Shown here piece after piece: positions 1 to 64,000 of a DNA stretch of 64,000 bases (positions are counted from its first letter, which is position 1; each line of letters begins with the position of its first letter). The notes beneath the pieces were generated by a model, which searched no databases, was not told where the DNA came from, and saw only the letters and a program-made list of their open reading frames with translations. The position numbers and the translations under genes were made by a program. The stretch lies in IMG/VR virus record IMGVR_UViG_3300005663_000028, positions 1-64,000 of that record, one strand, 5' to 3'. The DNA comes from a virus.

Positions 1-138
1 TTTGTGTAGTCCAACAGTTCCAAATCTCCTCTCAATTCCCTCTGGATTTCCTGTACTTTGGGCAACAACTTTTTCGCACACCAATCCATCCGCGATATCT
101 CGGACACATTGGGATAAACTTAGTCCAATCAGCTTCAT
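1..138 (-). CDS. hypothetical protein, runs off the window edge
   Basis: ATG at 138 with an AGGA SD; open to the edge (MKLIGLSLSQCVRDIADG...). Not in the ORF track. Confidence 0.4.
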   Translation of the reverse strand, partial: MKLIGLSLSQCVRDIADGLVCEKVVAQSTGNPEGIERRFGTVGLHK

Positions 139-180
139 ATTACTGTTCCTTCCAAAAACAAGTGTCCAATTACGGATAAT

Positions 181-513
181 TTAGGCATGCCCCAATAGGC
201 CGAATCTATCGTAATATGCTGGTTTAGCGAGATACCTACTACTTCTTCTTAAATCCCACCATAACAACACATTGCCTACGTTTATCACCCCTAAAAGCAA
301 GAAAAGCCACCATGTCAACAACACAAACAGACCAATAATCACCACTTCTAGAGCCAGTGACCCCAAATACATAAGTTCACTCACCCACCTACAGACACGG
401 TCGGTCCTAGACGCTTTGACCATCCGTATACTTCCCGCTGACCACCACTCAGGTTCTGGTTTGCCTTCAAATGGCCATTTCGGCGATTGTGTGTGAGGGT
501 TGATATTTGTCAT
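181..513 (-). CDS. hypothetical membrane protein
   Basis: ORF 181..522; ATG at 513 preferred (GAAGGG SD); long hydrophobic stretch. Confidence 0.55.
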   Translation of the reverse strand: MTNINPHTQSPKWPFEGKPEPEWWSAGSIRMVKASRTDRVCRWVSELMYLGSLALEVVIIGLFVLLTWWLFLLLGVINVGNVLLWWDLRRSSRYLAKPAYYDRFGLLGHA

Positions 514-755
514 TTCGTACACCCTTCAAAGACAAGTGTCCGGCTACAGACATATTGTTTCTACAACGTAGCAATCCAGTTTAGGACCATAAAGGTTAGT
601 CCCCACAGGATGGCTCCGGTAGAAAAACAATTGATACTTTTCTTGGCGACTCGGTTGGTGAAATTGCTTATGAGGGCACAGATCAGAAACATTATCCACC
701 CAATTACAAACGCTGCGCCATAGTTGACCATTTTTAGCACTCCTTCAGTATCCGA

Positions 756-1082
756 TTATGGACCAAATGGTAGGTTCGTAGCCTGATTGTGCTCGACGGC
801 TTTATTAACCAGTCGATTGAAGTTGTTGGATAGCCACTCAAAGTGAGGACATTCCGTTTTTTCGGCCAGTACCTCAGCAAGACCGGAAAGTAGACGCATA
901 ACCCCGACGGAGTCGATGGCCGCTCTTACCTGAACCTCACAAGCCTTCCTTCTCCAGTCGGTTCCTATTTCACCACAAGACACAGGTAGGGTCTCCTGTG
1001 CCATTTCCTTGAACATGTCCGATATGTCTTGGTAGAATTCTTGACCACCAGGATCATTCTCTTCAATACCCATATTGTTCAT
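756..1082 (-). CDS. hypothetical protein
   Basis: ORF 756..1100; ATG at 1082 after GGAAGGGG SD. Confidence 0.55.
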   Translation of the reverse strand: MNNMGIEENDPGGQEFYQDISDMFKEMAQETLPVSCGEIGTDWRRKACEVQVRAAIDSVGVMRLLSGLAEVLAEKTECPHFEWLSNNFNRLVNKAVEHNQATNLPFGP

Positions 1083-2026
1083 TTTTCGTACCCCTTCCAA
1101 ATCTTATACTTAGCAGGGACTTACTATCGCCTATTGCCTATCCCTGCCACTTTTCACCACCAGTCCCCATTACCTCCCACACACACGATAAAACATATAT
1201 AGGGGGTAAACGAGACTGGGATTGGATGCGACTTTGCAGCCGCGAAAGCGGTGTTTTTGACCCGATAAGACGTGTTTTTGTGCCACTAACCCTTATACCC
1301 AACATACACCCCACAAGCTTTTGGCAGGCGCCCCAAGTCCGAGCGCGATTTTTGTCCGGAATCTGTGTTTAAGATGCTTAGAATCCCCTTTTGTTACTAA
1401 CAACACCCTACACAGAACACTAAACCCCCAGGGGTGCAATTTTGGGTGACTTGCTCATAAACCCCACTGACGGTACTTAGAATCCACTTTTAGTACCAAT
1501 TACTCCTTATAACAACACAAACACACCCTACAAGGGTAATGAGGGTGCTATTTTTAGGGGTGCTTTTGGCAGGTGCCCGTTAGAGACAAACACCAAGAAT
1601 GTTTGATGGACCAAACATCCCTGAATACTATTCATAAATGAGTATCATACAGGAACAGAAGACCAGGAAATATGATACCATAAATATCACAAGGAAAACA
1701 AAGGGATGTAGGAACATCCAGTCAGCCATGCGTTTGTAAATCTTCATTCTGAGTCTCCCAAAGACACTTGCATGAGAATGCAAACGTTCTCTTACCCCTT
1801 CCCTGTTCTCCAGGTTCGTAGATTTCTGACCATTCTCTTAAAGTCAGCCGTTCTTGCTGAACAGTCGAGAATACCAATCAGACGATATGCCATTTCGTTG
1901 GCGGTGAGTTCTTTGATCTTTTTTACTTTCTTTGCCATGTCAATGACCCCTTAATTTGCTGGACTAGTCCTAAAACCCCGAAAGTCTTTGGAAAAACCCC
2001 GGATAGTTTATGGGAAGGGTGATTAG

Positions 2027-2197
2027 TTAGTTAGGGGTGATAACTACCACATTGGCGACGGTATCAAGAGATAGTTTGACTCTGACGCACATACGTCTCA
2101 TCCCGAACGATTCTGGCGTTTGGTCGCGATCCTCAAGTACTACATCGAGCGACGGATTAAACGTATTGAGCTTTTTTATCAATTCTTGTACTGTCAT
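2027..2197 (-). CDS. small hypothetical protein
   Basis: MTVQELIKKLNTFNPSLDVVL, an N-terminus typical of small phage proteins; GGAG SD. Confidence 0.55.
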   Translation of the reverse strand: MTVQELIKKLNTFNPSLDVVLEDRDQTPESFGMRRMCVRVKLSLDTVANVVVITPN

Positions 2198-2214
2198 TTC
2201 TTTCTCCAAGGTTG

Positions 2215-2310
2215 TTAGTTGAAGATGGCCGATAACAAATAATAACCCATAACAAATCCTACTATGAGTAGAATAATACTCTCGACAACAAGAGGAGTGT
2301 GTCTACTCAT
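2215..2310 (-). CDS. small membrane peptide (31 aa)
   Basis: manual translation MSRHTPLVVESIILLIVGFVMGYYLLSAIFN; purine-rich SD; abuts the next gene. Confidence 0.45.
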   Translation of the reverse strand: MSRHTPLVVESIILLIVGFVMGYYLLSAIFN

Positions 2311-3832
2311 TTTTCTTCCCTTCCAAAAGACGACGACCCGTGGTACATGATTCTAGACTGTGACACCCAGTAGGGCTTTTGTCAAATATAAATCGCTTAC
2401 CTTTGACTTGGACAAGCTTACTGGGGGTAGAACCCCCGTTCGTCCCCTTTCGATTCCGCGCGCAGGTAGAGACGCATTTTCACCCTTTAGGATATATTAT
2501 AACTCCACTACGTCGGTTAGCTAGACCAACAAGGTAGTTAATCCCAGAGCCGCAATCCCCAATACTGGCAATAGATGCCGACGTTAGCGTCTCACCCCTA
2601 TACCATACAGAGCCGTCGGATGTGACTAGAAATAATACATTTCTCCTTCAGCTAAACCACAGTCCAGAATCACATACCACAACAAAAAAAGAGACCGGAC
2701 GGGCAGGCTTCGGCACGATTTATTAACCCATCCTTCATTCACGGGATCATTCTTCCGCCCCGTATAGGCTTGCCACAGCATTACCCGTCGACAGAGAGTT
2801 AAGGGTCGACGCCGCTCTAGGCCACATTCCCGCCCGATCTCAAAAATTGGCAAGCTAACCCACCAAACTTGCCACACGAATAAGGCACTTTGCAGTGCGA
2901 CACCCTCCGAAGAGAATGTCTTACCCGCATTCCCGGCCCATTAGGCCCTAACCGCTGCTTTTTTATGGACTACGCCCTAGCAGATAAATCTAGCTATCTG
3001 TTAATCCAGGACGGTTTCTTGAGTCCTTAACTTAACGACCAATCAAAGCCGAAACAGTCTCGCTAGACGAGATATATCTGTTTCTAAACTCCGTTTGTCG
3101 TGTCGCGCCGTTCAGCTACAAAAAAATCGCGACTACGAATACTGCCCGTATTCGCGCCACGACCTATAATGCCATTCCGACATGCGAAGAATTGTTCCAC
3201 CTATCAAACTTTCGGACCGAATATACCGCCAGCAACAGGACATTAGACCGGAAAGAAAGAATTGACAGTTTAGCAATTACTAGACATGCCCTTGGAAAAT
3301 TGCCTATCACGCGACAATAAAAAACCTACACTACTACGACCAGACGGCTTACCATAACGTACATCTGATAGTGAACACGACCTACCCTTTTCTGTCTTGC
3401 TATCCGGGGCTGTACCGGAACCGTGCGCCACAAACTAGGAATCGTGCCGATAATACGTTACTTGACCCGCCCGCGCAATTATAGCGTAGACTAAGTCCGC
3501 ATTTCGGACTTTACGTTCTGTCGCCTCTAAGACTGGCGTTCGACCGATAACTGTTTGCCCCGCCTGGAACCGGACGGACGCACGTCCTGCGCGACCATCG
3601 GACTGTATGACGGCAATTATCAGACTACTACCCAACCCCGTCCGGGGATACCCGACGCTTATCGGACTTCCCGCTGTGATTGGTTATGGGACGTGCTGAC
3701 GATATATTTTTCGCCTATAACGATAAAGTGCTACTTTACCAAACACGTCTGATTCTGACTAATAAGCCAGAATACCCATCGAGACGCGCCCCGCCATCGA
3801 GGCGCGCGTGCGACAGATACTCCATATCGGAC

Positions 3833-4156
3833 CTACTTGCCCAGTTTCTTGAGCGCCATACGGGTAGCGCCAATACCGTTCCGACGTCCGAGAATCGACT
3901 CGGCAATGACGGCGGCACTATCGGACCCAAAGCCCAGATCGCGCGGTGGAGTGTACCGACTTTTCGTGCCCTCCTCGATCTGACGCTCATACGTTTCCCA
4001 CGTTAACTTGAGCGCGGCTTGAGCATCGTCGAGACTGTCGTACTTAGACGCGGCATTCATAATGGCCGCATTTTGAGCGTAGACAGCGGCATTAGCCTTA
4101 AATTCGGTAGACCCAAATCCCGTTGACGTTCCGGTAGTCTGTGCGGTTTGTGACAT
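3833..4156 (-). CDS. hypothetical protein behind a long structured leader
   Basis: ORF 3833..4243; ATG at 4156 has a GGAGA SD; Ala-rich helical sequence. Confidence 0.6.
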   Translation of the reverse strand: MSQTAQTTGTSTGFGSTEFKANAAVYAQNAAIMNAASKYDSLDDAQAALKLTWETYERQIEEGTKSRYTPPRDLGFGSDSAAVIAESILGRRNGIGATRMALKKLGK

Positions 4157-4366
4157 TGACTTTTCTCCAATGTTAGACCGTCCCCAGACGAGACTACACC
4201 GTCCCGACCAGGGACGGACAAGTAGAATCTTATCGGAACTCATATTCGGACTTACATTGCGTAAGCCACCTGTTATCGGTCCCTTGCGGGACTTCGGTAT
4301 GTCCGCTTTTTTTGGGACGTTCTGAAACGTCCCTTTTCTGTAGGATGTTTTTTATTCCTACATAAT

Positions 4367-4395
4367 ACTATACCCCTAGTTATACAACCTGTCAA
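4367..4395 (-). promoter_or_regulatory. sigma70-type promoter TTGACA-17-TATAGT
   Basis: -35 at 4390-4395, -10 at 4367-4372, exact 17-bp spacer. Confidence 0.8.
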
Positions 4396-4978
4396 GGCGC
4401 GCCCGGAAATAGATTTTCGCCGTTTTTGGGCTTGAATCCACGATGTTATCGTCCAATTACCGATAATCTGCGATTGTAACAACGTCCGGATTTTTCGCTC
4501 ATTTATCGATCGTCTTCCTATAATATCTTCGTTATTCGCTCAAAATCCATTGTTTTATCGGAAAGTCCTATATTATAGGTTACGCGAGACCTATAACGTG
4601 CCATTTTGGGTCTGATAACCATGAAAAATGCGATATTATTGGTTAATACCTATAAGTCATGGTCCTATAACTCGAAAAGGTCGAAATTTTGGCTAAAAAT
4701 CGACACATTCTCGGACAGAGTAAACTATTATTGGCCTCGTCCGATAAAAACCCACGGCCCAACGTCCTATAATGAGAACCCTAGATTCCCCCTCTCGGGG
4801 CACCGCCCAACGTCCGATAATTAGCCAGACCCAAAAGGTCCGATAAAGTTGGACCAACGTGCGTCCGATAATGATTTGCGGAAAGAGGCCGATAACGTCC
4901 CTTTGTGCGAAAAAAAATAGGACCGAAGGTTGTGCATTCCCACGGTCCCGTAACCTATTGTACTCAACACGTCCGATA

Positions 4979-5596
4979 TTACGGATCGTCGCGCCATCGG
5001 TCCGATAAACCGCCGAACCTATACTTGTCCGATAACTTGTCGAGAACCTTATCGGTCCAGAACATGTCGAATGGATTATCGGTCTCTTCCAGTGTCACTT
5101 CAAGACCGTTGATTCCGATAACACGAAATGGCCGACACCTGCCGTCCGATAATAGCCAGTCCAGCAGATGTTCGCCGATGTTCCGATAATTGTGGTAAAT
5201 ATAGTCGCCGATTATCGGTCGTTTGTGTTTTATCGTTAGTCCGATATCCGCACAGTGCCGAAGTCTCGCCAACGCCCGATAATACTTGAATGGAATCTCG
5301 ATCGTCGTTTGCGCCTTATCGGTCACATTCTCGCCATCGCCCTGCGCACGTCCGATTTTCGGACCATCATCTTCCTTGTCGGTCGTTGTGTTGGATTCGA
5401 TCGCCGCGACTCGGTCCAATAATCCGTCGATTTGCGACAAGTGCGCGCCGTGTTGTTCTGTCATTTTTTCCAGTATCGCTTGATGGCCCGATAACTGCTG
5501 GACAATCTTATCGGTCATTGCGTTTGCCGCGTCCGATAATCTCAGAACTGATTTTTCGAGATAATCAATTCTCTCTTCAATTGTTCTTTCACACAT
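4979..5596 (-). CDS. hypothetical protein (N-terminal coiled coil; C-terminal domain paralogous to 5832..6158)
   Basis: ORF 4979..5632; ATG at 5596 has a GGAG SD. Confidence 0.6.
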   Translation of the reverse strand: MCERTIEERIDYLEKSVLRLSDAANAMTDKIVQQLSGHQAILEKMTEQHGAHLSQIDGLLDRVAAIESNTTTDKEDDGPKIGRAQGDGENVTDKAQTTIEIPFKYYRALARLRHCADIGLTIKHKRPIIGDYIYHNYRNIGEHLLDWLLSDGRCRPFRVIGINGLEVTLEETDNPFDMFWTDKVLDKLSDKYRFGGLSDRWRDDP

Positions 5597-5610
5597 ATTA
5601 TCGCTCCTTG

Positions 5611-5793
5611 TTATCTGTCCGATATTGTCCACTCTATCGTACCGACAGCACAGTCCGATAATGGTAGATGGTCTTGGCCGTGGTCCGGTAATCTACGTCG
5701 CAGGAGTTTGTCTATTATCGGTCTTTCCCATAGCGTGCCCCATGAGGTTCCGATAACCTGTAAATCCTCGTATGTTAGGTGATAGCGTGGCAT
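5611..5793 (-). CDS. hypothetical protein
   Basis: ATG at 5793 with a GGGG SD, in the minus-strand gene train. Confidence 0.5.
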   Translation of the reverse strand: MPRYHLTYEDLQVIGTSWGTLWERPIIDKLLRRRLPDHGQDHLPLSDCAVGTIEWTISDR

Positions 5794-5831
5794 ATTATCG
5801 CCCCCCTGTTTTCCCGTGGCGCTCGCGCCAC

Positions 5832-6158
5832 TTATAAGTTGTTGTTCCACTTGTCCCACAAATGCGACAGACCCGCGTCGTCCGATAACTGCTGGGTGAT
5901 CTTATCGGTCCAGTGCGCGCCATTCGGATTGTCGGATAGTCCCAATTTGACATAGTCGCCTTGTTGTTCGATAATCTCGAACATCGTGCCGTGCGATTTG
6001 GTTTGGTCTGATAACCACTTTTTTAGGTTATCGACCCATCGCCCGTAAACGAACGAGAGAACCGATTTGTTGTCCGATAATCTGTTCATCTGGACTAGCG
6101 AAATATAAAATCCCGCTGGAATTGTCAGTCCGATAATCACTACCTGTACTGTCGCCAT
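5832..6158 (-). CDS. hypothetical protein
   Basis: ORF with GGGAG SD; shares DNP..WTDK...LSD motif with the 4979 gene. Confidence 0.6.
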   Translation of the reverse strand: MATVQVVIIGLTIPAGFYISLVQMNRLSDNKSVLSFVYGRWVDNLKKWLSDQTKSHGTMFEIIEQQGDYVKLGLSDNPNGAHWTDKITQQLSDDAGLSHLWDKWNNNL

Positions 6159-6232
6159 GTTATCGCTCCCTTTTTCGTGATTTTTCGTCTGATAAAAACG
6201 CGTTCATTTCACGTTATCGGCTTGTCCGATAA

Positions 6233-6607
6233 CTACTGCCCTGCGCTGCCCACCAAAACACCGCGCGTCAACCGCCGATTGCGCTCGCTTTCGACCACCG
6301 CCCGATAATTGACCTTCCCTACCGTATCCGACTCATCGACGTCCGAAAACATAAAGTTTCCGAGATAGCCGAATTCGTTGCCCAAGCGTCTGATAAGCGC
6401 TTTTTTCGCTGACTCCCGGTTTGCGCCGAATTCGCAGGCGCCATATAATGCGCTGTGAAACGGACCGACGACGACGCATAGGCAACCGCCGATAACCTTT
6501 TCGTACCGATACCGCACGGTCTTTGCTCGCGCCCGCTTATAGAACACCCCTTCGTCCGATAAGGGTTTGTTCCGTTTCGCTGTGTGTCCGATAACATGCC
6601 TGCCCAT
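6233..6607 (-). CDS. hypothetical protein
   Basis: 124-aa ORF directly downstream of the promoter at 6655-6683; GGAG SD. Confidence 0.6.
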   Translation of the reverse strand: MGRHVIGHTAKRNKPLSDEGVFYKRARAKTVRYRYEKVIGGCLCVVVGPFHSALYGACEFGANRESAKKALIRRLGNEFGYLGNFMFSDVDESDTVGKVNYRAVVESERNRRLTRGVLVGSAGQ

Positions 6608-6654
6608 GATACGCTCCCAAAAGTCCCAATAATTGTCTGCTGCCGTTTACACCG

Positions 6655-6683
6655 ATTCTAGGCGCCCGATATTGGGAAGTCAA
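6655..6683 (-). promoter_or_regulatory. sigma70-type promoter TTGACT-17-TAGAAT
   Basis: -35 at 6678-6683, -10 at 6655-6660, 17-bp spacer; CCGATAA copy at 6687-6693 next to the -35. Confidence 0.75.
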
Positions 6684-6716
6684 GGACCGATAAAAGAATT
6701 TTCACTTTTGGTCCTA

Positions 6717-6956
6717 TCATATCCCGGCCCAAACAGAGGTCCGATCAGTTTCACTGGGTCTCAGGTCCGATAAAACACACCCGGAGTAAACCCGCGCGTT
6801 GAGGTCCGATAACTTGCAGTACGCCCGATAACCTTTGGCTCCGCGCACAAAAAAGCGGCCCGATAATAGAGCCGCTTGTTGGGTTTCAACCGCTGAATAT
6901 GTCGGTCCATTGTGTGTCACAATTGACACAACATGCACGTTGGCGAACAACGCCAT
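6717..6956 (-). CDS. hypothetical protein
   Basis: ORF 6717..7025; internal ATG at 6956; overlaps the end of the upstream ORF. Confidence 0.4.
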   Translation of the reverse strand: MALFANVHVVSIVTHNGPTYSAVETQQAALLSGRFFVRGAKGYRAYCKLSDLNARVYSGCVLSDLRPSETDRTSVWAGI

Positions 6957-7236
6957 TATCGGTCCTTGGGGCACCGATGCCAACGACAACGTCCGATATA
7001 AAACACTCTGGACAGACATCGACATCGTCCACGTTATCGGCCCTAACGCTGTGATTGCGGAAGGTACGTCCGATAAGTCTCACACCTAGGTGTCCGCTAT
7101 CGTATCCACCTTGCCAAGCGATCGCGAGGCCAACGTCAACCGCCTCGATCGATTCGATAACACGTCGTGCCGACTCGGAGCACATACCTTGTCGCCTTGC
7201 CGTTGTCCCGTAGTCAAATGCTTCGTGTTCGTTCAT
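6886..7236 (-). CDS. hypothetical protein with C-terminal zinc ribbon
   Basis: CPEC...CVNC pair; GGGAG SD. Confidence 0.5.
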   Translation of the reverse strand: MNEHEAFDYGTTARRQGMCSESARRVIESIEAVDVGLAIAWQGGYDSGHLGVRLIGRTFRNHSVRADNVDDVDVCPECFISDVVVGIGAPRTDNGVVRQRACCVNCDTQWTDIFSG

Positions 7237-7252
7237 AGCACACCTACGCTCC

Positions 7253-7543
7253 CTAAATGATTGGTCCTATAACCACGTCGTTTGCCCATTCGCGGAATCC
7301 ACCGCAACGTCTGATAACATCCATGTCCACCGGACGAATACTTGTGCCTAGTTCGCCGGTCAGCGAGTCGCGTCCGATAGCTACTATTTCTCCCGTAGAT
7401 AGCCTAATCGTCACAGACCCATCACCGTCCGATAACGTCAATGCCGCGAGTCGTCCATAGGACATGGCCATAACGTCCGAGAACATGGTGTATGTCAATT
7501 CTGGGAAAGGTCCGTTTTTCGGTATTGTGATTGTCGCGAGCAT
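7253..7543 (-). CDS. hypothetical protein
   Basis: ATG at 7543 with an AAGG SD. Confidence 0.55.
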   Translation of the reverse strand: MLATITIPKNGPFPELTYTMFSDVMAMSYGRLAALTLSDGDGSVTIRLSTGEIVAIGRDSLTGELGTSIRPVDMDVIRRCGGFREWANDVVIGPII

Positions 7544-7570
7544 GATACACAACCTTTCTTGTTATCGGCC

Positions 7571-7765
7571 CTAGTCGGCCGAGCAATAATCATAGTAGTC
7601 ATGCGGACCATGGATTTCTAGTTCCGATATTCGCCCCGAATCTAGTTCATCGGCGGCATATTCTCGGGCTTTGGCAAGGTCCGAAAACGAACGCGTTTTG
7701 TACTTCCGCAAACGGGTCGGTGTTTTCAGGTGGCACACAACGTCGTATTTTTCGGTCGTTTGCAT
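7571..7765 (-). CDS. hypothetical protein
   Basis: ATG at 7765 with an AAGGGAG SD. Confidence 0.55.
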   Translation of the reverse strand: MQTTEKYDVVCHLKTPTRLRKYKTRSFSDLAKAREYAADELDSGRISELEIHGPHDYYDYCSAD

Positions 7766-7779
7766 AATACAGTCTCCCT

Positions 7780-7866
7780 TTACAAAGAGTTGAGATCGGA
7801 AAGAATGTCCGAGAACCAAAACCATCCAACCGCCACCAACACGAGTCCGATAATAAGCACTGTCAT
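7780..7866 (-). CDS. small membrane peptide (28 aa)
   Basis: MTVLIIGLVLVAVGWFWFSD...; the start at 7866 removes the overlap with the upstream gene. Confidence 0.45.
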   Translation of the reverse strand: MTVLIIGLVLVAVGWFWFSDILSDLNSL

Positions 7867-7870
7867 TGCC

Positions 7871-8134
7871 CTATCCCTTCTCGTCGAATGTTCCGTCACT
7901 CGCCTGTACCACGTCACCCGATGCACGATACCATCCATCGGCCCAATTGTCGAACGCGGTGTCACCGATCGGCGATGTCGTTGGCATTGTGTCGCCTGCG
8001 AGGTAGCCGAAGTATCCGGTTTTGAATTCAGGTCGCTTCCGATCGAATCGTGCGTAATGCTTCGCGTAATGTTTCGTCCAATTGAATCCGGCGTCGGCTA
8101 GTTTCTGTATTGCTTGTCCTGTCCCGTCGTTCAT
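7871..8134 (-). CDS. hypothetical protein
   Basis: ATG at 8134 with a GGGAG SD. Confidence 0.55.
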   Translation of the reverse strand: MNDGTGQAIQKLADAGFNWTKHYAKHYARFDRKRPEFKTGYFGYLAGDTMPTTSPIGDTAFDNWADGWYRASGDVVQASDGTFDEKG

Positions 8135-8156
8135 GGCTTGCTCCCTTCGTCCGATA

Positions 8157-8291
8157 TTAGCCCCGATACTGCATCGAGAACGCTCCCTTGATACACCCGA
8201 TAACAATCACCGCTACGATACACAAGGCGAACCGAGTAAGGTCCGAAAACATCCATTCGCCCGCTTCCATGATCGCTTGTTCGATGTTCAT
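8157..8291 (-). CDS. small membrane protein (44 aa), first gene of the leftward arm
   Basis: manual translation MNIEQAIMEAGEWMFSDLTRFALCIVAVIVIGCIKGAFSMQYRG; GGGAG SD; downstream of the promoter at 8327-8355. Confidence 0.55.
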   Translation of the reverse strand: MNIEQAIMEAGEWMFSDLTRFALCIVAVIVIGCIKGAFSMQYRG

Positions 8292-8326
8292 CGCTTTGCT
8301 CCCGTTGGCCACCGTCGGCCAATTGA

Positions 8327-8355
8327 ATTGTAGGATACGATCGGCGCGGATGCAA
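8327..8355 (-). promoter_or_regulatory. sigma70-type promoter TTGCAT-17-TACAAT
   Basis: -35 at 8350-8355, -10 at 8327-8332, 17-bp spacer. Confidence 0.65.
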
Positions 8356-8443
8356 AAACATTGCCAAGAAAACTTTTGGTCCGATAACTCTGCCCTGGTC
8401 GGTGGTGCTCGCTCCCAGATAGGGGGAGTAGAGGTAACGTCAC

Positions 8444-8706
8444 GTCACGAGGTAGGGTCACGAGGTAGGTAGGGTCACGAGGTAGGTAGGGTCACGAGGT
8501 AGGTAGGGTCACGAGGTAGGTAGGGTCACGAGGTAGGTAGGGTCACGAGGTAGGTAGGGTCACGAGGTAGGTAGGGTCACGAGGTAGGTAGGGTCACGAG
8601 GTAGGTAGGGTCACGAGGTAGGTAGGGTCACGAGGTAGGTAGGGTCACGAGGTAGGTAGGGTCACGAGGTAGGTAGGGTCACGAGGTAGGTAGGGTCACG
8701 AGGTAG
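8444..8706. repeat. 17-bp tandem repeat GTCACGAGGTAGGTAGG
   Basis: 14 perfect units (8457-8694) plus partial units at both ends. Confidence 0.97.
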
Positions 8707-9127
8707 CACCTACTATATGTGGTGTGCCCATACCAACCTACCTACCACATGGATAGTCCGATAACTCCGCCGCTACGTCCGAAAGGGGTACGCCCGATAA
8801 ATAGGGGATTTGGAAGGCGTGGGGGCGTCCGATAAGCCGACGGGGTTCAGGCAAATCCGGCCCCCAAAACCCACCCCCTGCCAAAAACAATAATGTATAT
8901 TTCATATCTGCAAAAACCCCGTCTTTAAGAATTTCGCTACATTAACCACCTCTTCTCCCTCCTCTTCATGTTGAAACAAACTTCAACACCCTCCTTTCAG
9001 TAAACACCGGTACACTTTTACTGCATAACGTTCCACCTAGTCGAACGATCTACATAGGGGGTGTACCCCTTTTATAGACGCTATATCAATAGACTTATAG
9101 GACTGAAAAAAGATGCAAAAATAATCT

Positions 9128-9212
9128 GAGACCATGCAACACAGGCCCCACTTACACGTATAATAGTATAGAGAGAAGATGTCGCAATGGTCTCATGAGC
9201 TTCGCACCTTTT
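9128..9212 (+). promoter_or_regulatory. ACGTATAAT promoter with GAGCTTCGCAC leader element (copy A1)
   Basis: ACGTATAAT 9156-9164; GAGACCAT/ATGGTCTC inverted repeat; ATGAGCTTCGCAC 9195-9207. Confidence 0.6.
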
Positions 9213-9225
9213 AGGAGACAACAGA

Positions 9226-9417
9226 ATGGACAAGACAGATTGGTCCGATCTCAACAAAATAGCAGACATAAGTGACGAGGAATCAAAAAGGTTGAATTCC
9301 CCAAGTGGTAGAAAATGTCCAGTGTGTACTAAAGAAATGACGACCGGAGATAACGAAGCTGCTGGTATCTGTAGTCGATGTTATGAAGAAGAAAATCTAG
9401 AACAGAAATTACGTTAA
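9226..9417 (+). CDS. small zinc-finger protein
   Basis: CPVC...CSRC; AGGAG SD. Confidence 0.6.
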   Translation: MDKTDWSDLNKIADISDEESKRLNSPSGRKCPVCTKEMTTGDNEAAGICSRCYEEENLEQKLR

Positions 9418-9420
9418 CCT

Positions 9421-9440
9421 CACTTTTGTGTCTCGCTAAC
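9421..9440 (+). repeat. 20-bp intergenic element CACTTTTGTGTCTNGCTAAC (B1)
   Basis: further copies at 10279, 10944, 57877 and 61623. Confidence 0.8.
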
Positions 9441-9455
9441 CGAAAGGAATAAATA

Positions 9456-9914
9456 ATGGGAATGAGTAGTACTGCTATCTTATTTTGGGGTCTCTGTAGT
9501 GATGAGGAAGAGGAGCATTGGAAAAATATCGGCAGGGATGAAGAAGACCTCGATTACTACAATCCATTCGATGATAATGATGATGATGAGCCAGACGATG
9601 AGGATTGGGAGGAAATCTATGCCACCAAAAAAGGGTTGCATTACCCCTCAGAACCACGCAATGAGTATTGGGATGCAAAACGTAAGCTTGTCAAGGAATC
9701 GGGATGCGAAATTGGTACCCATTGTTCATTTGATTATGGAATGCCCTATATAGCAATTACAGAAAGTGAAATTCGGGCATACCAAGGATGTCCAGAAAAG
9801 ATAGAGACCCTTGAAGTGAAATCTGACTGGGAACAAAAATTACGTGAGTTTTGTGGGGTTATGGGTATTAAGTGGTCTGAGCCGAGGTGGTGGATTGTAA
9901 GTTTATATGGCTAA
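9456..9914 (+). CDS. acidic hypothetical protein
   Basis: 152-aa ORF with AAGGA SD. Confidence 0.7.
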   Translation: MGMSSTAILFWGLCSDEEEEHWKNIGRDEEDLDYYNPFDDNDDDEPDDEDWEEIYATKKGLHYPSEPRNEYWDAKRKLVKESGCEIGTHCSFDYGMPYIAITESEIRAYQGCPEKIETLEVKSDWEQKLREFCGVMGIKWSEPRWWIVSLYG

Positions 9915-9915
9915 A

Positions 9916-9954
9916 GGTATCGGGAGTACCCGATCCCATGAGCTTCGCACTTTT
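9916..9954 (+). promoter_or_regulatory. hairpin + GAGCTTCGCAC leader element (A2)
   Basis: GGTATCGGG-AGTA-CCCGATCCC-ATGAGCTTCGCAC-TTTT. Confidence 0.7.
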
Positions 9955-9971
9955 CTTTGGAAGATGATGAG

Positions 9972-10250
9972 ATGCATGAAATGCCGATACACGTACTCGA
10001 CCAACTTAAGGCTGGGTTCAAAGATCAGTTGCGCGTTTTTAGACAGGAGTTAGACCACAAACAATTGGCGGTGCTTGATGCAATTCAGAACAATCTTGGG
10101 TGTGTGGCAATTCGTAACGGCGCAGAAAAGGTGGCGTTTGACAATTTGATGGAGATCATGCAGAAGGATTACAACGTGGCACAGTTGATTTTTACTCTTG
10201 CGTACTTTGGATTTGAAGATTGTTTACGCTCTGTACTAGACGAAGAGTAG
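9972..10250 (+). CDS. hypothetical protein
   Basis: ORF 9957..10250; start uncertain. Confidence 0.6.
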   Translation: MHEMPIHVLDQLKAGFKDQLRVFRQELDHKQLAVLDAIQNNLGCVAIRNGAEKVAFDNLMEIMQKDYNVAQLIFTLAYFGFEDCLRSVLDEE

Positions 10251-10278
10251 CGAAACAAGTTCGCTCCCGTTTGACCCT

Positions 10279-10298
10279 CACTTTTGTGTCTCGCTAAC
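10279..10298 (+). repeat. 20-bp element (B2)
   Basis: identical to 9421-9440. Confidence 0.8.
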
Positions 10299-10324
10299 TT
10301 AAGAAGAAAAAGGGAAAACAAAAC

Positions 10325-10465
10325 ATGAAAAACGGTACTTATTGTTACTTGTGGGTAGCTGGTATAATACTAACGGGACACAATGCTTTTAGTGTCCTGG
10401 ATACGCTGAAAGCCAAACTGGGCGAGATTCTACCCTACGGCCCAGAAGAAGGAGATAAATCATGA
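10325..10465 (+). CDS. small hypothetical protein (46 aa)
   Basis: manual translation MKNGTYCYLWVAGIILTGH...; ATGA overlap with the next gene. Confidence 0.5.
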   Translation: MKNGTYCYLWVAGIILTGHNAFSVLDTLKAKLGEILPYGPEEGDKS

Positions 10466-10962
10466 TACAAACAGTTTTAACTTTTGACAAAAGAGACGAA
10501 GCACAAATATGGAGTGCTGTTAAAAAGCTATTGGTTAATGAGAGGCATCTCAACGACGACGGAATAACTATTGTAGAACACGGGGCTCTTCAGTTAGAAA
10601 CAGCGATTCATCAATTGAAGGATAAGTTACCTGGGGTTAAATTCGACGTATCCAAACCAGAAGTTGTTTTTCAACAGCCAACGGTTTTTGTTGAAGTTGA
10701 GGGACCATCACATCTTTATCAATATGTGGTAAAAGAATTGAATAAAAGGTTGCCGGACAAAGAAGGGATATTGGTGTCGATTAAATCAAATCGCATAAAA
10801 GTGTCGGGACGATTTCCTCTTTTAACTATACAGGATTTAGTGCAATGTTTCAGAAATGTCAATGCTCACAAAAAGCTTCAAACACACATGCAAGACTTTA
10901 GGGATAAATCTATCACTGAGAGTAAATTGAGGGAGATGCTGAACACTTTTGTGTCTGGCTAA
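10462..10962 (+). CDS. hypothetical protein
   Basis: 166-aa ORF with GGAG SD. Confidence 0.7.
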   Translation: MIQTVLTFDKRDEAQIWSAVKKLLVNERHLNDDGITIVEHGALQLETAIHQLKDKLPGVKFDVSKPEVVFQQPTVFVEVEGPSHLYQYVVKELNKRLPDKEGILVSIKSNRIKVSGRFPLLTIQDLVQCFRNVNAHKKLQTHMQDFRDKSITESKLREMLNTFVSG

Positions 10963-10963
10963 C
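10944..10963 (+). repeat. 20-bp element (B3), contains the stop codon of the upstream gene
   Basis: CACTTTTGTGTCTGGCTAAC. Confidence 0.8.
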
Positions 10964-10979
10964 TTCTAGGAGATTCGAT

Positions 10980-11345
10980 ATGTCTAAAGCAGAACAGCAA
11001 TTAATTGCTAAAGAAATGGGTTGGAAAATTTGTGATCGGGTTTTATGCGGTGGGTGTGACGATGTAACATTAGAACCATGTGGTATTTTTGTAAATGGCG
11101 AACTATTTGATCCATTCATGCACGAGCACGACCTTGTTCGACTTATGGAAAAGATGAGGAAGAAGGGGTGGATGTTCGGTATTGCGATTGGGAATTTAGG
11201 GTACAGAATGGCAGCAAGTACGATCAGAGACCCATTAACAGAGGGGCGTTCTGATTGGTGTAAAACTTTTGTGGACGCTGCTTCTTTTGCGATTATTGAG
11301 GGATTAAAGAAACGCAGTGAGAAAAAAGGAACCAAAAATGGATAA
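10980..11345 (+). CDS. hypothetical protein
   Basis: AGGAG SD; part of the + strand gene train. Confidence 0.65.
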   Translation: MSKAEQQLIAKEMGWKICDRVLCGGCDDVTLEPCGIFVNGELFDPFMHEHDLVRLMEKMRKKGWMFGIAIGNLGYRMAASTIRDPLTEGRSDWCKTFVDAASFAIIEGLKKRSEKKGTKNG

Positions 11346-11655
11346 ATCAGTAGCAATGGGAGTACACACTTTAGATCAGTCAATTGCTTATTTGTCGGAA
11401 CTAATCGGTGATGCTTCGACAATTGACAGTGAGGCTGTGTCTACTTTATTGGCTGCATTATTACCACTATTGAGAGCAATAGGGTTTACACCCTCTGAGG
11501 ATGAGGAAAGCAAGGAAGCTGTAGATTGGATTAAGCAACATTTGGATAATAGCGATAATTTTATTTACTTACTTTCGGCGTGTGCTTATTGTGGGTTGTT
11601 ATCTGCGATGTTAGCTAATGCTCAGGTTGGTGATGTGGAGCCAGATACAGAATGA
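11338..11655 (+). CDS. hypothetical protein
   Basis: ATG at 11338 with an AAGGA SD. Confidence 0.65.
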   Translation: MDKSVAMGVHTLDQSIAYLSELIGDASTIDSEAVSTLLAALLPLLRAIGFTPSEDEESKEAVDWIKQHLDNSDNFIYLLSACAYCGLLSAMLANAQVGDVEPDTE

Positions 11656-12266
11656 AGGCAGAACCAGGAGATAGGATTGGTATTACCAATCCAAAATTAG
11701 TAGGTTGGTATGGGAATACATATACTGTAATACCCCCTAAGATGTTGTTCCTCAGGGATGATGGCAAGTGGCTTGAACATGTTTTTGTTTCGCATAGGTA
11801 TGGTTGGACCATGATTAGACATGAAGACTATATGGTACTTTCAAGACCCCAGGACCGTTCGGTTTATTTGTACATTACTCCAGAAATGTATAGGGACATG
11901 TATCGATGGGCAAATGATGAAAAAGTGAAGCAGGTTGCTGATACAGTTGGACAAGTCTCTGACCAAGGAATTTGCCCTGATTGTAATGGTAGGGGTAAAA
12001 TAACAATGCTCAATTTTGATGTTGACTGTGATTGCGTGAAAAACGGAGCACGACAGAGTATCGAGAAGTTGGATAGGGTATTAAAAAAGGGGTTTGAAGG
12101 AACAGTTTGTAAAAACTGTTCATATGAGTTCTGTGAATGCGATGGAACATGTGATGAGGGTGATGGTCAATCATGTATTAGTTGTGAAGTTTGGACTTGT
12201 GGAGGTTGCTTAATAGATGGTATGTGCGGAAATTGTTTTTCCAAACTTCAGGGAGATGTTAACTGA
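11652..12266 (+). CDS. Cys-rich zinc-finger protein
   Basis: CPDCNGRG DnaJ-like ribbon plus several further CxxC pairs. Confidence 0.65.
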   Translation: MKAEPGDRIGITNPKLVGWYGNTYTVIPPKMLFLRDDGKWLEHVFVSHRYGWTMIRHEDYMVLSRPQDRSVYLYITPEMYRDMYRWANDEKVKQVADTVGQVSDQGICPDCNGRGKITMLNFDVDCDCVKNGARQSIEKLDRVLKKGFEGTVCKNCSYEFCECDGTCDEGDGQSCISCEVWTCGGCLIDGMCGNCFSKLQGDVN

Positions 12267-12693
12267 TAAATCAATTAACTGGGGAAAGAAGAGGTGTGTA
12301 ATGGGTCAGTGTGGGTGTTATGAAGGAAATCAAGCATATAGAATCAAGGCTCCCAACGGGTGGTATGTGATAGAGCTACTTCCAGGCTGCAATTATTGTG
12401 ATCATGGTCCTGGACTATCTATTTGTCACCCAGAAGCAATGGATCATCTAGAAGGAGGGGATATTCTTTGTTTACCAGAGCTTCCTTGGTGTGGTCCTGG
12501 AGAATTCAAGTTGGCTACATTCAAATGTGGGTTATCTCCTACAGAATCTGGAGAAGCGGCTGTGAAATGTTTTGTGTCCGAAGACTGTGAATGCAAAATA
12601 GACGAAGATTTAGCAGACATTCTTGGGGAAGATTTTTGGAAGGAGTATTTAGATAAGTCTCCTAGCTTAGTTGAGGTAAAAAATGAAGTTTAG
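12256..12693 (+). CDS. Cys-containing hypothetical protein
   Basis: ORF 12217..12693; start at 12256 or 12301. Confidence 0.6.
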   Translation: MLTDKSINWGKKRCVMGQCGCYEGNQAYRIKAPNGWYVIELLPGCNYCDHGPGLSICHPEAMDHLEGGDILCLPELPWCGPGEFKLATFKCGLSPTESGEAAVKCFVSEDCECKIDEDLADILGEDFWKEYLDKSPSLVEVKNEV

Positions 12694-12928
12694 ACGATGG
12701 TGCCGAAATTGTAATTGTGAACAAGAAGTTGCTCCTATTATGGGGTACGAAGATTCCTGGAGAAAACTGTTTTGGCTTTTAGAGTTTCTTAGAACAGAGG
12801 AGACGATAGCAGAAGCTACGTTCGATGAATATATGGAACATCTTATGTTTTTTGGGAAACTGGCTTTTGATGCTGACGATGAAATAGAAAAGAGATTAAA
12901 AGAGGAGGAGGTTTCTGATAATGACTGA
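12683..12928 (+). CDS. hypothetical protein
   Basis: overlapping gene train; N-terminal CxxC. Confidence 0.6.
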   Translation: MKFRRWCRNCNCEQEVAPIMGYEDSWRKLFWLLEFLRTEETIAEATFDEYMEHLMFFGKLAFDADDEIEKRLKEEEVSDND

Positions 12929-13244
12929 TGGATTTTCTGACAGAGCCACTCCCAGTCCGGGAGAATACGATAAAATTACTTGTGGTGTTTGTGGTTCACT
13001 TATGGATGTTAAGAGAAACGTGATGAGTGCTACGGGAATGGCTGAAGCTATGTCTAAGAGACAACATTTACACGATGTTTTTTGGTGTTCTGATATTGAA
13101 GCAGATTGGCATATTCAAGCTAAGGCGATTCAGGAGTTGGCCAGAAAAACGCCTAGCCAAAAAACAGAAATTGCGCTATTGGTAGAGGCGTTGGATATTA
13201 TCAGAAATCGTTGTGCTACTAAAAAGGTGAGTAAATTTCAATGA
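12921..13244 (+). CDS. hypothetical protein
   Basis: GGAGG SD; CGVC motif. Confidence 0.65.
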   Translation: MTDGFSDRATPSPGEYDKITCGVCGSLMDVKRNVMSATGMAEAMSKRQHLHDVFWCSDIEADWHIQAKAIQELARKTPSQKTEIALLVEALDIIRNRCATKKVSKFQ

Positions 13245-13468
13245 TTTCATTAAGACGAATAGATACTAAATTTGGAGTGTCGCTTTATGGGGCTTTGGTT
13301 GGACACTTGGTGAATACTACTCGTGGATGGGTATACCTTTCTTCGGAATATAAACCGTTGATTTATGGCCGTAGTAGTGACTTGCTGAAAGATGAGCTTG
13401 TCGAGGTGAATGATATATTGGCGTTGCTTAACACTCCACAACTAAGGGGTTGTAATGAAGAAAATTAA
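13241..13468 (+). CDS. hypothetical protein
   Basis: ATGA overlap with the upstream gene. Confidence 0.55.
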   Translation: MISLRRIDTKFGVSLYGALVGHLVNTTRGWVYLSSEYKPLIYGRSSDLLKDELVEVNDILALLNTPQLRGCNEEN

Positions 13469-13721
13469 TTGGCGACTTAATATTGCGTGTGATTTTTGGC
13501 GAGCCCAGGTTGGCAATGTTGTGCTTTCCTGTTATAGGGATCAGGGTAATGACTGGTTGGCATTTGTTGATTTTAACGGGTCCACGAAAGAGGGGGATTG
13601 TCATAAATCATTGGGTTCGGCGAGGCAAGAGGCTATTGATTTAGCTTGTGAATTGCTTCTTGAGTATCGTGAGGCTCTGGAAAAAGAGATGGATAATTTT
13701 GAGATGACAGGAGTTAATTAA
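13455..13721 (+). CDS. hypothetical protein
   Basis: gene train. Confidence 0.6.
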   Translation: MKKINWRLNIACDFWRAQVGNVVLSCYRDQGNDWLAFVDFNGSTKEGDCHKSLGSARQEAIDLACELLLEYREALEKEMDNFEMTGVN

Positions 13722-13722
13722 C

Positions 13723-13998
13723 ATGCAATATTGTTATATTTGTGCCCAAGAGATTCTCGCAAGTAATCTTCCACACAAATGTGATTCTGGTACTCCAGAA
13801 TCACGTAACTGCGTTGATTGTGTCTTAAGGGATATTGAAATTGTTCGCCTGAAAGGCGAACTTATGTGTTTTGAGGAAGTGGTAAAGAAGGTGTGTGATG
13901 TAGAATTAATACCCGCTGCGTGCAGTGCTGTTTGGAGAATGAAGTTGGAAAAGTTGAAGCCACTGGTTGATGAGCTTCGTAAACTTCTAGAGGAATAA
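13723..13998 (+). CDS. hypothetical protein
   Basis: AGGAG SD; CxxC motifs and coiled coil. Confidence 0.6.
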   Translation: MQYCYICAQEILASNLPHKCDSGTPESRNCVDCVLRDIEIVRLKGELMCFEEVVKKVCDVELIPAACSAVWRMKLEKLKPLVDELRKLLEE

Positions 13999-14246
13999 CA
14001 TGTTTTGGGTTATTTTGGTTGTTGGTCTTTTCGCTGCTGGTTATACTGGGTATGGGTTTTGGCAATTAAAGGATTTTGATAAATGAGACGATTTTTGTGT
14101 TTTTTTGGTTTTCATGATCTTGTGAGAATTAAATCGTATGATATTTTTTGTAGGGTGCTTTATGACTGTCATGAAATTTGGGAATGTGAAAGATGCGGTG
14201 TTTGGTTGCCCACGAATTTTCCCGTAGATGATGGAGATTGATTGTT

Positions 14247-15002
14247 ATGGATAGATTAGATTGGAACAACAGAAATCGATTGTCGTGGTGGTTTCCTAAG
14301 ATACCAAAAGAGATATTAGTCCCAGAAACACGGATTTTTCCGAAATGCGTTTGGGCAGATTGTGGTGCAAACCATTTTGTTCTTATTGGTGTTTTGGATG
14401 GTAGGAAACCAGAAGCGTTTGATACTTTGTGTTGGCAACTAAAAGCGGCGGGAGACGAGCTTGGATATCCATTTTTTCTGAGAACTGATTATCTGAGTGG
14501 TAAACATGGATGGAACGATACCTGTTTCGTGACACACGCAATCGAAATTCCTTGTCACGTAGCTCGGTTGATTGAAGAAAGTATTGGGGCTGACATACTT
14601 GGGTTTCCACCAGATTGTTGGATAGCTAGAAAAATGATTTCTACTATCCCTTCGTTTTTTGCTTTTCATGGAGACATGCCCATCGTGAAGGAACGACGAT
14701 ACTTTGTGCAAGACAGCAAAGTGTTGTGTCACCACCCCTATTGGCCTTCAGAGGCTTTTGACTTTGTTCGTGTGTCTATTGATAGTTGGCCCACGCAATT
14801 GGACGAGATGAATTATCAAAGTTCAGGTGAAATTAGTTTGTTGTCTGATTTGAGTGCCAAGGTGGGCGGTGTAGTGGGTGGTGCATGGTCGATTGATTGG
14901 TTGTGGTCAGAGCCAGAACAACAGTGGTACTTGATAGATATGGCTGAGGCTGAAACAAGCTATCACTGGAAAAATTGTTTCAATTTTTCGGACGTTAAAT
15001 AA
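14247..15002 (+). CDS. ATP-grasp-like protein
   Basis: FFLRTD..SGKH, E.RYFV, WSIDW and YLIDMA segments match ATP-grasp strand motifs. Confidence 0.5.
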   Translation: MDRLDWNNRNRLSWWFPKIPKEILVPETRIFPKCVWADCGANHFVLIGVLDGRKPEAFDTLCWQLKAAGDELGYPFFLRTDYLSGKHGWNDTCFVTHAIEIPCHVARLIEESIGADILGFPPDCWIARKMISTIPSFFAFHGDMPIVKERRYFVQDSKVLCHHPYWPSEAFDFVRVSIDSWPTQLDEMNYQSSGEISLLSDLSAKVGGVVGGAWSIDWLWSEPEQQWYLIDMAEAETSYHWKNCFNFSDVK

Positions 15003-15030
15003 TTTTATTTTTCTGGGATATTTTGAGTAG

Positions 15031-15093
15031 TTAGACGTATCACAAGGTATCAGGGAATTGGGCATCCCAATTCCTGGAGCTTCGCACTTTTTT
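15031..15093 (+). promoter_or_regulatory. ACGTATCAC + hairpin + GAGCTTCGCAC leader element (A3)
   Basis: TTAGACGTATCACAAGGTAT-CAGGGAATTGGG-CAT-CCCAATTCCTG-GAGCTTCGCAC-TTTTTT. Confidence 0.7.
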
Positions 15094-15105
15094 AGGAACG
15101 CAGAT

Positions 15106-15294
15106 ATGGACACTAAAGTAGATTATAAGACAGTAGAAGTACCAAGGTTTATTGCGTGGGATGATTTTAAGGTGCTCAGTGTTTTACGAAGTGAGTCTCA
15201 TGATGGTTGGAGGTTGGTTGGTGTTCAAAAGAGTATCTTAGGTCGCCAGATGTATATTTTTTCTAAGTCGCTTGGGCAGAAGGTGGTCGTATGA
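15106..15294 (+). CDS. small hypothetical protein
   Basis: ATG at 15106 with an AGGA SD after element A3. Confidence 0.55.
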   Translation: MDTKVDYKTVEVPRFIAWDDFKVLSVLRSESHDGWRLVGVQKSILGRQMYIFSKSLGQKVVV

Positions 15295-15599
15295 ACAAAA
15301 TACAATTACACTGTATGTGTTGCGATCGTATTCTTGAAGGGGAGAAATGGGACGATAACCCGTTGACTATTAACCCCGTATATAATGGTCTAATTTTTCG
15401 ATCTAACGGTAACTTTGGATCAACTATTTTTGATCCCATGCCCATTGGTAATGAAGAGTTTCTTCAAGTTGTTATCTGTGATTTTTGTGTCATGCAGAGG
15501 GACGAGCGAGTAACGAGGGTTTATAACATAAAGACAACAAAAACTGCCGAGTCAGAATCTTTTGAGGTGGAGGAAAGGGAAGAAAATGATCAACACTGA
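15291..15599 (+). CDS. hypothetical protein
   Basis: gene train; CxxC motifs. Confidence 0.6.
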   Translation: MNKIQLHCMCCDRILEGEKWDDNPLTINPVYNGLIFRSNGNFGSTIFDPMPIGNEEFLQVVICDFCVMQRDERVTRVYNIKTTKTAESESFEVEEREENDQH

Positions 15600-16242
15600 T
15601 AATCCAATAATTTCACTAGACCTGGAAACGGGTGGGTTGGAACCTGGGAAGCATTCGGTTTTGTCTATTGGCGCTGTTGTCGTACCTAATCCAGGAAACT
15701 TTGAAGATAAAAACATTACCTATGATGTTACAGAAGAGAACTCATTCTATGTTCAACTTGAGTGGCCTACTGTTGTTGTTGATCCTAGGGCTATGCAGAT
15801 TCATAAATTGAATATCGTAAGTCCACCCGGATACGGTGGCGATATGTTGAGTATGAGTCAGGACGGGACTGAGGGGCTCAAGCGATTTGGTAAATGGATT
15901 TCACGATTAGTTTTACACACCAATCAGTTGGTATATGCCCTTGGGGTTAATGTTGGTTCGTTTGATTTGAAAATGTTGCGTTCTCCATGGAATGATTTAA
16001 ATGGTCTTTTTTGGCCATTTCATTATCGGTCGATTGATTTAAATAGTCTGTTCTTTGCTTTAGCTAGTAGGCGAAATATGTCTTTCAGCGATGTAAAGAA
16101 AGAGATAACTGAAACTGCTTGGAAAAGAAGTGGTTTTTCTACTGACATGGAGCATCATGCCCTTGCTGATGCGTGGTCTAATGTGTATGTGTGGGAAGAA
16201 TGCCTTAAGCAGTTTGGTGGTGATTGTGAGGTAGCGTGTTAA
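15586..16242 (+). CDS. DEDDh 3'-5' exonuclease (DnaQ-like)
   Basis: LDLETGG (ExoI), N..FD (ExoII), HHALADA (ExoIII). Confidence 0.85.
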   Translation: MINTDNPIISLDLETGGLEPGKHSVLSIGAVVVPNPGNFEDKNITYDVTEENSFYVQLEWPTVVVDPRAMQIHKLNIVSPPGYGGDMLSMSQDGTEGLKRFGKWISRLVLHTNQLVYALGVNVGSFDLKMLRSPWNDLNGLFWPFHYRSIDLNSLFFALASRRNMSFSDVKKEITETAWKRSGFSTDMEHHALADAWSNVYVWEECLKQFGGDCEVAC

Positions 16243-16412
16243 AATGAAGAAGCATTGGTATTATGGTCATCCTGGGTTTTTCCGTGGCCTTGCCCTCTTG
16301 GTAGGGACAGTGATTATTGTCGTTCCGCTTTGGACCCTTCTCCAGTCTCCAGGCTGTAATTTCTATTTTGGATCACAGATTGTAGACATTCTGAACCAGG
16401 AGAGCCAAACTG

Positions 16413-16643
16413 ATGGCAAATAAAGGTCCGATTTATAAAGAAAAGGGCATAGTGGCTAATTCTGAATTACTAGCCCAGCTTCAAGTTGCTGTAAAAGAGC
16501 TTGAGGTACGTATGGTGGCTGATGTTCAGGTTTTCAGAGGGGGTCACGATGCTGGGTGGGGTGTTGGTAAGGCTCAACGTGGAATTGCTGTTGATGCTGT
16601 GATTTCGATTGCTCGGGTTATTAAGGGATTGAAAGGGTGGTAA
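16413..16643 (+). CDS. hypothetical protein
   Basis: AGGAG SD. Confidence 0.55.
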   Translation: MANKGPIYKEKGIVANSELLAQLQVAVKELEVRMVADVQVFRGGHDAGWGVGKAQRGIAVDAVISIARVIKGLKGW

Positions 16644-16685
16644 GGGAACCACGTCCGTGTGGTTCCCGTAAAGAGGAGAATTAGT

Positions 16686-17120
16686 ATGGTAAATGTTGAG
16701 TTGAATCTTGGTCCGTTTAATGATTGCATAACTGGGCTTAGTGATAGAGGTGTTGCTGAATATCGACTACTTAAGAGAACTGCGTTTACCTACAATGCCA
16801 AAAGGGAGCCTATTCGAATCATCGATTCATCTGATGATATGGTTACGGTTCACTTACTCCGTCTAGGGTTGGCAAAAAAGAACGACACCCCAGACAACCG
16901 TCGGGAGTTAATTAGGGCGGTTGAATTAGATATATTGAAGATGGTTTATGAGGTTGCCAATGCTGCCGAAATTAGTTTAACAAGCTTGACTGTACTGGAT
17001 AGGGTTAAGATACCGATTAAATCTGCGACAATAGGTTGTGACGAGTTTGGTATACTTCGCATTATAGTAGAGGTTGGTATTTGTTCGTTTGAAGATGAGG
17101 CCGTGGTGGTCGGGAAGTGA
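16686..17120 (+). CDS. hypothetical protein
   Basis: ATG at 16686 with a GAGGAG SD. Confidence 0.6.
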   Translation: MVNVELNLGPFNDCITGLSDRGVAEYRLLKRTAFTYNAKREPIRIIDSSDDMVTVHLLRLGLAKKNDTPDNRRELIRAVELDILKMVYEVANAAEISLTSLTVLDRVKIPIKSATIGCDEFGILRIIVEVGICSFEDEAVVVGK

Positions 17121-17179
17121 TATTAGTGTTTGCAACGTGCAAACACAGAGTGGTTTTTGAATAGAAGAGGAGAAGTATT

Positions 17180-17476
17180 ATGAAGAAGCAGTTTGTGACT
17201 CTGTTGGGTGTTGGTTTGATGTTGGTTGCTGTTGGCTGTACGAGCCGTACTCGTGTTACGTTTGGTCCCTTGAGTGTCGCTGGTCAGACACAGGCTTTTG
17301 AGACGGAACAGCCGTTTTCGTTTGACCTTAGTCCGAATAAGGTTGGCTTTACTGTCGGCTATGTCGGATGGTCGGTCGAGAGTATGTTTGGGAGTTGTGA
17401 AGAGGTGATTGGAGCTTCTCATGCTACTGGAGATACCGAGAAGGTGCTTGAAGCAGTTCCCGCTCTTAATGAATAA
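17180..17476 (+). CDS. putative lipoprotein
   Basis: MKKQFVTLLGVGLMLVAVG-C: signal peptide with lipobox. Confidence 0.65.
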   Translation: MKKQFVTLLGVGLMLVAVGCTSRTRVTFGPLSVAGQTQAFETEQPFSFDLSPNKVGFTVGYVGWSVESMFGSCEEVIGASHATGDTEKVLEAVPALNE

Positions 17477-17481
17477 GGAGG

Positions 17482-17757
17482 TTGATTGTGAAGATAGATG
17501 ATGTGGTTAGGATTGACAAGTGTGAGATGTGTCCAGGTGTTGTGGGTAAGGTGGTTCCAGTCAAGGGGTTTAGGGAAGATACCGAGACGATGGTGAAATT
17601 AGGTTTTGGTCGAGGTAGGCCAGCGGCTGGTCGTCCTGAGTTTTTCAGTGTTGATGATCTTACGGTGGTAAATGTTCATATACTTGGAGATACGGAGAAT
17701 CCTGCATCTTCCGAGGATGTTGAGCAAACAGTTGAAAGTTTGCAGGACAAAGAATAA
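17482..17757 (+). CDS. hypothetical protein
   Basis: AGGAGG SD, TTG start. Confidence 0.6.
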   Translation: MIVKIDDVVRIDKCEMCPGVVGKVVPVKGFREDTETMVKLGFGRGRPAAGRPEFFSVDDLTVVNVHILGDTENPASSEDVEQTVESLQDKE

Positions 17758-17768
17758 GGGGGATTGGG

Positions 17769-18977
17769 ATGAAGATTCTAGCTCTTGAGGTAGAAAATAT
17801 TAAGTTTCTTAAAGTGGTAAGTATTAAACCAGATGGTTCTTTGGTTATCATTGGTGGGGATAACGCCGCAGGAAAGTCGTGTGTTTTGGACTCCATTTGG
17901 TATGCCCTGGGTGGGGGTAAGAGTGCTCCTCCTAAACCAATAAGGACGGGACAGAAGAAGGCTAAGATCGTCCTTGATCTTGGTGATATTAAAGTAACTC
18001 GCACCTTTACCAAAGCTGGTACGAACCTTGTCGTTGAGAATAAGAAGGGTGTTAAGTTTGGTTCTCCACAGGCAATGCTAGATAAGCTTGTGGGGGAACT
18101 TACTTTTGATCCACTCGAATTTTCCAAGATGGATGCTAAGAAGCAGGCCGAAGTACTTAAACAACTAGTGGGCTTAGATTTCAATAAGCTCGATGTTCAG
18201 TACAAGAAGTTGTTTGAGGAACGAACGGCAATTAATCGAAGAGGTAAGGAGGTTAGGGCGAATTTAGATGCTCTTACTTTACACGAGGGGATGCCAGACA
18301 AAGAAGTGTCAGTGGTCGAGTTGAGTAAACAGTACACCAAGGCTACTGAAGATAATAGGTTTTTTACTCTTGGGCAAACTGACATTGCAGGCGATATTGC
18401 AGAAATCGATAAGTTAAAAGAGCGACTTACTGAATTAAAGAAGAATGTCAAGGAGAGACAAAAGAATCTTGAGGGTAAGAAGTTGATTGATACAAAATTG
18501 CTCCAAGAGAAGATGAATGGTGCCGAGAGTACCAACACAAAGATTCGGGAAAACCAGAAGCATGTTGTCGTCAAAAAAGATATAGACAAGTTGCTGAAAC
18601 AGTCTGGGTCTCTCACAAGTCAGTTAAATGAGATAGAGGCCACCAAAGAGAAAACATTGGCCAAGGCAAAGTTTCCAATTGAAGGATTGGCCATTGATGA
18701 CGACGGGGTTACTTTCGAGGGTATTCCGTTTACTCAGTGCTCATCTGCTCAGCAGATTAAGATATCTGTTGCTATGGGTTTAGCAATGAATCCAAAGCTA
18801 AGGGTTCTGCTGATTCGCGAGGGTTCTCTATTGGACACAAAGAGTCTACAGATGGTTTCCGAGATGGCAGAAAAGGCTGATGCTCAGATTTGGCTTGAGC
18901 GGGTTTCTAAGGGCAGTGAATGTCAAGTGATCATGGAAGATGGGTCTGTGGTGGAGGAAGAAGATGATGACGACTAA
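17769..18977 (+). CDS. SMC/Rad50-like coiled-coil P-loop ATPase (AAA_23 type)
   Basis: GDNAAGKS Walker A, long coiled coil, CSSAQQ signature-like segment, LRVLLIREG Walker B region. Confidence 0.8.
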   Translation: MKILALEVENIKFLKVVSIKPDGSLVIIGGDNAAGKSCVLDSIWYALGGGKSAPPKPIRTGQKKAKIVLDLGDIKVTRTFTKAGTNLVVENKKGVKFGSPQAMLDKLVGELTFDPLEFSKMDAKKQAEVLKQLVGLDFNKLDVQYKKLFEERTAINRRGKEVRANLDALTLHEGMPDKEVSVVELSKQYTKATEDNRFFTLGQTDIAGDIAEIDKLKERLTELKKNVKERQKNLEGKKLIDTKLLQEKMNGAESTNTKIRENQKHVVVKKDIDKLLKQSGSLTSQLNEIEATKEKTLAKAKFPIEGLAIDDDGVTFEGIPFTQCSSAQQIKISVAMGLAMNPKLRVLLIREGSLLDTKSLQMVSEMAEKADAQIWLERVSKGSECQVIMEDGSVVEEEDDDD

Positions 18978-19737
18978 GGATGGGATGGAAGATTTGGGGA
19001 TGCTGCCGAATGGCTGTCACCTATATCGTCAACCGAATGGTGCTGGGGGTCAGACCTACTATAGCAATGAATGTGGTGTAATATCTATGGTTTGGGATAC
19101 CTGCATCGCTAATGAGTCCACCTTGCTTATGGCTATTCTTTTTGAAAAGCGCCGTAGGTGTGTAGAGTTTATGATTAAGAAGAAGGAGTTAACCCCAAAA
19201 GAAATGGGGCTGGCCGAATCCTTGGGGTGTGCTCATTTATTTGACGAAGGCAGTAAACTACCAAGGTCGACTCAAGAAATGCTCGATGATGACATCATCA
19301 AAGATATCACAAACGATATACCAGATAATGTTCTAGGAGATGATCATACCGATATTGTTGACGTCGCCTGTTCTGGTCAAATGCCCACACTATCAAATCG
19401 GGAACCTCCACCCTGTATGCTGAGAAACGATGGTATAGAGGGGTCGTTTTTATTGGATGATTACACTGAAAGTAATGCTGTTGATGATATTATAGAAGAC
19501 ATAAAAGGTCCACCAGATTTAGTATATGGTTCTGATGGTCCTCCTCGCCCATCTTTGTGGTGTATGCTTTTTCATCGCAGGAAATATTGGGACACATTAA
19601 AAACAAAATCTGTTCCCCATCCATCCCTAATATGGAGAAACATTGAGGAAACTGAACGTTATTGTCACAAGTGTGGTCGAGAATGGACGACAACGGCTAT
19701 AAGTAGACCATCACCGTGGGGTACGACCAAGGGTTGA
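18964..19737 (+). CDS. hypothetical protein
   Basis: ORF 18940..19737; C-terminal CHKC ribbon. Confidence 0.6.
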   Translation: MMTTKDGMEDLGMLPNGCHLYRQPNGAGGQTYYSNECGVISMVWDTCIANESTLLMAILFEKRRRCVEFMIKKKELTPKEMGLAESLGCAHLFDEGSKLPRSTQEMLDDDIIKDITNDIPDNVLGDDHTDIVDVACSGQMPTLSNREPPPCMLRNDGIEGSFLLDDYTESNAVDDIIEDIKGPPDLVYGSDGPPRPSLWCMLFHRRKYWDTLKTKSVPHPSLIWRNIEETERYCHKCGREWTTTAISRPSPWGTTKG

Positions 19738-19755
19738 TTTTGAGAAGATGATTAC

Positions 19756-20592
19756 ATGAAGCCAACATGGGTAATCCAAACAAATATGGAGGGTGTTGAC
19801 ACCAAATCTATGATAGCTGAAGTTGAGCGTCAGGGGATGGAAGTTGATCGAGTTGAATACGATTATGCAGCACCCCTTAGTTCTTTAGAGAAGTGGTTGA
19901 TCGCAGAAGGAGTTGTTCGTGACGAAGATGCGTCGGACGCTTGTGTTTTATGCTATGGTGACGTTGATTTTGTGAAAATGATCAAAAGGCGTGCATCGTT
20001 TATTCCCGGTACGTGGTGTAATTTTGAAAATATGAAATGCAGCACCTACTTTGCATATTTGGGCAGGCACTTACTGAACCGAGAATATGCCATGATGCCC
20101 CTGGGCGATCTAATGAGGAGATGGAACAATCTTACAGAGTATCCTCCCAATACATCACTATTCATTAGACCAGACAGTGGTGCTAAGCCATTTACTGGAT
20201 ACGTGGTAAAACCAGATAAACACCACAAAATCGAATCGTTGATTAAAACGATTGGTCCAGAAGTTTTAGTTGTTGTCTCCCCTGAAAAACAAATAGATGC
20301 TGAGTGGAGATTCGTCATATGTAACAAGAAGGTAATTACTGGATGTCGCTACTTACCAGATGAATCCGTTTACTTTCCCCAAACATCTTTCCGTCTTGCT
20401 CAAGAAATCGCTCAAAATGAATGGCAACCAGATATTTGCTACACCGTTGACATAGCAGAATCTGGAGGTGAAAAGTATTTACTGGAAATTAATAGTTTCA
20501 GTTGCGCCGGGTTGTATCTATGCGATATGGAGTCTATTATTCGACATGCCAGCAAAGCCGCTATTGATGAATGGAGAGAATATTTTGGATAA
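19756..20592 (+). CDS. ATP-grasp protein (DUF4343/R2K-like)
   Basis: FIRPDSGAKPFTG, EWRFVI, YTVDIA, LLEINSFSCAGLY. Confidence 0.8.
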   Translation: MKPTWVIQTNMEGVDTKSMIAEVERQGMEVDRVEYDYAAPLSSLEKWLIAEGVVRDEDASDACVLCYGDVDFVKMIKRRASFIPGTWCNFENMKCSTYFAYLGRHLLNREYAMMPLGDLMRRWNNLTEYPPNTSLFIRPDSGAKPFTGYVVKPDKHHKIESLIKTIGPEVLVVVSPEKQIDAEWRFVICNKKVITGCRYLPDESVYFPQTSFRLAQEIAQNEWQPDICYTVDIAESGGEKYLLEINSFSCAGLYLCDMESIIRHASKAAIDEWREYFG

Positions 20593-21130
20593 ATTTCCTG
20601 ATAAAAAATACAATGTAATATATGCTGACCCACCATGGAACGGATTGGGGTGGAATAATGGTAGTGGTGAAAAATGCCCCGCTAAGCACTATGAGGTTCA
20701 GGACATAGAGTGGATAAAATCACTTCCAGTGAATACTATTTCTGGTGATCCTTGTTTTTTGTTCTTGTGGGTAACATTCCCTAATTTACAACAGGGACTT
20801 GAAGTAATAGAATCTTGGGGTTTTAGGTATTCTACTTGCGCCTTTAACTGGGTAAAGCGAAACAAAAAAAGTGATAGCTATTTTATTGGTTGTGGAAATT
20901 ATACAAGGGCCAATTCTGAGCTTTGTTTGCTTGGTACCAAAGGTAAGTGTCAAAAGGCAAGGAAGAGTAGGAGTGTTAGGCAGATTTGTGATGCTCGCAT
21001 TTCTAAACATTCAGCTAAGCCCCCAGAAATTAGAGACAGAATCATACAGTTGTGTGGAGATATTCCCCGTATAGAACTGTTCGCTAGAGAAAAAACTACT
21101 GGTTGGGATGTTTGGGGCAATGAAGTCTAA
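20567..21130 (+). CDS. MT-A70 family N6-adenine methyltransferase
   Basis: YNVIYADPPW, LFLWVTFP, WGFRY, NSELCLLG, HSAKP, RIELFAR. Confidence 0.9.
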   Translation: MNGENILDKFPDKKYNVIYADPPWNGLGWNNGSGEKCPAKHYEVQDIEWIKSLPVNTISGDPCFLFLWVTFPNLQQGLEVIESWGFRYSTCAFNWVKRNKKSDSYFIGCGNYTRANSELCLLGTKGKCQKARKSRSVRQICDARISKHSAKPPEIRDRIIQLCGDIPRIELFAREKTTGWDVWGNEV

Positions 21131-21380
21131 AGAAATTTTCACCCTTGACCATGAATTCGATAGGTGGTGTGACCAACTCTTGGCTGAAAAGAAGATCGAT
21201 TCACTTGCCTATTTAAGAATAATGCATGGGTGTGGTCCTGTATGGGAGGCTTGTCGTCAGAAGTGTGCCGATCTTTGCATGCAAAACGACCAGAAAGGAA
21301 CAGCCATGCAGATAATGACGAATATAGATGGATCGATTGATGAATCATGGATGAAATCGCATGAGGATAGTAAGGAGTAA
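21120..21380 (+). CDS. hypothetical protein
   Basis: overlaps the MTase stop. Confidence 0.55.
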   Translation: MKSKEIFTLDHEFDRWCDQLLAEKKIDSLAYLRIMHGCGPVWEACRQKCADLCMQNDQKGTAMQIMTNIDGSIDESWMKSHEDSKE

Positions 21381-21384
21381 ATAG

Positions 21385-21831
21385 ATGTTTTGGAAAAAGA
21401 AATATGATTTCTATCTGGCTGGAAAAATGCGTGGCTGTCCTAATCTCAATAAGGATATGTTTACACTTGTTGCTAGATTATTGAGGGAAAAAGGATTTAC
21501 CGTGTGGTCTCCATCGGAACACGATAGTTATCTAAAGTTGTCATTTGCTCAATGTATGACGGCGGACCTCAATGCGATAATTAATAAGTGCAGGAAAATT
21601 GCCCTGCTTCCAAATTGGAGAGATTCACAAGGCGCTAATGTGGAAGCTTTGTGTGCTTTTGCGACAGGAAAAGAAAGTGTTGAAGTTGTTTTGAATACAG
21701 ATAATACTGATATAGAGTTGATGCCGTTTGACCTTAATGTCTACCATTATCCATATAGAGAAGGAAAGGTCAGTTCGTTCAATCCACATAAATGTGAGTT
21801 ACACAGTTTTACTGAGACACAAACTCAATAA
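21385..21831 (+). CDS. DUF4406 / nucleoside 2-deoxyribosyltransferase-like protein
   Basis: YLAGKMRG, G..VWSP, D.....C..IALLPNWRDSQGA.VE. Confidence 0.75.
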   Translation: MFWKKKYDFYLAGKMRGCPNLNKDMFTLVARLLREKGFTVWSPSEHDSYLKLSFAQCMTADLNAIINKCRKIALLPNWRDSQGANVEALCAFATGKESVEVVLNTDNTDIELMPFDLNVYHYPYREGKVSSFNPHKCELHSFTETQTQ

Positions 21832-21943
21832 TTGGGGTGATTAGTAATTCATGCAAATAGTGGAGACGTTGCTTGTTGCCGACTCCCACACATAAGATTG
21901 TCGACATGAGTATCCCGATGATGATCCAATGTTTCTTTTTCAT
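21809..21943 (-). CDS. small membrane or secreted peptide (44 aa)
   Basis: manual translation MKKKHWIIIGILMSTILCVGVG...; starts 2 bp after the stop of the upstream gene. Confidence 0.45.
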   Translation of the reverse strand: MKKKHWIIIGILMSTILCVGVGNKQRLHYLHELLITPIIEFVSQ

Positions 21944-21945
21944 GT

Positions 21946-22536
21946 TTAATCGCTTTCTCTGGAATCCCACACAACCTCAAGTGTTTTTGTGTTAACGATA
22001 TCGTCTGCAACAACTGTGTATCGTCCGAATCGTCTATTGCCTTTAATGACACCTGGATAACAATGGCTGACAAGTTCTGTACAACTAAATCGGAGCGTAT
22101 CATTGAATTCAAAAGCAAAGTCATAATCACTACCTATTGCAGCTTTCGCCCGTTTGATAGCCTCACCACTTCTCCATTTTTCGCTTCTTAGTACGATGAC
22201 GTGGTCGGTTTTCATAAAATCAATTAAATCATCCACAACTACTCCGTCGCTTATTGCGTGAATTACCATATGATCTTGTCCACCTATCTCTCCAACATAG
22301 ATTCCCCCATGATTAAACCATCCTGGAATTAAGGCTCGGTCTAGGTATCCCTCGAATCTCCTAATTAATATATCCCCAGGCTGGATCAATTTTTCTACGG
22401 CCCTATAGTGTTTTCCCTTTAGTTGAAAAGTCCTGGCGTTTACGGTTATCCAAAATGGTCGTAGCAATCCATGCCACCGAATATCCCCTATAAATCCGAA
22501 GACAGCTTTTTGTATCTTATATCTGAATCTCGTCAT
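21946..22536 (-). CDS. permuted papain-like NlpC/P60 protein (YiiX/YebB family)
   Basis: PGDILIRR, NHGGIYVG, YDF, FSCTELV (His before Cys, the permuted order). Confidence 0.8.
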   Translation of the reverse strand: MTRFRYKIQKAVFGFIGDIRWHGLLRPFWITVNARTFQLKGKHYRAVEKLIQPGDILIRRFEGYLDRALIPGWFNHGGIYVGEIGGQDHMVIHAISDGVVVDDLIDFMKTDHVIVLRSEKWRSGEAIKRAKAAIGSDYDFAFEFNDTLRFSCTELVSHCYPGVIKGNRRFGRYTVVADDIVNTKTLEVVWDSRESD

Positions 22537-22557
22537 TTGATTTTACCTTCTTTCTTA

Positions 22558-22998
22558 TTATCTTATACATCCTGAATAGTCGGTAGCCAGACCCTCCCAT
22601 TTATCGGGGTCCGTGTCTGCCCTGCGATGACAATCTTTACAGAGATACAGTAAAAGGAAGGGTTGGGTGTGATTTGGGTGATGACCCTCAATACGGTCTT
22701 CTGAACAACACACCTCACATTCTTCTAAGGGGGTAAGTTTGCCAGATTTTATAGCCCGACGAACAAGTGATCTGGCATGGTCTTTTTCTGGGAATTTTTC
22801 TTTATCTTTGCGGGTGTTTATTGCATTGGTAGTTGTCGGTTCACATCGCCGGTTTTCATTAGTTAAGGCCGAGGAGCATTTGCGAGAACAGGCATGTTGT
22901 TGGCCGAGTTTTATGGTTTCATTAATACGTTTTTGTGGTTTATCGAATGACTGTTTACACGAAGCGCATTTGACCCTATTTGTCATTTTCGACTTCAC
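22558..22998 (-). CDS. HNH-like endonuclease
   Basis: CEVC...EGHH...LYLCKDCH; N-terminal CxxC. Confidence 0.7.
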   Translation of the reverse strand: MKSKMTNRVKCASCKQSFDKPQKRINETIKLGQQHACSRKCSSALTNENRRCEPTTTNAINTRKDKEKFPEKDHARSLVRRAIKSGKLTPLEECEVCCSEDRIEGHHPNHTQPFLLLYLCKDCHRRADTDPDKWEGLATDYSGCIR

Positions 22999-23284
22999 CC
23001 CTTATCTCTTCGACACAATCAGCAGCAAGCCCCCATAAATCATTTTTTCTTTTTTGAATAATTTCGAGGTCGAAACTGCGTCGTATCTTTTGGAAACCTA
23101 GTTCCATATTAAGGGACAATAGCTCATTTTGTTCAGTAGTTGTTTTTGGCACAAACATGGTTACGAATAAGGTGTTTTGAAAATAGACATCTTTAAGTAT
23201 CCATCCCTCTGGAGTGTTAGCCCACAATAGATTTGTGAAAAGCTGTATAAGTTCTAACGATGACGAATTAGACACTTGCATCAC
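22976..23284 (-). CDS. hypothetical protein
   Basis: gene train. Confidence 0.55.
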   Translation of the reverse strand: MMQVSNSSSLELIQLFTNLLWANTPEGWILKDVYFQNTLFVTMFVPKTTTEQNELLSLNMELGFQKIRRSFDLEIIQKRKNDLWGLAADCVEEIRGEVENDK

Positions 23285-23657
23285 TATTTTCCCACTTGTC
23301 CAACCACTCGCTTGGGTGATTGTCGTAATGTTGTATTAAATATGTTAGATACATCAAACTGTCGCTAACGAAAGGGGTTAAGCTTTGTCCCAATGAGTGT
23401 ATTTCTACTAAAGTAAACCATCCCACACCCATTGTGGTATAATGATTCGGTCTTAATTCCCCTTGCCACTGGTCACAAATAGAAACTATGGTACGATATT
23501 GGCTTGTCTGCAAGTTACAAAGTTGCCTAAGCCGATTACCGCACACCCCTACATCTTTTCTTAACTTGCCTGGGAATGTCCATGTTCTGTCAGAAGTTTG
23601 TTGAACCAACAGAAACCGATCACTGTTGCGTAGTATTATCCAGGCCATTTCTATCAT
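23268..23657 (-). CDS. degenerate NUDIX-fold-like protein
   Basis: AWIILRNSDRFLLVQQ...WTFPG resembles a NUDIX N-terminus, but the Nudix box is absent. Confidence 0.4.
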   Translation of the reverse strand: MIEMAWIILRNSDRFLLVQQTSDRTWTFPGKLRKDVGVCGNRLRQLCNLQTSQYRTIVSICDQWQGELRPNHYTTMGVGWFTLVEIHSLGQSLTPFVSDSLMYLTYLIQHYDNHPSEWLDKWENSDASV

Positions 23658-23705
23658 CGGTACTCCCTTCTATATCAAGGGATTCCGATACTATTATACA
23701 CCAGT
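23657..23705 (-). promoter_or_regulatory. GTGTATAAT promoter followed by a GTATCGG...CCGAT hairpin (A-like)
   Basis: minus strand GGTGTATAATAGTATCGGAATCCCTT...AAGGGAGTACCGAT; no GAGCTTCGCAC tail. Confidence 0.5.
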
Positions 23706-23724
23706 CGCGGGTGTCACTCTAAGA

Positions 23725-24285
23725 TCATCTGTTATCGCCGTCACCCCGTAATGACCCATCACTTTTGCGTCTTGCTAATTTATCAAGATTTGCGGTGTAT
23801 ACTTCTTCTAGGGTAAAACCGAGTCTATCGGCGAGTTCTCCAATACTCGCTATGATTGTAGACAAATATGGTTTTAATGCTTGCCAATTACCGATTATTG
23901 CTTCTTCATAGTAAATGTTTTCGAGACACTCAGCAATAAGGTTTGCTTGACGGTTCATGAGTAATACTAAGCGAAAGTCGTTTAGTTTTTTAACTCGTTG
24001 AATTATAAAAACCCCTCTCATTTCATACATTGTTTTTAGGTCTATTTTTGTATCACAACAAATATTGGCTAGATACCAGCAGCAGTCTCCGAGTTCTTTC
24101 TTTATACCATTGGATCGTTCAGAGGTCATTGTCCCACCGTCATCTCGGAGAAGTTTCTTGTATTTTTCAGCTACCTCTCCACATTCACCAACAAGACCAA
24201 GTGCTGGGTATATAATTTGGCTACCCTCTATGTCCAGATAGATAGCTGTGCTTCTTGCTCTGTCTTGATATTCAGATAGGTCCAT
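23725..24285 (-). CDS. MazG-like nucleotide pyrophosphohydrolase
   Basis: YPALGLVGECGEVAEKYKK, KELGDCCWYL, NLDKLARR...GDNR. Confidence 0.85.
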   Translation of the reverse strand: MDLSEYQDRARSTAIYLDIEGSQIIYPALGLVGECGEVAEKYKKLLRDDGGTMTSERSNGIKKELGDCCWYLANICCDTKIDLKTMYEMRGVFIIQRVKKLNDFRLVLLMNRQANLIAECLENIYYEEAIIGNWQALKPYLSTIIASIGELADRLGFTLEEVYTANLDKLARRKSDGSLRGDGDNR

Positions 24286-24875
24286 TGTTCTTCTCCATTT
24301 TCTTCCGTTATATGACGCTGAACATGTTTCCATATTTTTCTAGTAGATATATATGAAATTGTAGATTGATCAACACCGAATATCGCGGCGATTTCTTTTT
24401 GGGACAACTTTCTTCCAGGATGACCATTTTTACCAGATTGCAGTAATTGTAAAACCAATTTTATTTTATCATCAGTTAATTTCGACATTCTATTTTTTTC
24501 GCCGCACGCATGTAGTCTGGAAAAGGTATTGTGTTGTATTGCATCTTGAGCATTTTCTGATTTTGTTCCCCATCGCAAATTGGTTAATTGATTATTTTGT
24601 CTATTGCGATCTTTGTGGCAACATTCCATTCCATCTAGACAATCACCCACGAATGATTCAAGCACCAATCTGTGAAGTTTGAGTGTTTTTTTATGTCCAT
24701 TTTTGCATAACGTTATTTGTAAATAACCGAAACGGTTTATTTGAGGTTTGAGAATTCTATCGGTGTTAGTTTTGGAACTATTTAGGATTCTTTTGATCCG
24801 TCCTAGATTAGATATACAATACACTCCCTCATAATTTTTGACATCTTTCCACAATTCAATCATCATTATTTCCAT
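24228..24875 (-). CDS. NUMOD4-HNH homing endonuclease with C-terminal HTH
   Basis: ELWKDV..YEG.Y.ISNLGRI (NUMOD4), HRLV..F, CCHKDRNRQNN..NLRWGT.SEN, QKEIAAIFGVDQSTIS. Confidence 0.9.
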   Translation of the reverse strand: MEIMMIELWKDVKNYEGVYCISNLGRIKRILNSSKTNTDRILKPQINRFGYLQITLCKNGHKKTLKLHRLVLESFVGDCLDGMECCHKDRNRQNNQLTNLRWGTKSENAQDAIQHNTFSRLHACGEKNRMSKLTDDKIKLVLQLLQSGKNGHPGRKLSQKEIAAIFGVDQSTISYISTRKIWKHVQRHITEENGEEQWTYLNIKTEQEAQLSIWT

Positions 24876-25572
24876 TCATTTCTTCTTCTGTGGTAATATT
24901 TTTTCCCAGTCTCATACCAGACTGCCACTTTACGTTTTGTGTATCTGTAGCATAATACTTATAAGGGTCTTCAAGACTTTCGAGAACCCAATCGGCCAAT
25001 CCTTGATCGACACTTTCTTCTGCGGTAAAGATGGTGTCATGAGAACACATGTCTTCGATTTTCTTCAGGGTGATGCGTTTTTTCATTGCTTTCATTCTGC
25101 TGCGGTAGATTTCATACATTTTTTTTCTCATTTTGGTCGCGTATTTAGCCCACGCCTCAACACTTTTGCACGTACCTGAAAGTCCCTCACAACCGTCATG
25201 AATCATAAATGTGCAATGTGGCGATACGATTCGAGAATCGCAAGCCTGGATAATGATTGATCCCATGCTCATTGCTGCGCCCCAGCAGATACCGTAGACA
25301 TGAGAGGTAGATGCTCTGATAGCGTCATACATCATCATTCCTGAATACCAGTCTCCCCCTAAGTTATTCATATGAACAATAATCGGCTTAGATGAAACAA
25401 GGTCACAGTGGATTATAGATTTAGTGAAAAATTCTGCCATTTGACAATCTGTACCAGATTCACCCTCTCCGCTTGCCATCTCTGCATCGTGAGAACCGAC
25501 ATAAACCAATCTTTTTGAGGGTAAATATGAATAATCAAACCATCTATCAACATCATCTTTGTTATACGGCAT
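24856..25572 (-). CDS. ClpP-like serine protease
   Basis: NNLGGD..GMMMYDAI, AMSMGS (catalytic Ser), FMIH (catalytic His), D..FTAEE. Confidence 0.85.
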   Translation of the reverse strand: MPYNKDDVDRWFDYSYLPSKRLVYVGSHDAEMASGEGESGTDCQMAEFFTKSIIHCDLVSSKPIIVHMNNLGGDWYSGMMMYDAIRASTSHVYGICWGAAMSMGSIIIQACDSRIVSPHCTFMIHDGCEGLSGTCKSVEAWAKYATKMRKKMYEIYRSRMKAMKKRITLKKIEDMCSHDTIFTAEESVDQGLADWVLESLEDPYKYYATDTQNVKWQSGMRLGKNITTEEEMNGNNDD

Positions 25573-25679
25573 TAAATATGTCTCCTAACTTGTCCATTGT
25601 CAGATATTTGATATAACCCTTTGTAATTTTTGATATTTTTCCAACATTCCATAACTACTTCATATCATCCTTTACATAA

Positions 25680-26030
25680 TTACTCATTTGATATCTCACT
25701 TTCTACAATGCGACGTAGTTTTTCAACAACCATATGAAAATAAGAGTAATAAAGATAAATATAATCCTGACGAGTCCATGCGAATCCGTCCATTATTGTT
25801 GGTTGGCTTTTGATCAAATCAGCCCATTGTGGTAGTTCTTTACACAAAGAAGTCTGAATTTTTACCTGATTAGTATATGTAGTTATGTCAAAAACAATCA
25901 CTTGCCCTTTAGTTCTTTTGATTCGCCCAAGAAGTCCCCCAGGACAATTTTTAGCTTTTATGGTAGACGCACATTGTCCAATTGATAATTGAGCACGCCA
26001 TTGAGATAGTAGTTCTTTTGTTTTAATCAT
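25680..26030 (-). CDS. hypothetical protein
   Basis: gene train. Confidence 0.55.
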   Translation of the reverse strand: MIKTKELLSQWRAQLSIGQCASTIKAKNCPGGLLGRIKRTKGQVIVFDITTYTNQVKIQTSLCKELPQWADLIKSQPTIMDGFAWTRQDYIYLYYSYFHMVVEKLRRIVESEISNE

Positions 26031-26385
26031 TGGATTCCTCAAATGGATTTTTTACAACATCACCCTTTTTGTACGTATGTCCCGTTTTATATAGAATACC
26101 TTCGACAGACAGGAGTGATGGATTGTCAATAAAGATTGCTACTCTAGAATCGCATTTTTCAAACAGGTCTATAATATGGTCCATCATTAGTAGAGCGATC
26201 TGTATTTTGGATTGTGGGTTGTTTGTTAAATTGGGATTGTGCCTAATAGCCATACAAACTGTATTTACCAAATCTAGAATTGTTTCAGTATCTAGGTTGG
26301 TAATTTGTTCGAATGTTTCTGGTTCAATCATCTGATTTATTATCTTCTTTGTCCAAGTTCTTAAAATGGGCTTTGGCCTCATCAA
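26023..26385 (-). CDS. hypothetical protein
   Basis: gene train; start uncertain. Confidence 0.55.
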   Translation of the reverse strand: MMRPKPILRTWTKKIINQMIEPETFEQITNLDTETILDLVNTVCMAIRHNPNLTNNPQSKIQIALLMMDHIIDLFEKCDSRVAIFIDNPSLLSVEGILYKTGHTYKKGDVVKNPFEESND

Positions 26386-27133
26386 CCCGACTCATAAGAT
26401 CATCTCTTTTATCTGCTACATCATTTGGGGTAAAACCACAAAAAGTAAGTTCCCAGAATATACTGGTGATGAAACAATATAGTGTAGGTTCGATTGTTAG
26501 CGTGAAGCCAGTGCGTTTGAAATCACGGTCCGGTTCTACATATGGGGGGAAGAATTCGATTTGGGGCGAGACACGAATAGGGAGGTGGGCAAGGTTGTTT
26601 AATGGAGAAAACTCTATTCCATATCCCGAGTCTTTTATGCAGCGATCATCATCTTCGCACACATGAGAGTCAATAAGGTTGTCTGAGTCAAATTCTGCGA
26701 CATGGCAGTGTGGGCCAATTCCATGGAATGACATAAGGTTGCGCATAGTAGCGACTTTGGGGTCATCCCAATAATCTTTGTCGTCAGGAAAACCTAGTCG
26801 TTTGCATGCCTTGCTCAGTTTTTTAGGGGTTGTTCTTTTTACCGTGAGGGTGTCGTAATCCAAGCTCCAGTAAAGCTGTAGATATTCAACGTCGTCTATA
26901 TCATCTGGGTCGCGATCTAATTGAATCTGGTCCCAGAATGCTTCGAATTCAGGCATACCAAAAGTTCGAGCTATACCGGGAACAATTAGTTCCATACGAT
27001 AAACTAGGAAGAATAGGTCGTATAGGGTAAAATCATCTGCAACTTTAGATACCTCCCATTGTAAATCTGATGGCATGAAGTCTTTGTAGTAATCTTTTGT
27101 TAGATGAATGCCGTCGCTCGTTTTATCACTCAT
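26324..27133 (-). CDS. hypothetical protein
   Basis: ORF 26324..27220; start at 27133 or 27190. Confidence 0.65.
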   Translation of the reverse strand: MSDKTSDGIHLTKDYYKDFMPSDLQWEVSKVADDFTLYDLFFLVYRMELIVPGIARTFGMPEFEAFWDQIQLDRDPDDIDDVEYLQLYWSLDYDTLTVKRTTPKKLSKACKRLGFPDDKDYWDDPKVATMRNLMSFHGIGPHCHVAEFDSDNLIDSHVCEDDDRCIKDSGYGIEFSPLNNLAHLPIRVSPQIEFFPPYVEPDRDFKRTGFTLTIEPTLYCFITSIFWELTFCGFTPNDVADKRDDLMSRVDEAKAHFKNLDKEDNKSDD

Positions 27134-27291
27134 AGAATTTACATCCCTCACAGTTGGGGCACTTGATTGTGCAATAAGGCTTTTGTTCATACGGAACAGA
27201 CATCCAGCCACACACACCACATACGCAACGCCAAAATGGTTTGCTTGTAGGGAAAGCTATTGATTGAAAAGGCTCCCATTCTAGGATTATT

Positions 27292-28005
27292 TTATTCATA
27301 ATTTACCCCCAGGAATTCTGCTGTTTTCTGTATGGTCGGCTCACTCACTTCTATGCCAACACAATCTAACCCGAGTCTTTGACACACTATCGCTGTGGTC
27401 CCAGACCCAATAAACGGGTCCAACACACGACCCCCTGGGGGACAATGACCCATTACAATACGTTCTACCAAAGCTTCTGGTAACTGTGTTGGGCAATGTT
27501 TTCTTTTCTCTTTGTGGGTGCCGCAGATACGAGGGAACTCCCATGTGTTTTCAGGCATTTTACCTCCGGGAGCCGCTCTCTTGTCATTGTATACTGTTTG
27601 CCTAGCACTAGGCACCTTAATTTGTTCTGGTCGAACATAATCAGAACCTAGCCAATAGATGGGACGATAGCACAGGGCGTATTTTCCATTTCTTGTCTGA
27701 TCTTGCCCAAAAGTATAGTGCCACTGTAATCTTTGAATTAGTGGGATACCTAATTCTTCGATGGCGTTTTCGACCACCCTAGTCCATTTTTCGTTGAATG
27801 TCAGAAATATTGGACCATCGGTAATATCGGCCATTTTGCAGAGCCAGCAAAGAATATTGGCCTCATATTCCTCCACAGAAATCTTATCTGTGAACCCATC
27901 GTATTTTAAGCTTATGTTGTCTGGTGGGTCGCCAATGATTAAATCGACCTTCCCGATAGTGGCATGGCCGATTAGCTCGAATCTTCCATGTATTAGTTCA
28001 ATCAT
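27292..28005 (-). CDS. N4/N6 DNA methyltransferase (beta class), atypical DPPD motif
   Basis: DLIIGDPPDN, H.TQLPE.LVERIV, VLDPFIGSGTT. Confidence 0.85.
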   Translation of the reverse strand: MIELIHGRFELIGHATIGKVDLIIGDPPDNISLKYDGFTDKISVEEYEANILCWLCKMADITDGPIFLTFNEKWTRVVENAIEELGIPLIQRLQWHYTFGQDQTRNGKYALCYRPIYWLGSDYVRPEQIKVPSARQTVYNDKRAAPGGKMPENTWEFPRICGTHKEKRKHCPTQLPEALVERIVMGHCPPGGRVLDPFIGSGTTAIVCQRLGLDCVGIEVSEPTIQKTAEFLGVNYE

Positions 28006-28016
28006 TCTTGTCCCCA

Positions 28017-28073
28017 AAAAGGTGCGAAGCACATGGTATTAGTAGTATTCTCTAATACCATTATACGTCCCAC
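28017..28073 (-). promoter_or_regulatory. ACGTATAAT + hairpin + GTGCTTCGCAC leader element (A4)
   Basis: minus strand GTGGGACGTATAAT-GGTATTAG-AGAATACTA-CTAATACC-ATGTGCTTCGCAC-CTTT. Confidence 0.75.
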
Positions 28074-28183
28074 AACCAATTTTGTTTCAAAAAAAACCAA
28101 AAAAATCAAAAAACTTGGAACATTTTTGCACAAACTCCCTCTCTATATATATGGAGGGGTATTTTTATCGGACGTTGAATATT

Positions 28184-28191
28184 GTGTATAA
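28184..28191 (+). promoter_or_regulatory. putative late promoter GTGTATAA
   Basis: intergenic, upstream of the first gene of the late module. Confidence 0.5.
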
Positions 28192-28207
28192 ATTCAGGGG
28201 TGATAAA

Positions 28208-28387
28208 ATGAAGAATGAGAAAACTAAAATTGAGTGTCGTTTGACGACTTGTGGGACAAAGGTAGTTAACGCCAAGGTTTTGGATGACTTGGTGGTTCCC
28301 GATCCTGATCCGGCTATTGGGAAACAAATCATCGCTGATGCTGTTGAAGAGGAAAAGGATGATGAGAATCAGCCAGAAGCTTCTTAA
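28208..28387 (+). CDS. small hypothetical protein
   Basis: ATG at 28208 with an AGGGG SD. Confidence 0.55.
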   Translation: MKNEKTKIECRLTTCGTKVVNAKVLDDLVVPDPDPAIGKQIIADAVEEEKDDENQPEAS

Positions 28388-28913
28388 CGAAGCGGAACCG
28401 ATTATTAAACGACTGGCTAAGTCGCGTAGCGCTAATGGTGCTTTTGCATACTACGAACGCGATGATGTTTTTCAGGAAGTTTGGTGCATGTGCTTAGAGG
28501 CTCTAGGTCGATATGATTCAGAAATAGGGCCTGTGGAAAATTATCTAGTTAGACATGTCACCAATCGCCTCAAGAACCTGAAAAGAGATAAGTATTTTCG
28601 TCCGGGTTCTGATCCCCCAACTTCTGGTCTAGCTCGCACCCGAATGAATTTAGTAAATGCATTGCCATTAGATGGCGGTGATATCGCAGAGCAAGGGGTG
28701 TTGTTATGTTCTGGTAAAATTAGCGTTGAGCCCATTGAACATAGTGTGTGTAATGAAACTTTATTGTGTATTATCAGGAAATTACCCGAAGAGTTACGGG
28801 GGCCATTCGAAGAATTAATTTGCAACAACAAGGTCAGTATTCAGTTAGTTGATGAGATAAGACAGAAGGTTGCTGAGATTTTGAGTGAGAGGGAATCTGA
28901 TGTCGAAAGATAA
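28359..28913 (+). CDS. phage sigma factor (sigma70 region 2; region 4 appears reduced)
   Basis: ERDDVFQEVW..CLEAL.RYD....ENYL...V.NRLKNLKR. Confidence 0.75.
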   Translation: MMRISQKLLNEAEPIIKRLAKSRSANGAFAYYERDDVFQEVWCMCLEALGRYDSEIGPVENYLVRHVTNRLKNLKRDKYFRPGSDPPTSGLARTRMNLVNALPLDGGDIAEQGVLLCSGKISVEPIEHSVCNETLLCIIRKLPEELRGPFEELICNNKVSIQLVDEIRQKVAEILSERESDVER

Positions 28914-29811
28914 GAATCGAAAATTATCTGCTAATTCTAAAGCTCTCAGGGTCTTGGGTGAATGTATAGAGCAAGGTTTGACTGACAAAAGAACTCAGCA
29001 ACGACTCGTGCAGGAATGTGAATATGAATGGACTCTTAGTACGATTAGTCGTAGACGAAGAGCAATGGGTGTTGTTAAAAAACATGGTCAACAGGTAAAT
29101 ACCACAACGGCAGAGTCACCAATGATGGAAAATGTGCCGTATGGAATGGGTGATGCGGAAAAATCAAATTGGTTTAGAAATCAATTTAAGAAAACACATC
29201 TATACAAAACTATAAAAAAACAGTTTGAATCAGAAGAAGTGGATGTGTATTTAGAGGATTTTGGACTTTTATGTTGTCAATTTGAAGATATTGTTATTAG
29301 TGAATTTATGCAGATTGATGATTTTCTCAAGCATAGACTTCTTATTGACGGACAATTGATTCTAAAGCGTTCTATTCAAAAACAGGTTTCTGACATACAA
29401 GAGTGGTTTATTCTGAATCCTAAGATTAAGGGAGAGGACAAGGAAGCAATTCAATTTCGTCACGTACAACAAGGACAACTTGACCATAGATATAAAGACT
29501 TGAAGGTTGTTAACGATCGTTACGATGCTCTTGTTAAAGAACGTCAAAAGATTTACAATAGTTTGGCTGCAACAAGAAAGGATCGTTTAGCGGAATTACA
29601 AGGTGGTAAAGATACATTTTTTGAATTGGTTAAAGCAATACAGCATTCAGAAGAAGAAAGAAGTCGGCATGGACGTTTTGCGGAACTTACGAAGCTAGCA
29701 TCTGAAGAGATTAAGGGCGAGTTTCGTAAACACGTTGAGTTTCCCGACGGAAGTAAATCGCCAGTTATCATGGATTCTGAAACAGACTTTGGAGACGACG
29801 ATGATGAATAA
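28900..29811 (+). CDS. putative terminase small subunit or packaging-associated protein
   Basis: N-terminal HTH-like segment, coiled coils, position upstream of TerL. Confidence 0.4.
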   Translation: MSKDKNRKLSANSKALRVLGECIEQGLTDKRTQQRLVQECEYEWTLSTISRRRRAMGVVKKHGQQVNTTTAESPMMENVPYGMGDAEKSNWFRNQFKKTHLYKTIKKQFESEEVDVYLEDFGLLCCQFEDIVISEFMQIDDFLKHRLLIDGQLILKRSIQKQVSDIQEWFILNPKIKGEDKEAIQFRHVQQGQLDHRYKDLKVVNDRYDALVKERQKIYNSLAATRKDRLAELQGGKDTFFELVKAIQHSEEERSRHGRFAELTKLASEEIKGEFRKHVEFPDGSKSPVIMDSETDFGDDDDE

Positions 29812-30883
29812 AACGGCACTTTACATTCCAAGACCTGGGGCTAGAGCCTCGATGGTACAACAGGGGTATGTTGATGCTTTAGAATATCTTGGTTGGACAG
29901 TATATCAGTGTGACCCCAAAAGTAAACTGGGGTGTCAAAGACTGATTGAGGAATATGGTGTTCGACTAATTATGACCCATTCTAGGTATGGAATAAGGCA
30001 ATTACCTATTCAGGTAATTAATGCTAACCAAGTAACGGTAGTTGTAGAAGTGCTACCCTTAAACACATCTAATTTAACGGTTGATAGTCCTTATGAATTG
30101 GCTCATGACGATGAACCTAATTTGATCAAAGAAATAGATAACGTAGTTATTCACACACACGTAGAATCACATTTGTGGTTAAAACTCATGAGTGGTTGGA
30201 ATGATATTCTTCATTTACTAATGGCGGCGAATTTAACTAAGGCCATGCCACCTACGTGTTCTGTTTTGACAGATGTTGCTATGGTAGCCAACTTTGAGCA
30301 TAGACAGGGTATTATGAAGCATTTGATAGAACCACTTTTTAAGAGGGTCGATTTACTTGGGTATTCCTATCAGGCGTTTGGTGATAATATATGGCAACGT
30401 GCTGGCTTGAACTGTAACGGACCCTTACCTTTGGATAGTGATAAGTTGGCCTATATTTATTCTTCTGCGAAGGTATGTCCAAATGTTCACACCGAAGCCC
30501 AAATTGGTTTACAAGCTTTTTTGAATGAGAGGTCGTTCACGATTCCGTTATGTGGCGGGCTACAGGTATCTGACAATCCTTTGGCTACTAAGTATCTGGG
30601 GTCATATTGTGCAGTAGCTACCAGTACAACCGATTTCATGAATAAGGTTATTAATCTTATTGAAAATCAGTCATCTCGTTATGATAAAATAAGGGCCGGG
30701 GTTAGGAATATCGCACAAAACCATACGTATTTTAATAGATTGGTGAAAATTTTTGAAAAAGCTGGTTTGCCAGACCACAAAGAGGAGGCATCTCAAAAGG
30801 GAACTAGATTAGCAATTAGACATTGTTGGGAAATTGATGCTAGGATTAGTGCAGAGGAAAGGGGAATACCTTATGAAAACTAA
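29801..30883 (+). CDS. glycosyltransferase (CgeB / GT1_2-like)
   Basis: GY..ALEYLGW.V, AFGD..W, YSSAKVCPNVH, NERSF.I.LCGG.QVSD, HTYFNRLV.IF. Confidence 0.75.
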   Translation: MMNKTALYIPRPGARASMVQQGYVDALEYLGWTVYQCDPKSKLGCQRLIEEYGVRLIMTHSRYGIRQLPIQVINANQVTVVVEVLPLNTSNLTVDSPYELAHDDEPNLIKEIDNVVIHTHVESHLWLKLMSGWNDILHLLMAANLTKAMPPTCSVLTDVAMVANFEHRQGIMKHLIEPLFKRVDLLGYSYQAFGDNIWQRAGLNCNGPLPLDSDKLAYIYSSAKVCPNVHTEAQIGLQAFLNERSFTIPLCGGLQVSDNPLATKYLGSYCAVATSTTDFMNKVINLIENQSSRYDKIRAGVRNIAQNHTYFNRLVKIFEKAGLPDHKEEASQKGTRLAIRHCWEIDARISAEERGIPYEN

Positions 30884-31220
30884 GCAACGAAACATGTTTC
30901 GTAGACTAAATGGTGTGACAATGCCAATTGGTCGAAAAAGAATTAGATGGAGCCGCAACTGGAAGTGTTTGTGCGGGAGTAGTAAAAAGTACAAGAAGTG
31001 TTGTATGATGGAAATTGATAGTCTTACTGCTTCTGATGGCAATGCTACTGTAATTCCGATCCCTGAAGATATTCAGCAGATGAGTATTGAATGGCTTGCA
31101 GAACAAAAACGGAAACGGGAAGAAGAAGCAAGACAGGAAAAGGTAGAGGAAGATAAGATGAAGCAAAAACGAGAATTAAAACTTTCGGAAGAAGATATGA
31201 AGAATATGGTGGGGGTATAG
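30873..31220 (+). CDS. SEC-C motif protein
   Basis: RNWKCLCGSSKKYKKCC followed by a charged helix. Confidence 0.75.
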   Translation: MKTKQRNMFRRLNGVTMPIGRKRIRWSRNWKCLCGSSKKYKKCCMMEIDSLTASDGNATVIPIPEDIQQMSIEWLAEQKRKREEEARQEKVEEDKMKQKRELKLSEEDMKNMVGV

Positions 31221-31223
31221 AAA

Positions 31224-32234
31224 ATGAAGAATAAAACTAGTTTTATATTAGGATGCACCGGCCAGGACGGGTCGTACCTTTCAGAACTATTACTTGAAAA
31301 AGGGTATGAGGTATATGGATTGATTCGCAGGTCTTCGGTTGATACGACCGAGCGGATTGCTCACATCATACATCGTCCAAATTTTCATTTGGTAGAAGGG
31401 GATATTACAGATGCTTCGTGTATGTATCGATTGATCTCCGGCATTCAACCGACTGAGGTTTATAACCTAGCGGCGATGTCGCACGTAGGAGTATCATTTG
31501 ATCAGCCGATAACAACATGTCAGATAGATGCAGTTGGGCCACTCAATGTTCTTGAGGCTATTCGTCAGACGTCGCCTAAGAGTAAGTATTATCAAGCATC
31601 AACGTCAGAATTATTTGGGAATACTGATATAGCCCCACAATCAGAGCGAAGTGAAATGATACCAAATTCTCCATATGCTGTGGCGAAGTTGTATGCACAT
31701 CATCTCACTGGCCTTTATCGTCGTGCTTACGGCATCTTTGCTTGCGCGGGCATACTTTTCAACCATGAATCGCAGCGTCGTGGAGAAGCTTTTGTTACAC
31801 GCAAAATTACTAAGTATGTAGCATCGCTTCAGAAATGGATGGATTGCCATGAAGGGTTTCCGAGAAAAGATGTTGACGTCATCCCTTTGTTTTTGGGCAA
31901 CATAGAAGCAAAGAGAGACTGGTCTCATGCTATTGACATGGTTAATGGTATGTGGTTGATGATGCAACACGACGTAGCCGATGATTATGTTCTTGGCTCT
32001 GGAGAAACGCATTCTGTAAGGGAGTTTTTAGAAGTAGCTTTTAATACAATTGGTTTGGATTATAGGGATTATTTTGAAGTTGATCCTAAGTTTTTCCGGC
32101 CAGTTGATGTTAACTTATTACAAGCTGATCCAAGTAAAGCCAGGGAAGTTCTTGGTTGGAAACCTACAATTGGTTTTGGGGAAATGATAGATCAAATGGT
32201 ACAAAGTGATTATGGGGTGTTGATAAATGCCTAG
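31224..32234 (+). CDS. gmd: GDP-mannose 4,6-dehydratase
   Basis: G.TGQDGSYLSELLLEKGYEVYG, YNLAAMSHV, YQASTSELFG, SPYAVAKLY, ILFNHES, EAFVTRKI. Confidence 0.97.
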   Translation: MKNKTSFILGCTGQDGSYLSELLLEKGYEVYGLIRRSSVDTTERIAHIIHRPNFHLVEGDITDASCMYRLISGIQPTEVYNLAAMSHVGVSFDQPITTCQIDAVGPLNVLEAIRQTSPKSKYYQASTSELFGNTDIAPQSERSEMIPNSPYAVAKLYAHHLTGLYRRAYGIFACAGILFNHESQRRGEAFVTRKITKYVASLQKWMDCHEGFPRKDVDVIPLFLGNIEAKRDWSHAIDMVNGMWLMMQHDVADDYVLGSGETHSVREFLEVAFNTIGLDYRDYFEVDPKFFRPVDVNLLQADPSKAREVLGWKPTIGFGEMIDQMVQSDYGVLINA

Positions 32235-32733
32235 GCTTGTTTTACCCACCTATAAAGCGATTCGCGACACTCGCGAACAAAAGGGTTGGACCTTTGATGC
32301 TCACGTACCTGATCGTCGCCCACCTAGGTGCGAGGGTATGGTTGTAGAAACTCTTCAAACTGGCGATTATAGCTTGGTTGGTTATACGGACATTTTAGCC
32401 ATTGAACGAAAGGCAGATTTTTCGGAGCTTTGGGGAAATTATAGTGCTGCTAAGAGAAAGGCGTTTGAAGCTGAAATGGACCGAATGTCTCAAATTAAAC
32501 ATTCGTACATTATTATAGAATCATTGTTTACCCCCGATATTATGGAGTTATCTCCACCTCAGTTTGCTAAAGGTGTTCCTGGTAAGTCTATGGTGAGATG
32601 GTTGATGTTTTTAACAACTAAGTATGGGGTGAATATCATTCCGGCAGGAGCATGTGCTCGGAAGATTACCCAAATGATTATGGAAGAAGTTGTTCGTGTA
32701 GAAAAAGAAAGGTGGGTTCCTCTTGGTAGTTAA
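32227..32733 (+). CDS. ERCC4-domain nuclease
   Basis: DTREQ, L.TGDY, IERK motifs. Confidence 0.85.
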   Translation: MPRLVLPTYKAIRDTREQKGWTFDAHVPDRRPPRCEGMVVETLQTGDYSLVGYTDILAIERKADFSELWGNYSAAKRKAFEAEMDRMSQIKHSYIIIESLFTPDIMELSPPQFAKGVPGKSMVRWLMFLTTKYGVNIIPAGACARKITQMIMEEVVRVEKERWVPLGS

Positions 32734-34837
32734 TGCTAAAATTAATGCTGAGTTAAACGACTTGCTTTACGGTGATGAGGGCAGGCTGGGTTATCTATTT
32801 CCCTATCGCGATAAGGTTCCTAAGATCAAGGACCATATTTTCACCGATATAAAACAGACAAAGGAAGCGCTGGACAGAATTGTTCTTGGCAAAATGCTCG
32901 ATGTTAACTATATTGGTTGGACAGCAAAAGCACTCCTTGGTCTTGACTTGCTTCCTATTCAGATAGCCACACTTCAGATTTTATGGAAGACTCCATTCCC
33001 TATGTTGATTGCTTGTCGTGGTGGTGGTAAAACCTTCTTACTTGCTGTTTATGCAGTTCTTCGCGCACTGCTTGATCCGGGAACTAAGGTTGTTATCGTT
33101 GGTGGTGGTTTGCGACAGGCCAAGTTAGTGTTCAACTACATAGAAACTCTTTGGAATCAATCTTCAATACTTCGGAACATTGTCGGTGGGGGCAAAAAGG
33201 CTGGACCGAGGCAAAACGTAGACCTTTGTTATTTTAAGTTGGGGGAGAGTATTATTTATGCACTCCCCACGGGCGACGGAACGAAAATTCGCGGGTTTCG
33301 TGCAAACGTAGTTATCGCCGATGAATTTGCAGCAATTCAGGAAGAAGTGTTTGATGTTGTTATTCGTGGTTTTGCGGCTACGGCGAAAACACCTATTGAG
33401 GAAGTGAAGAAAGCTGCTTTCGACAAGAAGTTGGCCCAACTAGACTTACCTGCTGATATTAAGAAAAAGTTAATTACTGACGACGGGAAAATGCATGGTA
33501 ACCAAATTATATATTCTGGTACTGCATATTATGCTTTCAACCACTTCTCTAGAAGACATGATATGTGGTGTGATATAATTAGGAGTAAGGGTAATCCAGG
33601 GCGTGTTGCAAAAATTTTTGATGGAGAAAACAATGTTCCAGATGATTTCAATTACAAGGATTATGCAGTAATTAGAATTCCACATACCCATTTACCGGAT
33701 CGTTTCCTGGATCATAGACAACTAGCTAACGCTAAAGCAACTCTTCCTAAAAATCTGTTCTTAATGGAATATGGTGCCGTGTTCATTAAGGATTCTGATG
33801 GATTTTTCCCACGTAGTTTAGTTGAGCAATGTACCGTTGGGCCGAATAAGCCTATCGAAACTCCGGATGGTCCAGTGACATTTTCTCCATTGATGAGGGG
33901 ACGACCTAAGCTAAAGTATGTTATGGGGATTGACCCCGCAGCCGAACGGGATAATCTTGCTATTACAATAACAGAAGTTTGGCCTAATCATTATCGAGTT
34001 GTATATTGTTGGGCTGTTAACAAAAAGGAGTTCTCTGATCGAAAAGAGAGGGGTTTAATTACCGACGATGACTACTATGCATACTGTTGTTCGCGAATTA
34101 GGGAACTTGTAAAGCTGTTCAATCCAGTAAGAATAGAAATGGATAGTCAGGGTGGTGGATATGCTGTTTCAGAAATGCTACGGAACAAAAAACTACTCGA
34201 TAAAGATAAGGGTGATTTCCCAATTTATGAAGTAGTAGACAAGGACGAACCTAAATCTACCGATGGTGAAACGGATGGTCGTCATATTTTACATCTAGTT
34301 AAGCAGAGTTCAGAGTACAACCAGGAAGCCAATATTTGTCTTCATAAAAGTATGGAAACTCAAACACTGCTATTTCCAGCATTTGATAGTGCAAATATGT
34401 ATTCTGCTCTTGAAGCTGAAAAGGCCGCAGGCGTTTCTTTTGATACATATGAAGAAAATGTATTCAATATTGAAGAGTTAAAGAACGAGCTTTGTACCAT
34501 TCAAATGAGTGAAACGGCTACGGGTAGAGAAAAATTCGATACCCCCACGGTTGTTCAAGCCGGAGCAGTAGAGGGTAGGGTTAGAAAGGGTAGGCTTCGA
34601 AAAGATCGTTATACCGCCCTTTTGCTGTCTCACAAATATATTTATGAAACAGATATAGCTCCAGACGATGGTATTGATTACAGTGACGTGGTGGGAAATA
34701 TTGAAAAACGCAGTAAACCGGGGAAAAATGAACCTTTATATAGGGGGCCTGGAGTTGGTAGAATGAGGAATTCCCAATATAGTAGAACTGGCGGGGTGTA
34801 CAAGGCCCTTAAGCGAGGAAATATCATTTCTGGTTAG
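32723..34837 (+). CDS. terminase large subunit
   Basis: ACRGGGKT Walker A, VIADEF Walker B, MGIDPA RuvC-like nuclease, KDRYTAL. Confidence 0.92.
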   Translation: MVVNAKINAELNDLLYGDEGRLGYLFPYRDKVPKIKDHIFTDIKQTKEALDRIVLGKMLDVNYIGWTAKALLGLDLLPIQIATLQILWKTPFPMLIACRGGGKTFLLAVYAVLRALLDPGTKVVIVGGGLRQAKLVFNYIETLWNQSSILRNIVGGGKKAGPRQNVDLCYFKLGESIIYALPTGDGTKIRGFRANVVIADEFAAIQEEVFDVVIRGFAATAKTPIEEVKKAAFDKKLAQLDLPADIKKKLITDDGKMHGNQIIYSGTAYYAFNHFSRRHDMWCDIIRSKGNPGRVAKIFDGENNVPDDFNYKDYAVIRIPHTHLPDRFLDHRQLANAKATLPKNLFLMEYGAVFIKDSDGFFPRSLVEQCTVGPNKPIETPDGPVTFSPLMRGRPKLKYVMGIDPAAERDNLAITITEVWPNHYRVVYCWAVNKKEFSDRKERGLITDDDYYAYCCSRIRELVKLFNPVRIEMDSQGGGYAVSEMLRNKKLLDKDKGDFPIYEVVDKDEPKSTDGETDGRHILHLVKQSSEYNQEANICLHKSMETQTLLFPAFDSANMYSALEAEKAAGVSFDTYEENVFNIEELKNELCTIQMSETATGREKFDTPTVVQAGAVEGRVRKGRLRKDRYTALLLSHKYIYETDIAPDDGIDYSDVVGNIEKRSKPGKNEPLYRGPGVGRMRNSQYSRTGGVYKALKRGNIISG

Positions 34838-34839
34838 TG

Positions 34840-34847
34840 GTGTATAA
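34840..34847 (+). promoter_or_regulatory. putative late promoter GTGTATAA
   Basis: intergenic, upstream of portal. Confidence 0.55.
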
Positions 34848-34898
34848 TCAATAGAACTGTATTACGATTGTAATTGGATTAAACAAGAAGGAAATAAA

Positions 34899-37022
34899 AT
34901 GGCTGCGAAGAAATCTAGTTCCAACACTCCGAAGCAAGAGGTTATGTACACCAGGGGTGAACAGGCTTTATCTAAACACACTGTTTCAGAAGTATGTCAC
35001 ATAAATCGAGGTATTGCTGGTCGAAGTGTTGCGGCTGACATAAATCTCCGAGCAGGACATAATCGCCACGATTATGATGCACAAAGACCCAGCGATAGGC
35101 TCCCCACCGAACACGCAGAAATTATTCAGGCGTGTCAATCGGTTTACCGTAAGATTGGTATGGTGCGAAATATTATTGATCTAATGACAGATTTTGCTTC
35201 AGAGGGGTTGGAGTTACAACACACAGTAAAGTCACAAGAACAATTTTATCGTGTTTGGGCCGAAAAAGCTGATTTGCCTGGCCGACTTCATGATTTTATG
35301 AAATTGTTGATGCGAGACGGTAATGTTATTGTTCGACGTAAAAATGCACTTATAGCTCGACCCCTTATTAAAGAGATGACTAGAGGTGGGATTGGAGTTA
35401 TGGATACAATTACCGAAACCAATGTTACCGAGCAGCCAGAAAAGATTGGGAAAACGAAACTTAAAACGAAGAAAAATGAAATTCCGTGGAAATATACTTT
35501 TCTATCTCCAGTGGTTATTAAGAAAATAGGTGGTGAAGTAGGTCGGTTTTTTGGTTCAGACGCCTTAGGAATGGAAATTCCATCTTCTCTTGCCAACTCT
35601 ATAAATTCACCCAAGAGCAACGCTGAAAAAGATTTTGTCAAAAAGCTTCCTCCAGAAGTGGTTGCCGCTGCTAAAAAGGGTGGGAGACTGGTGGAGTTAG
35701 ATATGGATCGAATTTATGTTGATTATTATAAAAAGGATGACTGGGAGGATTGGGGCACACCATTTCTATACGGTGTTCTTGAAGACGTGATGTTTAAGGA
35801 GAAAATGCGGCTAGCTGATATGGCAGCGCTTGATGGTGTTATTAATGTTATTCGTTTGTGGAAACTAGGTAAGTCAGAGAAGGAGATTATGCCAGCACCT
35901 GCCATGATTGACAAACTCATCGGCATACTTCAAACAAATGCTGGCGGTGGGGTCATGGACCTTGTCTGGGATGATATGATTGATTTACAGGTTGAATATC
36001 CACCCACAGATAAAATTCTTGGACAAGAAAAATATATTGGTGTAAATTCGGATATTGTTCGTGGTCTTGGCATTCCAGATTCATTGGTTGGTGGTGCCGA
36101 CTTGGGAACACGTAATGCTCAATCCGCTTTTGTTCAATTGAAAACTCTTGTCGAAAGACTTGAATATGTGAGGGGCCGTGCTATTCGTTGGATGAAAGGT
36201 GAATTACGGCTCGTTGCAGACGCAATGGGGTTCAAGAAGATTCCAACTATTAATTTCGGCATCATGTCTTTGCGAGACGAAGCAGCAGAGAAGCAACTAA
36301 TGATCCAATTACTTGATCGTGGGATTGTTTCATCAGAGAAGACTTCAGAGGTATTTGGGACAAACTACATGATTGAACTTGAGAGAATGAAGACTGAACA
36401 AGGTATCCGAGACGATCATCCGGGTGTGCTAGAAAAAGCCGGTCCATATAATGCTCCGTTCTCTGTTATGGAGAAACAAACAGACCTTGCCATTCAAGTA
36501 CAGAAGGTAAAGCAGGGTTTGGATCGAAACAGTAAATTGCCCAGCAATACGAACGACAATGGTGGTGGAGATAATCCCTCGGGTAGTCAACCAAAGAATA
36601 GGGGTACAAATCCATCAGGCAGACCCCCATCTACGAAGGACACAAAACCGCGAGATCAGCGAACTCCAAAAACCCAGTCCGTATTACAAGTTATCGCGGA
36701 GGGGTTTATTGAACAGATTGATCGAATAACCGACGAACCATATCTGAAACAACAAGGGGCCAAGAACATGAGGTCTTTGACAAAACCCCAAAAAGCAGAG
36801 CTAGAAGGGGTAAAACGCACTATATTATCCGTCTTGCTACCTAATGACATAGTGACGAAGGAACTGGTGTCACAGAGGTTGGATAATATTTCGTCTGCCG
36901 GGTGTTTCGAGGTTTATTTCAATGATTTAATGGTAAAGTTTACTGCGTCAGTTCAGCACACCCCTACCACTAAAGAGCGTAGAGCGTTAATGGCCCTAAC
37001 ATGGGTTGATTTGGTTGGATAA
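34899..37022 (+). CDS. portal protein
   Basis: follows TerL; VRNIIDLMTDFASEG, DW.DWG.PFL; long helical body with a disordered C-terminal tail. Confidence 0.8.
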   Translation: MAAKKSSSNTPKQEVMYTRGEQALSKHTVSEVCHINRGIAGRSVAADINLRAGHNRHDYDAQRPSDRLPTEHAEIIQACQSVYRKIGMVRNIIDLMTDFASEGLELQHTVKSQEQFYRVWAEKADLPGRLHDFMKLLMRDGNVIVRRKNALIARPLIKEMTRGGIGVMDTITETNVTEQPEKIGKTKLKTKKNEIPWKYTFLSPVVIKKIGGEVGRFFGSDALGMEIPSSLANSINSPKSNAEKDFVKKLPPEVVAAAKKGGRLVELDMDRIYVDYYKKDDWEDWGTPFLYGVLEDVMFKEKMRLADMAALDGVINVIRLWKLGKSEKEIMPAPAMIDKLIGILQTNAGGGVMDLVWDDMIDLQVEYPPTDKILGQEKYIGVNSDIVRGLGIPDSLVGGADLGTRNAQSAFVQLKTLVERLEYVRGRAIRWMKGELRLVADAMGFKKIPTINFGIMSLRDEAAEKQLMIQLLDRGIVSSEKTSEVFGTNYMIELERMKTEQGIRDDHPGVLEKAGPYNAPFSVMEKQTDLAIQVQKVKQGLDRNSKLPSNTNDNGGGDNPSGSQPKNRGTNPSGRPPSTKDTKPRDQRTPKTQSVLQVIAEGFIEQIDRITDEPYLKQQGAKNMRSLTKPQKAELEGVKRTILSVLLPNDIVTKELVSQRLDNISSAGCFEVYFNDLMVKFTASVQHTPTTKERRALMALTWVDLVG

Positions 37023-37049
37023 GAGTTTGAGAATAAAGGGAGGATAGTT

Positions 37050-37382
37050 ATGGCAATAGTAAATGTTTCATTAGACACGACCATTCGGCAGGTAATTCTT
37101 ACGATTAATGGCATATTGGTGTCTGCAAATGAGGTATCGATTAACAAATACGTATTTGACGATGGTGACGAAAGTATTTCTTTTTCGTATACCATTGAGA
37201 ATGTTGATGGTAGTGGAATGAGGGAAAGACGGCAATTTTCTCTTCCCTCACCAACAACCCCAGCTTCTGAGGCGGGTGCGGCAGTTGATGATAATGGATT
37301 GGTGTCGAAATCTGTGCTCGATCAGAAAAAGGCTGCGGCAGGTTTGGCTAAATTTTTAAAGCCAGACAAGAAAATTGAGTAG
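37050..37382 (+). CDS. hypothetical protein
   Basis: GGAGG SD; between portal and protease. Confidence 0.7.
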   Translation: MAIVNVSLDTTIRQVILTINGILVSANEVSINKYVFDDGDESISFSYTIENVDGSGMRERRQFSLPSPTTPASEAGAAVDDNGLVSKSVLDQKKAAAGLAKFLKPDKKIE

Positions 37383-37429
37383 TGTACTAATGAATAGTCT
37401 TCAGTTTCGTGTGTTTTATATTGACAATT

Positions 37430-37437
37430 GTGTATAA
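37430..37437 (+). promoter_or_regulatory. putative late promoter GTGTATAA
   Basis: intergenic, upstream of protease/scaffold. Confidence 0.55.
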
Positions 37438-37458
37438 CCAATACGACAGGAGGTATTC

Positions 37459-38919
37459 GTGCGAGTTTATCAATCCGAAAAAGATGCTGGTGTAGATTTT
37501 CAGTTAAATGAGGCTGGAAGCTTATCTGCATTTGTTACAGCTAAAGTTCAAATTCGGGATATTAAAGAGTATTTTGACGGTATGTCTGTCGCAGACCTTA
37601 TGGAGGCTACCCAAACTGTTCAATCTGTAGAGGAGCTTCTTGGTCAAGAACAGCCAGATTTGGCTTTGGTCGTTGCGATTCTGGTTAGTACTGGGTGGAA
37701 TAAGAATGATGATATTTTCACGCCAGACGAGGTGTGGAAAGCTAAATCGTCCCCCATGAACAAACCGATGAATGATAATCATGATGAAGAAAAAATTCTT
37801 GGACACATTGTTCAAAGCAGGGCGTTAGATAAATCCGGCAATGAAATTGTGTTGGCAGATAATGAGTCTCCTCCGGATGAATTTGACATTGAGGTAGCTG
37901 GGGTGCTATATAGGGCGTTTCCGAAACTGAGAGAACGAATTGATGAGATTATTGCTAAGGCTAAAAGTGGTGAAATGTTTGTGTCTATGGAGGCTTGGTT
38001 TCCGGATTTCGGATATGGTCTGATTGATCCAGCAACAGGAGAAACCAAACTAATAGAACGAACTGAAGAAACCGCTTTTTTAACTAAGCATCTAAGAATT
38101 TATGGTGGCTGTGGAGAGTATCAAGATTTTAAGATTGGAAGACACTTAAAGGATATTATTTTCGGGGCACAAGGGTTTGTTGATGAACCCGCTAATCCTG
38201 ATTCTGTGATAAAGAAGGTTGCGGCGAAGAAAAATGCCGCTTCAAGTGTGTTTGTTACTGCTGAATTAAGTGAACTACCGGAAGGGGGTGTAGAAGACGT
38301 GGATGAAAAAGAAATGAAAGAACTTCAAACGAAACTAGACGAGGCTCAGGCAAGTCTTGAAGGCAAAGAAAAGGAAGTTACTGACTTGCAGAAGGCTGCG
38401 GAGGATTTCAAGGCTAAGGACTACGAGGGGCAGATTGCTACTCTGACTGCTAAGGTCGAGGAATTAAATGCGGGCATTGCAAAGACGTCTGAGAAAACAG
38501 AGGTTGATAAGGTTGAACTTCAGAAACAGCTTACCGAAGTAACGGAACGGGCTGAGAAGAGTGATGCTGAATTAGACGAGATTCGTAAGACTGAAACGGC
38601 TCGTGAGCGATTTGCTAAACTTTCTGAGGTGAAGAAGATTACGGACGAAAAGGCGACCCTCGCTGACCTGCGTGGAATGTCTGAAGAGACGTTTGTTGCA
38701 GTTCTAAATTATGCTGGTCAAAGTAAGTCTGAAGGTACCGAAAAGACGGCACCAGAAGATAATGGAACTGAACAAGCGGAAGCTGTTTTGGGTAATGTGG
38801 ACGAAAAAGAAAAAGATGATGCTGATTTCAATGCAAATGAAACTGTTGTGGAATCAAATGTCAAAAGGTATGCGTCGTTGGCGGGTGTGCTAACTGGTCG
38901 CGCAGAAAAGAAAGATTAA
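37459..38919 (+). CDS. prohead protease / scaffold fusion
   Basis: N-terminal globular domain (NDNH..ILGH, VSMEAW) plus acidic coiled-coil C-terminus; lies before the capsid genes. Confidence 0.7.
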   Translation: MRVYQSEKDAGVDFQLNEAGSLSAFVTAKVQIRDIKEYFDGMSVADLMEATQTVQSVEELLGQEQPDLALVVAILVSTGWNKNDDIFTPDEVWKAKSSPMNKPMNDNHDEEKILGHIVQSRALDKSGNEIVLADNESPPDEFDIEVAGVLYRAFPKLRERIDEIIAKAKSGEMFVSMEAWFPDFGYGLIDPATGETKLIERTEETAFLTKHLRIYGGCGEYQDFKIGRHLKDIIFGAQGFVDEPANPDSVIKKVAAKKNAASSVFVTAELSELPEGGVEDVDEKEMKELQTKLDEAQASLEGKEKEVTDLQKAAEDFKAKDYEGQIATLTAKVEELNAGIAKTSEKTEVDKVELQKQLTEVTERAEKSDAELDEIRKTETARERFAKLSEVKKITDEKATLADLRGMSEETFVAVLNYAGQSKSEGTEKTAPEDNGTEQAEAVLGNVDEKEKDDADFNANETVVESNVKRYASLAGVLTGRAEKKD

Positions 38920-38933
38920 GGGGGTGAACAAGG

Positions 38934-39422
38934 ATGGCTTTGAAACCAGATCGTGAGTATAATGAGATTACTGATATTGCGAACTTTTGGGATGAGGATG
39001 AGACTCGTGCTATCGAAAAGGGTGGCATGGCGAGTGTTGTGACCTCGTCTAGTGGTGCCGCTATGGGTACTAATTATACCGATGAGGCAAATGTTGTTGA
39101 TTATGATGATTCTGTTGGTTCTAGTACAGTTCCAAAGGGTATTCTGTTACAGAATGTGGCTTTGAAGATGAGTACGACAAGGGACTTTATCAATCATTAC
39201 ACACAAGAGATTCGTCCTGGCGATAAGTGTACACTAGTTCGGCATGGCTGGGTTGTTACTGACATGATTACTCCAGGTCAGACGCCTGCTATTGGTGGTA
39301 CGGCTTATTTGGGTCAGAGTGGCCTTTTGGCCACGGGTGCAGTGAGTAGCTCGGTAGCCGTTGGTCGTTTTGAGACGACAAAAGACGGAAATGGTTTTTG
39401 TAGGGTTTTTATCGATCTCTAA
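38934..39422 (+). CDS. capsid decoration / minor head protein
   Basis: position just before MCP; beta-rich (GILLQ, GRFET..DGNGF). Confidence 0.6.
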   Translation: MALKPDREYNEITDIANFWDEDETRAIEKGGMASVVTSSSGAAMGTNYTDEANVVDYDDSVGSSTVPKGILLQNVALKMSTTRDFINHYTQEIRPGDKCTLVRHGWVVTDMITPGQTPAIGGTAYLGQSGLLATGAVSSSVAVGRFETTKDGNGFCRVFIDL

Positions 39423-39437
39423 AGGAGGTGAAGAAGA

Positions 39438-40463
39438 ATGAAGCGTAATATTGTAAAACCAACTGATGACCAGATTGAACTTTTGAGAAAAACTGGTTCT
39501 AATGATAGGGATGAGCAAAAAGAGGCAATGAAGTCTTTGGCCGAGGCACTGGAAACTCCCCTGCGTTCGGCATTGCTTGATGGTGATATTTTGGGTGGAA
39601 TCTTCACCCCTGAACTTCTGGCACCAGATGCGACTCCTGAGTATCCATTGGATTTGTATCAGACTGCACAGGAAGGCGATTATGTGGCATACCAGTTGCC
39701 AAGTGAGGGTGCGCTACCACTGAGAACCGTGGTTAGTGATTCTCTGACGGTACAGACATATAGCGTTGGTAATGCTATTGACTGGCCACTGAGGTACGCT
39801 TTCACCGCACGGTGGAACATTGTTGCTCGTGCGATGGCAGTTCTTGAGGCTGGATTCGTCAAAAAGATGAATACGGATGGGTGGCGTGTAATCATTGCTG
39901 GTGGTGCAGGTCGAACAGATTACAACGGTGGTTCGCCACTGGTGTATGACAGTGCGGCTGTTATTGGTCAGTTTACGAAACGTCTTATATCTCTGATGAA
40001 AACGACAATGACTCGCCTGGGCGGTGGAAACACTGCTTCTGGTAATCGGAGTACGTTGACTGATGTGTTTATCAGTCCAGAGGCTCTGGAAGACATTCGT
40101 GAATGGGATGCAGACCAAGTTGATGATGTGACTCGTCGGGAAATTTTTACTGCCAGTGATGGTGGTGGCCCAATGGCTCAAATCTATGGTGTCAATTTGC
40201 ACACATTGGATGAGCTTGGTGTTGGCCAGGAATTCCAGACGTTTTTCGCGACACTAGGTGTTAACATGGGTACTGACGATGAGGAAATCGTTGTCGGCTT
40301 AGACATGAATAAGAACGATTCTTTTGTCATGCCTGTTCGACGTCCTCTCACAATCTTCGATGATGAGAATCTGCACAGACGACAGCGCGCCGGATTTTAC
40401 GGGTGGGCGGAGCATGGCTTTGCGTCACTTGACGGGCGCCGGTGCCTCCTCGCGTCTTTCTAA
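39438..40463 (+). CDS. major capsid protein
   Basis: 341 aa, after scaffold and decoration genes, strong AGGAGG SD, followed by a strong terminator. Confidence 0.8.
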   Translation: MKRNIVKPTDDQIELLRKTGSNDRDEQKEAMKSLAEALETPLRSALLDGDILGGIFTPELLAPDATPEYPLDLYQTAQEGDYVAYQLPSEGALPLRTVVSDSLTVQTYSVGNAIDWPLRYAFTARWNIVARAMAVLEAGFVKKMNTDGWRVIIAGGAGRTDYNGGSPLVYDSAAVIGQFTKRLISLMKTTMTRLGGGNTASGNRSTLTDVFISPEALEDIREWDADQVDDVTRREIFTASDGGGPMAQIYGVNLHTLDELGVGQEFQTFFATLGVNMGTDDEEIVVGLDMNKNDSFVMPVRRPLTIFDDENLHRRQRAGFYGWAEHGFASLDGRRCLLASF

Positions 40464-40502
40464 CCCCTTGTAAACAAAGGACTTACGTCTTTTGGTACTT
40501 AT

Positions 40503-40536
40503 GAGAGGGAAGGGTAAAACCTTCCCTCTCTTTTTT
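40503..40536 (+). terminator. rho-independent terminator
   Basis: GAGAGGGAAGG/CCTTCCCTCTC 11-bp stem followed by T6. Confidence 0.85.
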
Positions 40537-40616
40537 ATCTAAAAATTTTCACACAAAAGCTAGTTTTTTATCGACAATATTTGGGACAAAATTACAGGTT
40601 GTACGTATAATAGAGT

Positions 40617-42071
40617 GTGAGACCAGTAAAGATAAATGAGAGTTTGTTGCACGACTTATATGTTCATCTCGAATTGACGGCCAAGGAATGTGCTAAAATT
40701 CTAGGTGTCAGTGATACGTCTATCTGTCGTCGTCTAAAAAAGCTTGGAATACGAGTTAGACCTCCAATTAGGGGGTTGATGACAAATATTAGTGATGACC
40801 AAGTTATTGATCTGTACTGGAATAACAAACTTAGTATTTGTGAAACAGCAAAGAAATTAGGGGTTAGCGAGGGGTGTGTAAAAAAGCGATTAAACAAATC
40901 GGGGAAAGGAACCAGGACTGTTCGGGAGGGCGCAAGACTATGGAGAGGTAGCGATGAAATATTGGATGACCAATTAATACATTTATACGATGTATGTGGT
41001 TGGTCATGCGAAAAAATATCGGCTCACTTCAATAAGAGTTCCCAGTTTACCAGACATAGATTTATAGCAATGGGTAAGGAGCGGAGAAAGAACACTGGGA
41101 AAAATAATGGATCATGGAAAGGTGGAATAAACGATATTGGAAGTGCGGTACGTGGTTGTGCTACTTCATTACAGTGGAGAAAAGACGCATTTTCAAAGCA
41201 GCAATACAAAAGTGAAATTTCCAACCAACAAATTAGAGAATTAAATTGCCACCATATATATCCATTTCACGTTATTTTGCGATCCTCAATAACAAAACAT
41301 ACACCCTTGCCAGACGAATACAGAAGCTTGGCAATTGTCAACGACCCCAGATTCTACGATGGTCAAAACGGCTTGGTTGTATCAAAAGAGGAGCACGACA
41401 ATATCGAGATGGGTAAATTAGATCAAGCACACCCTTGGTGGAAAATTTGGCAAGCCTATCCATCGTTTGCAATTAATCGCAGTGATTTTAATGATATGGA
41501 TTTTGATTTATTTAACGATAAGGGAATGATACGTCCGACCGATTACAGTATTAATATTTCCCCCGTAGGGGACATAAAACACATAATTAGATACGAACAT
41601 TATTTAGGGACCATTCCTGGTTCCAAATTAATACTTGTAGCTAGACAGAAAAGTGTCATTGTCGGAATAGCTACGTTTGGCAAAGGCACCAACAGAAATA
41701 TACCTGATAATACTTGGGAGTTAACCCGTCTCTGTATTCCCTTTTATGTGGTAAGACCATTTGCCTGTGAGTTTTTGGACCGGTGCTATGGCTATATCAG
41801 AGAGAATTACCCCCAGATTAAGGAATTGGTGTCATTTGCAGATTCTTCTGTCGGACACAATGGTGGTATTTACCGAATGGCCAAATGGGCGAAAAACGGA
41901 CAAACACCCCCTAGCTATGCCTATTTTGATCCAGCAACGTTTAAATTGATGCACAAATCAGCTTGTAGAAGAATTAAGGGTGTTGATAAAACCGAACGGG
42001 AATTGGCAGACGAAAGAGGGTGGATTCGCATTCCTCTTACTCACAAGTATAAATATTCACTTATTCTGTAA
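40617..42071 (+). CDS. 3xHTH + HNH-like + Mom/Hef-like GNAT fusion protein
   Basis: three LY..L...A..LGVS repeats; NGSWKGG; CHHI...NG...H; WELTRL...LVSFAD...GH.G.IY. Confidence 0.7.
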   Translation: MRPVKINESLLHDLYVHLELTAKECAKILGVSDTSICRRLKKLGIRVRPPIRGLMTNISDDQVIDLYWNNKLSICETAKKLGVSEGCVKKRLNKSGKGTRTVREGARLWRGSDEILDDQLIHLYDVCGWSCEKISAHFNKSSQFTRHRFIAMGKERRKNTGKNNGSWKGGINDIGSAVRGCATSLQWRKDAFSKQQYKSEISNQQIRELNCHHIYPFHVILRSSITKHTPLPDEYRSLAIVNDPRFYDGQNGLVVSKEEHDNIEMGKLDQAHPWWKIWQAYPSFAINRSDFNDMDFDLFNDKGMIRPTDYSINISPVGDIKHIIRYEHYLGTIPGSKLILVARQKSVIVGIATFGKGTNRNIPDNTWELTRLCIPFYVVRPFACEFLDRCYGYIRENYPQIKELVSFADSSVGHNGGIYRMAKWAKNGQTPPSYAYFDPATFKLMHKSACRRIKGVDKTERELADERGWIRIPLTHKYKYSLIL

Positions 42072-42109
42072 CACTCTCACCAACCCAAAAAACTCATTTT
42101 CCACCCCTG

Positions 42110-42117
42110 GTGTATAA
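42110..42117 (+). promoter_or_regulatory. putative late promoter GTGTATAA
   Basis: intergenic. Confidence 0.5.
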
Positions 42118-42154
42118 TCCAATAGCTAATGAAAGGTCTTTTTCTGGGGGTTCT

Positions 42155-42535
42155 ATGTCTTTATCTGATACACGAGCAATTGAATTATATGCCCAGAGAG
42201 ACAGTTGTGCTGACATAGCTGAGATAGACGGTTGCAGTCCTACATCGATGTACAATCGTCTAAAATCGCTTGGTGTGAAAATGCGGACCAGATCAGAAGC
42301 TAATCAGATTTTTCCTGATTTTATATTCGTGGCCCTCTATAACATGGGCCTTTCTGTATCACAAACGGGGCGACTTCTTGGAGTAGATGCTTCAACGGTT
42401 ACAAAGCGGCTACACTCGATCAACTACCCTTTGCGGTCTCGCTGCGTAGCATCTAAAATTCGTTATACAGAAAAAGAATTCAAAGAATACTTTATGACAC
42501 GAAATGTGTTGGATAAACTAGAACAGATGGTTTAG
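42155..42535 (+). CDS. tandem HTH DNA-binding protein
   Basis: two HTH repeats (SCADIAEIDGCSPTSMYNRL; SVSQTGRLLGVDASTVTKRL). Confidence 0.7.
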   Translation: MSLSDTRAIELYAQRDSCADIAEIDGCSPTSMYNRLKSLGVKMRTRSEANQIFPDFIFVALYNMGLSVSQTGRLLGVDASTVTKRLHSINYPLRSRCVASKIRYTEKEFKEYFMTRNVLDKLEQMV

Positions 42536-42545
42536 GGGGTTTGAA

Positions 42546-42902
42546 ATGGCTTTAATAGGACAGTCTATCGCGGAATTTGATTTTTTCCCAGATGCGCCAC
42601 CAGCTATTGTCGGTGAGGGCGATTTGGTTACAGGACAAACTGTGAATATGGAATTGTGGGAAAGTGGTGTGGTTGTGTCCCTTACTGGTGCTAGCGGTTG
42701 TACGGAAATCAATAGCACAGGAAGGTATACTTGGTCTACCAGTGGTATTTCAACGTTAACAGCTAGTCGTCAACAATATCACTGGAGAATGTCGGATGGG
42801 ACCAATAGTGATGAAGGGGATTTTGTACTTGTTGCCCACGAGAGTCGTGACGGTGGCATGCCATCATTAAATAATAAGAGTTCGTACATTGTACAAAATT
42901 AG
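42546..42902 (+). CDS. virion protein consisting only of the shared beta module
   Basis: SGC.EI.STGRY.WST...QY.WRM motif shared with the C-termini of the 42918 and 45931 genes. Confidence 0.6.
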   Translation: MALIGQSIAEFDFFPDAPPAIVGEGDLVTGQTVNMELWESGVVVSLTGASGCTEINSTGRYTWSTSGISTLTASRQQYHWRMSDGTNSDEGDFVLVAHESRDGGMPSLNNKSSYIVQN

Positions 42903-42917
42903 AACGAAGGGATAGAA

Positions 42918-44405
42918 ATGGCCGTAACTAATGCATTTGTTAACTTTGGTGCAGAATATGAATTTTTGAGCGCAGATGGTTCAATCTATAATTCCCTGAA
43001 AGTATTGGATGATTCTACGTTTTTGCTTTCATATGATGATGGATCGGATTCTCACAAAGGTAAATCCAGAATTGCTTCAGTTAGTGGTACAACTATCACT
43101 TATGGTTCTATTTATGAATATATTAGCACCCCTGGCATTGGTAACTATGTAGATACAGCAATACTTACCCCGTCTAAGTTTATTTTAGCATTTACTGATG
43201 AAACGGACTCAGGACACGGTACCTTAAGGGTGGGTAGTATTAGTGGCACTACAATCACTTTTGGATCAGAGACAGAATTTCTTAGCACAGGTAGGGCTGC
43301 ATATCTTTCCATTTCTGCATTAGATGATTCTAGTTTTGTTATTTCATATGCAGACTGGTCGGATGGTAGAAAAGGTAAAGTAATTATTGGAACTGTTAGT
43401 GGAACCACCATATCATTAGGTTCTGCAACAACATTTTATTCATCAAATGAAGCTATCAATACTCGTACAGCTTCTTTCAATGCATCAAAGTTCGTTCTTT
43501 GTTATAAACAAGGGAATGCTGGAGATTTGCAGGGAACTGCAAGGATCGGAACAGTTAGTGGTACGACCATCACATTAGGTTCAGAGGTTGATTTCACAAA
43601 TATAGCGAGTAGTTCATCGTTTAGTATTGATGTCGATATTTTAACTTCGTCACGATTTGTAGTTTGTTATCGAGACGAAAACGATTCAGAACATGGAACC
43701 TCTAGAATAGGAGCAGTTGATGGTACAACAATAACTTTTGGTTCAGAGGCGGAATTTTTGCCAAGTGGTGGGGCTTCTCAAACTATTGTTGAAAGAATTA
43801 ACAACATCAATTTTGCAGTTTTTTATCAGGACGAAGCAGATTCTAATCACGGGACCATCAAGATAGGTACAATCGAAGATACCGACATCACTTTTGGAGA
43901 TGAAACTGAATTTTTAAGTACAAATGGAGTTAATTACATAAGTTTTGGAACATTAAGTGTAGACAAGTTAGTTGTAGCATACACAGATGTTGCGGATTCT
44001 AACCATGGAACTGCTAAGATAGGTTTAGCTACTGTTGGGGTTGTCATTGGGAATGCGGTGACAGGAGAGGTGTTGAGAATTATTCACCGCCTTCATAAAA
44101 CACAAGATCATGATCCGCAGTTATTCAACACTTTTGATGTCTCGCCTTCTGGTGTTAATATCCAGGTATGGGATATAATTGATGGGGCAAATAATCTTGT
44201 TTCGACCCCAATCAGTGGCTGTTATCAAATTGGTAGTACTAACACTTGGGGTTGGTCCACGGCGAATTTACCATTTACCCAAAGTCTTCAAAAATACCAC
44301 TATTACTTTAGAATGATCTCAAATGAAAATGAGTCGCAGTATGGTGAGTTCTTCATAACAGTACCAGAACAAGGACATCGATCCTATACGGATTGGGAGG
44401 GTTAA
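42918..44405 (+). CDS. virion protein, propeller-like repeats plus shared C-terminal module
   Basis: 6-7 repeats of about 52 aa containing IG.VSGTTIT.G...EF. Confidence 0.7.
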   Translation: MAVTNAFVNFGAEYEFLSADGSIYNSLKVLDDSTFLLSYDDGSDSHKGKSRIASVSGTTITYGSIYEYISTPGIGNYVDTAILTPSKFILAFTDETDSGHGTLRVGSISGTTITFGSETEFLSTGRAAYLSISALDDSSFVISYADWSDGRKGKVIIGTVSGTTISLGSATTFYSSNEAINTRTASFNASKFVLCYKQGNAGDLQGTARIGTVSGTTITLGSEVDFTNIASSSSFSIDVDILTSSRFVVCYRDENDSEHGTSRIGAVDGTTITFGSEAEFLPSGGASQTIVERINNINFAVFYQDEADSNHGTIKIGTIEDTDITFGDETEFLSTNGVNYISFGTLSVDKLVVAYTDVADSNHGTAKIGLATVGVVIGNAVTGEVLRIIHRLHKTQDHDPQLFNTFDVSPSGVNIQVWDIIDGANNLVSTPISGCYQIGSTNTWGWSTANLPFTQSLQKYHYYFRMISNENESQYGEFFITVPEQGHRSYTDWEG

Positions 44406-44942
44406 ATGGCTTGGACAACTGATTTAGTTTTAATGACCAGGGCCTTGATCGGCGATATTTCAACTCCGCAAACTTATGTGGATGAATATATTCAAAGAGT
44501 GTTGATTACTGCTGCGTATCAAGTTGATGCTGAGTTTGTGTTTGATTACGCCTATGTTTACGATATAGGTGCTATAACCATAGTTCCCGATCCAGTAACG
44601 AATAATGATTTTACGTTTATAGCATTAATTCCCCTGAAGGCGGCTTGTATTCTTAATCAGGGGGAATATAGAGCAGCATTAGGACAGGGTATTAAAGTGC
44701 GAGATGGCGATAGTGCAATTGATACTAGTGTTAGTTTTAAGGGATACAGAGATATTTTGGAGTTGGGTCCATGTGCTGCATATGAAAAACTGCGTTGGTC
44801 GCTACTAGCATCGGGTGGTGTTGGTGGGTCTGGTGTTGGCAAAGCCGTTTTTGGACCTTACCGTGAATCCGGTGGTAATGCATTAAGTACAATATCGTGG
44901 TATTATGATCAATTTGTAATTGGTCGAAGAGATCGTTCATAA
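44406..44942 (+). CDS. putative head-tail adaptor
   Basis: about 180 aa, R.LIGD..TP..Y.DE..Q helical start typical of adaptors; position. Confidence 0.55.
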   Translation: MAWTTDLVLMTRALIGDISTPQTYVDEYIQRVLITAAYQVDAEFVFDYAYVYDIGAITIVPDPVTNNDFTFIALIPLKAACILNQGEYRAALGQGIKVRDGDSAIDTSVSFKGYRDILELGPCAAYEKLRWSLLASGGVGGSGVGKAVFGPYRESGGNALSTISWYYDQFVIGRRDRS

Positions 44943-44972
44943 AGAGCGGAATATTAATTAGGGAGGTAGAGA

Positions 44973-45929
44973 ATGGCAACTTACTATGTAGATGGTGCAG
45001 TGGGTGCCGATGGAAACCTGGGCACCTCTGCGGGTGCGGGTAACGCTTGGGCTACTATCGATAAGGCGATGAACACAGTCGCCGCTGGGGACAAGGTGTG
45101 GGTGAAGGACTCCGCTGCGTACACGGAGAGTCCTACTATCGACACGGCCGGAACAAACGCTTCGCCAATCGTATTTGAGGGCTACGCCGTTGACACTGGG
45201 GATGGTGGACAAGTTGCTGTAACTGGTAAGATTGAGGATACTCTTGCTAGTGTTCCCGGCCATTACTGTTTTAAGAACTTCGATATCGACGGTTCTAACC
45301 GTTGCGTAAATCTTTCAGTGGGTTTTATTACCTTCCGCAATTGTGTTTTTCGGGACACCACGGGAGGTGGAGTGGTTACTACCGGCGGCAATTTTGTTTT
45401 TTACGAGTGTGAGTTTCTTGATTTACCAGGCGACGGCTTCAATAGTGTTGAAACTACCGGGCTAAACGTATTTATCAATTGCAAGTTCTACCGAATAAAT
45501 GGAAACGGTATTGATGCTTCTGCGAGTACCATTTGTTTCAATTGCGTGTTTTTCTCTTGCGGTACTAACGCGGTTATAGCCGGGGACGCTGCTAATGGTG
45601 TGCTAGTGGCCTTAAATTGTACAGTGGACGGGGACGGAAAAGATACGGTCAGTGGAATTACACGGTCTCCCGCTAATCCTGGAAGCCAAGTGGCGGTCAA
45701 CAACATTGTCTACGATTGTATTACAGGTATCGACTGCAACCACGGGGACCGCGATATTCTTGTTCACAACCTCGTGAATGCCTGTACAACAGCCTACGCC
45801 AATAGTGCCTCCGATCAAGAGGGTGGCGTTTCCAGTGCTCCTGACTTTGTAAATGAAGTTGCGGGTGCTGATTATTCACTGAATGATGGGTCTCCAGCTA
45901 TTGGAGCAGGCACAGACGCCGGAGGTTAA
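44973..45929 (+). CDS. right-handed beta-helix (pectin-lyase-like) virion protein
   Basis: TYYVDG...G...GTS...AWATI.KAM, AGDKVWVK, N/C ladder repeats, PDFV..DY.L..GSPAIGAG. Confidence 0.75.
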   Translation: MATYYVDGAVGADGNLGTSAGAGNAWATIDKAMNTVAAGDKVWVKDSAAYTESPTIDTAGTNASPIVFEGYAVDTGDGGQVAVTGKIEDTLASVPGHYCFKNFDIDGSNRCVNLSVGFITFRNCVFRDTTGGGVVTTGGNFVFYECEFLDLPGDGFNSVETTGLNVFINCKFYRINGNGIDASASTICFNCVFFSCGTNAVIAGDAANGVLVALNCTVDGDGKDTVSGITRSPANPGSQVAVNNIVYDCITGIDCNHGDRDILVHNLVNACTTAYANSASDQEGGVSSAPDFVNEVAGADYSLNDGSPAIGAGTDAGG

Positions 45930-45930
45930 T

Positions 45931-48900
45931 ATGGATATCGGAGCTATTCAACGTAACGGTATGGATATTGGAGCAATCCAATCTACTGCCTCGCCATCGA
46001 CTTCTGGGATAACAGTTTCTGGCAATCTATATATTGAAGGAACTATTAAATCAACAGACAATATAACACTATATACATTTGGGCGAGATACTCGCTATTG
46101 TCTATATTCTGACAATGTAGTTTTTTATCATCCATGTAATAACCGCATAGAAGACACACAACAATTACTATGGAATGAAAATGCCGTTACACTTTCTGAA
46201 GGTATACTCGTCAGTGGGATTACCACAACTACAAGTGGTTTAACACACATGACTTACGATAATCAGAATGGTCGATACCAAACACTGGAGGGTACGACTA
46301 GTTTTGCTGTTGCATTTTGGACCAGATATTTCTTCAGGACTGGGCCGGATGCAAATATATTTATTGGAAGCTGCTCTAATTCCGAAGGAATGGACGTCAC
46401 AGATGGCTTGCACATACATGGTCAAAACGGCAAGCCGTACGTTCACATTAACGGAGATGAAGGTACCGGAGGAAGTTCCCTCAATCCAACACCGACAGAC
46501 GATGAGTGGCATTTTGTTGTTCTGTATACAGAAATATCCGGTGGTCAGTGGCACACATACGGAAGTATAGATGCTGGGGAATTAAATCACCTTACTTCTC
46601 AGGGCAGTATTTTTGCTCCAATGAGTGGGCAAAGATATTTTTTGATTCACATAGAAGATGTCAACGAGGCATCGCCTGCTCCTATAATAGATGAAGTGAT
46701 AGCCTGGACCGGATTGGCTTCGCCATTTACTGCCGATGAAATTCTTGGTTTAAGAGATCGGGTTTGGGTTCATGGTATTCCAATGGATGCAAATATGGAC
46801 CACCTTGACTCGACAAGTAACTTTGATTTGTTTGTTGAGGGATATACTAATTTCACAGCCTCTGGTGATATGTTTATAGAAAGTACTATACAAACAACTG
46901 CTTCTGGAGATATGTTTACGTTTGGAAGATCATCAGATGGTATGCTAAGACCAAATGATGTTGTCTTCTATCATCCTCTTAATGATAATCAAGAATACAC
47001 CGTCCAGAGTGTGTGGTCTGGAGATGCTAATTTTGTAAACGGACAGATAGGTGACGCATTAACAGCAGAATTAATGATAGGCCAATATGGAGATGCTATA
47101 GAATTTAGTGCTAGTAGCAACTTGTATACCTCAATTGAAAGAATAAGCGATAGTACTTTTGTTGTAGGTCACAGGGGGCTTGGTAGTTCTGGTGTGGCGA
47201 AGATAGGAACGGTTACTGGCCAAACGGCAGTGCTGCATGACGATGCTGTTTTTGCGGCAGCAATTGGTCTTAATGACATATCAAGTATCGAAGAAGATAG
47301 GTTTGTTGTTGTCTACGAAGATCGCGACTTACCTAACCATGGGTACGCAAAAGTTGGGTCTATTAGTGGTACAACCATAACATTTGGTGCGTCTGGTGCA
47401 TACATGTCTGATACAGGCAGCCTCGGAGCACCAATGTCTGTGTCTTTTTTAACCCCATCTTCGTTTGTGGTTGCTTATCAAGAGGGTTTGTCTCCAAACG
47501 ATGAAGTTGTCAAAATAGGAACTATGTCAGGTACAACCATAACATTTGGCTCTGGATACACATTTGCTCCGTCAGGAAATTCGTCATATGTAACCGTAGA
47601 CAGAATGTCTGATACAAAATTTGCAATTGCATATACCGACCAAAACGATGGAGCGAAGATAAAAGGTATAATAGGAACTGTTTCTTCTAGTGGGACAGTT
47701 GATTTTGGAGACGCAGCACAGTTTGCTACGAATGGTAGCAATATAGGTATGGCTATTCTAAATAGCGACCAAATAGTAGTTGGCTATAGACAGGGTTTTG
47801 CTAGTCTTGCTGGCGAATCTAAAATAGGGAGTGTGAGTGGAACTACTATTGGCGTAGGGGCTGCTTCACTGTTTTTGACTACTCAAGTATCCAGAGTAAC
47901 CATGAACAGAGTGAATGACACCGCTTTTCTGGTTACTTTTAGGGACGGAAGCAACGGTTTGAGTAAGCTAGGTACAGTTAGCGGTACTACGATAACATAC
48001 GGCGAAAGCTCTGAGTATTACGCAGTTGGTCCTACCCATATAGACTCAACAGTTTTAACAGAAAGTGTTTCTGTGGTAGGTTTTACTGCTAATGTTGGCA
48101 ATGGGCTGCTAACACTAAATCCACTCGACAATTCAAGTAATCTGTCTAGCTTAAGTGATGTTAACGAGTTTGTATATCCTGGCGTGTCTGGGAGCAGTCG
48201 TATCACAACCTGTCTGTGGGGGAACAATCCTACTTTGCAGCTATCTGCTGTAATCATAGAAAGAGGACAAAAAATAACACTTACATCCGATGAGGTGTCT
48301 TTAGGATCAGGTACCGTCTATTGGAATGGGGACAATATATCTTCGATGATGTCGGGGGTCAATGATGGGTTAAATCACTTATTGGTTTTAGATTTTGAAA
48401 ATACTTCTGGAAACGACTGGAGACTAAACACATCTGTTGATGGTGTTGGTTTTGTCGATCAAGGACTCCAGTCTAGCGGGTCTCAGTCCGTAGATGTCAC
48501 AGATACTTCTCCAGGTATTATAATCTCTGGGGTTAGTACATCACAATGGATAGACGAGGTTGTTGTCTGGGCTGGTGATAAAAATGTATTAACTCAATTC
48601 ACATCGACTGAACTTGATAGATTATATGCATTAGGACAATTTTTCGTTGAACCAATGCCTAATTATGATCAACGAATTCCCGTTTCGTCTGGCTCTAAAA
48701 GTCTTTTTATTGAGGGAAGTGTTTCTGCATTTATATCAAATTCGGCAGACCTATACATAAGTAGTTCAGAAGTCGATTCTAGTACAACATCTCTATATGT
48801 AAGAGGGAAAGAAAGTTTAACTGATTCGTCCACTCTGTCTATAGAAGGTCACGGCACAGAAACTCAGTCTGCCAGTCTATTCTTACATGGACTTGAAACA

Positions 48901-49845
48901 ATCAATGAAGATAAGACTCTATTCGTAGGTGGTCATGATACAGTCTTGGCGTCAGGCGAATTGTATGTTAATGGGCATATACCGACAATTGCTTCCGGGG
49001 AATTGTTCGTCAATGGACACAACACACCAATAGCATCTGGAGACATGTTTGTCGAGGGACTTGGTTTTCAAACTGCAACATGTAGTTTATATACAGCGGG
49101 ACCAATGAATATAGTAACAATATCCGGCAACTTGTATATTGCCGGTTGGGATACTTTTACTAGCTCTAGTGATCTGTTTGTTGAAGGACATACCCCATCA
49201 AACGGGAACTTCGATCTATTCACAACCTCTCATGAAATCGTCATAGCTTCGGGAGATATGTTCATCGGCGGATTAACCGATTCTCTGAATGATTCTGCAA
49301 CGTTGTTTATACATGGATGGGATAGCCTGGCGATATCTGGGGACATGGTAGTTACTGGACACGAACCGTTTGTTGCTTCTGAAGACTTATTCACCCTTGG
49401 CCTTACTTCATCTTCTGATTCAATTGGGCTATACACACAGGCGGGTTCGTTTGATTCTATGAATCTATTCATTGGTGGCGCAGCCGCTGGTGGATTAGCT
49501 CGGCCATTAGATTGGTTAATGAGGACATCGGATTATTCTCCGCAACTTATAGGAACAATGGATACAGTGGCGAGCGGTGTTAATATTCAGGTATGGGATA
49601 TCACCAATGGACAAAATGCATTAGTATCTATTACTAGTAGTGGTTGTTATTCCATTGGTGATACCGGTAGATGGGGGTGGTCAACTGCTAACTTATCAGG
49701 ACCACAAATAGACACAAGACAGTATTTCTATCGCATGACTTCTGATACAACCGAGGTATTTGACGGACAGTTTTTCATGAAAACTCCAGAAAAAGTAAAA
49801 TGGATTCATCCTGATGATCGTTCAAATTATTTGGTAATATTTTAG
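45931..49845 (+). CDS. large modular virion protein (LamG-like x2, propeller repeats, SGxLF repeats, shared C-terminal module)
   Basis: ATG at 45931 with GGAGG SD; WHFVV and IDEV..W LamG hallmarks. Confidence 0.75.
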   Translation: MDIGAIQRNGMDIGAIQSTASPSTSGITVSGNLYIEGTIKSTDNITLYTFGRDTRYCLYSDNVVFYHPCNNRIEDTQQLLWNENAVTLSEGILVSGITTTTSGLTHMTYDNQNGRYQTLEGTTSFAVAFWTRYFFRTGPDANIFIGSCSNSEGMDVTDGLHIHGQNGKPYVHINGDEGTGGSSLNPTPTDDEWHFVVLYTEISGGQWHTYGSIDAGELNHLTSQGSIFAPMSGQRYFLIHIEDVNEASPAPIIDEVIAWTGLASPFTADEILGLRDRVWVHGIPMDANMDHLDSTSNFDLFVEGYTNFTASGDMFIESTIQTTASGDMFTFGRSSDGMLRPNDVVFYHPLNDNQEYTVQSVWSGDANFVNGQIGDALTAELMIGQYGDAIEFSASSNLYTSIERISDSTFVVGHRGLGSSGVAKIGTVTGQTAVLHDDAVFAAAIGLNDISSIEEDRFVVVYEDRDLPNHGYAKVGSISGTTITFGASGAYMSDTGSLGAPMSVSFLTPSSFVVAYQEGLSPNDEVVKIGTMSGTTITFGSGYTFAPSGNSSYVTVDRMSDTKFAIAYTDQNDGAKIKGIIGTVSSSGTVDFGDAAQFATNGSNIGMAILNSDQIVVGYRQGFASLAGESKIGSVSGTTIGVGAASLFLTTQVSRVTMNRVNDTAFLVTFRDGSNGLSKLGTVSGTTITYGESSEYYAVGPTHIDSTVLTESVSVVGFTANVGNGLLTLNPLDNSSNLSSLSDVNEFVYPGVSGSSRITTCLWGNNPTLQLSAVIIERGQKITLTSDEVSLGSGTVYWNGDNISSMMSGVNDGLNHLLVLDFENTSGNDWRLNTSVDGVGFVDQGLQSSGSQSVDVTDTSPGIIISGVSTSQWIDEVVVWAGDKNVLTQFTSTELDRLYALGQFFVEPMPNYDQRIPVSSGSKSLFIEGSVSAFISNSADLYISSSEVDSSTTSLYVRGKESLTDSSTLSIEGHGTETQSASLFLHGLETINEDKTLFVGGHDTVLASGELYVNGHIPTIASGELFVNGHNTPIASGDMFVEGLGFQTATCSLYTAGPMNIVTISGNLYIAGWDTFTSSSDLFVEGHTPSNGNFDLFTTSHEIVIASGDMFIGGLTDSLNDSATLFIHGWDSLAISGDMVVTGHEPFVASEDLFTLGLTSSSDSIGLYTQAGSFDSMNLFIGGAAAGGLARPLDWLMRTSDYSPQLIGTMDTVASGVNIQVWDITNGQNALVSITSSGCYSIGDTGRWGWSTANLSGPQIDTRQYFYRMTSDTTEVFDGQFFMKTPEKVKWIHPDDRSNYLVIF

Positions 49846-49874
49846 TGGCAAATACTATTCATAGGTGGTAAAAG

Positions 49875-52800
49875 GTGGCATTACGTACATACATTGAAGC
49901 TTCCGGATCATGGATGAATCCTTCTGGTCCTACAGACAATCAGTGGTTAGAGCACGATTTGTCTCAGTACGGTGTGCCATCAGGTGCTGTGGCAGAAATA
50001 GCTATATCTAATATTGGCCCTCTTTTTCCCCAACTCGGAGGGGTTAGAGCTACTTCTGGTTCTATTAATCGCTATGTTGATATTATGAAATCAGAACCGA
50101 CTCCCGGCGATACATTTGTTACCATGAATGTTCAGGTAGATGCAAGTGGTAGAATTGATTATTTTTCAGAATTATTCATTTTTATTAAATTTGATCTCCT
50201 GGGATACTGGCCTGGGTGTGAATATGTTGAAAGAATTGATACGTTCGATCCAGTTGCAACCGGAGCTTGGGAAGGGTATGCATTAGATCAATATGGAGTT
50301 AGTGATGGTCAAGTAGTTGACATTCTTATGACCAACAGCGAAGATGACTTTGCTAACAACATGGGTGTTAGAACTAGTGGTTCATTCAGAAGTGAGTTAT
50401 TCGATCTGTCTGAAGCTGAAGATGGTGGTTTTAATCCTCTTGCCATACCGGTTGTGTCTAGCGGAAGTAACTCTGCAATTGAGATTTATACTGAAGACCC
50501 AGCAAATACTGAATTTGGTTTACTTGGTTATTTTTCAGACCCACCAGGAACTTTTGTTGAAACCACTGTATTCTATCCAGAACCAAGTGCTTCTGGTAGT
50601 TGGTCATCACTAGACGTTGGATCGTCTGGCTTGCCAAATAATGGCGTAGCATGTTTAATTGTTGGTAGAGGTTTGAATAGTTATGCTCAGGTTGGTTTGC
50701 GAGAAACAGATTCAGCGATAAATAGATCGTTTGATCTAAGTTTCTCCGAAGAGTCTAGTGGTAGGTCTTATCTATCGATGGCTGTAAATATTGATTCCAG
50801 TGGATATATTGAACAATATTCAAATGTCTTTTCTCCCGATGAACCACAGTTTGTTTGTGTCGGGTATTGGACTGATTTTATTAACGATTTATTAGTACCC
50901 ATTAATAATTCGGCAAACTTATTTATAGAAGGACATCGTGTTGTTTTATATAAAGAAGTTACCAGTATAGACAAAAGTCCCTTAACAACCGGGAGTTGGC
51001 AAACTGTAGATTTATCTTCTGGCGGATGTTCTCCTAACTCTGTAGCTGAAATACTTGTTGGAAATAAAGATACTTCACTTGGTGCTTATCTAGGAGTAAG
51101 AGCTAGCGGTTCAAGTTTGGATAGACATCTTTATTTAAGAGATTCCCCGCCATCTACCGGTAATCGAGATATTTACACGTGGCATGTTGCACTTAATAAT
51201 GATTCTAAAGCAGAAGTTTTTAGTAGCGGTGTCGTTGCAGATAATGACGACGTAAGATGTTTTGGATATTGGACTGGATGTAATTATGTAGAACTTTATG
51301 ATACATTTCAGATAGATACTCAAGGTGGATGGGTTAATCATAATTTATTGACATATGGAGTTCCTGTCGGTAAAGTGGTAGAAATTGTAATTATGAACGA
51401 GAGTATTTCATCACCTTACAGTGGTGGAGTAAGACAGGTTGGTTCAACTCTAAATCGTTTAGTTGATCTAGTTGGTATTTTTGGAAATTCTTCATCTAAA
51501 GTAGATGCTATTCCGATGTTTGTTAATACAAGCGGGGAGAATAGCACCATTCAAGTATATGCAGAGAGTTCTGGGTCAATGAGTTTTGGGGTGGTTGGTT
51601 ATTGGCAAGACGAACCCGGATTGTTTACCGAATTAATTACTTCAATAACTCCTAAACCAACGACTGGCTTGTGGGAGCAATACGACTTATTCACAGATAA
51701 CAGTATACCATCTGGCGTAGTTGCACATATTGCATTAGGAAATTCTCTACATAGTAATAACAATATTCTTGGAGTTAGAGGAATTAATACAAATCTAATT
51801 CAGAGATTACAACTAATTAGAGCAACAAAGGATTCTGCATCATCCTATTATGGTGTAGATTTTTATACATCTCACGTAAACGTAACAGATGGATACGTAG
51901 AATTTTATCACTTCAGATCAGCATCTGATACACAATTCACTGCGTTAGGGTATTGGGATATATTTCAGCAGGGGGGGGGTATAGTGTCTAATATATCTTC
52001 GTCTGGCTATCTGTTTACAGAAGGAATCAGCTTTTCCTCTGCGTCCAGTGATTTATTCACTCAGGGACATAAATTAATTGATTCATCTGGCAATCTTTAT
52101 TCCAAAGGACACACACAATTTAGTGAACAACGTAGTCTGTATATAAATGGACTATCTCTATTTTCAACGTTAGGAAATTTGTTTATAACAGGCACTAAAC
52201 TGGTAACAGCTTCCAGCAACCTATATATTCAAGGTGGTGTGAGTTTGACGCTATATGCCTGTGGGCACGAAGTCGCCAATGAACAATTAGATTTATTCAC
52301 ACATGGTATTGTAACTTTTTCAGACTATCGTGACTTATTTGTTCATGGTTACGCGAATATATCTGGTTCTTGTGTTTTATACACCCATGGTTCGGGAATA
52401 ATAGATTATAGTGAGAATTTTGGCTTGTTTGTCAATGGGTTTGAACCAAAACCTAGTATTTCCTGTCCGATTCTTGATACTTCGGCAGCTATTCAGATTA
52501 AAACTTCTTTAATCACTACTTATCAAAACCATATAGATGCGTTAATTAATCAGCTTGGTAAAAATGTAAATTTGGAATTTGATCCAATTAGAGAGCCGTG
52601 CCCGAATTGCGAATACGATACAATCAGAAATAGATCGACAGGTATCTATATTCCAGATGGACCCCGACCATTTGCTAGGGGACGTAGATGTCCATATTGC
52701 AAGGGTAGAGGTTTTACGGAAACGGCAGTTACAAAGTGTATTAAGTGTTTGATTCAATGGAATCCAGAAGACGCTGAAAAATATGACATATCAGTGGAGA

Positions 52801-52988
52801 GAAAAAAAGGTATTGTACGATTTAAGACCTATTTAACAGAGGCGGATGATTTGCTCAGAGCAAGAACAGTCCTCTCTAATTATGATATTGCCGCACAAAT
52901 GCAATTAAGAGTCAAGTTGGTCGCTGGTCCAATTCCTGTTGGACTTCGAGAAGACAGGTACTGTATCAGTTTTTGGGAGTTGATTTAA
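49875..52988 (+). CDS. neck / head-closure-like protein with a large N-terminal repeat extension
   Basis: four repeats of about 165 aa (L..YGVP, F..LGYW); SG.L...G repeats; C-terminal CPNC...CPYC domain. Confidence 0.65.
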   Translation: MALRTYIEASGSWMNPSGPTDNQWLEHDLSQYGVPSGAVAEIAISNIGPLFPQLGGVRATSGSINRYVDIMKSEPTPGDTFVTMNVQVDASGRIDYFSELFIFIKFDLLGYWPGCEYVERIDTFDPVATGAWEGYALDQYGVSDGQVVDILMTNSEDDFANNMGVRTSGSFRSELFDLSEAEDGGFNPLAIPVVSSGSNSAIEIYTEDPANTEFGLLGYFSDPPGTFVETTVFYPEPSASGSWSSLDVGSSGLPNNGVACLIVGRGLNSYAQVGLRETDSAINRSFDLSFSEESSGRSYLSMAVNIDSSGYIEQYSNVFSPDEPQFVCVGYWTDFINDLLVPINNSANLFIEGHRVVLYKEVTSIDKSPLTTGSWQTVDLSSGGCSPNSVAEILVGNKDTSLGAYLGVRASGSSLDRHLYLRDSPPSTGNRDIYTWHVALNNDSKAEVFSSGVVADNDDVRCFGYWTGCNYVELYDTFQIDTQGGWVNHNLLTYGVPVGKVVEIVIMNESISSPYSGGVRQVGSTLNRLVDLVGIFGNSSSKVDAIPMFVNTSGENSTIQVYAESSGSMSFGVVGYWQDEPGLFTELITSITPKPTTGLWEQYDLFTDNSIPSGVVAHIALGNSLHSNNNILGVRGINTNLIQRLQLIRATKDSASSYYGVDFYTSHVNVTDGYVEFYHFRSASDTQFTALGYWDIFQQGGGIVSNISSSGYLFTEGISFSSASSDLFTQGHKLIDSSGNLYSKGHTQFSEQRSLYINGLSLFSTLGNLFITGTKLVTASSNLYIQGGVSLTLYACGHEVANEQLDLFTHGIVTFSDYRDLFVHGYANISGSCVLYTHGSGIIDYSENFGLFVNGFEPKPSISCPILDTSAAIQIKTSLITTYQNHIDALINQLGKNVNLEFDPIREPCPNCEYDTIRNRSTGIYIPDGPRPFARGRRCPYCKGRGFTETAVTKCIKCLIQWNPEDAEKYDISVERKKGIVRFKTYLTEADDLLRARTVLSNYDIAAQMQLRVKLVAGPIPVGLREDRYCISFWELI

Positions 52989-53677
52989 TGACCGGTTCTG
53001 TGCAATTCAAACTAGAATTCACACCGAACACCATGAAGCAATTGCGCGACGGTGTTAAGAGGGAGGGGTCTAGAGTATGGGCAGGACGTGTAATGGCTAA
53101 TGCGTCTGTAATTAGCAGCGAAATTGGGTTTATGCTAGTTCATATTCTAAATAACACTCCTGTAGCTAGGGCTCTCCGAGGGAACGGTATGGATGATTTG
53201 CCTGCACATCTAGGACTGACCGATAGTATGGCTAATGGTTTGGTTGATGGAATGGGTGCATTGATACAAAAATCTGTTCGAATTTCAGGAAAAGGTACTT
53301 CGGTAAGAATCCAGGCTGTGAGCAGTGATTGGGACGAATATTTATCTTTACCTGGAGCCGAATACATATCTCACCCATCAAACGTTACTGTCCCAGTGGT
53401 TAAATGGCTTCTTGTTAATCCAAGCATTGATATAGGTCAGGCTGCGTATGACATTGTGTTTGTGGGAGAAGACAACAAGATCGATGCAAGAATACAAAAA
53501 GTGTCGCGAAGTGGTAGGGCGATTATGGTTTCATTGGACAGTTTGGGTGGCAGTGGTGGGTATGTTTTACCAAGTATTATATCAGGGCAGGCTGGTCAAA
53601 ACTTTATCGAATACGTTATGAGACAAAAGGGTGTTGCAACACAGGCCGCAATCATTTTGATGAAGAGGGTGAAATAG
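52988..53677 (+). CDS. putative neck / tail-completion protein
   Basis: position between head closure and tail terminator; ATG at 52988. Confidence 0.5.
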   Translation: MTGSVQFKLEFTPNTMKQLRDGVKREGSRVWAGRVMANASVISSEIGFMLVHILNNTPVARALRGNGMDDLPAHLGLTDSMANGLVDGMGALIQKSVRISGKGTSVRIQAVSSDWDEYLSLPGAEYISHPSNVTVPVVKWLLVNPSIDIGQAAYDIVFVGEDNKIDARIQKVSRSGRAIMVSLDSLGGSGGYVLPSIISGQAGQNFIEYVMRQKGVATQAAIILMKRVK

Positions 53678-53678
53678 T

Positions 53679-54614
53679 ATGTCTTTAACATTCAGGGGAA
53701 TAGACTCTGCGGGATTCGGCGGTTACGCTTTGACCGACCAATTGCTTTATAACCTGAAGTGGTGGGTTGACTGGAATTTACTCAACAATGGTGCTTACGG
53801 AATTTATGAATACGATTCAGCCAGTTGGTATGATGATGATGAATCTAAGTTACACCCAGTCTCCGACGAAAGGTATGTCGCTGGGCGAGTTTGGAATGGC
53901 GCGGGCCGTGAGTGGGTGTGGGAAAGTGGTGTGTCCCTGGGCGGTGGGGCGGTTGATCCATTTCGTGTTTCTGGTGTGTATATTGAGAGTGATTTTTATC
54001 CAATTTCTGAAACCGGCATCAACCAACACCATGTCGATTATCAACATGGTCGTATTATTTTCGACGAACCAAAAAGTTCAACAGACGATATCAGAGCCGA
54101 ATACACCCGGCGGTCAGTATACGTTGGATTCGCAGACGAACCTGATTTTCGGGTTTTAATGCTGGATGCAATAGAGGAATTTCTTACCGACTCTTCTACG
54201 TCTGGCACCCCTTCTAGGGAGCATCAAATCTGGCTACCCAGTATTTTTATTGAAGTTACAAGTACTGGGAAAGGACGGGGCTTAGAGCTTGGTGGGGGGC
54301 AAATAAAAGAAATATATGTTACTTTTCACATATTTGCTGATAATCCCCAAGATAGGAATTTATTAAAAGACTGGCTTGATTATCAAAGTAGGACTACATT
54401 TTGGATGGCCGATCTCAACGCGATTACCATGCCCTTTGATGTATATGGTGATATTGTGCCTGGGGTGACAAATTGGGTAAATATGGTAGCCACAAACCCC
54501 TGGAAGCGGTTGAGGGTTATGAACAGCATCGCAACAACACTTAATTCATTAAATTCTCAGTTATTTAGGGCTCGTGTTGTTTTTGAAATCGAGGTAGATT
54601 TTAAAGGAATTTAG
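53679..54614 (+). CDS. putative tail terminator / completion protein
   Basis: LPSIFIE...GLELGGGQ...V.FHIFAD; precedes the tail tube gene. Confidence 0.55.
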   Translation: MSLTFRGIDSAGFGGYALTDQLLYNLKWWVDWNLLNNGAYGIYEYDSASWYDDDESKLHPVSDERYVAGRVWNGAGREWVWESGVSLGGGAVDPFRVSGVYIESDFYPISETGINQHHVDYQHGRIIFDEPKSSTDDIRAEYTRRSVYVGFADEPDFRVLMLDAIEEFLTDSSTSGTPSREHQIWLPSIFIEVTSTGKGRGLELGGGQIKEIYVTFHIFADNPQDRNLLKDWLDYQSRTTFWMADLNAITMPFDVYGDIVPGVTNWVNMVATNPWKRLRVMNSIATTLNSLNSQLFRARVVFEIEVDFKGI

Positions 54615-54635
54615 AGTCTGAATCGCATAGAGTTG

Positions 54636-54643
54636 GTGTATAA
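54636..54643 (+). promoter_or_regulatory. putative late promoter GTGTATAA
   Basis: upstream of the LAGLIDADG gene. Confidence 0.5.
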
Positions 54644-54664
54644 GATATACAAGGAGGTGTACTT

Positions 54665-55495
54665 ATGCAGGACAGAAAAACAAGATCAGATCAGTGGAAT
54701 CCAGAGGAAAAGGTAGTACAGGAAATAATTGGAAAATACGAGGAGAGAAAGTCTGCTAGACAATTGGGGTTTGAGTACGGTGTGGCCGATGTTACAATTA
54801 CATCATTGCTTGAAAGACGTGGTGTTTTTGTAAGGAACAGAAGCAACGCAAGAAGAACCAATCAGATTAAAGAAGACATATTTGATGTCATTACAGAAGA
54901 AAGTGCTTATTGGATAGGGTTTTTGCTGGCTGATGGGAACGTGTATCACCCTAAAAAACGATCTAAGCAGTTGAACCTAGGTTTAGCAGCAAGAGATTGG
55001 GAGCATTTAGAGAAATTCAAAAAATTCGTTGGGTCAAACAAGAAGTTATATTACAACAGCAATAATAATGGGGTTTTTATCAGCATATACTCAAACAGAA
55101 TTGTCGAGAAGTTGGAAGAATACGGCATTGTCCTCAGAAAAAGTAAGATAGCCAAAGTTCCAGAGTTACTGAAAAACAATAGACATTTTTGGAGGGGAGT
55201 GGTTGATGGGGATGGATGGGTAGGTATTTCGGGCAATGGGTATCCATTTCTAGGTTTGTGTGGTACATTAGATATTGTAAGTGGTTTTATGAATTTTGTA
55301 GGAAAGACTGTTTCTATTCGAACAAAACCTGGGTGTAGTGAATTAAAATATGGTTGTACAACTGCCAAGATTATTTCCGATAGATTATATGGGGATTGTA
55401 CCCTATTTTTACAAAGAAAATATGACAACTATTTACATATTCAAAATTGGATCACAAAATGCGTGCAAAATAGATCACTTCGGTGTATAAGATAG
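54665..55495 (+). CDS. free-standing LAGLIDADG homing endonuclease with N-terminal HTH
   Basis: AYWIGFLLADGNV and HFWRGVVDGDGWV motifs. Confidence 0.88.
   Translation: MQDRKTRSDQWNPEEKVVQEIIGKYEERKSARQLGFEYGVADVTITSLLERRGVFVRNRSNARRTNQIKEDIFDVITEESAYWIGFLLADGNVYHPKKRSKQLNLGLAARDWEHLEKFKKFVGSNKKLYYNSNNNGVFISIYSNRIVEKLEEYGIVLRKSKIAKVPELLKNNRHFWRGVVDGDGWVGISGNGYPFLGLCGTLDIVSGFMNFVGKTVSIRTKPGCSELKYGCTTAKIISDRLYGDCTLFLQRKYDNYLHIQNWITKCVQNRSLRCIR
55483..55490 (+). promoter_or_regulatory. putative late promoter GTGTATAA
   Basis: upstream of tail tube, overlapping the end of the endonuclease gene. Confidence 0.5.
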
Positions 55496-55543
55496 TGATG
55501 GTTAGCAACTTTGGGATAGTTAATAGAAAGGGAGATGATTTAG

Positions 55544-56662
55544 ATGCCAGGTACTCAATCTAGGCTGTATTACGCAATTCAGGCAGTGGGTTTTGCGCCG
55601 CACGATACGCTGTGTCCACTGGATGCAGCTAATGAACATCCGGGTTCTGGAACGCATCCGTCTGGGTTTATAACGGCACATGGTATGCAAAGTGTAAGTT
55701 TGAATACTACATTTAATCTTGACCCGCTGTTTCAGTTAGGTCAATTGGAACTTTATGAAAATGTCGAGGGTATTCCTGAGATTGAGATGACAGCACAAAA
55801 GGTGCTCGATGGTTATCCGTTGTTATATCACCTAGCTACTCCGGGAGCTTCGTCTGCTACGCTGGTTGGGCGATCTAGCGAAAGGTGTTTTGTTGGCCTA
55901 AATGTTTATCCAGACACATTTGATAATGCATCAGGAACTCCATTACAGTCTGTCGGCATGTCCGGAATGTATGTTTCGTCCCTGGGATATACCCTGAATG
56001 TCGAAGGAAGTTCTACAGAAGATGTTACCCTCGTTGGTAACGACAAAGAATGGACCGCCAGCGGTTTAGATCACTTTGTGCCAACTGAGTTTGATGGTGC
56101 CGATGTTCCACAGTCACTAGCCGCTTCTGGTGGTATTGCTCGTAGGGAAAACATCCTTATGGGTTCCGGCTGTTCTATGGACAGTTCGGCTGTAATTACC
56201 GGTACTAGTGGGAGTATTTTCCCAACAGATATTGATGGAATTAGTGCTGATGGCTGGAACCTTGAATCTGGCGATTCGTTTGCCGCCCACCTTCAAACCA
56301 TCAACGTTAATGTTGATCTTGGTCGTGAAGAGTTATTTGAACTTGGTCGAAGAGGGGCGTATTATCGGTTTGTTGCATTCCCAACCGAAGTTACCTGTTC
56401 AATTGAGATTACAACGTCTCAGGGTGATTTAGTAGACGCCATGGCTGATCCGGTTGGTGGAAGTAATCTCACTAATCAAAAGATTTTCTTCTGGGTCGAA
56501 GAGGGAACTCGAATAAATCTTGGGACCAAGAATAAACTGGCGTCGATCACTTATGGTGGGGGAGACACTGGCGGTGGGAACGTGCAAACAGTACTCAACT
56601 ATCAAAACTTTAACAGTTGTACTGTAACACATGTCTCAGACCCTGCCGGTCTATCTACCTAG
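55544..56662 (+). CDS. major tail (tube) protein
   Basis: HGMQSVSLNT.F......GQLE.YEN; Q......DLGREELFELG.RG.Y.R.V.FP.EVTC; followed by a terminator. Confidence 0.75.
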   Translation: MPGTQSRLYYAIQAVGFAPHDTLCPLDAANEHPGSGTHPSGFITAHGMQSVSLNTTFNLDPLFQLGQLELYENVEGIPEIEMTAQKVLDGYPLLYHLATPGASSATLVGRSSERCFVGLNVYPDTFDNASGTPLQSVGMSGMYVSSLGYTLNVEGSSTEDVTLVGNDKEWTASGLDHFVPTEFDGADVPQSLAASGGIARRENILMGSGCSMDSSAVITGTSGSIFPTDIDGISADGWNLESGDSFAAHLQTINVNVDLGREELFELGRRGAYYRFVAFPTEVTCSIEITTSQGDLVDAMADPVGGSNLTNQKIFFWVEEGTRINLGTKNKLASITYGGGDTGGGNVQTVLNYQNFNSCTVTHVSDPAGLST

Positions 56663-56686
56663 GATGCGACTATTGAATAATCAATG

Positions 56687-56722
56687 AATCGGGGTGGTTT
56701 TCGGACCGCCTCGATTTTTTTT
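56687..56722 (+). terminator. rho-independent terminator
   Basis: AATCGGGGTGGT-T-TTCG-G-ACCGCCTCGATT stem with G.U pairs, then a T run. Confidence 0.8.
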
Positions 56723-56780
56723 ATTTTATACGCAATAAAGACGTCGTTTGTGCGTATAATGATATGGAGGTAATTCGGAC

Positions 56781-57599
56781 ATGAAAAAGGAAACTACACA
56801 ATACCGTATTGATAATCACCTATGTGTTCGGTGTGGAGAATTGGCTGTTCCCAATAGACGGTCGTGTAGTAAACATCTTGAAGTAAATAGACTTAAGGAG
56901 GAAAAGAAGCGGGAACGTAGAAAAAACAAAAATGTTTGTATTAGGTGCGGACAACGACCGCCTAGGCCCAACAAGGCACAGTGTGAGATTTGTGTTGAAG
57001 GAAGCAGGGGTCAGTATAACGAAACAAAGATGAATACCTACTATCAGCGTCGATCTGCCAGTTGTTGTGTTCGATGCGGTACGCCAACTAGTAGTTTTTC
57101 GGTTCACTGCAACGTTTGTAGCGAGTATATGAAAAAAAAAGACAATAAATACTATCACAGAATTAAAAACAGTGGAGTGTGTGTTCATTGTCGCAAATCT
57201 CAACCTATAGAAAACGAGATATTGTGTTCGGCCTGTAAAAAGAAAAGCAAAATTGCGGGCAAAGACAGTAGGATTAAACTAAAGTTTTCGGTATTTCAGC
57301 ATTATGGCGGAAAATGTCAGGTGTGTAAAGAAATAGACATGGATGTATTGGCTATAGACCATATTAATAATGACGGAGCAGAGCATCGCAAACAACTCAA
57401 GCTGCAAGGAACAACAATTTACAGGTGGTTGGCTAAGAATAATTTTCCATCTGGATTCCAGGTTTTATGCTACAACTGCAATATTAAAAAATACCTTAAA
57501 GAAGATACGTGCCCCCACCAAGACCAGTCCGATCACCAATCACCCCCTCCCAATCGTACCTTATCGGTCAAAACTCGTTACGCACTTCCAGAAGAATAA
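56781..57599 (+). CDS. HNH endonuclease with N-terminal zinc-finger repeats
   Basis: repeated CxxC..R units; HYGGKC.VC...L.IDHI.NDG..H...QVLCYNCN. Confidence 0.85.
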   Translation: MKKETTQYRIDNHLCVRCGELAVPNRRSCSKHLEVNRLKEEKKRERRKNKNVCIRCGQRPPRPNKAQCEICVEGSRGQYNETKMNTYYQRRSASCCVRCGTPTSSFSVHCNVCSEYMKKKDNKYYHRIKNSGVCVHCRKSQPIENEILCSACKKKSKIAGKDSRIKLKFSVFQHYGGKCQVCKEIDMDVLAIDHINNDGAEHRKQLKLQGTTIYRWLAKNNFPSGFQVLCYNCNIKKYLKEDTCPHQDQSDHQSPPPNRTLSVKTRYALPEE

Positions 57600-57645
57600 T
57601 TCTCGGACCATAAAATTTTTGTTTTTTGATGGGACATTTGGGGGT

Positions 57646-57699
57646 GTGGGACGTACAATGGTATTGGGAAGTACCCAATACCGTGAGCTTCGCACCTTT
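57646..57699 (+). promoter_or_regulatory. ACGTACAAT + hairpin + GAGCTTCGCAC leader element (A5)
   Basis: GTGGGACGTACAAT-GGTATTGG-GAAGTAC-CCAATACC-GTGAGCTTCGCAC-CTTT. Confidence 0.75.
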
Positions 57700-57712
57700 G
57701 AAGAGTAGAACG

Positions 57713-57895
57713 ATGACTAGAGCAAAAGGACAATGTTCCAAATGTAGTAGAATGACATCCGAGGAACGATTTCGTTTTTTTGAACTTCTTTGGAAGTGTG
57801 ACTTAATATTAGAGAAGAAACTGTGGCAAGGAATACTTTGCAAAAATTGTCATGAAGAATTAGTTCAAAAACTGATCACTTTTGTGTCTAGCTAA
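57713..57895 (+). CDS. small zinc-finger protein
   Basis: CSKC...CKNC; starts after element A5. Confidence 0.55.
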   Translation: MTRAKGQCSKCSRMTSEERFRFFELLWKCDLILEKKLWQGILCKNCHEELVQKLITFVSS

Positions 57896-57896
57896 G
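57877..57896 (+). repeat. 20-bp element (B4)
   Basis: CACTTTTGTGTCTAGCTAAG. Confidence 0.75.
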
Positions 57897-57919
57897 CTGT
57901 CACAACAAAGAGAACCTTA

Positions 57920-58723
57920 ATGACGTGTCCAATTAAATTCAAATATGAATACGAGAATCAATTTTACCCCAGACAACTGGGGAAGTGGAAGAATTATATT
58001 GACGATATTGCCCGTTCCTGTGGTATTCCAGAATCTATTTTGAACGCAGAACCAGACTATGCACGGAAAGAACGAGCGAAGGAGAGAGTAATGTTAACCT
58101 ATCCTAAAGTCACATACGTGAAAACTATTTATCGACCTCCAGTGTGCATAGAATTTAAGTCAGGCGATGAGTTTAATTTTACCGATAAGGATGCAGCCCT
58201 GTTAGCCGATATTGCGCGTGTCGTGAACTTTCAAAGGGTTTGTGAATTCGTAGCTGAACCGATTTATGCGGTTTGGGATGTTAATGTTTATTGGAAGTCG
58301 TGCGACGAATTTTGCATCAACAGTCGCCTTAGAAGTAATGGTGCTATCGTTGACACTACTCTGAGCGCCGAACAGGCACTACATCTATCAGACGAGTTAA
58401 ATAAAGTCTTGAATGCCCAAAGGGCCAAACTTGGGGATATCATTCGGATCAAAAGAAATAATTTTGATCCATCGTGGATGCAAAAGAATGAATACGAAGT
58501 AATTGGAAATTCGAATTGTTTTGCAGACGACGAAATAACGGTAAAAACACGCCGTGGTTCATATTATGTGGAGTCTGGTGATTATGATATAATCCGTCGG
58601 GCAAATGGGCTTGTTACTACCGGTAAAGAAAAGACGGTATGTCAAGACTGTAAAGGGACCGGGCGGATTACTATGTTGATTCGGGATGTTGACTGTGACT
58701 GTGTGAAAAACACAGTCACGTAA
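57920..58723 (+). CDS. hypothetical protein with C-terminal DnaJ-like zinc ribbon
   Basis: CQDCKGTG...CDC. Confidence 0.7.
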   Translation: MTCPIKFKYEYENQFYPRQLGKWKNYIDDIARSCGIPESILNAEPDYARKERAKERVMLTYPKVTYVKTIYRPPVCIEFKSGDEFNFTDKDAALLADIARVVNFQRVCEFVAEPIYAVWDVNVYWKSCDEFCINSRLRSNGAIVDTTLSAEQALHLSDELNKVLNAQRAKLGDIIRIKRNNFDPSWMQKNEYEVIGNSNCFADDEITVKTRRGSYYVESGDYDIIRRANGLVTTGKEKTVCQDCKGTGRITMLIRDVDCDCVKNTVT

Positions 58724-58749
58724 AAGAAAAAAATTGGGATTGTAATGAA

Positions 58750-60675
58750 ATGAACATCAAACAACTAGAAAAAGCAAGTGCTACATATTATACTGGCAGT
58801 CCTATAATGACTGACGCCGAATTTGATGCGGCTATAGCCGAATTGCGTCAAAATGATCCAGATCACCCATTCTTGAAACGCATCGGCGCACCAACCCCCG
58901 GAACTGTTAAGGCTAAGCATCAAATTCCTATGGGTAGCTTAGCCAATGCAAACAACGAAAAAGAACTCAAAACGTGGATACTTAGATGTGAATTAGCCAT
59001 ACCACACTCTACTTCTGCCTTGTGTCTATCGCACAAACTGGACGGCTCTTCCCTAGAACTTATTTACGAGAACGGTTCATTTGTGCAGGCAATTACTCGT
59101 GGAGACGGGGAAGAGGGGGAGGATGTAACTAAAAATGTCCTACTTTCAAGAAATGTTCCTCTCTCGGTTAATCCATCAATAACTTCCGTTAGGTGTGAAT
59201 GTTTGATCCATAAGAAGGACTGGGCGGAACATTTCGGGGGAGATGCAAATCCGAGAAATTCTGCCGCTGGAACACTACGAAGACATGATGGTAAAAATGC
59301 TCAATATCTTCGCTTTTATGCATTTGATATGATGGTAAATGGTGATGTTCCAAACTCCGAGACCACCAGAATGTTGGTTTTAGCAAAATGGTTCAATGTT
59401 CCAAATAACTTGTTCGTATCCTCCAACGAAAAAGCATATTTACCAGAACATACACAATTGGGGTACACGATAAATTGGTGTAAAGAACAGGAAACAAAAA
59501 GAGACAACTTTCCGTATGAAATTGACGGTGTTGTTGTTAAAATAGACAACCGCGAAATATCAGAACAATTAGGAATTACGGACAATCGCCCAAAGGGACA
59601 AATCGCCGTCAAATTCGAGCCCCGTGGTGGCGAAACCATCCTAAACAATGTGGTGTGGCAAGTGGGTCATACGGGCGAGATAACCCCCGTGGGAAAGGTG
59701 AACCCAGTGGGCGTCGGTGGAGTCACAGTCCGCAGTGCTAACCTATACAACACGGACGAGATTGAGAGACTGGGGATACGCATTGGAGATACAGTAGAAG
59801 TAGTACGAGCCGGAGATGTAATTCCCAAGGTCACCAAACTCGTTTGTTCTAGTACAGATGGTGTCGAGATCAAACCTCCGAAGAAGTGCCCGGAGTGTGG
59901 AAGCAAGACAGAAAAAGATGGGGTTAGGCTTTATTGTCAAAATAGATGGTGTGGTGGTCGATCATTTGCCCGTGTTATGACATGGATTAAAAAGCGAAAT
60001 ATCCTACACATAGGAGAAGGTTTGGTTGAGTCTGCCGCAATAGACGAGACTCGTCAATTGTATGTTCTGTCTTATGCCGACTGGGCTAGGGTCAAGGTGG
60101 GTAATGGTGTGTGGGGTAAAAAAAGAGCAAGTAGTGTTGTGGCGGCTTTGGAGAAATCAAAGAATGTTACACTAGCTGATTTCTTGGGTTCCATCGGAAT
60201 ACCAGGAATTGGTAGAACGTTGACTCGTCAATTATGTGATAGTCTAGATGATAGACCCAATAGCCAATTAACGCTCAGCGATATGTTTCAGTTACTACCG
60301 TCACTAATAATGAAACAGGCGGGGTTTGGAGAATCTAGAGCCAATGATTTTTGTAATTGGTTGAAAGAATACAGAGAAGAAATTAGTGATCTGGCTTTGT
60401 TTATGAATTTTGAGGAGGAAGTAAAAATGGAAAGCGACAACAGGCAGTTTGATGGAGAAGTAATTTGTTTTACCGGTAAGTCTCCAAGGCCGCGTGTGGA
60501 GATGAGTCAATTGGCAGAATCCGCTGGTGCTTCAGTTAGTAGTTCTGTGAGTTCAAAAACAACTATCCTTGTCATAGCTGATGTTGAGAGTCAATCGAAA
60601 AAGGCGGTTAAGGCGAGAGAAATGGGAGTCAGGCTGATGTCCCCCGAAGATTTTTTGGATTTTTGTGGGATATAG
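58750..60675 (+). CDS. ligA: NAD-dependent DNA ligase
   Basis: HKLDG adenylation motif, TRGDG..GEDVT, NPRN.AAG, YEIDGVV.K, OB fold, zinc finger, BRCT. Confidence 0.96.
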   Translation: MNIKQLEKASATYYTGSPIMTDAEFDAAIAELRQNDPDHPFLKRIGAPTPGTVKAKHQIPMGSLANANNEKELKTWILRCELAIPHSTSALCLSHKLDGSSLELIYENGSFVQAITRGDGEEGEDVTKNVLLSRNVPLSVNPSITSVRCECLIHKKDWAEHFGGDANPRNSAAGTLRRHDGKNAQYLRFYAFDMMVNGDVPNSETTRMLVLAKWFNVPNNLFVSSNEKAYLPEHTQLGYTINWCKEQETKRDNFPYEIDGVVVKIDNREISEQLGITDNRPKGQIAVKFEPRGGETILNNVVWQVGHTGEITPVGKVNPVGVGGVTVRSANLYNTDEIERLGIRIGDTVEVVRAGDVIPKVTKLVCSSTDGVEIKPPKKCPECGSKTEKDGVRLYCQNRWCGGRSFARVMTWIKKRNILHIGEGLVESAAIDETRQLYVLSYADWARVKVGNGVWGKKRASSVVAALEKSKNVTLADFLGSIGIPGIGRTLTRQLCDSLDDRPNSQLTLSDMFQLLPSLIMKQAGFGESRANDFCNWLKEYREEISDLALFMNFEEEVKMESDNRQFDGEVICFTGKSPRPRVEMSQLAESAGASVSSSVSSKTTILVIADVESQSKKAVKAREMGVRLMSPEDFLDFCGI

Positions 60676-60682
60676 GGGTTGG

Positions 60683-60736
60683 TTAGACGTATAATAAGGT
60701 ATCGGGGGTACCCGATCCCGGAGCTTTCACATTTTG
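60683..60736 (+). promoter_or_regulatory. ACGTATAAT + hairpin + GAGCTTTCAC leader element (A6)
   Basis: TTAGACGTATAATAA-GGTATCGGG-GGTA-CCCGATCCC-GGAGCTTTCAC-ATTTT. Confidence 0.75.
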
Positions 60737-60746
60737 GAGACCTAAG

Positions 60747-60932
60747 ATGGATGACGACATAAAAGGGTTCTTTGTTGGATTGGTAGTTGGGTTAATCATA
60801 ATGGCAATAACGATATCGTCTCCGTTCGTGGGTTGCAGATCAGACTTTCAGAAAGAAGCAATTGGGAATGGATGTGGAAAACTGAACTGCGATATAAACG
60901 GTGCGTGTGAATTTGAATGGAATTGCGAATAG
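60747..60932 (+). CDS. small membrane protein
   Basis: N-terminal transmembrane helix; GGAG SD. Confidence 0.6.
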   Translation: MDDDIKGFFVGLVVGLIIMAITISSPFVGCRSDFQKEAIGNGCGKLNCDINGACEFEWNCE

Positions 60933-61033
60933 GAGAGATTAGATGGGTTGTTGTACTCTTAGTTTTATCCTTGGTGTGCTTGTTATGGCCATTATAGCAG
61001 GAATGATTGTTCGTAAGTAACAGGAGGGACGGT

Positions 61034-61198
61034 ATGAGAAAAACAATGACACCAGAAGAAGTATCGCAAAAATGTTTTGAACAATTTTCCAATTTAACGA
61101 TAAATGTGTCTGATGAAGATAGATGGGAAGCTGCGGCAGAACTTCAGGCTACCCTTGAGGGTGTCTTGATGGAAAGAGATGAACTGAATAATGAGTAG
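61034..61198 (+). CDS. small hypothetical protein
   Basis: ATG at 61034 with an AGGAGG SD. Confidence 0.55.
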   Translation: MRKTMTPEEVSQKCFEQFSNLTINVSDEDRWEAAAELQATLEGVLMERDELNNE

Positions 61199-61282
61199 TA
61201 GCCGAAGAAAAACAGAAACTGTTACGGTAAGGTCTCCCGTTAAATGTCCTCATTGTGGGGAAAACTGTTTAAGGAGCATCGA

Positions 61283-61597
61283 ATGACAACAACAAGAGAT
61301 GGACACCAACTGTCAATTGGTGAGAAATACACGGTAGTATCATTTGTTGAGGATACTCAAGATATTGAGTCGACAACCGAGTGTATCTATTGGGGCAATT
61401 GGGTTCAAGACAATACTCATTGTTTAGGTGCCATGGGAAATAGTTGTTCTGGTTGGTTCCCACAGACCCTTAATATACATCGTTTTATCCCGATAGATGT
61501 CGATGAGAACTTTGAGCTTATAAAATGTGAGGTTGGAGAATTGGTAGTCAAACACCCATCTGTAATAGAGTCGGTTGTTGTAAGGCGACTTAAGTAA
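61283..61597 (+). CDS. hypothetical protein
   Basis: ATG at 61283 with an AAGGAG SD. Confidence 0.6.
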   Translation: MTTTRDGHQLSIGEKYTVVSFVEDTQDIESTTECIYWGNWVQDNTHCLGAMGNSCSGWFPQTLNIHRFIPIDVDENFELIKCEVGELVVKHPSVIESVVVRRLK

Positions 61598-61622
61598 TAT
61601 CTAGGGGGAGCCCAGAGCCCTC

Positions 61623-61642
61623 CACTTTTGTGTCTTGCTAAC
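61623..61642 (+). repeat. 20-bp element (B5)
   Basis: CACTTTTGTGTCTTGCTAAC. Confidence 0.8.
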
Positions 61643-61657
61643 TCCAAAGGAGAAAAA

Positions 61658-61810
61658 ATGGACGACAATAAAAAAATCGAAATGATTTCAATTCCTATCA
61701 CTACATATAATCAACTGATTAAAGATCGGGAGTGGTTAGAAGCATTAGAGGCTGCTGGGGTGGATAACTGGGAGGGTTGTGATGTGGCCCGCGAATCTCT
61801 CGACAACTAA
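61658..61810 (+). CDS. small hypothetical phage protein
   Basis: AAGGAG SD; WLEALEAAGVDNWEG motif common in small phage proteins. Confidence 0.65.
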   Translation: MDDNKKIEMISIPITTYNQLIKDREWLEALEAAGVDNWEGCDVARESLDN

Positions 61811-61975
61811 GGTGTATCCCGATAACAGAACGGTTATCGTAAGAAACGTTGATCCAGAATGTGTCCCTGACTGGTTAGAATGGGGTTATTTGCTCTGTCG
61901 AATGGCTAATTTTGGTACTTTGACAATTGATCCATTGACGAAGAGACCAAAGAACTGTGGTATAGTGGTATTGAA

Positions 61976-62551
61976 ATGAAAACACTAATAAGTGAACAAC
62001 AACTTCAGACCAGAATTACGGAAATGGCTCTTGAGATCGATTCGTATTACATGGCTCAGGAGTGGTATCGGAACACACAAGAGCCAGTGATTGTTGTTGG
62101 TGTATTAACAGGTGCTTTATTTTTCATGGCTGATTTGATTCGGAAATTATCCATTCGTATCGAACTTGATTTTATGAGGGTATCAACGTATCCAGGCAAG
62201 GCAACAGTAGCCCAGAAACCAAAAATTATTACTCCACCAGACAGATCATTGCGAGATGCTCATATATTATTGGTAGATGATATCCTGGATACCGGTAAGA
62301 CAATTAAGGTGGTAAAAAAATGGTTGTCATGGCCAGTTCCTGAAGATATATGGACTTGTGTATTACTACGTAAGCCGGATAAGAATTCTGAAGTAAAAGC
62401 AGATTTTGTGGGGTTTGATGTTCCTGATGAGTTTTTGATAGGATATGGATTGGATCACGACGGAAAATTTAGAGAAATGCCATACGTGGCATTTCTTTCA
62501 GAAGAGGAGATGAGTAATGAATCTTTCGCAAGCAAGAAAGAAGTTAGATGA
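61976..62551 (+). CDS. hpt: hypoxanthine phosphoribosyltransferase
   Basis: VGVL.GA..FMADLIR, ILLVDDILDTG.T, LL.K, GF.VPDEF..GYGLD. Confidence 0.93.
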   Translation: MKTLISEQQLQTRITEMALEIDSYYMAQEWYRNTQEPVIVVGVLTGALFFMADLIRKLSIRIELDFMRVSTYPGKATVAQKPKIITPPDRSLRDAHILLVDDILDTGKTIKVVKKWLSWPVPEDIWTCVLLRKPDKNSEVKADFVGFDVPDEFLIGYGLDHDGKFREMPYVAFLSEEEMSNESFASKKEVR

Positions 62552-62825
62552 AATTAGTAAATCTACTGGAACTAAACACGTAAAGGTGTTGGTAAGTGAA
62601 CTGTGCAAAGTATTGCACTCAGTACTAAGTGCGATAGAACGTATTGAAAAATCTATGCATCCTTTGCAGACAATTACTTTTCCGAAACAGAACCCAGTGC
62701 CGCCAACTGAGACGGGTCTCCCTACAACAAACCCCATTGATCCACCGTTTACTCCAAGGCCATTTAGGTCTCCACCAATTAAAGACCCATTTGATGCAAG
62801 GCAGCTTGAGGGGGATTCAGAGTAG
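62517..62825 (+). CDS. hypothetical protein, Pro-rich tail
   Basis: GAGGAG SD. Confidence 0.55.
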   Translation: MNLSQARKKLDEISKSTGTKHVKVLVSELCKVLHSVLSAIERIEKSMHPLQTITFPKQNPVPPTETGLPTTNPIDPPFTPRPFRSPPIKDPFDARQLEGDSE

Positions 62826-63793
62826 TGTTCAACACGCCGGAACATACATGTGATATTGTCGAGGTACGGCTAGAGCCGCATCCGAATGCCGATAAGCTAA
62901 GTTTGGTCCGGGTCGGCGATTATCAATGTGCGGTGAGAACAACCGATTGGTCCGATGGAGACCTTGCTGTTTTTATTCCTCCGGACAGTGTTGTGCCAGA
63001 CACCAAAGAGTTTGAGTTTTTAGGCAAACACCGTCGCATTAAGGCCCGCAAGCTACGGGGTGAGTGGTCGGTTGGTTTGTTAATTCCGGCACCTGTTGGG
63101 GCTGATCTTGGACAGGACTGTATGGAGATGTTGGGGATAGTTCATTATGAGCCGCAAGTACACGGGCATTTTTCGACGGGTGGAGACAATGTAACACCAC
63201 CAGAAGGATTTTTCCCAAAGTATGATGTATTAAATTTCCGCAAGTACTCCGATCTGTTTGGTGATGGGGAGGAAGTTGTTGTTACCGAAAAAATACACGG
63301 TGCGAATGCACGTTTTGTTTGTGTCAATGATACTATGTATTGCGGTTCTCGTAGCAACTGGAAAAGGATGGACCCCAATAATCTGTGGTGGAAAGTTTTG
63401 GAACGACATCCTGCACTGGAGGCATGGCTACGACACAATTATGGGTGGGGTATTTATGGAGAAGCTTTCGGGCAGGTTCAGAATTTGAAATACGGCGCTG
63501 TACCCGATAATGACATTTTCTTTGCAACTTTCGATATTCTTGATGGAAATAGGTGGATGGACTTTGACGAGGCCCGTAGTGTTGGGGCTCCTCTTCCTTG
63601 GGTTCCATTGGTTTATAGAGGGCCTTTTGATAAAGATAAGATTCTTGCGATGGCAGAAGGGGATAGTTTGTGGCCCGGAGCGAATCATCATCTTGAGGGC
63701 GTGGTCGTAAAACCAGTAAAGGAACGGACTGATCGTCGACTTGGAAGGGTGCAATTGAAGATAGTAGGAAATAAATATCTTTCCAAAAGCTAA
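62825..63793 (+). CDS. RNA ligase (DRB0094 / Rnl2-like family)
   Basis: HPNADKL OB-like start, TEKIHG adenylation motif, YGE.FG, FDI, EGVVVKP, LK. Confidence 0.88.
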   Translation: MFNTPEHTCDIVEVRLEPHPNADKLSLVRVGDYQCAVRTTDWSDGDLAVFIPPDSVVPDTKEFEFLGKHRRIKARKLRGEWSVGLLIPAPVGADLGQDCMEMLGIVHYEPQVHGHFSTGGDNVTPPEGFFPKYDVLNFRKYSDLFGDGEEVVVTEKIHGANARFVCVNDTMYCGSRSNWKRMDPNNLWWKVLERHPALEAWLRHNYGWGIYGEAFGQVQNLKYGAVPDNDIFFATFDILDGNRWMDFDEARSVGAPLPWVPLVYRGPFDKDKILAMAEGDSLWPGANHHLEGVVVKPVKERTDRRLGRVQLKIVGNKYLSKS

Positions 63794-63830
63794 GGTATCG
63801 GACAAGCCGATCCCATGGAGGAGAAGCACA
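63794..63830 (+). promoter_or_regulatory. partial hairpin leader element (A7)
   Basis: GGTATCGG-ACAAG-CCGATCCC-ATG...; tail degenerate. Confidence 0.5.
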
Positions 63831-64000
63831 GACATGTGGTGTAGCAGAGAAAAAAGACAAAAACGGAAAAGAGCTATTCGCGAAAAAGCACTTAAGAACT
63901 TATCTTCGGAGCAATTTGGCGAACTAGCAGGTTATCTATATAAAGAGGGGTTGATAGGGTTAGACCTTAAGCCCATAAAACAAAGAAAGGAATAAATAAT

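Follow-up and report, generated by a model that had tools for sequence, protein, structure and literature searches.

Cluster A mycobacteriophages such as L5 and Bxb1 carry stoperators: asymmetric 13-bp repressor sites, present in 24-36 copies per genome and oriented with transcription. In the dif/XerCD system, for which E. coli provides the paradigm, the site is instead single, with one 28-bp dif per replicon made up of two inverted arms and a 6-bp core. IMEX elements (CTXphi, VGJphi, TLCphi) and pdif modules carry complete dif-like sites, with both arms, that serve integration or recombination. Xer sites can also act on translocases: as summarised in PMC11840125, XerD-binding sites (XDS) in the Bacillus subtilis terminus unload or block Smc-ScpAB (Karaboja et al. 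2021), and an artificial XDS array blocks a DNA translocase. Finally, in phages of Alphaproteobacteria, sites for a conserved host DNA-binding protein, the CtrA boxes, precede early genes (PMC9437464).

A field of one word in the arm of an uncultured phage

The locus described here belongs to an uncultured phage with a ~180-kb genome (179,553 bp), from which we analysed a window of 64,000 nucleotides. A sequence-only reading had singled out an arm saturated with CCGATAA, counting about 54 copies in it and only about ten in the rest of the window. Exact counts bore this out: the field at 3447-8835 contains 54 copies of CCGATAA/TTATCGG (39 on the plus strand, 15 on the minus strand) and the window elsewhere 12, and the resulting 66 copies compare with 8.0 ± 2.7 (maximum 15) in shuffles. 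The whole genome contains 76, only 22 of which lie in the other 174 kb outside the field. An 11-mer position-weight matrix (A-S-G-T-C-C-G-A-T-A-A) identified 117 sites above 10 bits genome-wide, 82 of them in the field. Apart from a 17-bp tandem array, no comparably enriched 6- to 9-mer was found in 3-kb stretches elsewhere in the genome.

The word occurs at similar density in coding (9.5 per kb) and non-coding (10.7 per kb) DNA of the arm, and all three frames are used. The enrichment persisted in a codon-preserving control that had been proposed with the original observation: the coding parts hold 30 copies, against 4.8 ± 2.0 (maximum 12) in 2000 synonymous-codon shuffles that kept every protein and the codon usage of the arm, and against 0.7 when codon order was shuffled. 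The non-coding parts hold 24 copies where 0.6 were expected, so that the excess is 6-fold over protein-preserving shuffles and 40-fold over the non-coding expectation. The sequence flanking each copy is variable. Neighbouring sites in the same orientation are practically never closer than 14-15 bp, with a single exception at 12 bp, a spacing at which simultaneous occupancy of all sites would be possible. In 72% of copies TTATCGG reads in the sense direction of the leftward operon, and the remaining 28% are antisense. As had also been noticed, the arm is more GC-rich (0.508 against about 0.41), and its CpG observed/expected ratio is raised (1.46 against 0.79); the motif does not explain this richness, since only about 60 of the 511 CpGs of the arm fall inside motif words.

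The genes of the arm lie on the minus strand. The g1 gene (3833-4156, 107 aa) has no family match, is predicted with low confidence to be helical and is conserved in 10 related loci; it forms a hole in the field, with 0-2 motif copies per ortholog in all orthologs. The orphan g2 (4979-5596, 205 aa) carries 13 copies, encoding LSD, TDK, VIG and YR peptides; g3 (5611-5793, 60 aa), which is homologous in contigs G001 and G004, carries three, and the orphan g4 (5832-6158, 108 aa) four. The g5 product (6233-6607, 124 aa) was modelled with an alpha-beta-beta-beta-alpha core that is weakly dsRBD-like. The gene is conserved in 9 related loci, and its orthologs have 4-7 copies each at partly different alignment columns, indicating turnover of sites at constant density. 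Six small genes follow at 6886-8291 (g6, g7, g8, g8b, g9 and g10; 28-116 aa), each preceded by a Shine-Dalgarno sequence; g6, g7, g8b and g10 bear motif copies, and only g7 is present in several relatives. There was no sign of the origin, centromere or packaging role once suggested for the arm: neither Rep, Par or terminase genes nor an iteron architecture were found in it or next to it.

Three sigma70-like leftward promoters lie in the field: one at 8356-8327 (TTTGCA-18-TACAAT or TTGCAT-17-TACAAT) that starts the operon of small genes, one before g5 at 6683-6655 (TTGACT-17-TAGAAT) and one before g1 at 4395-4367 (TTGACA-17-TATAGT). Plus-strand arrays occupy the intergenic regions, with five same-orientation copies spaced 24-73 bp at 4741-4895, between g2 and the g1 promoter, five at 6687-6866, and three spaced about 35 bp at 8758-8835, in the divergent intergenic region at the right edge of the field. 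The last three are past the 17-bp tandem array; the field therefore ends in the divergent region and not, as first described, at the array. The description of copies adjoining -35 boxes held at one of two places: the copy at 6687 directly abuts the TTGACT box of the g5 promoter, starting 10 bp upstream, whereas the one placed at 8381 (8379-8387) lies 24 bp upstream of the -35 box of the operon promoter. In the phage and three relatives alike, a copy starts 9-10 bp upstream of the g5-promoter -35 box and another is found 71 bp upstream of the g1 promoter. Motif polarity reverses around the g1 promoter, and this flip is retained in relatives. A minus-strand hairpin resembling an intrinsic terminator follows g6 (6877-6853), with the motif copy at 6860 in its loop.

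Relatives keep an equivalent field at the same locus, which was one of the checks proposed at the outset. Each of five related contigs (TerL about 75% identical) has one field of 3-5.5 kb in the same word and the same majority orientation; it lies about 25 kb before TerL on the upstream side, and the word is nearly absent from the rest of the contig. Genes in the arm change rapidly between relatives, only g1 and g5 being common to at least 9 loci. The arm is colinear on both flanks with the independent contig G001, where it has the same gene order; it is thus not an assembly chimera, a concern raised at the outset. Together, the use of all frames, the intergenic copies, the excess that withstands shuffling and the retention of the field in relatives despite site turnover support the view that selection acts on the word as DNA sequence and that the copies form a field of recognition sites.

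Identity of the word with the predicted XerC arm of dif

A logo built from 472 sites in the family of this phage and 216 sites in other phages reads A-S-G-T-CCGATAA-Y, with nothing conserved for 30 bp beyond. The predicted dif sites of Anaeromyxobacter begin with ACGTCCGATAAT and those of Myxococcus with AGGTCCGATAAC (PMC2731167); an acidobacterium has ATGTCCGATAAC, both Alicyclobacillus and Symbiobacterium have ACGTCCGATAAT, and 87 predicted sites in the supplement of the same study contain CCGATAA (PMC3025954). The word is identical to the predicted left (XerC) arm at 12 of 12 positions, degenerate positions and the Y at +1 included; the compared sites are computational predictions, in which the left arm is attributed to XerC on the model of E. 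coli. For this match, recognised post hoc, we estimate the chance of coincidence at <1%. Moreover, two single-base variants tolerated in the field, GTCTGATAA and GTCCTATAA, are natural dif arms (of Chlamydia and Nitrospirae, and of Flavobacteria, respectively). Neither the field nor the whole genome yielded a partner (XerD) arm, a 6-8-bp core geometry, a dif-like core site, an inverted pair at 6-8 bp spacing or a conserved central region. Judged by its sequence, the arm appears to be a field, at the level of DNA, made up of isolated dif half-sites of the XerC type, of which there are about 54 exact and about 80 near-consensus copies. The original proposal of a binding field for one DNA-binding protein thus stands as far as recognition sites in DNA are concerned; as the word equals an 11-bp XerC-type arm, its likely reader is an Xer-family recombinase and not the phage HTH protein then envisaged.

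The phage itself encodes an Xer-type recombinase of 294 aa, with scores of 214 bits for XerD and 205 bits for XerC, each under the equivalog cut-off. It is present in four of the four relatives that cover the region, and its catalytic R-K-H-R-H-Y residues are invariant across 25 homologues. Retention of all of them implies a real recombination substrate; a search of the genome for complete dif-like sites found none, which leaves this protein tied to the field by association only. Dense arrays of the same 12-mer also occur outside the family, in 8 phage genomes that are at least 92% complete. These arrays are short, of mixed orientation and promoter-proximal: they occur 30-250 bp upstream of TTGACN-17-TACAAT promoters, to which TTATCGGAC points, and they include opposite-orientation copies. 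Seven of the eight lack a tyrosine recombinase, and BLASTP between the two phage groups returned no plausible common reader, only matches to two generic ORFs. Both results favour a reader encoded by the host.

Candidate readers and possible roles of the field

With moderate confidence, we read the arm as early promoters and genes overlaid with a non-recombining binding field for an Xer-family recombinase, in the simplest case host XerC. The recombinase, a tyrosine recombinase, would bind the sites as monomers and would not recombine them. Host XerC is the simplest candidate because it would be in the cell when the DNA enters and because unrelated phages that lack a recombinase bear the same arrays; the family's own conserved Xer paralogue may bind the field too. 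Occupancy of the early region could then provide a promoter-proximal regulator, a roadblock or an insulator, in the manner of stoperators, which seems the most likely role given that sites lie at and upstream of sigma70-type promoters and through early genes, the majority in one orientation. The sites may also titrate XerC away from dif, as a side effect or an alternative purpose. We infer Xer binding, the identity of the binder and the effect of binding alike. Among the points that count against this reading, orientation with respect to transcription is 72% and so not absolute, XerC is not known to be a transcription factor, and E. coli XerC binds its own arm weakly without XerD, so that stable occupancy of isolated XerC arms is not a given. 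The intact catalytic residues of the phage Xer and the GC and CpG richness left unexplained by the motif also count against it.

The word could instead be read by a DNA-binding protein other than Xer, with the XerC-arm identity a coincidence. Such a reader might come from the host, as a transcription factor or nucleoid protein, or be an early protein of the phage that evolves fast, and the arrays would then be ordinary operator or activator sites of early promoters that were expanded to a field in this family. Indeed, four genomes have sites clustered at and upstream of sigma70-like promoters, in the position of class I/II activators (-37 to -47), and XerC is not known to act at promoters; most genes of the arm, being orphans, could conceal a binder, and g1 and g5 are conserved within the field. 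We nevertheless consider a non-Xer reader unlikely in view of the full match to predicted dif arms and the want of a plausible common reader in the two phage groups. Moreover, neither HTH proteins nor members of other DNA-binding families were detected within the arm or next to it, g5 being at best dsRBD-like and g1 a low-confidence helical prediction. It is improbable that Xer-catalysed strand exchange uses the field as its substrate, be it for shuffling early genes between co-infecting phages, for which the pdif modules of Acinetobacter plasmids are a parallel, or for resolving or processing replicating genomes by the phage Xer. The intact catalytic residues and rapid gene turnover in the arm would fit exchange, as would a 77-bp assembly branch point with an alternative 2.2-kb path adjoining the arm and the contigs of many relatives that break near the field. 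However, known Xer reactions require XerD bound beside XerC, the field and genome offer no second arm, conserved centre or inverted pair, and most of the array-bearing phages outside the family do without a tyrosine recombinase.

Very improbable is a Chi-like or other polar signal read by a nuclease or translocase of the host (RecBCD/AddAB, FtsK or SMC-type complexes), by which the field would shield the DNA that is exposed first in the cell or serve as a decoy: its density of 10-18 per kb far exceeds that of Chi-enriched phages, 28% of copies point the opposite way, the arrays of other phages are short, mixed and promoter-proximal, and the word, a dif-arm match, corresponds to no Chi site that we know of. 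The 39:15 strand bias and the conserved polarity flip would suit such a signal, as would the finding, given in PMC11840125, that Xer-site arrays can block Smc-ScpAB. The sense-strand bias would suit action in RNA, with UUAUCGGAC in early transcripts as the target of an RNA-binding protein or endoribonuclease controlling early mRNA. We hold this to be extremely improbable, since more than a quarter of the copies are antisense, those at 8379-8387 and 8758-8835 lie upstream of the first promoter, whole arrays in other phages are upstream of promoters with opposite-orientation copies among them, and the word equals an arm of a double-stranded DNA recombinase site. The deviant composition of the arm and a k-mer-sized 77-bp duplicate in the contig at 1-77 and 177306-177382 would fit an artefact, be it a chimeric assembly, inserted foreign DNA with a k-mer signature of its own or a side effect of a repeated peptide motif. 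The probability of an artefact is negligible: in independent assemblies the field recurs with the same flanks and gene order, the sequence around the word varies, and the excess outlasts protein-preserving shuffles and is equally strong in non-coding DNA.

Comparison with described systems

In the literature searched we found no paper describing such a layout of a field in a phage, in agreement with the first impression of the locus. An early-gene arm overwritten with predicted XerC words, genes and gaps alike, and the recurrence of the same word in two unrelated phage groups point to an undescribed use by phages of the host Xer recombination system. Like dif, the field combines the predicted left-arm sequence, including the first spacer base (PMC2731167, PMC3025954), with variants that match dif arms of other phyla, in a phage that encodes an Xer-family recombinase. 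Unlike dif, it packs 54-98 isolated left arms into 5.4 kb, lacks a right arm and a core, and is written through the genes and promoters of a lytic-looking phage. XDS provide a precedent for dif-like Xer sites that act without recombination; as summarised in PMC11840125, they are XerD-type, few and spread across a chromosomal terminus, whereas the phage sites are XerC-type and dense. CtrA boxes share the placement of host-protein sites before phage early genes but are few and serve a true transcription factor (PMC9437464), while the field consists of dozens of recombinase arms extending through genes. IMEX elements and pdif modules resemble the phage in being mobile carriers of Xer recognition sequences; they depend on host Xer proteins, as the phage may, and differ in that the phage has no complete site. 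Stoperators are the best working analogy for how the field may act, as many copies of a short asymmetric word, biased in orientation, lie both at promoters and inside transcription units. Stoperators, however, are mostly intergenic, occur about once per 2 kb genome-wide and are read by a phage repressor in lysogeny, whereas the word described here saturates the coding DNA of one 5-kb arm and matches the site of a host recombinase.

Density of the word and gene content of the arm

The sequence-only reading had described an arm of the window, 3447-8836, saturated with about 54 copies of the word CCGATAA/TTATCGG, and our recount agreed: 54 exact copies lie in 3447-8835 (hereafter the field), against 22 in the other 174 kb of the phage genome, a single viral contig of 179,553 bp whose first 64 kb make up the window. 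In the 64-kb window there are 66 exact copies versus 8.0 ± 2.7 in shuffles, and an 11-mer matrix finds about 82 near-consensus copies scoring above 10 bits within the 5.4 kb. Apart from a 17-bp tandem array at 8444-8700, no comparably enriched short word occurs elsewhere in the genome. This array is perfect and sits between the leftward promoter of the arm and the last three motif copies.

The 54 copies are split between coding (30) and non-coding (24) DNA at equal density. Coding copies of TTATCGG are found in all three frames, and those of CCGATAA in the two frames that avoid a TAA stop. Enrichment persisted when synonymous codons were shuffled so that every protein and the codon usage of the arm were preserved: the 30 coding copies compare with 4.8 ± 2.0 after shuffling (maximum 12 in 2000 shuffles), and the 24 non-coding copies with an expected 0.6. 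The excess over both expectations therefore indicates selection on the DNA word. The sequence-only reading had noted that the motif biases the proteins towards LSD and IIG peptides; LSD, IIG and TDK are a by-product of the DNA word. At three places (window 5029-5055, 5488-5514 and 5882-5908) two copies form a facing pair with a gap of exactly 13 bp (CCGATAA-N13-TTATCGG), and these pairs encode a recurring peptide, TDK-x4-LSD/LSG, in the small genes g2 and g4. The arm also differs in composition (GC 0.51 versus about 0.41; CpG observed/expected 1.46 versus 0.79). Window 3400-8850 contains 511 CpGs, 2.8-fold denser than the rest of the genome, and the arm of relatives is equally CpG-rich. We considered the motif as the source of this richness and ruled it out: motif words hold only about 60 of the 511 CpGs, and neither the GC nor the CpG content of the arm is due to them.

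Eleven small genes encoding 28-205 aa make up the leftward operon of the arm, which runs on the minus strand from a promoter at 8356-8327 to 3833 with a Shine-Dalgarno sequence before each gene. Two internal sigma70-like promoters (6683-6655 and 4395-4367) and a terminator (6877-6853) lie on the same strand. Pfam and PHROGs returned no significant family for ten arm proteins and no repressor in or beside the arm; among ten neighbouring proteins the sole significant family was an exonuclease-like domain at 15562-16242. Farther along the window, directly after the capsid region, a 484-aa protein (40617-42071, plus strand) combines HNH-endonuclease-like and Mom-like DNA-modification PHROG matches. 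Rfam gave no family in window 1-9500, megablast of the arm against cultured phages gave no match, and TerL and the arm proteins had remote matches to cultured phages or none. Structure models were of low confidence (pLDDT 64 for g5 and 58 for g1). The gene g5 (6233-6607, minus strand), which is kept inside the field in 9 loci, has a modelled alpha-beta-beta-beta-alpha core with pLDDT of about 80 at residues 30-90; Foldseek found no match to it in the PDB at E ≤ 0.001, and the best rows, which were weak (TM by target about 0.6, E about 0.3), were double-stranded-RNA-binding domains.

Two stretches called non-coding, window 3279-3830 and 4157-4655, show 66-72% nucleotide identity in relatives with tblastx matches in every frame, and the hairpins around the g1 promoter fall within them; they may represent a structured leader or small RNA. 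GATAAT within the motif is usable as a -10 hexamer at 5947-5975 (plus strand), 6983-6955 and 5103-5075 (both minus), and an antisense match within g4 (5832-6158, minus strand) reaches 11/12 with TTGACA-17-GATAAT. Judged by these hexamers, some motif copies could fire antisense transcripts.

Identity and geometry of the word

A logo built from 472 sites of the relatives (group A) and 216 sites of other phages reads A-S-G-T-CCGATAA-Y, with no conserved position beyond the word for 30 bp. This word agrees with the left arm of predicted dif sites at all 12 informative positions, degenerate ones included. Predicted dif sites of this kind have been listed for Anaeromyxobacter (ACGTCCGATAAT-ATGGA-TTATGG...) and Myxococcus (AGGTCCGATAAC-ATGCG-TTATG...) (PMC2731167), and for an acidobacterium (ATGTCCGATAAC...) and Alicyclobacillus and Symbiobacterium (ACGTCCGATAAT...) (PMC3025954); CCGATAA is contained in 87 predicted dif sites of the supplement to the latter (PMC3025954). 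Two of the variants that the field tolerates, GTCTGATAA and GTCCTATAA, occur as dif arms elsewhere (Chlamydia and Nitrospirae; Flavobacteria). We regard the assignment of the word as an XerC-type arm of dif as sound, with the reservations that the dif sites compared are themselves predictions and that their left arm is taken as the XerC arm by analogy with E. coli.

No copy has a second inverted arm of the XerD type (TTATGTNAANT) 6-8 bp from the word, and nowhere in the genome is there an arm-N5-9-arm inverted pair or an XerD-like arm adjoining ATAA. We sought a complete dif-like core in four ways (motif-N5-9-TTAT, an XerD-arm pattern, matrix pairs, and generic TAA-N6-8-TTA inverted repeats), and by all four pattern searches it was absent from the whole genome. 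The field therefore does not consist of recombination sites in the known sense.

A single orientation is shared by 39 of the 54 copies (72%) on the leftward operon, and the polarity flips near the g1 promoter. In four group A genomes a copy has its start 9-10 bp before the -35 box, and a copy at -71 of the g1 promoter is likewise found in four. Promoter-proximal copies read TTATCGGAC towards the promoter in relatives and in the unrelated array-bearing phages (group B) alike, which is the orientation of the 72% in the operon. Between neighbours in the same orientation the spacing practically never falls below 14-15 bp; the one exception is 12 bp. A 10.3-bp helical phasing of these spacings was also tried (power 9.9 versus a null 99th percentile of 6.4); the value is inflated by near-duplicate loci and tandem units and we do not rely on it. 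The promoter-linked layout resembles operator or stoperator logic more closely than a pure sponge. Against this, the sites have also spread into coding DNA, as would be expected if their number or the coverage they give were important.

Related and unrelated phages, and the candidate readers

Scanning IMG/VR for three TCCGATAA copies within short gaps gave at least 120 loci, many of them plain tandem repeats, including many low-GC and giant-virus ones, but two real groups stand out. Members of group A have a TerL about 75% identical to that of the phage studied here, on contigs of up to 165 kb. Each contig carries one field of 3-5.5 kb with 9-14 copies per kb and almost none elsewhere, with the majority orientation and the polarity flip near the g1 promoter as in the window. 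The position of the field is some 25 kb upstream of TerL, so relatives do keep an equivalent field at the same locus. On one of these phage contigs (G001) the field is internal and both flanks are colinear with the window; the arm is therefore not an assembly chimera, a possibility that the sequence-only reading had raised. Conservation over 9-10 group A loci is limited to g1 (3833-4156, minus strand) and g5. The g5 orthologs contain 4-7 copies each at alignment columns that partly differ, which points to turnover at constant density; g1 itself is devoid of copies, and its orthologs contain 0-2. Many contigs end near the field. Window 1-77 is an exact repeat of positions 177306-177382 of the whole genome (G000), 2.2 kb before the contig end, and this k-mer-sized, 77-bp junction suggests a circular or permuted genome of 177.3 kb with an alternative 2.2-kb branch (G000 177383-179553). 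The last kilobase of the branch has a GC content of only 30-38%, and this branch next to the arm has the appearance of a strain-variable cassette.

Group B, taken together with some further phages, spans 40-98 kb at GC 0.49-0.59 and has no relationship to the phage studied here, BLASTP matches between them being limited to two generic ORFs. These phages have the same word packed into two or three short intergenic arrays that lie 30-250 bp ahead of sigma70-like promoters. One unrelated 60-kb phage (G008), with all genes on one strand and no tyrosine recombinase, has two 12-mer arrays (L247:9950-10200 and L247:14370-14740, in the coordinates of its locus) directly upstream of promoters of the TTGACC-17-TACAAT type.

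A reader for the word could be encoded by the phage or by its host. The single tyrosine recombinase of the genome (G000 134,577-135,461, minus strand; L240:1432-2316 in its retrieved locus) reaches bit scores of 214 for XerD and 205 for XerC, under both equivalog cut-offs. It belongs to a large phage clade of more than 100 clusters at 43-72% identity, the next matches being at or below 36%; its catalytic residues are all invariant, and it is present in all four relatives that cover the region. The gene order ThyX-Xer-ClpP-sigma-like (L240:274-2316, G000 about 133.4-135.5 kb) is conserved in relatives. ThyX lies upstream of the Xer gene, which overlaps with the beginning of a gene for a ClpP-family protease; next comes a sigma-70 region-4-like protein. 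One relative has an additional BrxL-like gene near this block. For this catalytically conserved enzyme the genome holds no complete dif-like site as a substrate. Even searches with the phage-Xer profile (E ≤ 1) found no tyrosine recombinase in seven of eight array-bearing phages outside group A (at least 92% complete), so the word cannot in general be read by a phage-encoded Xer. The recombinase-free second group shifts the likely reader to the host, where a protein of conserved specificity, XerC, is the most economical candidate for the predicted reader; the phage Xer may be an extra component in group A, in which arrays have grown into a field that covers genes. Genome contigs were scanned once for clusters of three copies; most of the loci recovered were coding tandem repeats of the SDN type, with no host signal and no word-saturated taxon. 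A polar nuclease signal of the Chi type would be expected in strand-skewed excess throughout the host chromosome. Lysinibacillus genomes contain 4-5 direct 21-bp repeats with TGTTCCGATAAA (L127:2691-2781, L184:3473-3563 and L202:7238-7307) that resemble the classic iterons found in plasmid or prophage replicons; they have no relation to the phage field.

Possible functions and known systems

Among functions for the field, we place occupancy or regulation of the early region by the reader foremost, as a tentative proposal. Titration of XerC is rather less probable, a barrier to translocases is improbable, and a local swivel is the least credible of the four; Xer proteins have topoisomerase activity, on which such a swivel would draw. 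We also put forward, as less likely than not, the reading that at least two unrelated phage lineages exploit the host chromosome-dimer resolvase through bare XerC-arm arrays on early promoters and, in group A, through 5 kb of early genes too. XerC would either be recruited as a DNA-bound regulator, roadblock or swivel or be soaked up away from dif, with the Xer paralogue of group A acting on the same field. Arrays of Xer half-sites in phages are not described in the papers we found, and a full-text search for the word gave only primers. If the resolvase reading is correct, phages and hosts would meet at an interface of a new class, and XerC would have a new role outside recombination, as XerD does at XDS sites. 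A dense and conserved field of isolated XerC arms would mean that lytic-type phages use the recombinase as a DNA-binding module, or neutralise it, and that an entire block of genes can have its coding sequence remodelled by selection for words that a protein binds. The field word should predict the left arm of the host dif, a possible host-assignment marker for uncultured phages, and the field is a ready-made substrate for XerC-binding tests.

Several known systems invite comparison. The stoperators of cluster A mycobacteriophages are mostly intergenic, spread genome-wide and read by a phage repressor, whereas the field has 30 of 54 copies in coding DNA and occupies 5.4 of 180 kb. Stoperators are oriented strictly with transcription; in the field, 39 of 54 copies face one way on the leftward operon. 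The earlier suggestion of an origin or centromere platform was not supported: those elements combine tandem direct 17-22-bp repeats or parS palindromes with an AT-rich unwinding element and adjacent rep or par genes, while the field word, 9-12 bp long, runs through genes and is found in both orientations, its spacing varying irregularly from 14 to 100 bp across the 5.4 kb. Pfam and PHROGs detected neither Rep nor Par proteins within the arm or next to it.

Xer/dif is among the most conserved DNA-processing systems of bacteria, and to our knowledge integrating elements exploit it only via complete dif-like sites. The attP of IMEX is such a site, recombined with the host dif by XerCD, and the phage genome is without one. 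The 11-bp arm of the field matches the XerC-arm consensus of dif but is not accompanied by the second inverted XerD-type arm, and dif is present in a single copy per replicon near the terminus, unlike the 54 exact copies (about 82 above 10 bits) in 5.4 kb. That Xer sites can work without recombining has a precedent in XDS, at which XerD unloads or blocks Smc-ScpAB (PMC11840125). The XDS arm is of the XerD type, whereas the field word matches left (XerC) arms and not TTATGTNAANT; the sites of the field are isolated and would, on our reading, act without recombination.

Follow-up and report, generated by a model that had tools for sequence, protein, structure and literature searches.

The window, i.e., the whole stretch of DNA that was analysed, comprises the first 64 kb of the 179.5-kb genome of a phage (G000) that is a member of a new clade of large (110–180 kb) uncultured sediment phages. 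Proteins encoded by genes shared with its relatives are ~53–60% identical (43% for G006), and the sole close pairs among the available genomes are 100% identical. The terminase and portal proteins have only weak PHROG matches, their best cultured matches being 24–27% identical. The phage encodes a tyrosine recombinase and two small sigma factors with matches to the ECF superfamily; neither a NusG/RfaH-like gene nor an RNase III gene was found in the phage.

The window carries several copies of a leader cassette, all of which were recovered where an earlier note on this DNA had placed them. The cassette associates a promoter, a hairpin and an 11-nt word (box A, GAGCTTCGCAC) ahead of an SD sequence and a start codon; a second conserved leader word is called box B. 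The features are as follows:

9127–9228, + strand: copy 1, with a ACGTATAAT box (9156–9164), box A (9197–9207), T-run, SD and ATG (9226)
9424–9439, + strand: box B, TTTTGTGTCTCGCTAA, with further copies at 10282, 10947, 57880 and 61626
9916–9974, + strand: copy 2, no promoter, with hairpin (9916–9937), box A (9940–9950), T-run and ATG (9972)
14990–15108, + strand: copy 3, with T-rich tract, −35 GGGATA (15015–15020), −10 TATCAC (15038–15043), long hairpin (15046–15076), box A (15077–15087) and ATG (15106)
23655–23703, − strand: derived relative, with an extended −10 promoter (TGGTGTATAAT) followed by a TATCGG...CCGATG hairpin
28003–28115, − strand: copy 4, with T-rich tract, −35 GAAACA (28088–28083), −10 TATAAT (28065–28060), hairpin (28059–28035), box A variant GTGCTTCGCAC (28032–28022) and ATG (28005) of a DNA methyltransferase gene
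28284–28913, + strand: gene for sigma factor 1 (209 aa; Sigma70_r2, with a weak match to the ECF superfamily), pointing away from copy 4
40583–40611, + strand: promoter without hairpin or box A, GGGACA-N17-TATAAT, T-rich upstream, before an HNH/Mom-like endonuclease gene
56732–56760, + strand: promoter without hairpin, GCAATA-N17-TATAAT, T-rich upstream
57605–57715, + strand: copy 5, with T-rich tract, −35 GGGACA (57631–57636), −10 TACAAT (57654–57659), fully paired 9-bp hairpin (57660–57682), box A (57685–57695) and ATG (57713)
60640–60749, + strand: copy 6, with T-rich tract, −35 GGGATA (60667–60672), −10 TATAAT (60690–60695), hairpin (60698–60719), box A variant GAGCTTTCAC (60721–60730) and ATG (60747)
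63794–63836, + strand: copy 7, lacking promoter and box A, with hairpin (63794–63814), SD and ATG (63834)

Copy 1 is the odd one out: its local hairpin is degenerate, its promoter is bracketed by a 9-bp inverted repeat (9127–9135 / 9187–9195) and its downstream gene encodes a 63-aa ORFan. The two promoter-less copies adjoin upstream genes, the hairpin of copy 2 starting one base past a stop codon (TAA, 9912–9914) and that of copy 7 lying directly 3′ of the RNA ligase stop codon. Copy 3 occupies the position at which, in relatives, a cassette heads the conserved operon. The derived relative on the minus strand bears a nested insertion in its loop, and the start codon falls within the 3′ arm.

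With at most one mismatch, box A occurs five times in the window (9197, 9940, 15077, 28032 on the minus strand and 57685) against 0.39 expected, a count reached by none of 100 shuffles; ACGTAYAAT occurs five times against 1.2 expected. No box A was found elsewhere in the 179.5-kb genome. Beyond the window, promoter and hairpin are present without box A at 68.5 kb and, on the minus strand, at 100.6, 124.1 and 135.7 kb.

The promoters had been described as lacking a recognisable −35 element, which proved wrong: a −35-like hexamer, G(G/A)(G/A)A(C/T)A, lies exactly 17 bp before TATAAT, downstream of a T-rich tract, in most copies (copies 3–6). Across 10 genomes, this promoter class (a TATAAT box preceded at 17 bp by a G(G/A/C)AACA-type hexamer and, further upstream, by a T-rich tract) was identified 44 times. 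In 16 of these 44 cases a hairpin of −6 kcal/mol or lower follows, its first pair lying 1–9 nt past the −10 box, most commonly at nucleotide 3 (9 of the 16). The geometry is also compatible with the ECF type TGnAAC-N16-CGTA; the sigma-W class ECF promoters of Bacillus subtilis correspond to TGAAAC-N16-CGTA with T-rich sequence near the −35 element (PMC5758882). Likewise, the phage promoters have an AAC core in the −35 element, a 16-nt distance to CGTA and, in most copies, a nearby T-rich sequence. Unlike in ECF promoters, the full TATAAT hexamer is better conserved here than the preceding CG, several copies having GGTATAAT, which favours a −10 element of the primary-sigma type. Sigma factor 1, encoded divergently from copy 4, is a candidate reader of this promoter class.

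The hairpin begins 0–3 nt past the −10 box and consists of two outer pairs, a U.C mismatch, a 6–7 bp stem and a 3–5 nt loop; the layout ((.((((((....)))))).)) is found in 17 of 22 box A copies (9 genomes). Predicted folding energies range from −10 to −19 kcal/mol. The foot of the stem is conserved in sequence (G-R-U-A ... U-C-Y-C, with the U.C mismatch), while the upper stem and loop are free. The proposal that the stems change in compensating pairs under selection on structure is well supported by three alignments. In a gap-free alignment of seven sequences all 56 cells are paired (100%), with double changes at six of eight pairs; none of 500 shuffles reaches this score, and slid controls are 26–52% paired. 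In a second set, 31 copies drawn from 10 genomes, pairing reaches 98.7% of cells, with compensatory changes at seven of eight pairs, including the outer pair 4-42 (GC in 16, AU in 12). The corresponding values are 98.9% and seven of eight for 36 distinct metagenome copies, which were retrieved with a pattern imposing no pairing requirement. Stems are more alike within one genome than to their positional equivalents in other genomes, so that part of the covariation may reflect inherited types spread by gene conversion. Searches of Rfam returned no family match, either at the gathering threshold or at E values up to 1.

The conservation of the 11-nt word, claimed from the window alone, extends to nine other phage genomes with only ~55–60% protein identity to this one. 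Thirteen exact copies were found in 1.41 Mb, where 0.3–0.7 are expected, all in the same leader context and orientation, and box A is present on more than 30 metagenome contigs. All 11 positions are at least 86% conserved, compared with 30–70% for most flanking positions. Box A is nearly always located 1–3 nt past the hairpin or past its C-rich remnant, and box B follows 7–16 nt after box A in relatives. Across genomes, box A lies between 0 and ~77 nt from the start codon, and no consensus structure linking box A with the SD region was found. In three relatives (G007, G008 and G010), box A immediately precedes the ATG and the GGAG of the linker/box A junction lies 8–10 nt upstream of it, so that box A is the ribosome-binding site in these genomes. 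The promoter and hairpin at 68.5 kb precede a tRNA gene without box A, suggesting an association of the hairpin with transcription and of box A with protein-coding genes.

As the earlier note had it, the cassettes stand before non-structural genes, namely ORFans, a DNA methyltransferase and a ligase/RNA ligase block. The genes behind them are mostly ORFans: nine relatives lack a homologue of six of the seven first genes behind the cassettes of the window, but have homologues of the genes that come next, and the first ORFs behind cassettes at equivalent positions in different genomes are unrelated to one another. Operons may contain several copies, with promoter-less ones right after stop codons; for instance, G011 has five copies in 6 kb, the promoter-less ones after each small gene.

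This organization resembles the promoter-early stem-loop (PeSL) cassettes known in T4-type phages (RB49/phi1, PST and nt-1), in which an AT-rich region, a sigma70-like promoter, a stem-loop and an SD with ATG are found mostly before ORFans, the stem-loop occupying one of five possible positions, among them a site just 3′ of the −10 box (PMC2839356, PMC4122927). Both types share an AT/T-rich upstream region with sigma70-like −35/−10 elements, a stable stem-loop (placed as in one of the described PeSL subclasses), a 3′ end formed by an SD and a start codon, a total size of ~100 bp, many copies in gene-variable regions and mostly before ORFans, and a sequence specific to each phage group. The present phage belongs to an unrelated clade and is not a T4-type myovirus; given its weak and distant terminase and portal matches, its cassette would work like a PeSL outside the described PeSL lineage. 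The position of the hairpin and the architecture are fixed here, in contrast to the five positional subclasses, and GC-tract stems are absent. Moreover, the cassettes contain an additional linear word of strong conservation, box A, to which relatives add box B, and no such word has been described for PeSLs; hairpin plus box A units without promoter also exist.

We favour, with a probability of roughly 0.55, a modular regulatory cassette of this sediment-phage clade that works like the PeSL cassettes of T4-type phages. Its parts, their fixed order and register, the selection for hairpin pairing and the conservation of box A across diverged genomes are shown by the sequence data. The complete module runs from a T-rich tract through a −35-like TGnAAC(A), a 17-bp spacer, (C)GTATAAT, the hairpin 0–3 nt past the −10 box, a 1–3 nt linker, box A, a T-run (or box B in relatives) and the SD to the start codon. 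The transcription start would be the conserved T-A step, which falls within the 5′ arm or at its foot and, like the first inner-stem pair, lies 5–6 nt past the −10 box; the mRNA would then probably begin with the hairpin.

Such a base-paired 5′ end could protect the mRNA from 5′-end-dependent decay and insulate the downstream ribosome-binding region. Hairpins stabilizing mRNAs at their 5′ end include those of the Escherichia coli ompA leader, the T7 gene 10 leader and the Bacillus phage SP82 stabilizer. The phage hairpin is comparable in being stable, in lying at or near the predicted transcript start upstream of an unstructured ribosome-binding region, and in having a free stem sequence while pairing is kept. 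It differs in its sequence-conserved stem foot and the fixed 11-nt word that follows, neither of which is needed by simple 5′ stabilizer hairpins. Promoter-less copies past stop codons would fulfil an equal task in polycistronic RNA, as structural insulators or as processing/stability points. Box A may be a single-stranded leader word read by a conserved trans-acting factor, or part of the ribosome-loading region. Among the roles that had been listed for the element, that of a stability or processing element appears the most plausible. The location of the cassettes, mainly before ORFans in the gene-variable early region, suggests that they may also be recombination points; shuffling of flanked genes by recombination between cassettes is a trait of PeSLs, and the unrelated first ORFs behind positionally equivalent cassettes would be indirect evidence of it here.

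The geometry of the promoter leaves room for a different reading, in which the main targets of the hairpin would be transcripts that come in from upstream, a role proposed for PeSL stem-loops. It would be an attenuator/terminator or a 3′-end/processing structure, each cassette ending the previous unit and restarting expression while box A marks an endoribonuclease cleavage or entry site. With standard sigma70 spacing, transcripts starting 6–9 nt past TATAAT would lack the two outer pairs, and yet pair 4-42 covaries; in copies 4 and 5 the transcript would miss the greater part of the 5′ arm. Read-through RNA would contain the outer pairs, and the promoter-less copies lie exactly at stop codons. 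Furthermore, the stem-loop of one PeSL lowered the expression of a reporter to the same degree as an established strong terminator (PMC2839356). We nevertheless consider this reading unlikely, as the stem has no U-tract behind it on the sense strand and none of these hairpins is called by the terminator scan, so that a terminator role is not evident here. Stems of 8–9 bp are too short for RNase III, for which the phage has no gene, and box A is not AU-rich, in contrast to RNase E sites.

Still less probable is a promoter-proximal transcription control signal (a pause, antitermination or factor-loading site comparable to nut, put or ops), in which the hairpin and the 11-nt word, on nascent RNA or on the non-template strand, would modify RNA polymerase for read-through of the early region. 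Both boxB/boxA-type and hairpin-dependent pause signals consist of a hairpin with a linear word right behind it. Here the word is strongly conserved at a fixed distance, the conserved stem foot, above which stem and loop are free, points to recognition by a factor, and the phage has its own sigma factors. The lambda nut (boxA + boxB) and HK022 put antitermination RNAs are likewise promoter-proximal leaders made of a hairpin and a conserved linear word. The cassettes do not match these elements, and the antitermination signal that the earlier note listed as a possibility is not supported. They have no similarity to boxA/boxB, no architectural match to nut (the order of hairpin and word is reversed compared with nut) or to the two hairpins of put, and no Rfam match; their loops are not conserved, whereas N-type proteins read loops; and there are many copies per operon, some promoter-less, whereas nut and put sites occur once per early operon, ahead of terminators. 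Besides the lack of a NusG/RfaH-like gene, no clear terminators are present downstream of the cassettes.

Box A and box B could instead be DNA sites for a phage DNA-binding regulator, with the hairpin as a separate element, which we judge very unlikely. Both are asymmetric words of 11–13 bp, present in many copies in short intergenic regions and in one orientation to the gene, and would be comparable to the oriented stoperator sites of mycobacteriophage L5; the tyrosine recombinase is compatible with a temperate lifestyle. However, the nearly constant 1–3 nt between the hairpin, or its remnant, and box A points to one composite signal, and there are only 5–6 copies per genome, confined to one region. 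Least likely of all is that the cassette has no function beyond that of a promoter, having spread by duplication and gene conversion so that its conservation is historical: the likeness of stems within a genome and the association with ORFans agree with this, but box A is identical at ~55–60% protein identity while adjacent promoter spacers and loops differ freely, and 99–100% of stem cells stay paired across many stem sequences.

The conserved stem foot and box A together might constitute a putative binding site for a clade-specific phage factor co-ordinating an early ORFan regulon, an idea that we advance only tentatively and think more apt to fail than to hold. Candidates for such a factor would be an RNA-binding regulator, a polymerase modifier or a nuclease guard. 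If such a factor exists, the cassettes would represent a system of leader-RNA control that has not been described before, with the lower-stem types particular to each genome reflecting co-evolution with the factor.

All copies of the element named by the earlier note are present in the window (copies 1 to 7 at ~9127, 9916, ~15031, ~28017 on the minus strand, ~57646, ~60683 and 63794, and a derived relative at ~23655-23703 on the minus strand). The same note described a promoter with no recognisable -35 region; this has to be corrected, since copies 3 to 6 present GGGACA, GGGATA or GAAACA exactly 17 bp 5′ of TATAAT, together with a T-rich tract. The hairpin and box A, an 11-nt leader word, follow this promoter and precede the SD and the start codon. 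Box A (GAGCTTCGCAC, at most one mismatch) occurs five times in the window for 0.39 expected, a number reached in 0 of 100 shuffles; copy 6 carries a variant, GAGCTTTCAC, as a sixth occurrence, and none was found elsewhere in the 179.5-kb genome. The ACGTAYAAT motif is likewise present five times (1.2 expected), and the window hairpins have predicted folding energies of -10 to -19 kcal/mol. Copies 2 and 7 are promoter-less and start at the stop codon of the preceding gene, and the 23.7-kb copy is a derived form located 3′ of a different, extended -10 promoter. In copy 1, a 9-bp inverted repeat, TGAGACCAT and ATGGTCTCA (window 9127-9135 and 9187-9195), brackets the promoter; its folding would be possible solely in DNA or in read-through RNA. 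At 173917-173961 (+) of the complete record, G000 (L067:9917-9957), lies a degenerate look-alike, GGTATTTCC...GGAAATCC followed by GAGCTTTGCCC, in antisense to the 5′ part of a gene on the minus strand; its model score is weak (E ~0.4).

G000 is a single virus record of 179,553 bp, complete according to CheckV, and the window corresponds to its first 64 kb. The terminase, portal and further structural genes are located at 32-56 kb of the window. Small ORFs and genes for nucleic-acid enzymes occupy its left part (9-28 kb) and a block at 56-64 kb; the enzymes are an exonuclease-like protein, a DNA methyltransferase, a NAD ligase, a phosphoribosyltransferase and an RNA ligase. No near DNA match to the window was found among cultured phage records, and the best cultured terminase matches are only 24-27% identical. 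We detected relatives by scanning viral contigs for exact patterns and then searching whole records. The cassette element is also present in nine other phage genomes (35-181 kb), whose shared proteins have ~53-60% identity to their counterparts in the window's phage (43% in G006). The IMG/VR record G002 is a 100% identical sub-part of G001, and G003 of G004, despite other source samples. Three of the relatives share a separate conserved non-coding stretch, GTGCTTCGCAA then GTTTTTGACC, near one record end (G007 160390, G008 157836 and G010 38382).

The promoter class is not restricted to the cassettes and also occurs in G000 without hairpin or without box A:

Further promoters of the same class in G000
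Window 40583: promoter without hairpin
Window 56732: promoter without hairpin
G000 68.5 kb: promoter with hairpin, without box A, before a tRNA gene
G000 100.6 kb: promoter with hairpin, without box A
G000 124.1 kb: promoter with hairpin, without box A
G000 135.7 kb: promoter with hairpin, without box A

A pattern scan of the ten related genomes identified 44 promoters of this class, 16 of which are followed by a hairpin of -6 kcal/mol or lower with its first pair 1-9 nt after the -10 box, most commonly at the third nucleotide (nine cases). Two readings fit the motif, either a primary-sigma promoter (nnAACA-17-TATAAT plus a UP-like tract) or an ECF-type promoter; TGnAAC-N16-CGTA is the geometry of Bacillus sigma-W (PMC5758882). 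The phage encodes two small sigma factors with matches to the ECF superfamily, and both are also conserved in the relatives. As TATAAT varies less than the CG before it, we lean slightly towards a -10 of the primary-sigma type. A promoter for a single-subunit RNA polymerase was considered as well; no T7-type polymerase gene was detected in the phage, which is a weak argument against it, given that the control genomes gave no match either. The operon at G000 133.4-135.8 kb (minus strand; L010, L320), whose promoter belongs to the class described above and carries a GATAACGGG/CCCGTTATC hairpin, encodes a tyrosine recombinase (134646-135149) and the second sigma factor. Other genes, structural ones included, are preceded by another promoter-like class, TGGTGTATAAT, an extended -10 without -35 (window 10362, 23699 on the minus strand, 34842 and 42112; G000 89073 and 159255). 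A terminator-like hairpin with a T-run (window 28138-28159) is located between copy 4 and the divergent sigma-factor operon, whose first small ORF (28208) has an extended -10-like sequence, TGTGTATAAA.

The conservation of sigma factors in the clade leads us to expect a bacterial host. A scan for capsid homologues gave ambiguous host candidates (Phycisphaerales, Balneolaceae and Heimdallarchaeota MAGs), and a search for box A in the genomes of these three MAG groups remained at chance level. One capsid gene, 76% identical to that of the window, lies in the 4.9-Mb chromosome of a 'Candidatus Heimdallarchaeota' MAG (L321; CP070695.1, 58.6-65.6 kb), a record which may contain a mis-binned or mis-assembled phage region; weaker relatives are present on Phycisphaerales and Balneolaceae MAG contigs (L322, L323 and L324). 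The archaeal homologue prompted us to consider the promoter as an archaeal TATA box, a reading rejected in view of the conserved sigma factors.

The hairpins share a constant architecture, composed of two outer pairs (G-R/Y-C), a U.C mismatch and an A-U pair that opens an inner stem of 6-7 bp, followed by a loop of 3-5 nt; a linker of 1-3 nt separates the hairpin from box A. The stems themselves vary widely across relatives (AUCGGG, AUCAGG, AGCAGCG, AGCGGC, AGCAUC, AACAUC and GUGUCAGC) and are more alike within one genome than between genomes. A covariance model built on the window's own stem type (R1) recovered just the copies of G000 and G001, so that a broader one (R2) was needed. Seven copies from five genomes can be aligned without gaps; every one of the 56 cells of this gap-free alignment belongs to a standard pair, and six of the eight pairs have changed on both sides; 0 of 500 shuffles reached the covariation score, and slid registers are 26-52% paired. 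The model from this alignment detected 31 copies in ten genomes, with 98.7% of 233 cells paired and double changes in 7 of 8 pairs. A metagenome scan requiring the -10 box, G-R-T and box A alone identified 48 distinct sites, of which ~33 have exactly this hairpin, the remainder being structureless chance matches; the metagenome set (36 distinct rows) is 98.9% paired, again with double changes in 7 of 8 pairs. The shuffle counts of these two larger sets overstate significance, because the alignments are model-fitted and the sequences related, whereas the gap-free set and its slid controls are independent of model fitting. Taken together, these data bear out the selection on stem pairing that had been proposed from the window alone.

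Thirteen exact copies of box A are present in the 1.41 Mb of the ten genomes (0.3-0.7 expected), all in the same leader position and orientation. In 21 copies, conservation reaches 86% or more at all 11 positions, while most flanking positions are at 30%-70%. Because box A is unchanged beside freely varying spacers, stems and loops, at ~55-60% protein identity, this pattern argues for a constraint acting on the sequence itself. Downstream of box A in the window come a T-run, an SD and, after 15-22 nt, the start codon. In G007, G008 and G010, the ATG of small ORFs lies directly 3′ of box A; with the GGAG of the linker/box A junction 8-10 nt before the ATG, box A serves as the predicted ribosome-binding site in these phages. 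Other relatives carry a second word, box B (TTTTGTGTCTYGC), 7-16 nt 3′ of box A, and in the window box B alone precedes five genes, 19-30 nt before the start codons:

Box B sites, TTTTG(T/C)GTCTNGCTAA, and further sites
Window 9424-9439 (+): box B
Window 10282-10297 (+): box B
Window 10947-10962 (+): box B
Window 57880-57895 (+): box B
Window 61626-61641 (+): box B
Window 23763-23778: further box B site
G000 67636: further box B site

The strict box B pattern occurs 63 times in the ten genomes versus 0 for the pattern read backwards, an excess to which homologous coding sequence (for a lipoprotein signal peptide) contributes. As a tRNA gene is preceded by the hairpin but not by box A, the hairpin seems to accompany the promoter, and box A to accompany protein-coding genes. 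Several other readings of box A were rejected: an upstream mini-ORF across it (the linker has ATG or GTG in just ~9 of 22 copies), a role as -35 for box B (the two words have a variable spacing, 7-16 nt) and a small internal GWGC-UUC-GCAC hairpin, unsupported given an A.A mismatch in most copies and the inability of copy 6 to form it. RNAalifold detected no conserved pairing of box A with the SD region, where at most a 3-4 bp CUUC/GGAG match exists, and a box A-box B helix (GAGC/GCUC and CGCA/UGUG) can be drawn, with inconsistent predictions.

The register of the hairpin to the -10 box is fixed, with a conserved T-A step (the first inner-stem pair) 5-6 nt after TATAAT. As this is approximately where RNA polymerase should start, we propose that the transcript begins inside the stem foot. 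The mRNA would then carry a base-paired 5′ end, which could protect it from 5′-end-dependent decay. Such ends protect bacterial mRNAs in this way in the ompA, T7 gene 10 and SP82 leaders. However, the outer pair 4-42 covaries (GC 16, AU 12) yet lies upstream of the start under sigma70 spacing, and no gap separates the hairpin from the -10 box in copies 4 and 5. The covarying outer pair argues against the simple version of the base-paired 5′ end: either transcription begins ahead of the position expected from standard spacing, or the complete stem has its role in read-through RNA, like that of the promoter-less copies. A role in read-through RNA would support an attenuator or processing site, which we nevertheless consider unlikely, as no RNase III gene was found and no U-tract follows the hairpins, which by sequence are not intrinsic terminators. 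A transcription signal of the nut, put or ops kind appears slightly less probable still: no NusG/RfaH-type factor was found in the phage, and no Rfam family matched the window at gathering thresholds or, at E up to 1, the loci of two relatives that carry seven copies. It is quite improbable that box A is a DNA operator, and a shade more so that the copies reflect mere historical repetition.

Promoter-early stem-loop (PeSL) cassettes of T4-type phages consist of an AT-rich region, a sigma70-like promoter, a stem-loop (in one subclass just 3′ of the -10), an SD and an ATG, ~100 bp in all, and are present in tens of copies, mostly before ORFans in hyperplastic regions (PMC2839356, PMC4122927). 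The layout described here agrees with this description point for point, but the window's phage is not T4-type; the cassette is therefore most likely a functional analogue of PeSL rather than a member of its lineage. Six of the seven first genes behind the window cassettes have no homologue in the nine relatives, whereas the next genes do, and the small ORFs behind positionally equivalent cassettes at the head of the conserved operon are unrelated from genome to genome. The likeness of stems within one genome is expected if cassettes recombine; the only close genome pairs (G002/G001 and G003/G004) are identical and hence uninformative on cassette shuffling. New are the clade itself, the sharply defined hairpin with its sequence-conserved foot, box A and box B, and a possible link to phage-encoded sigma factors.

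Promoter and hairpin cassettes seem to be a general means for large phages to run and reshuffle early accessory genes. Their range now extends to a clade of uncultured sediment phages, in which they include an 11-nt leader word and an RNA hairpin whose architecture is well defined and statistically solid. The conservation of box A in non-coding sequence points to a specific reader, be it the ribosome, a polymerase, a nuclease or a phage protein. In metagenomes, the element can also be used as a marker to locate this clade's early regions and transcription units.
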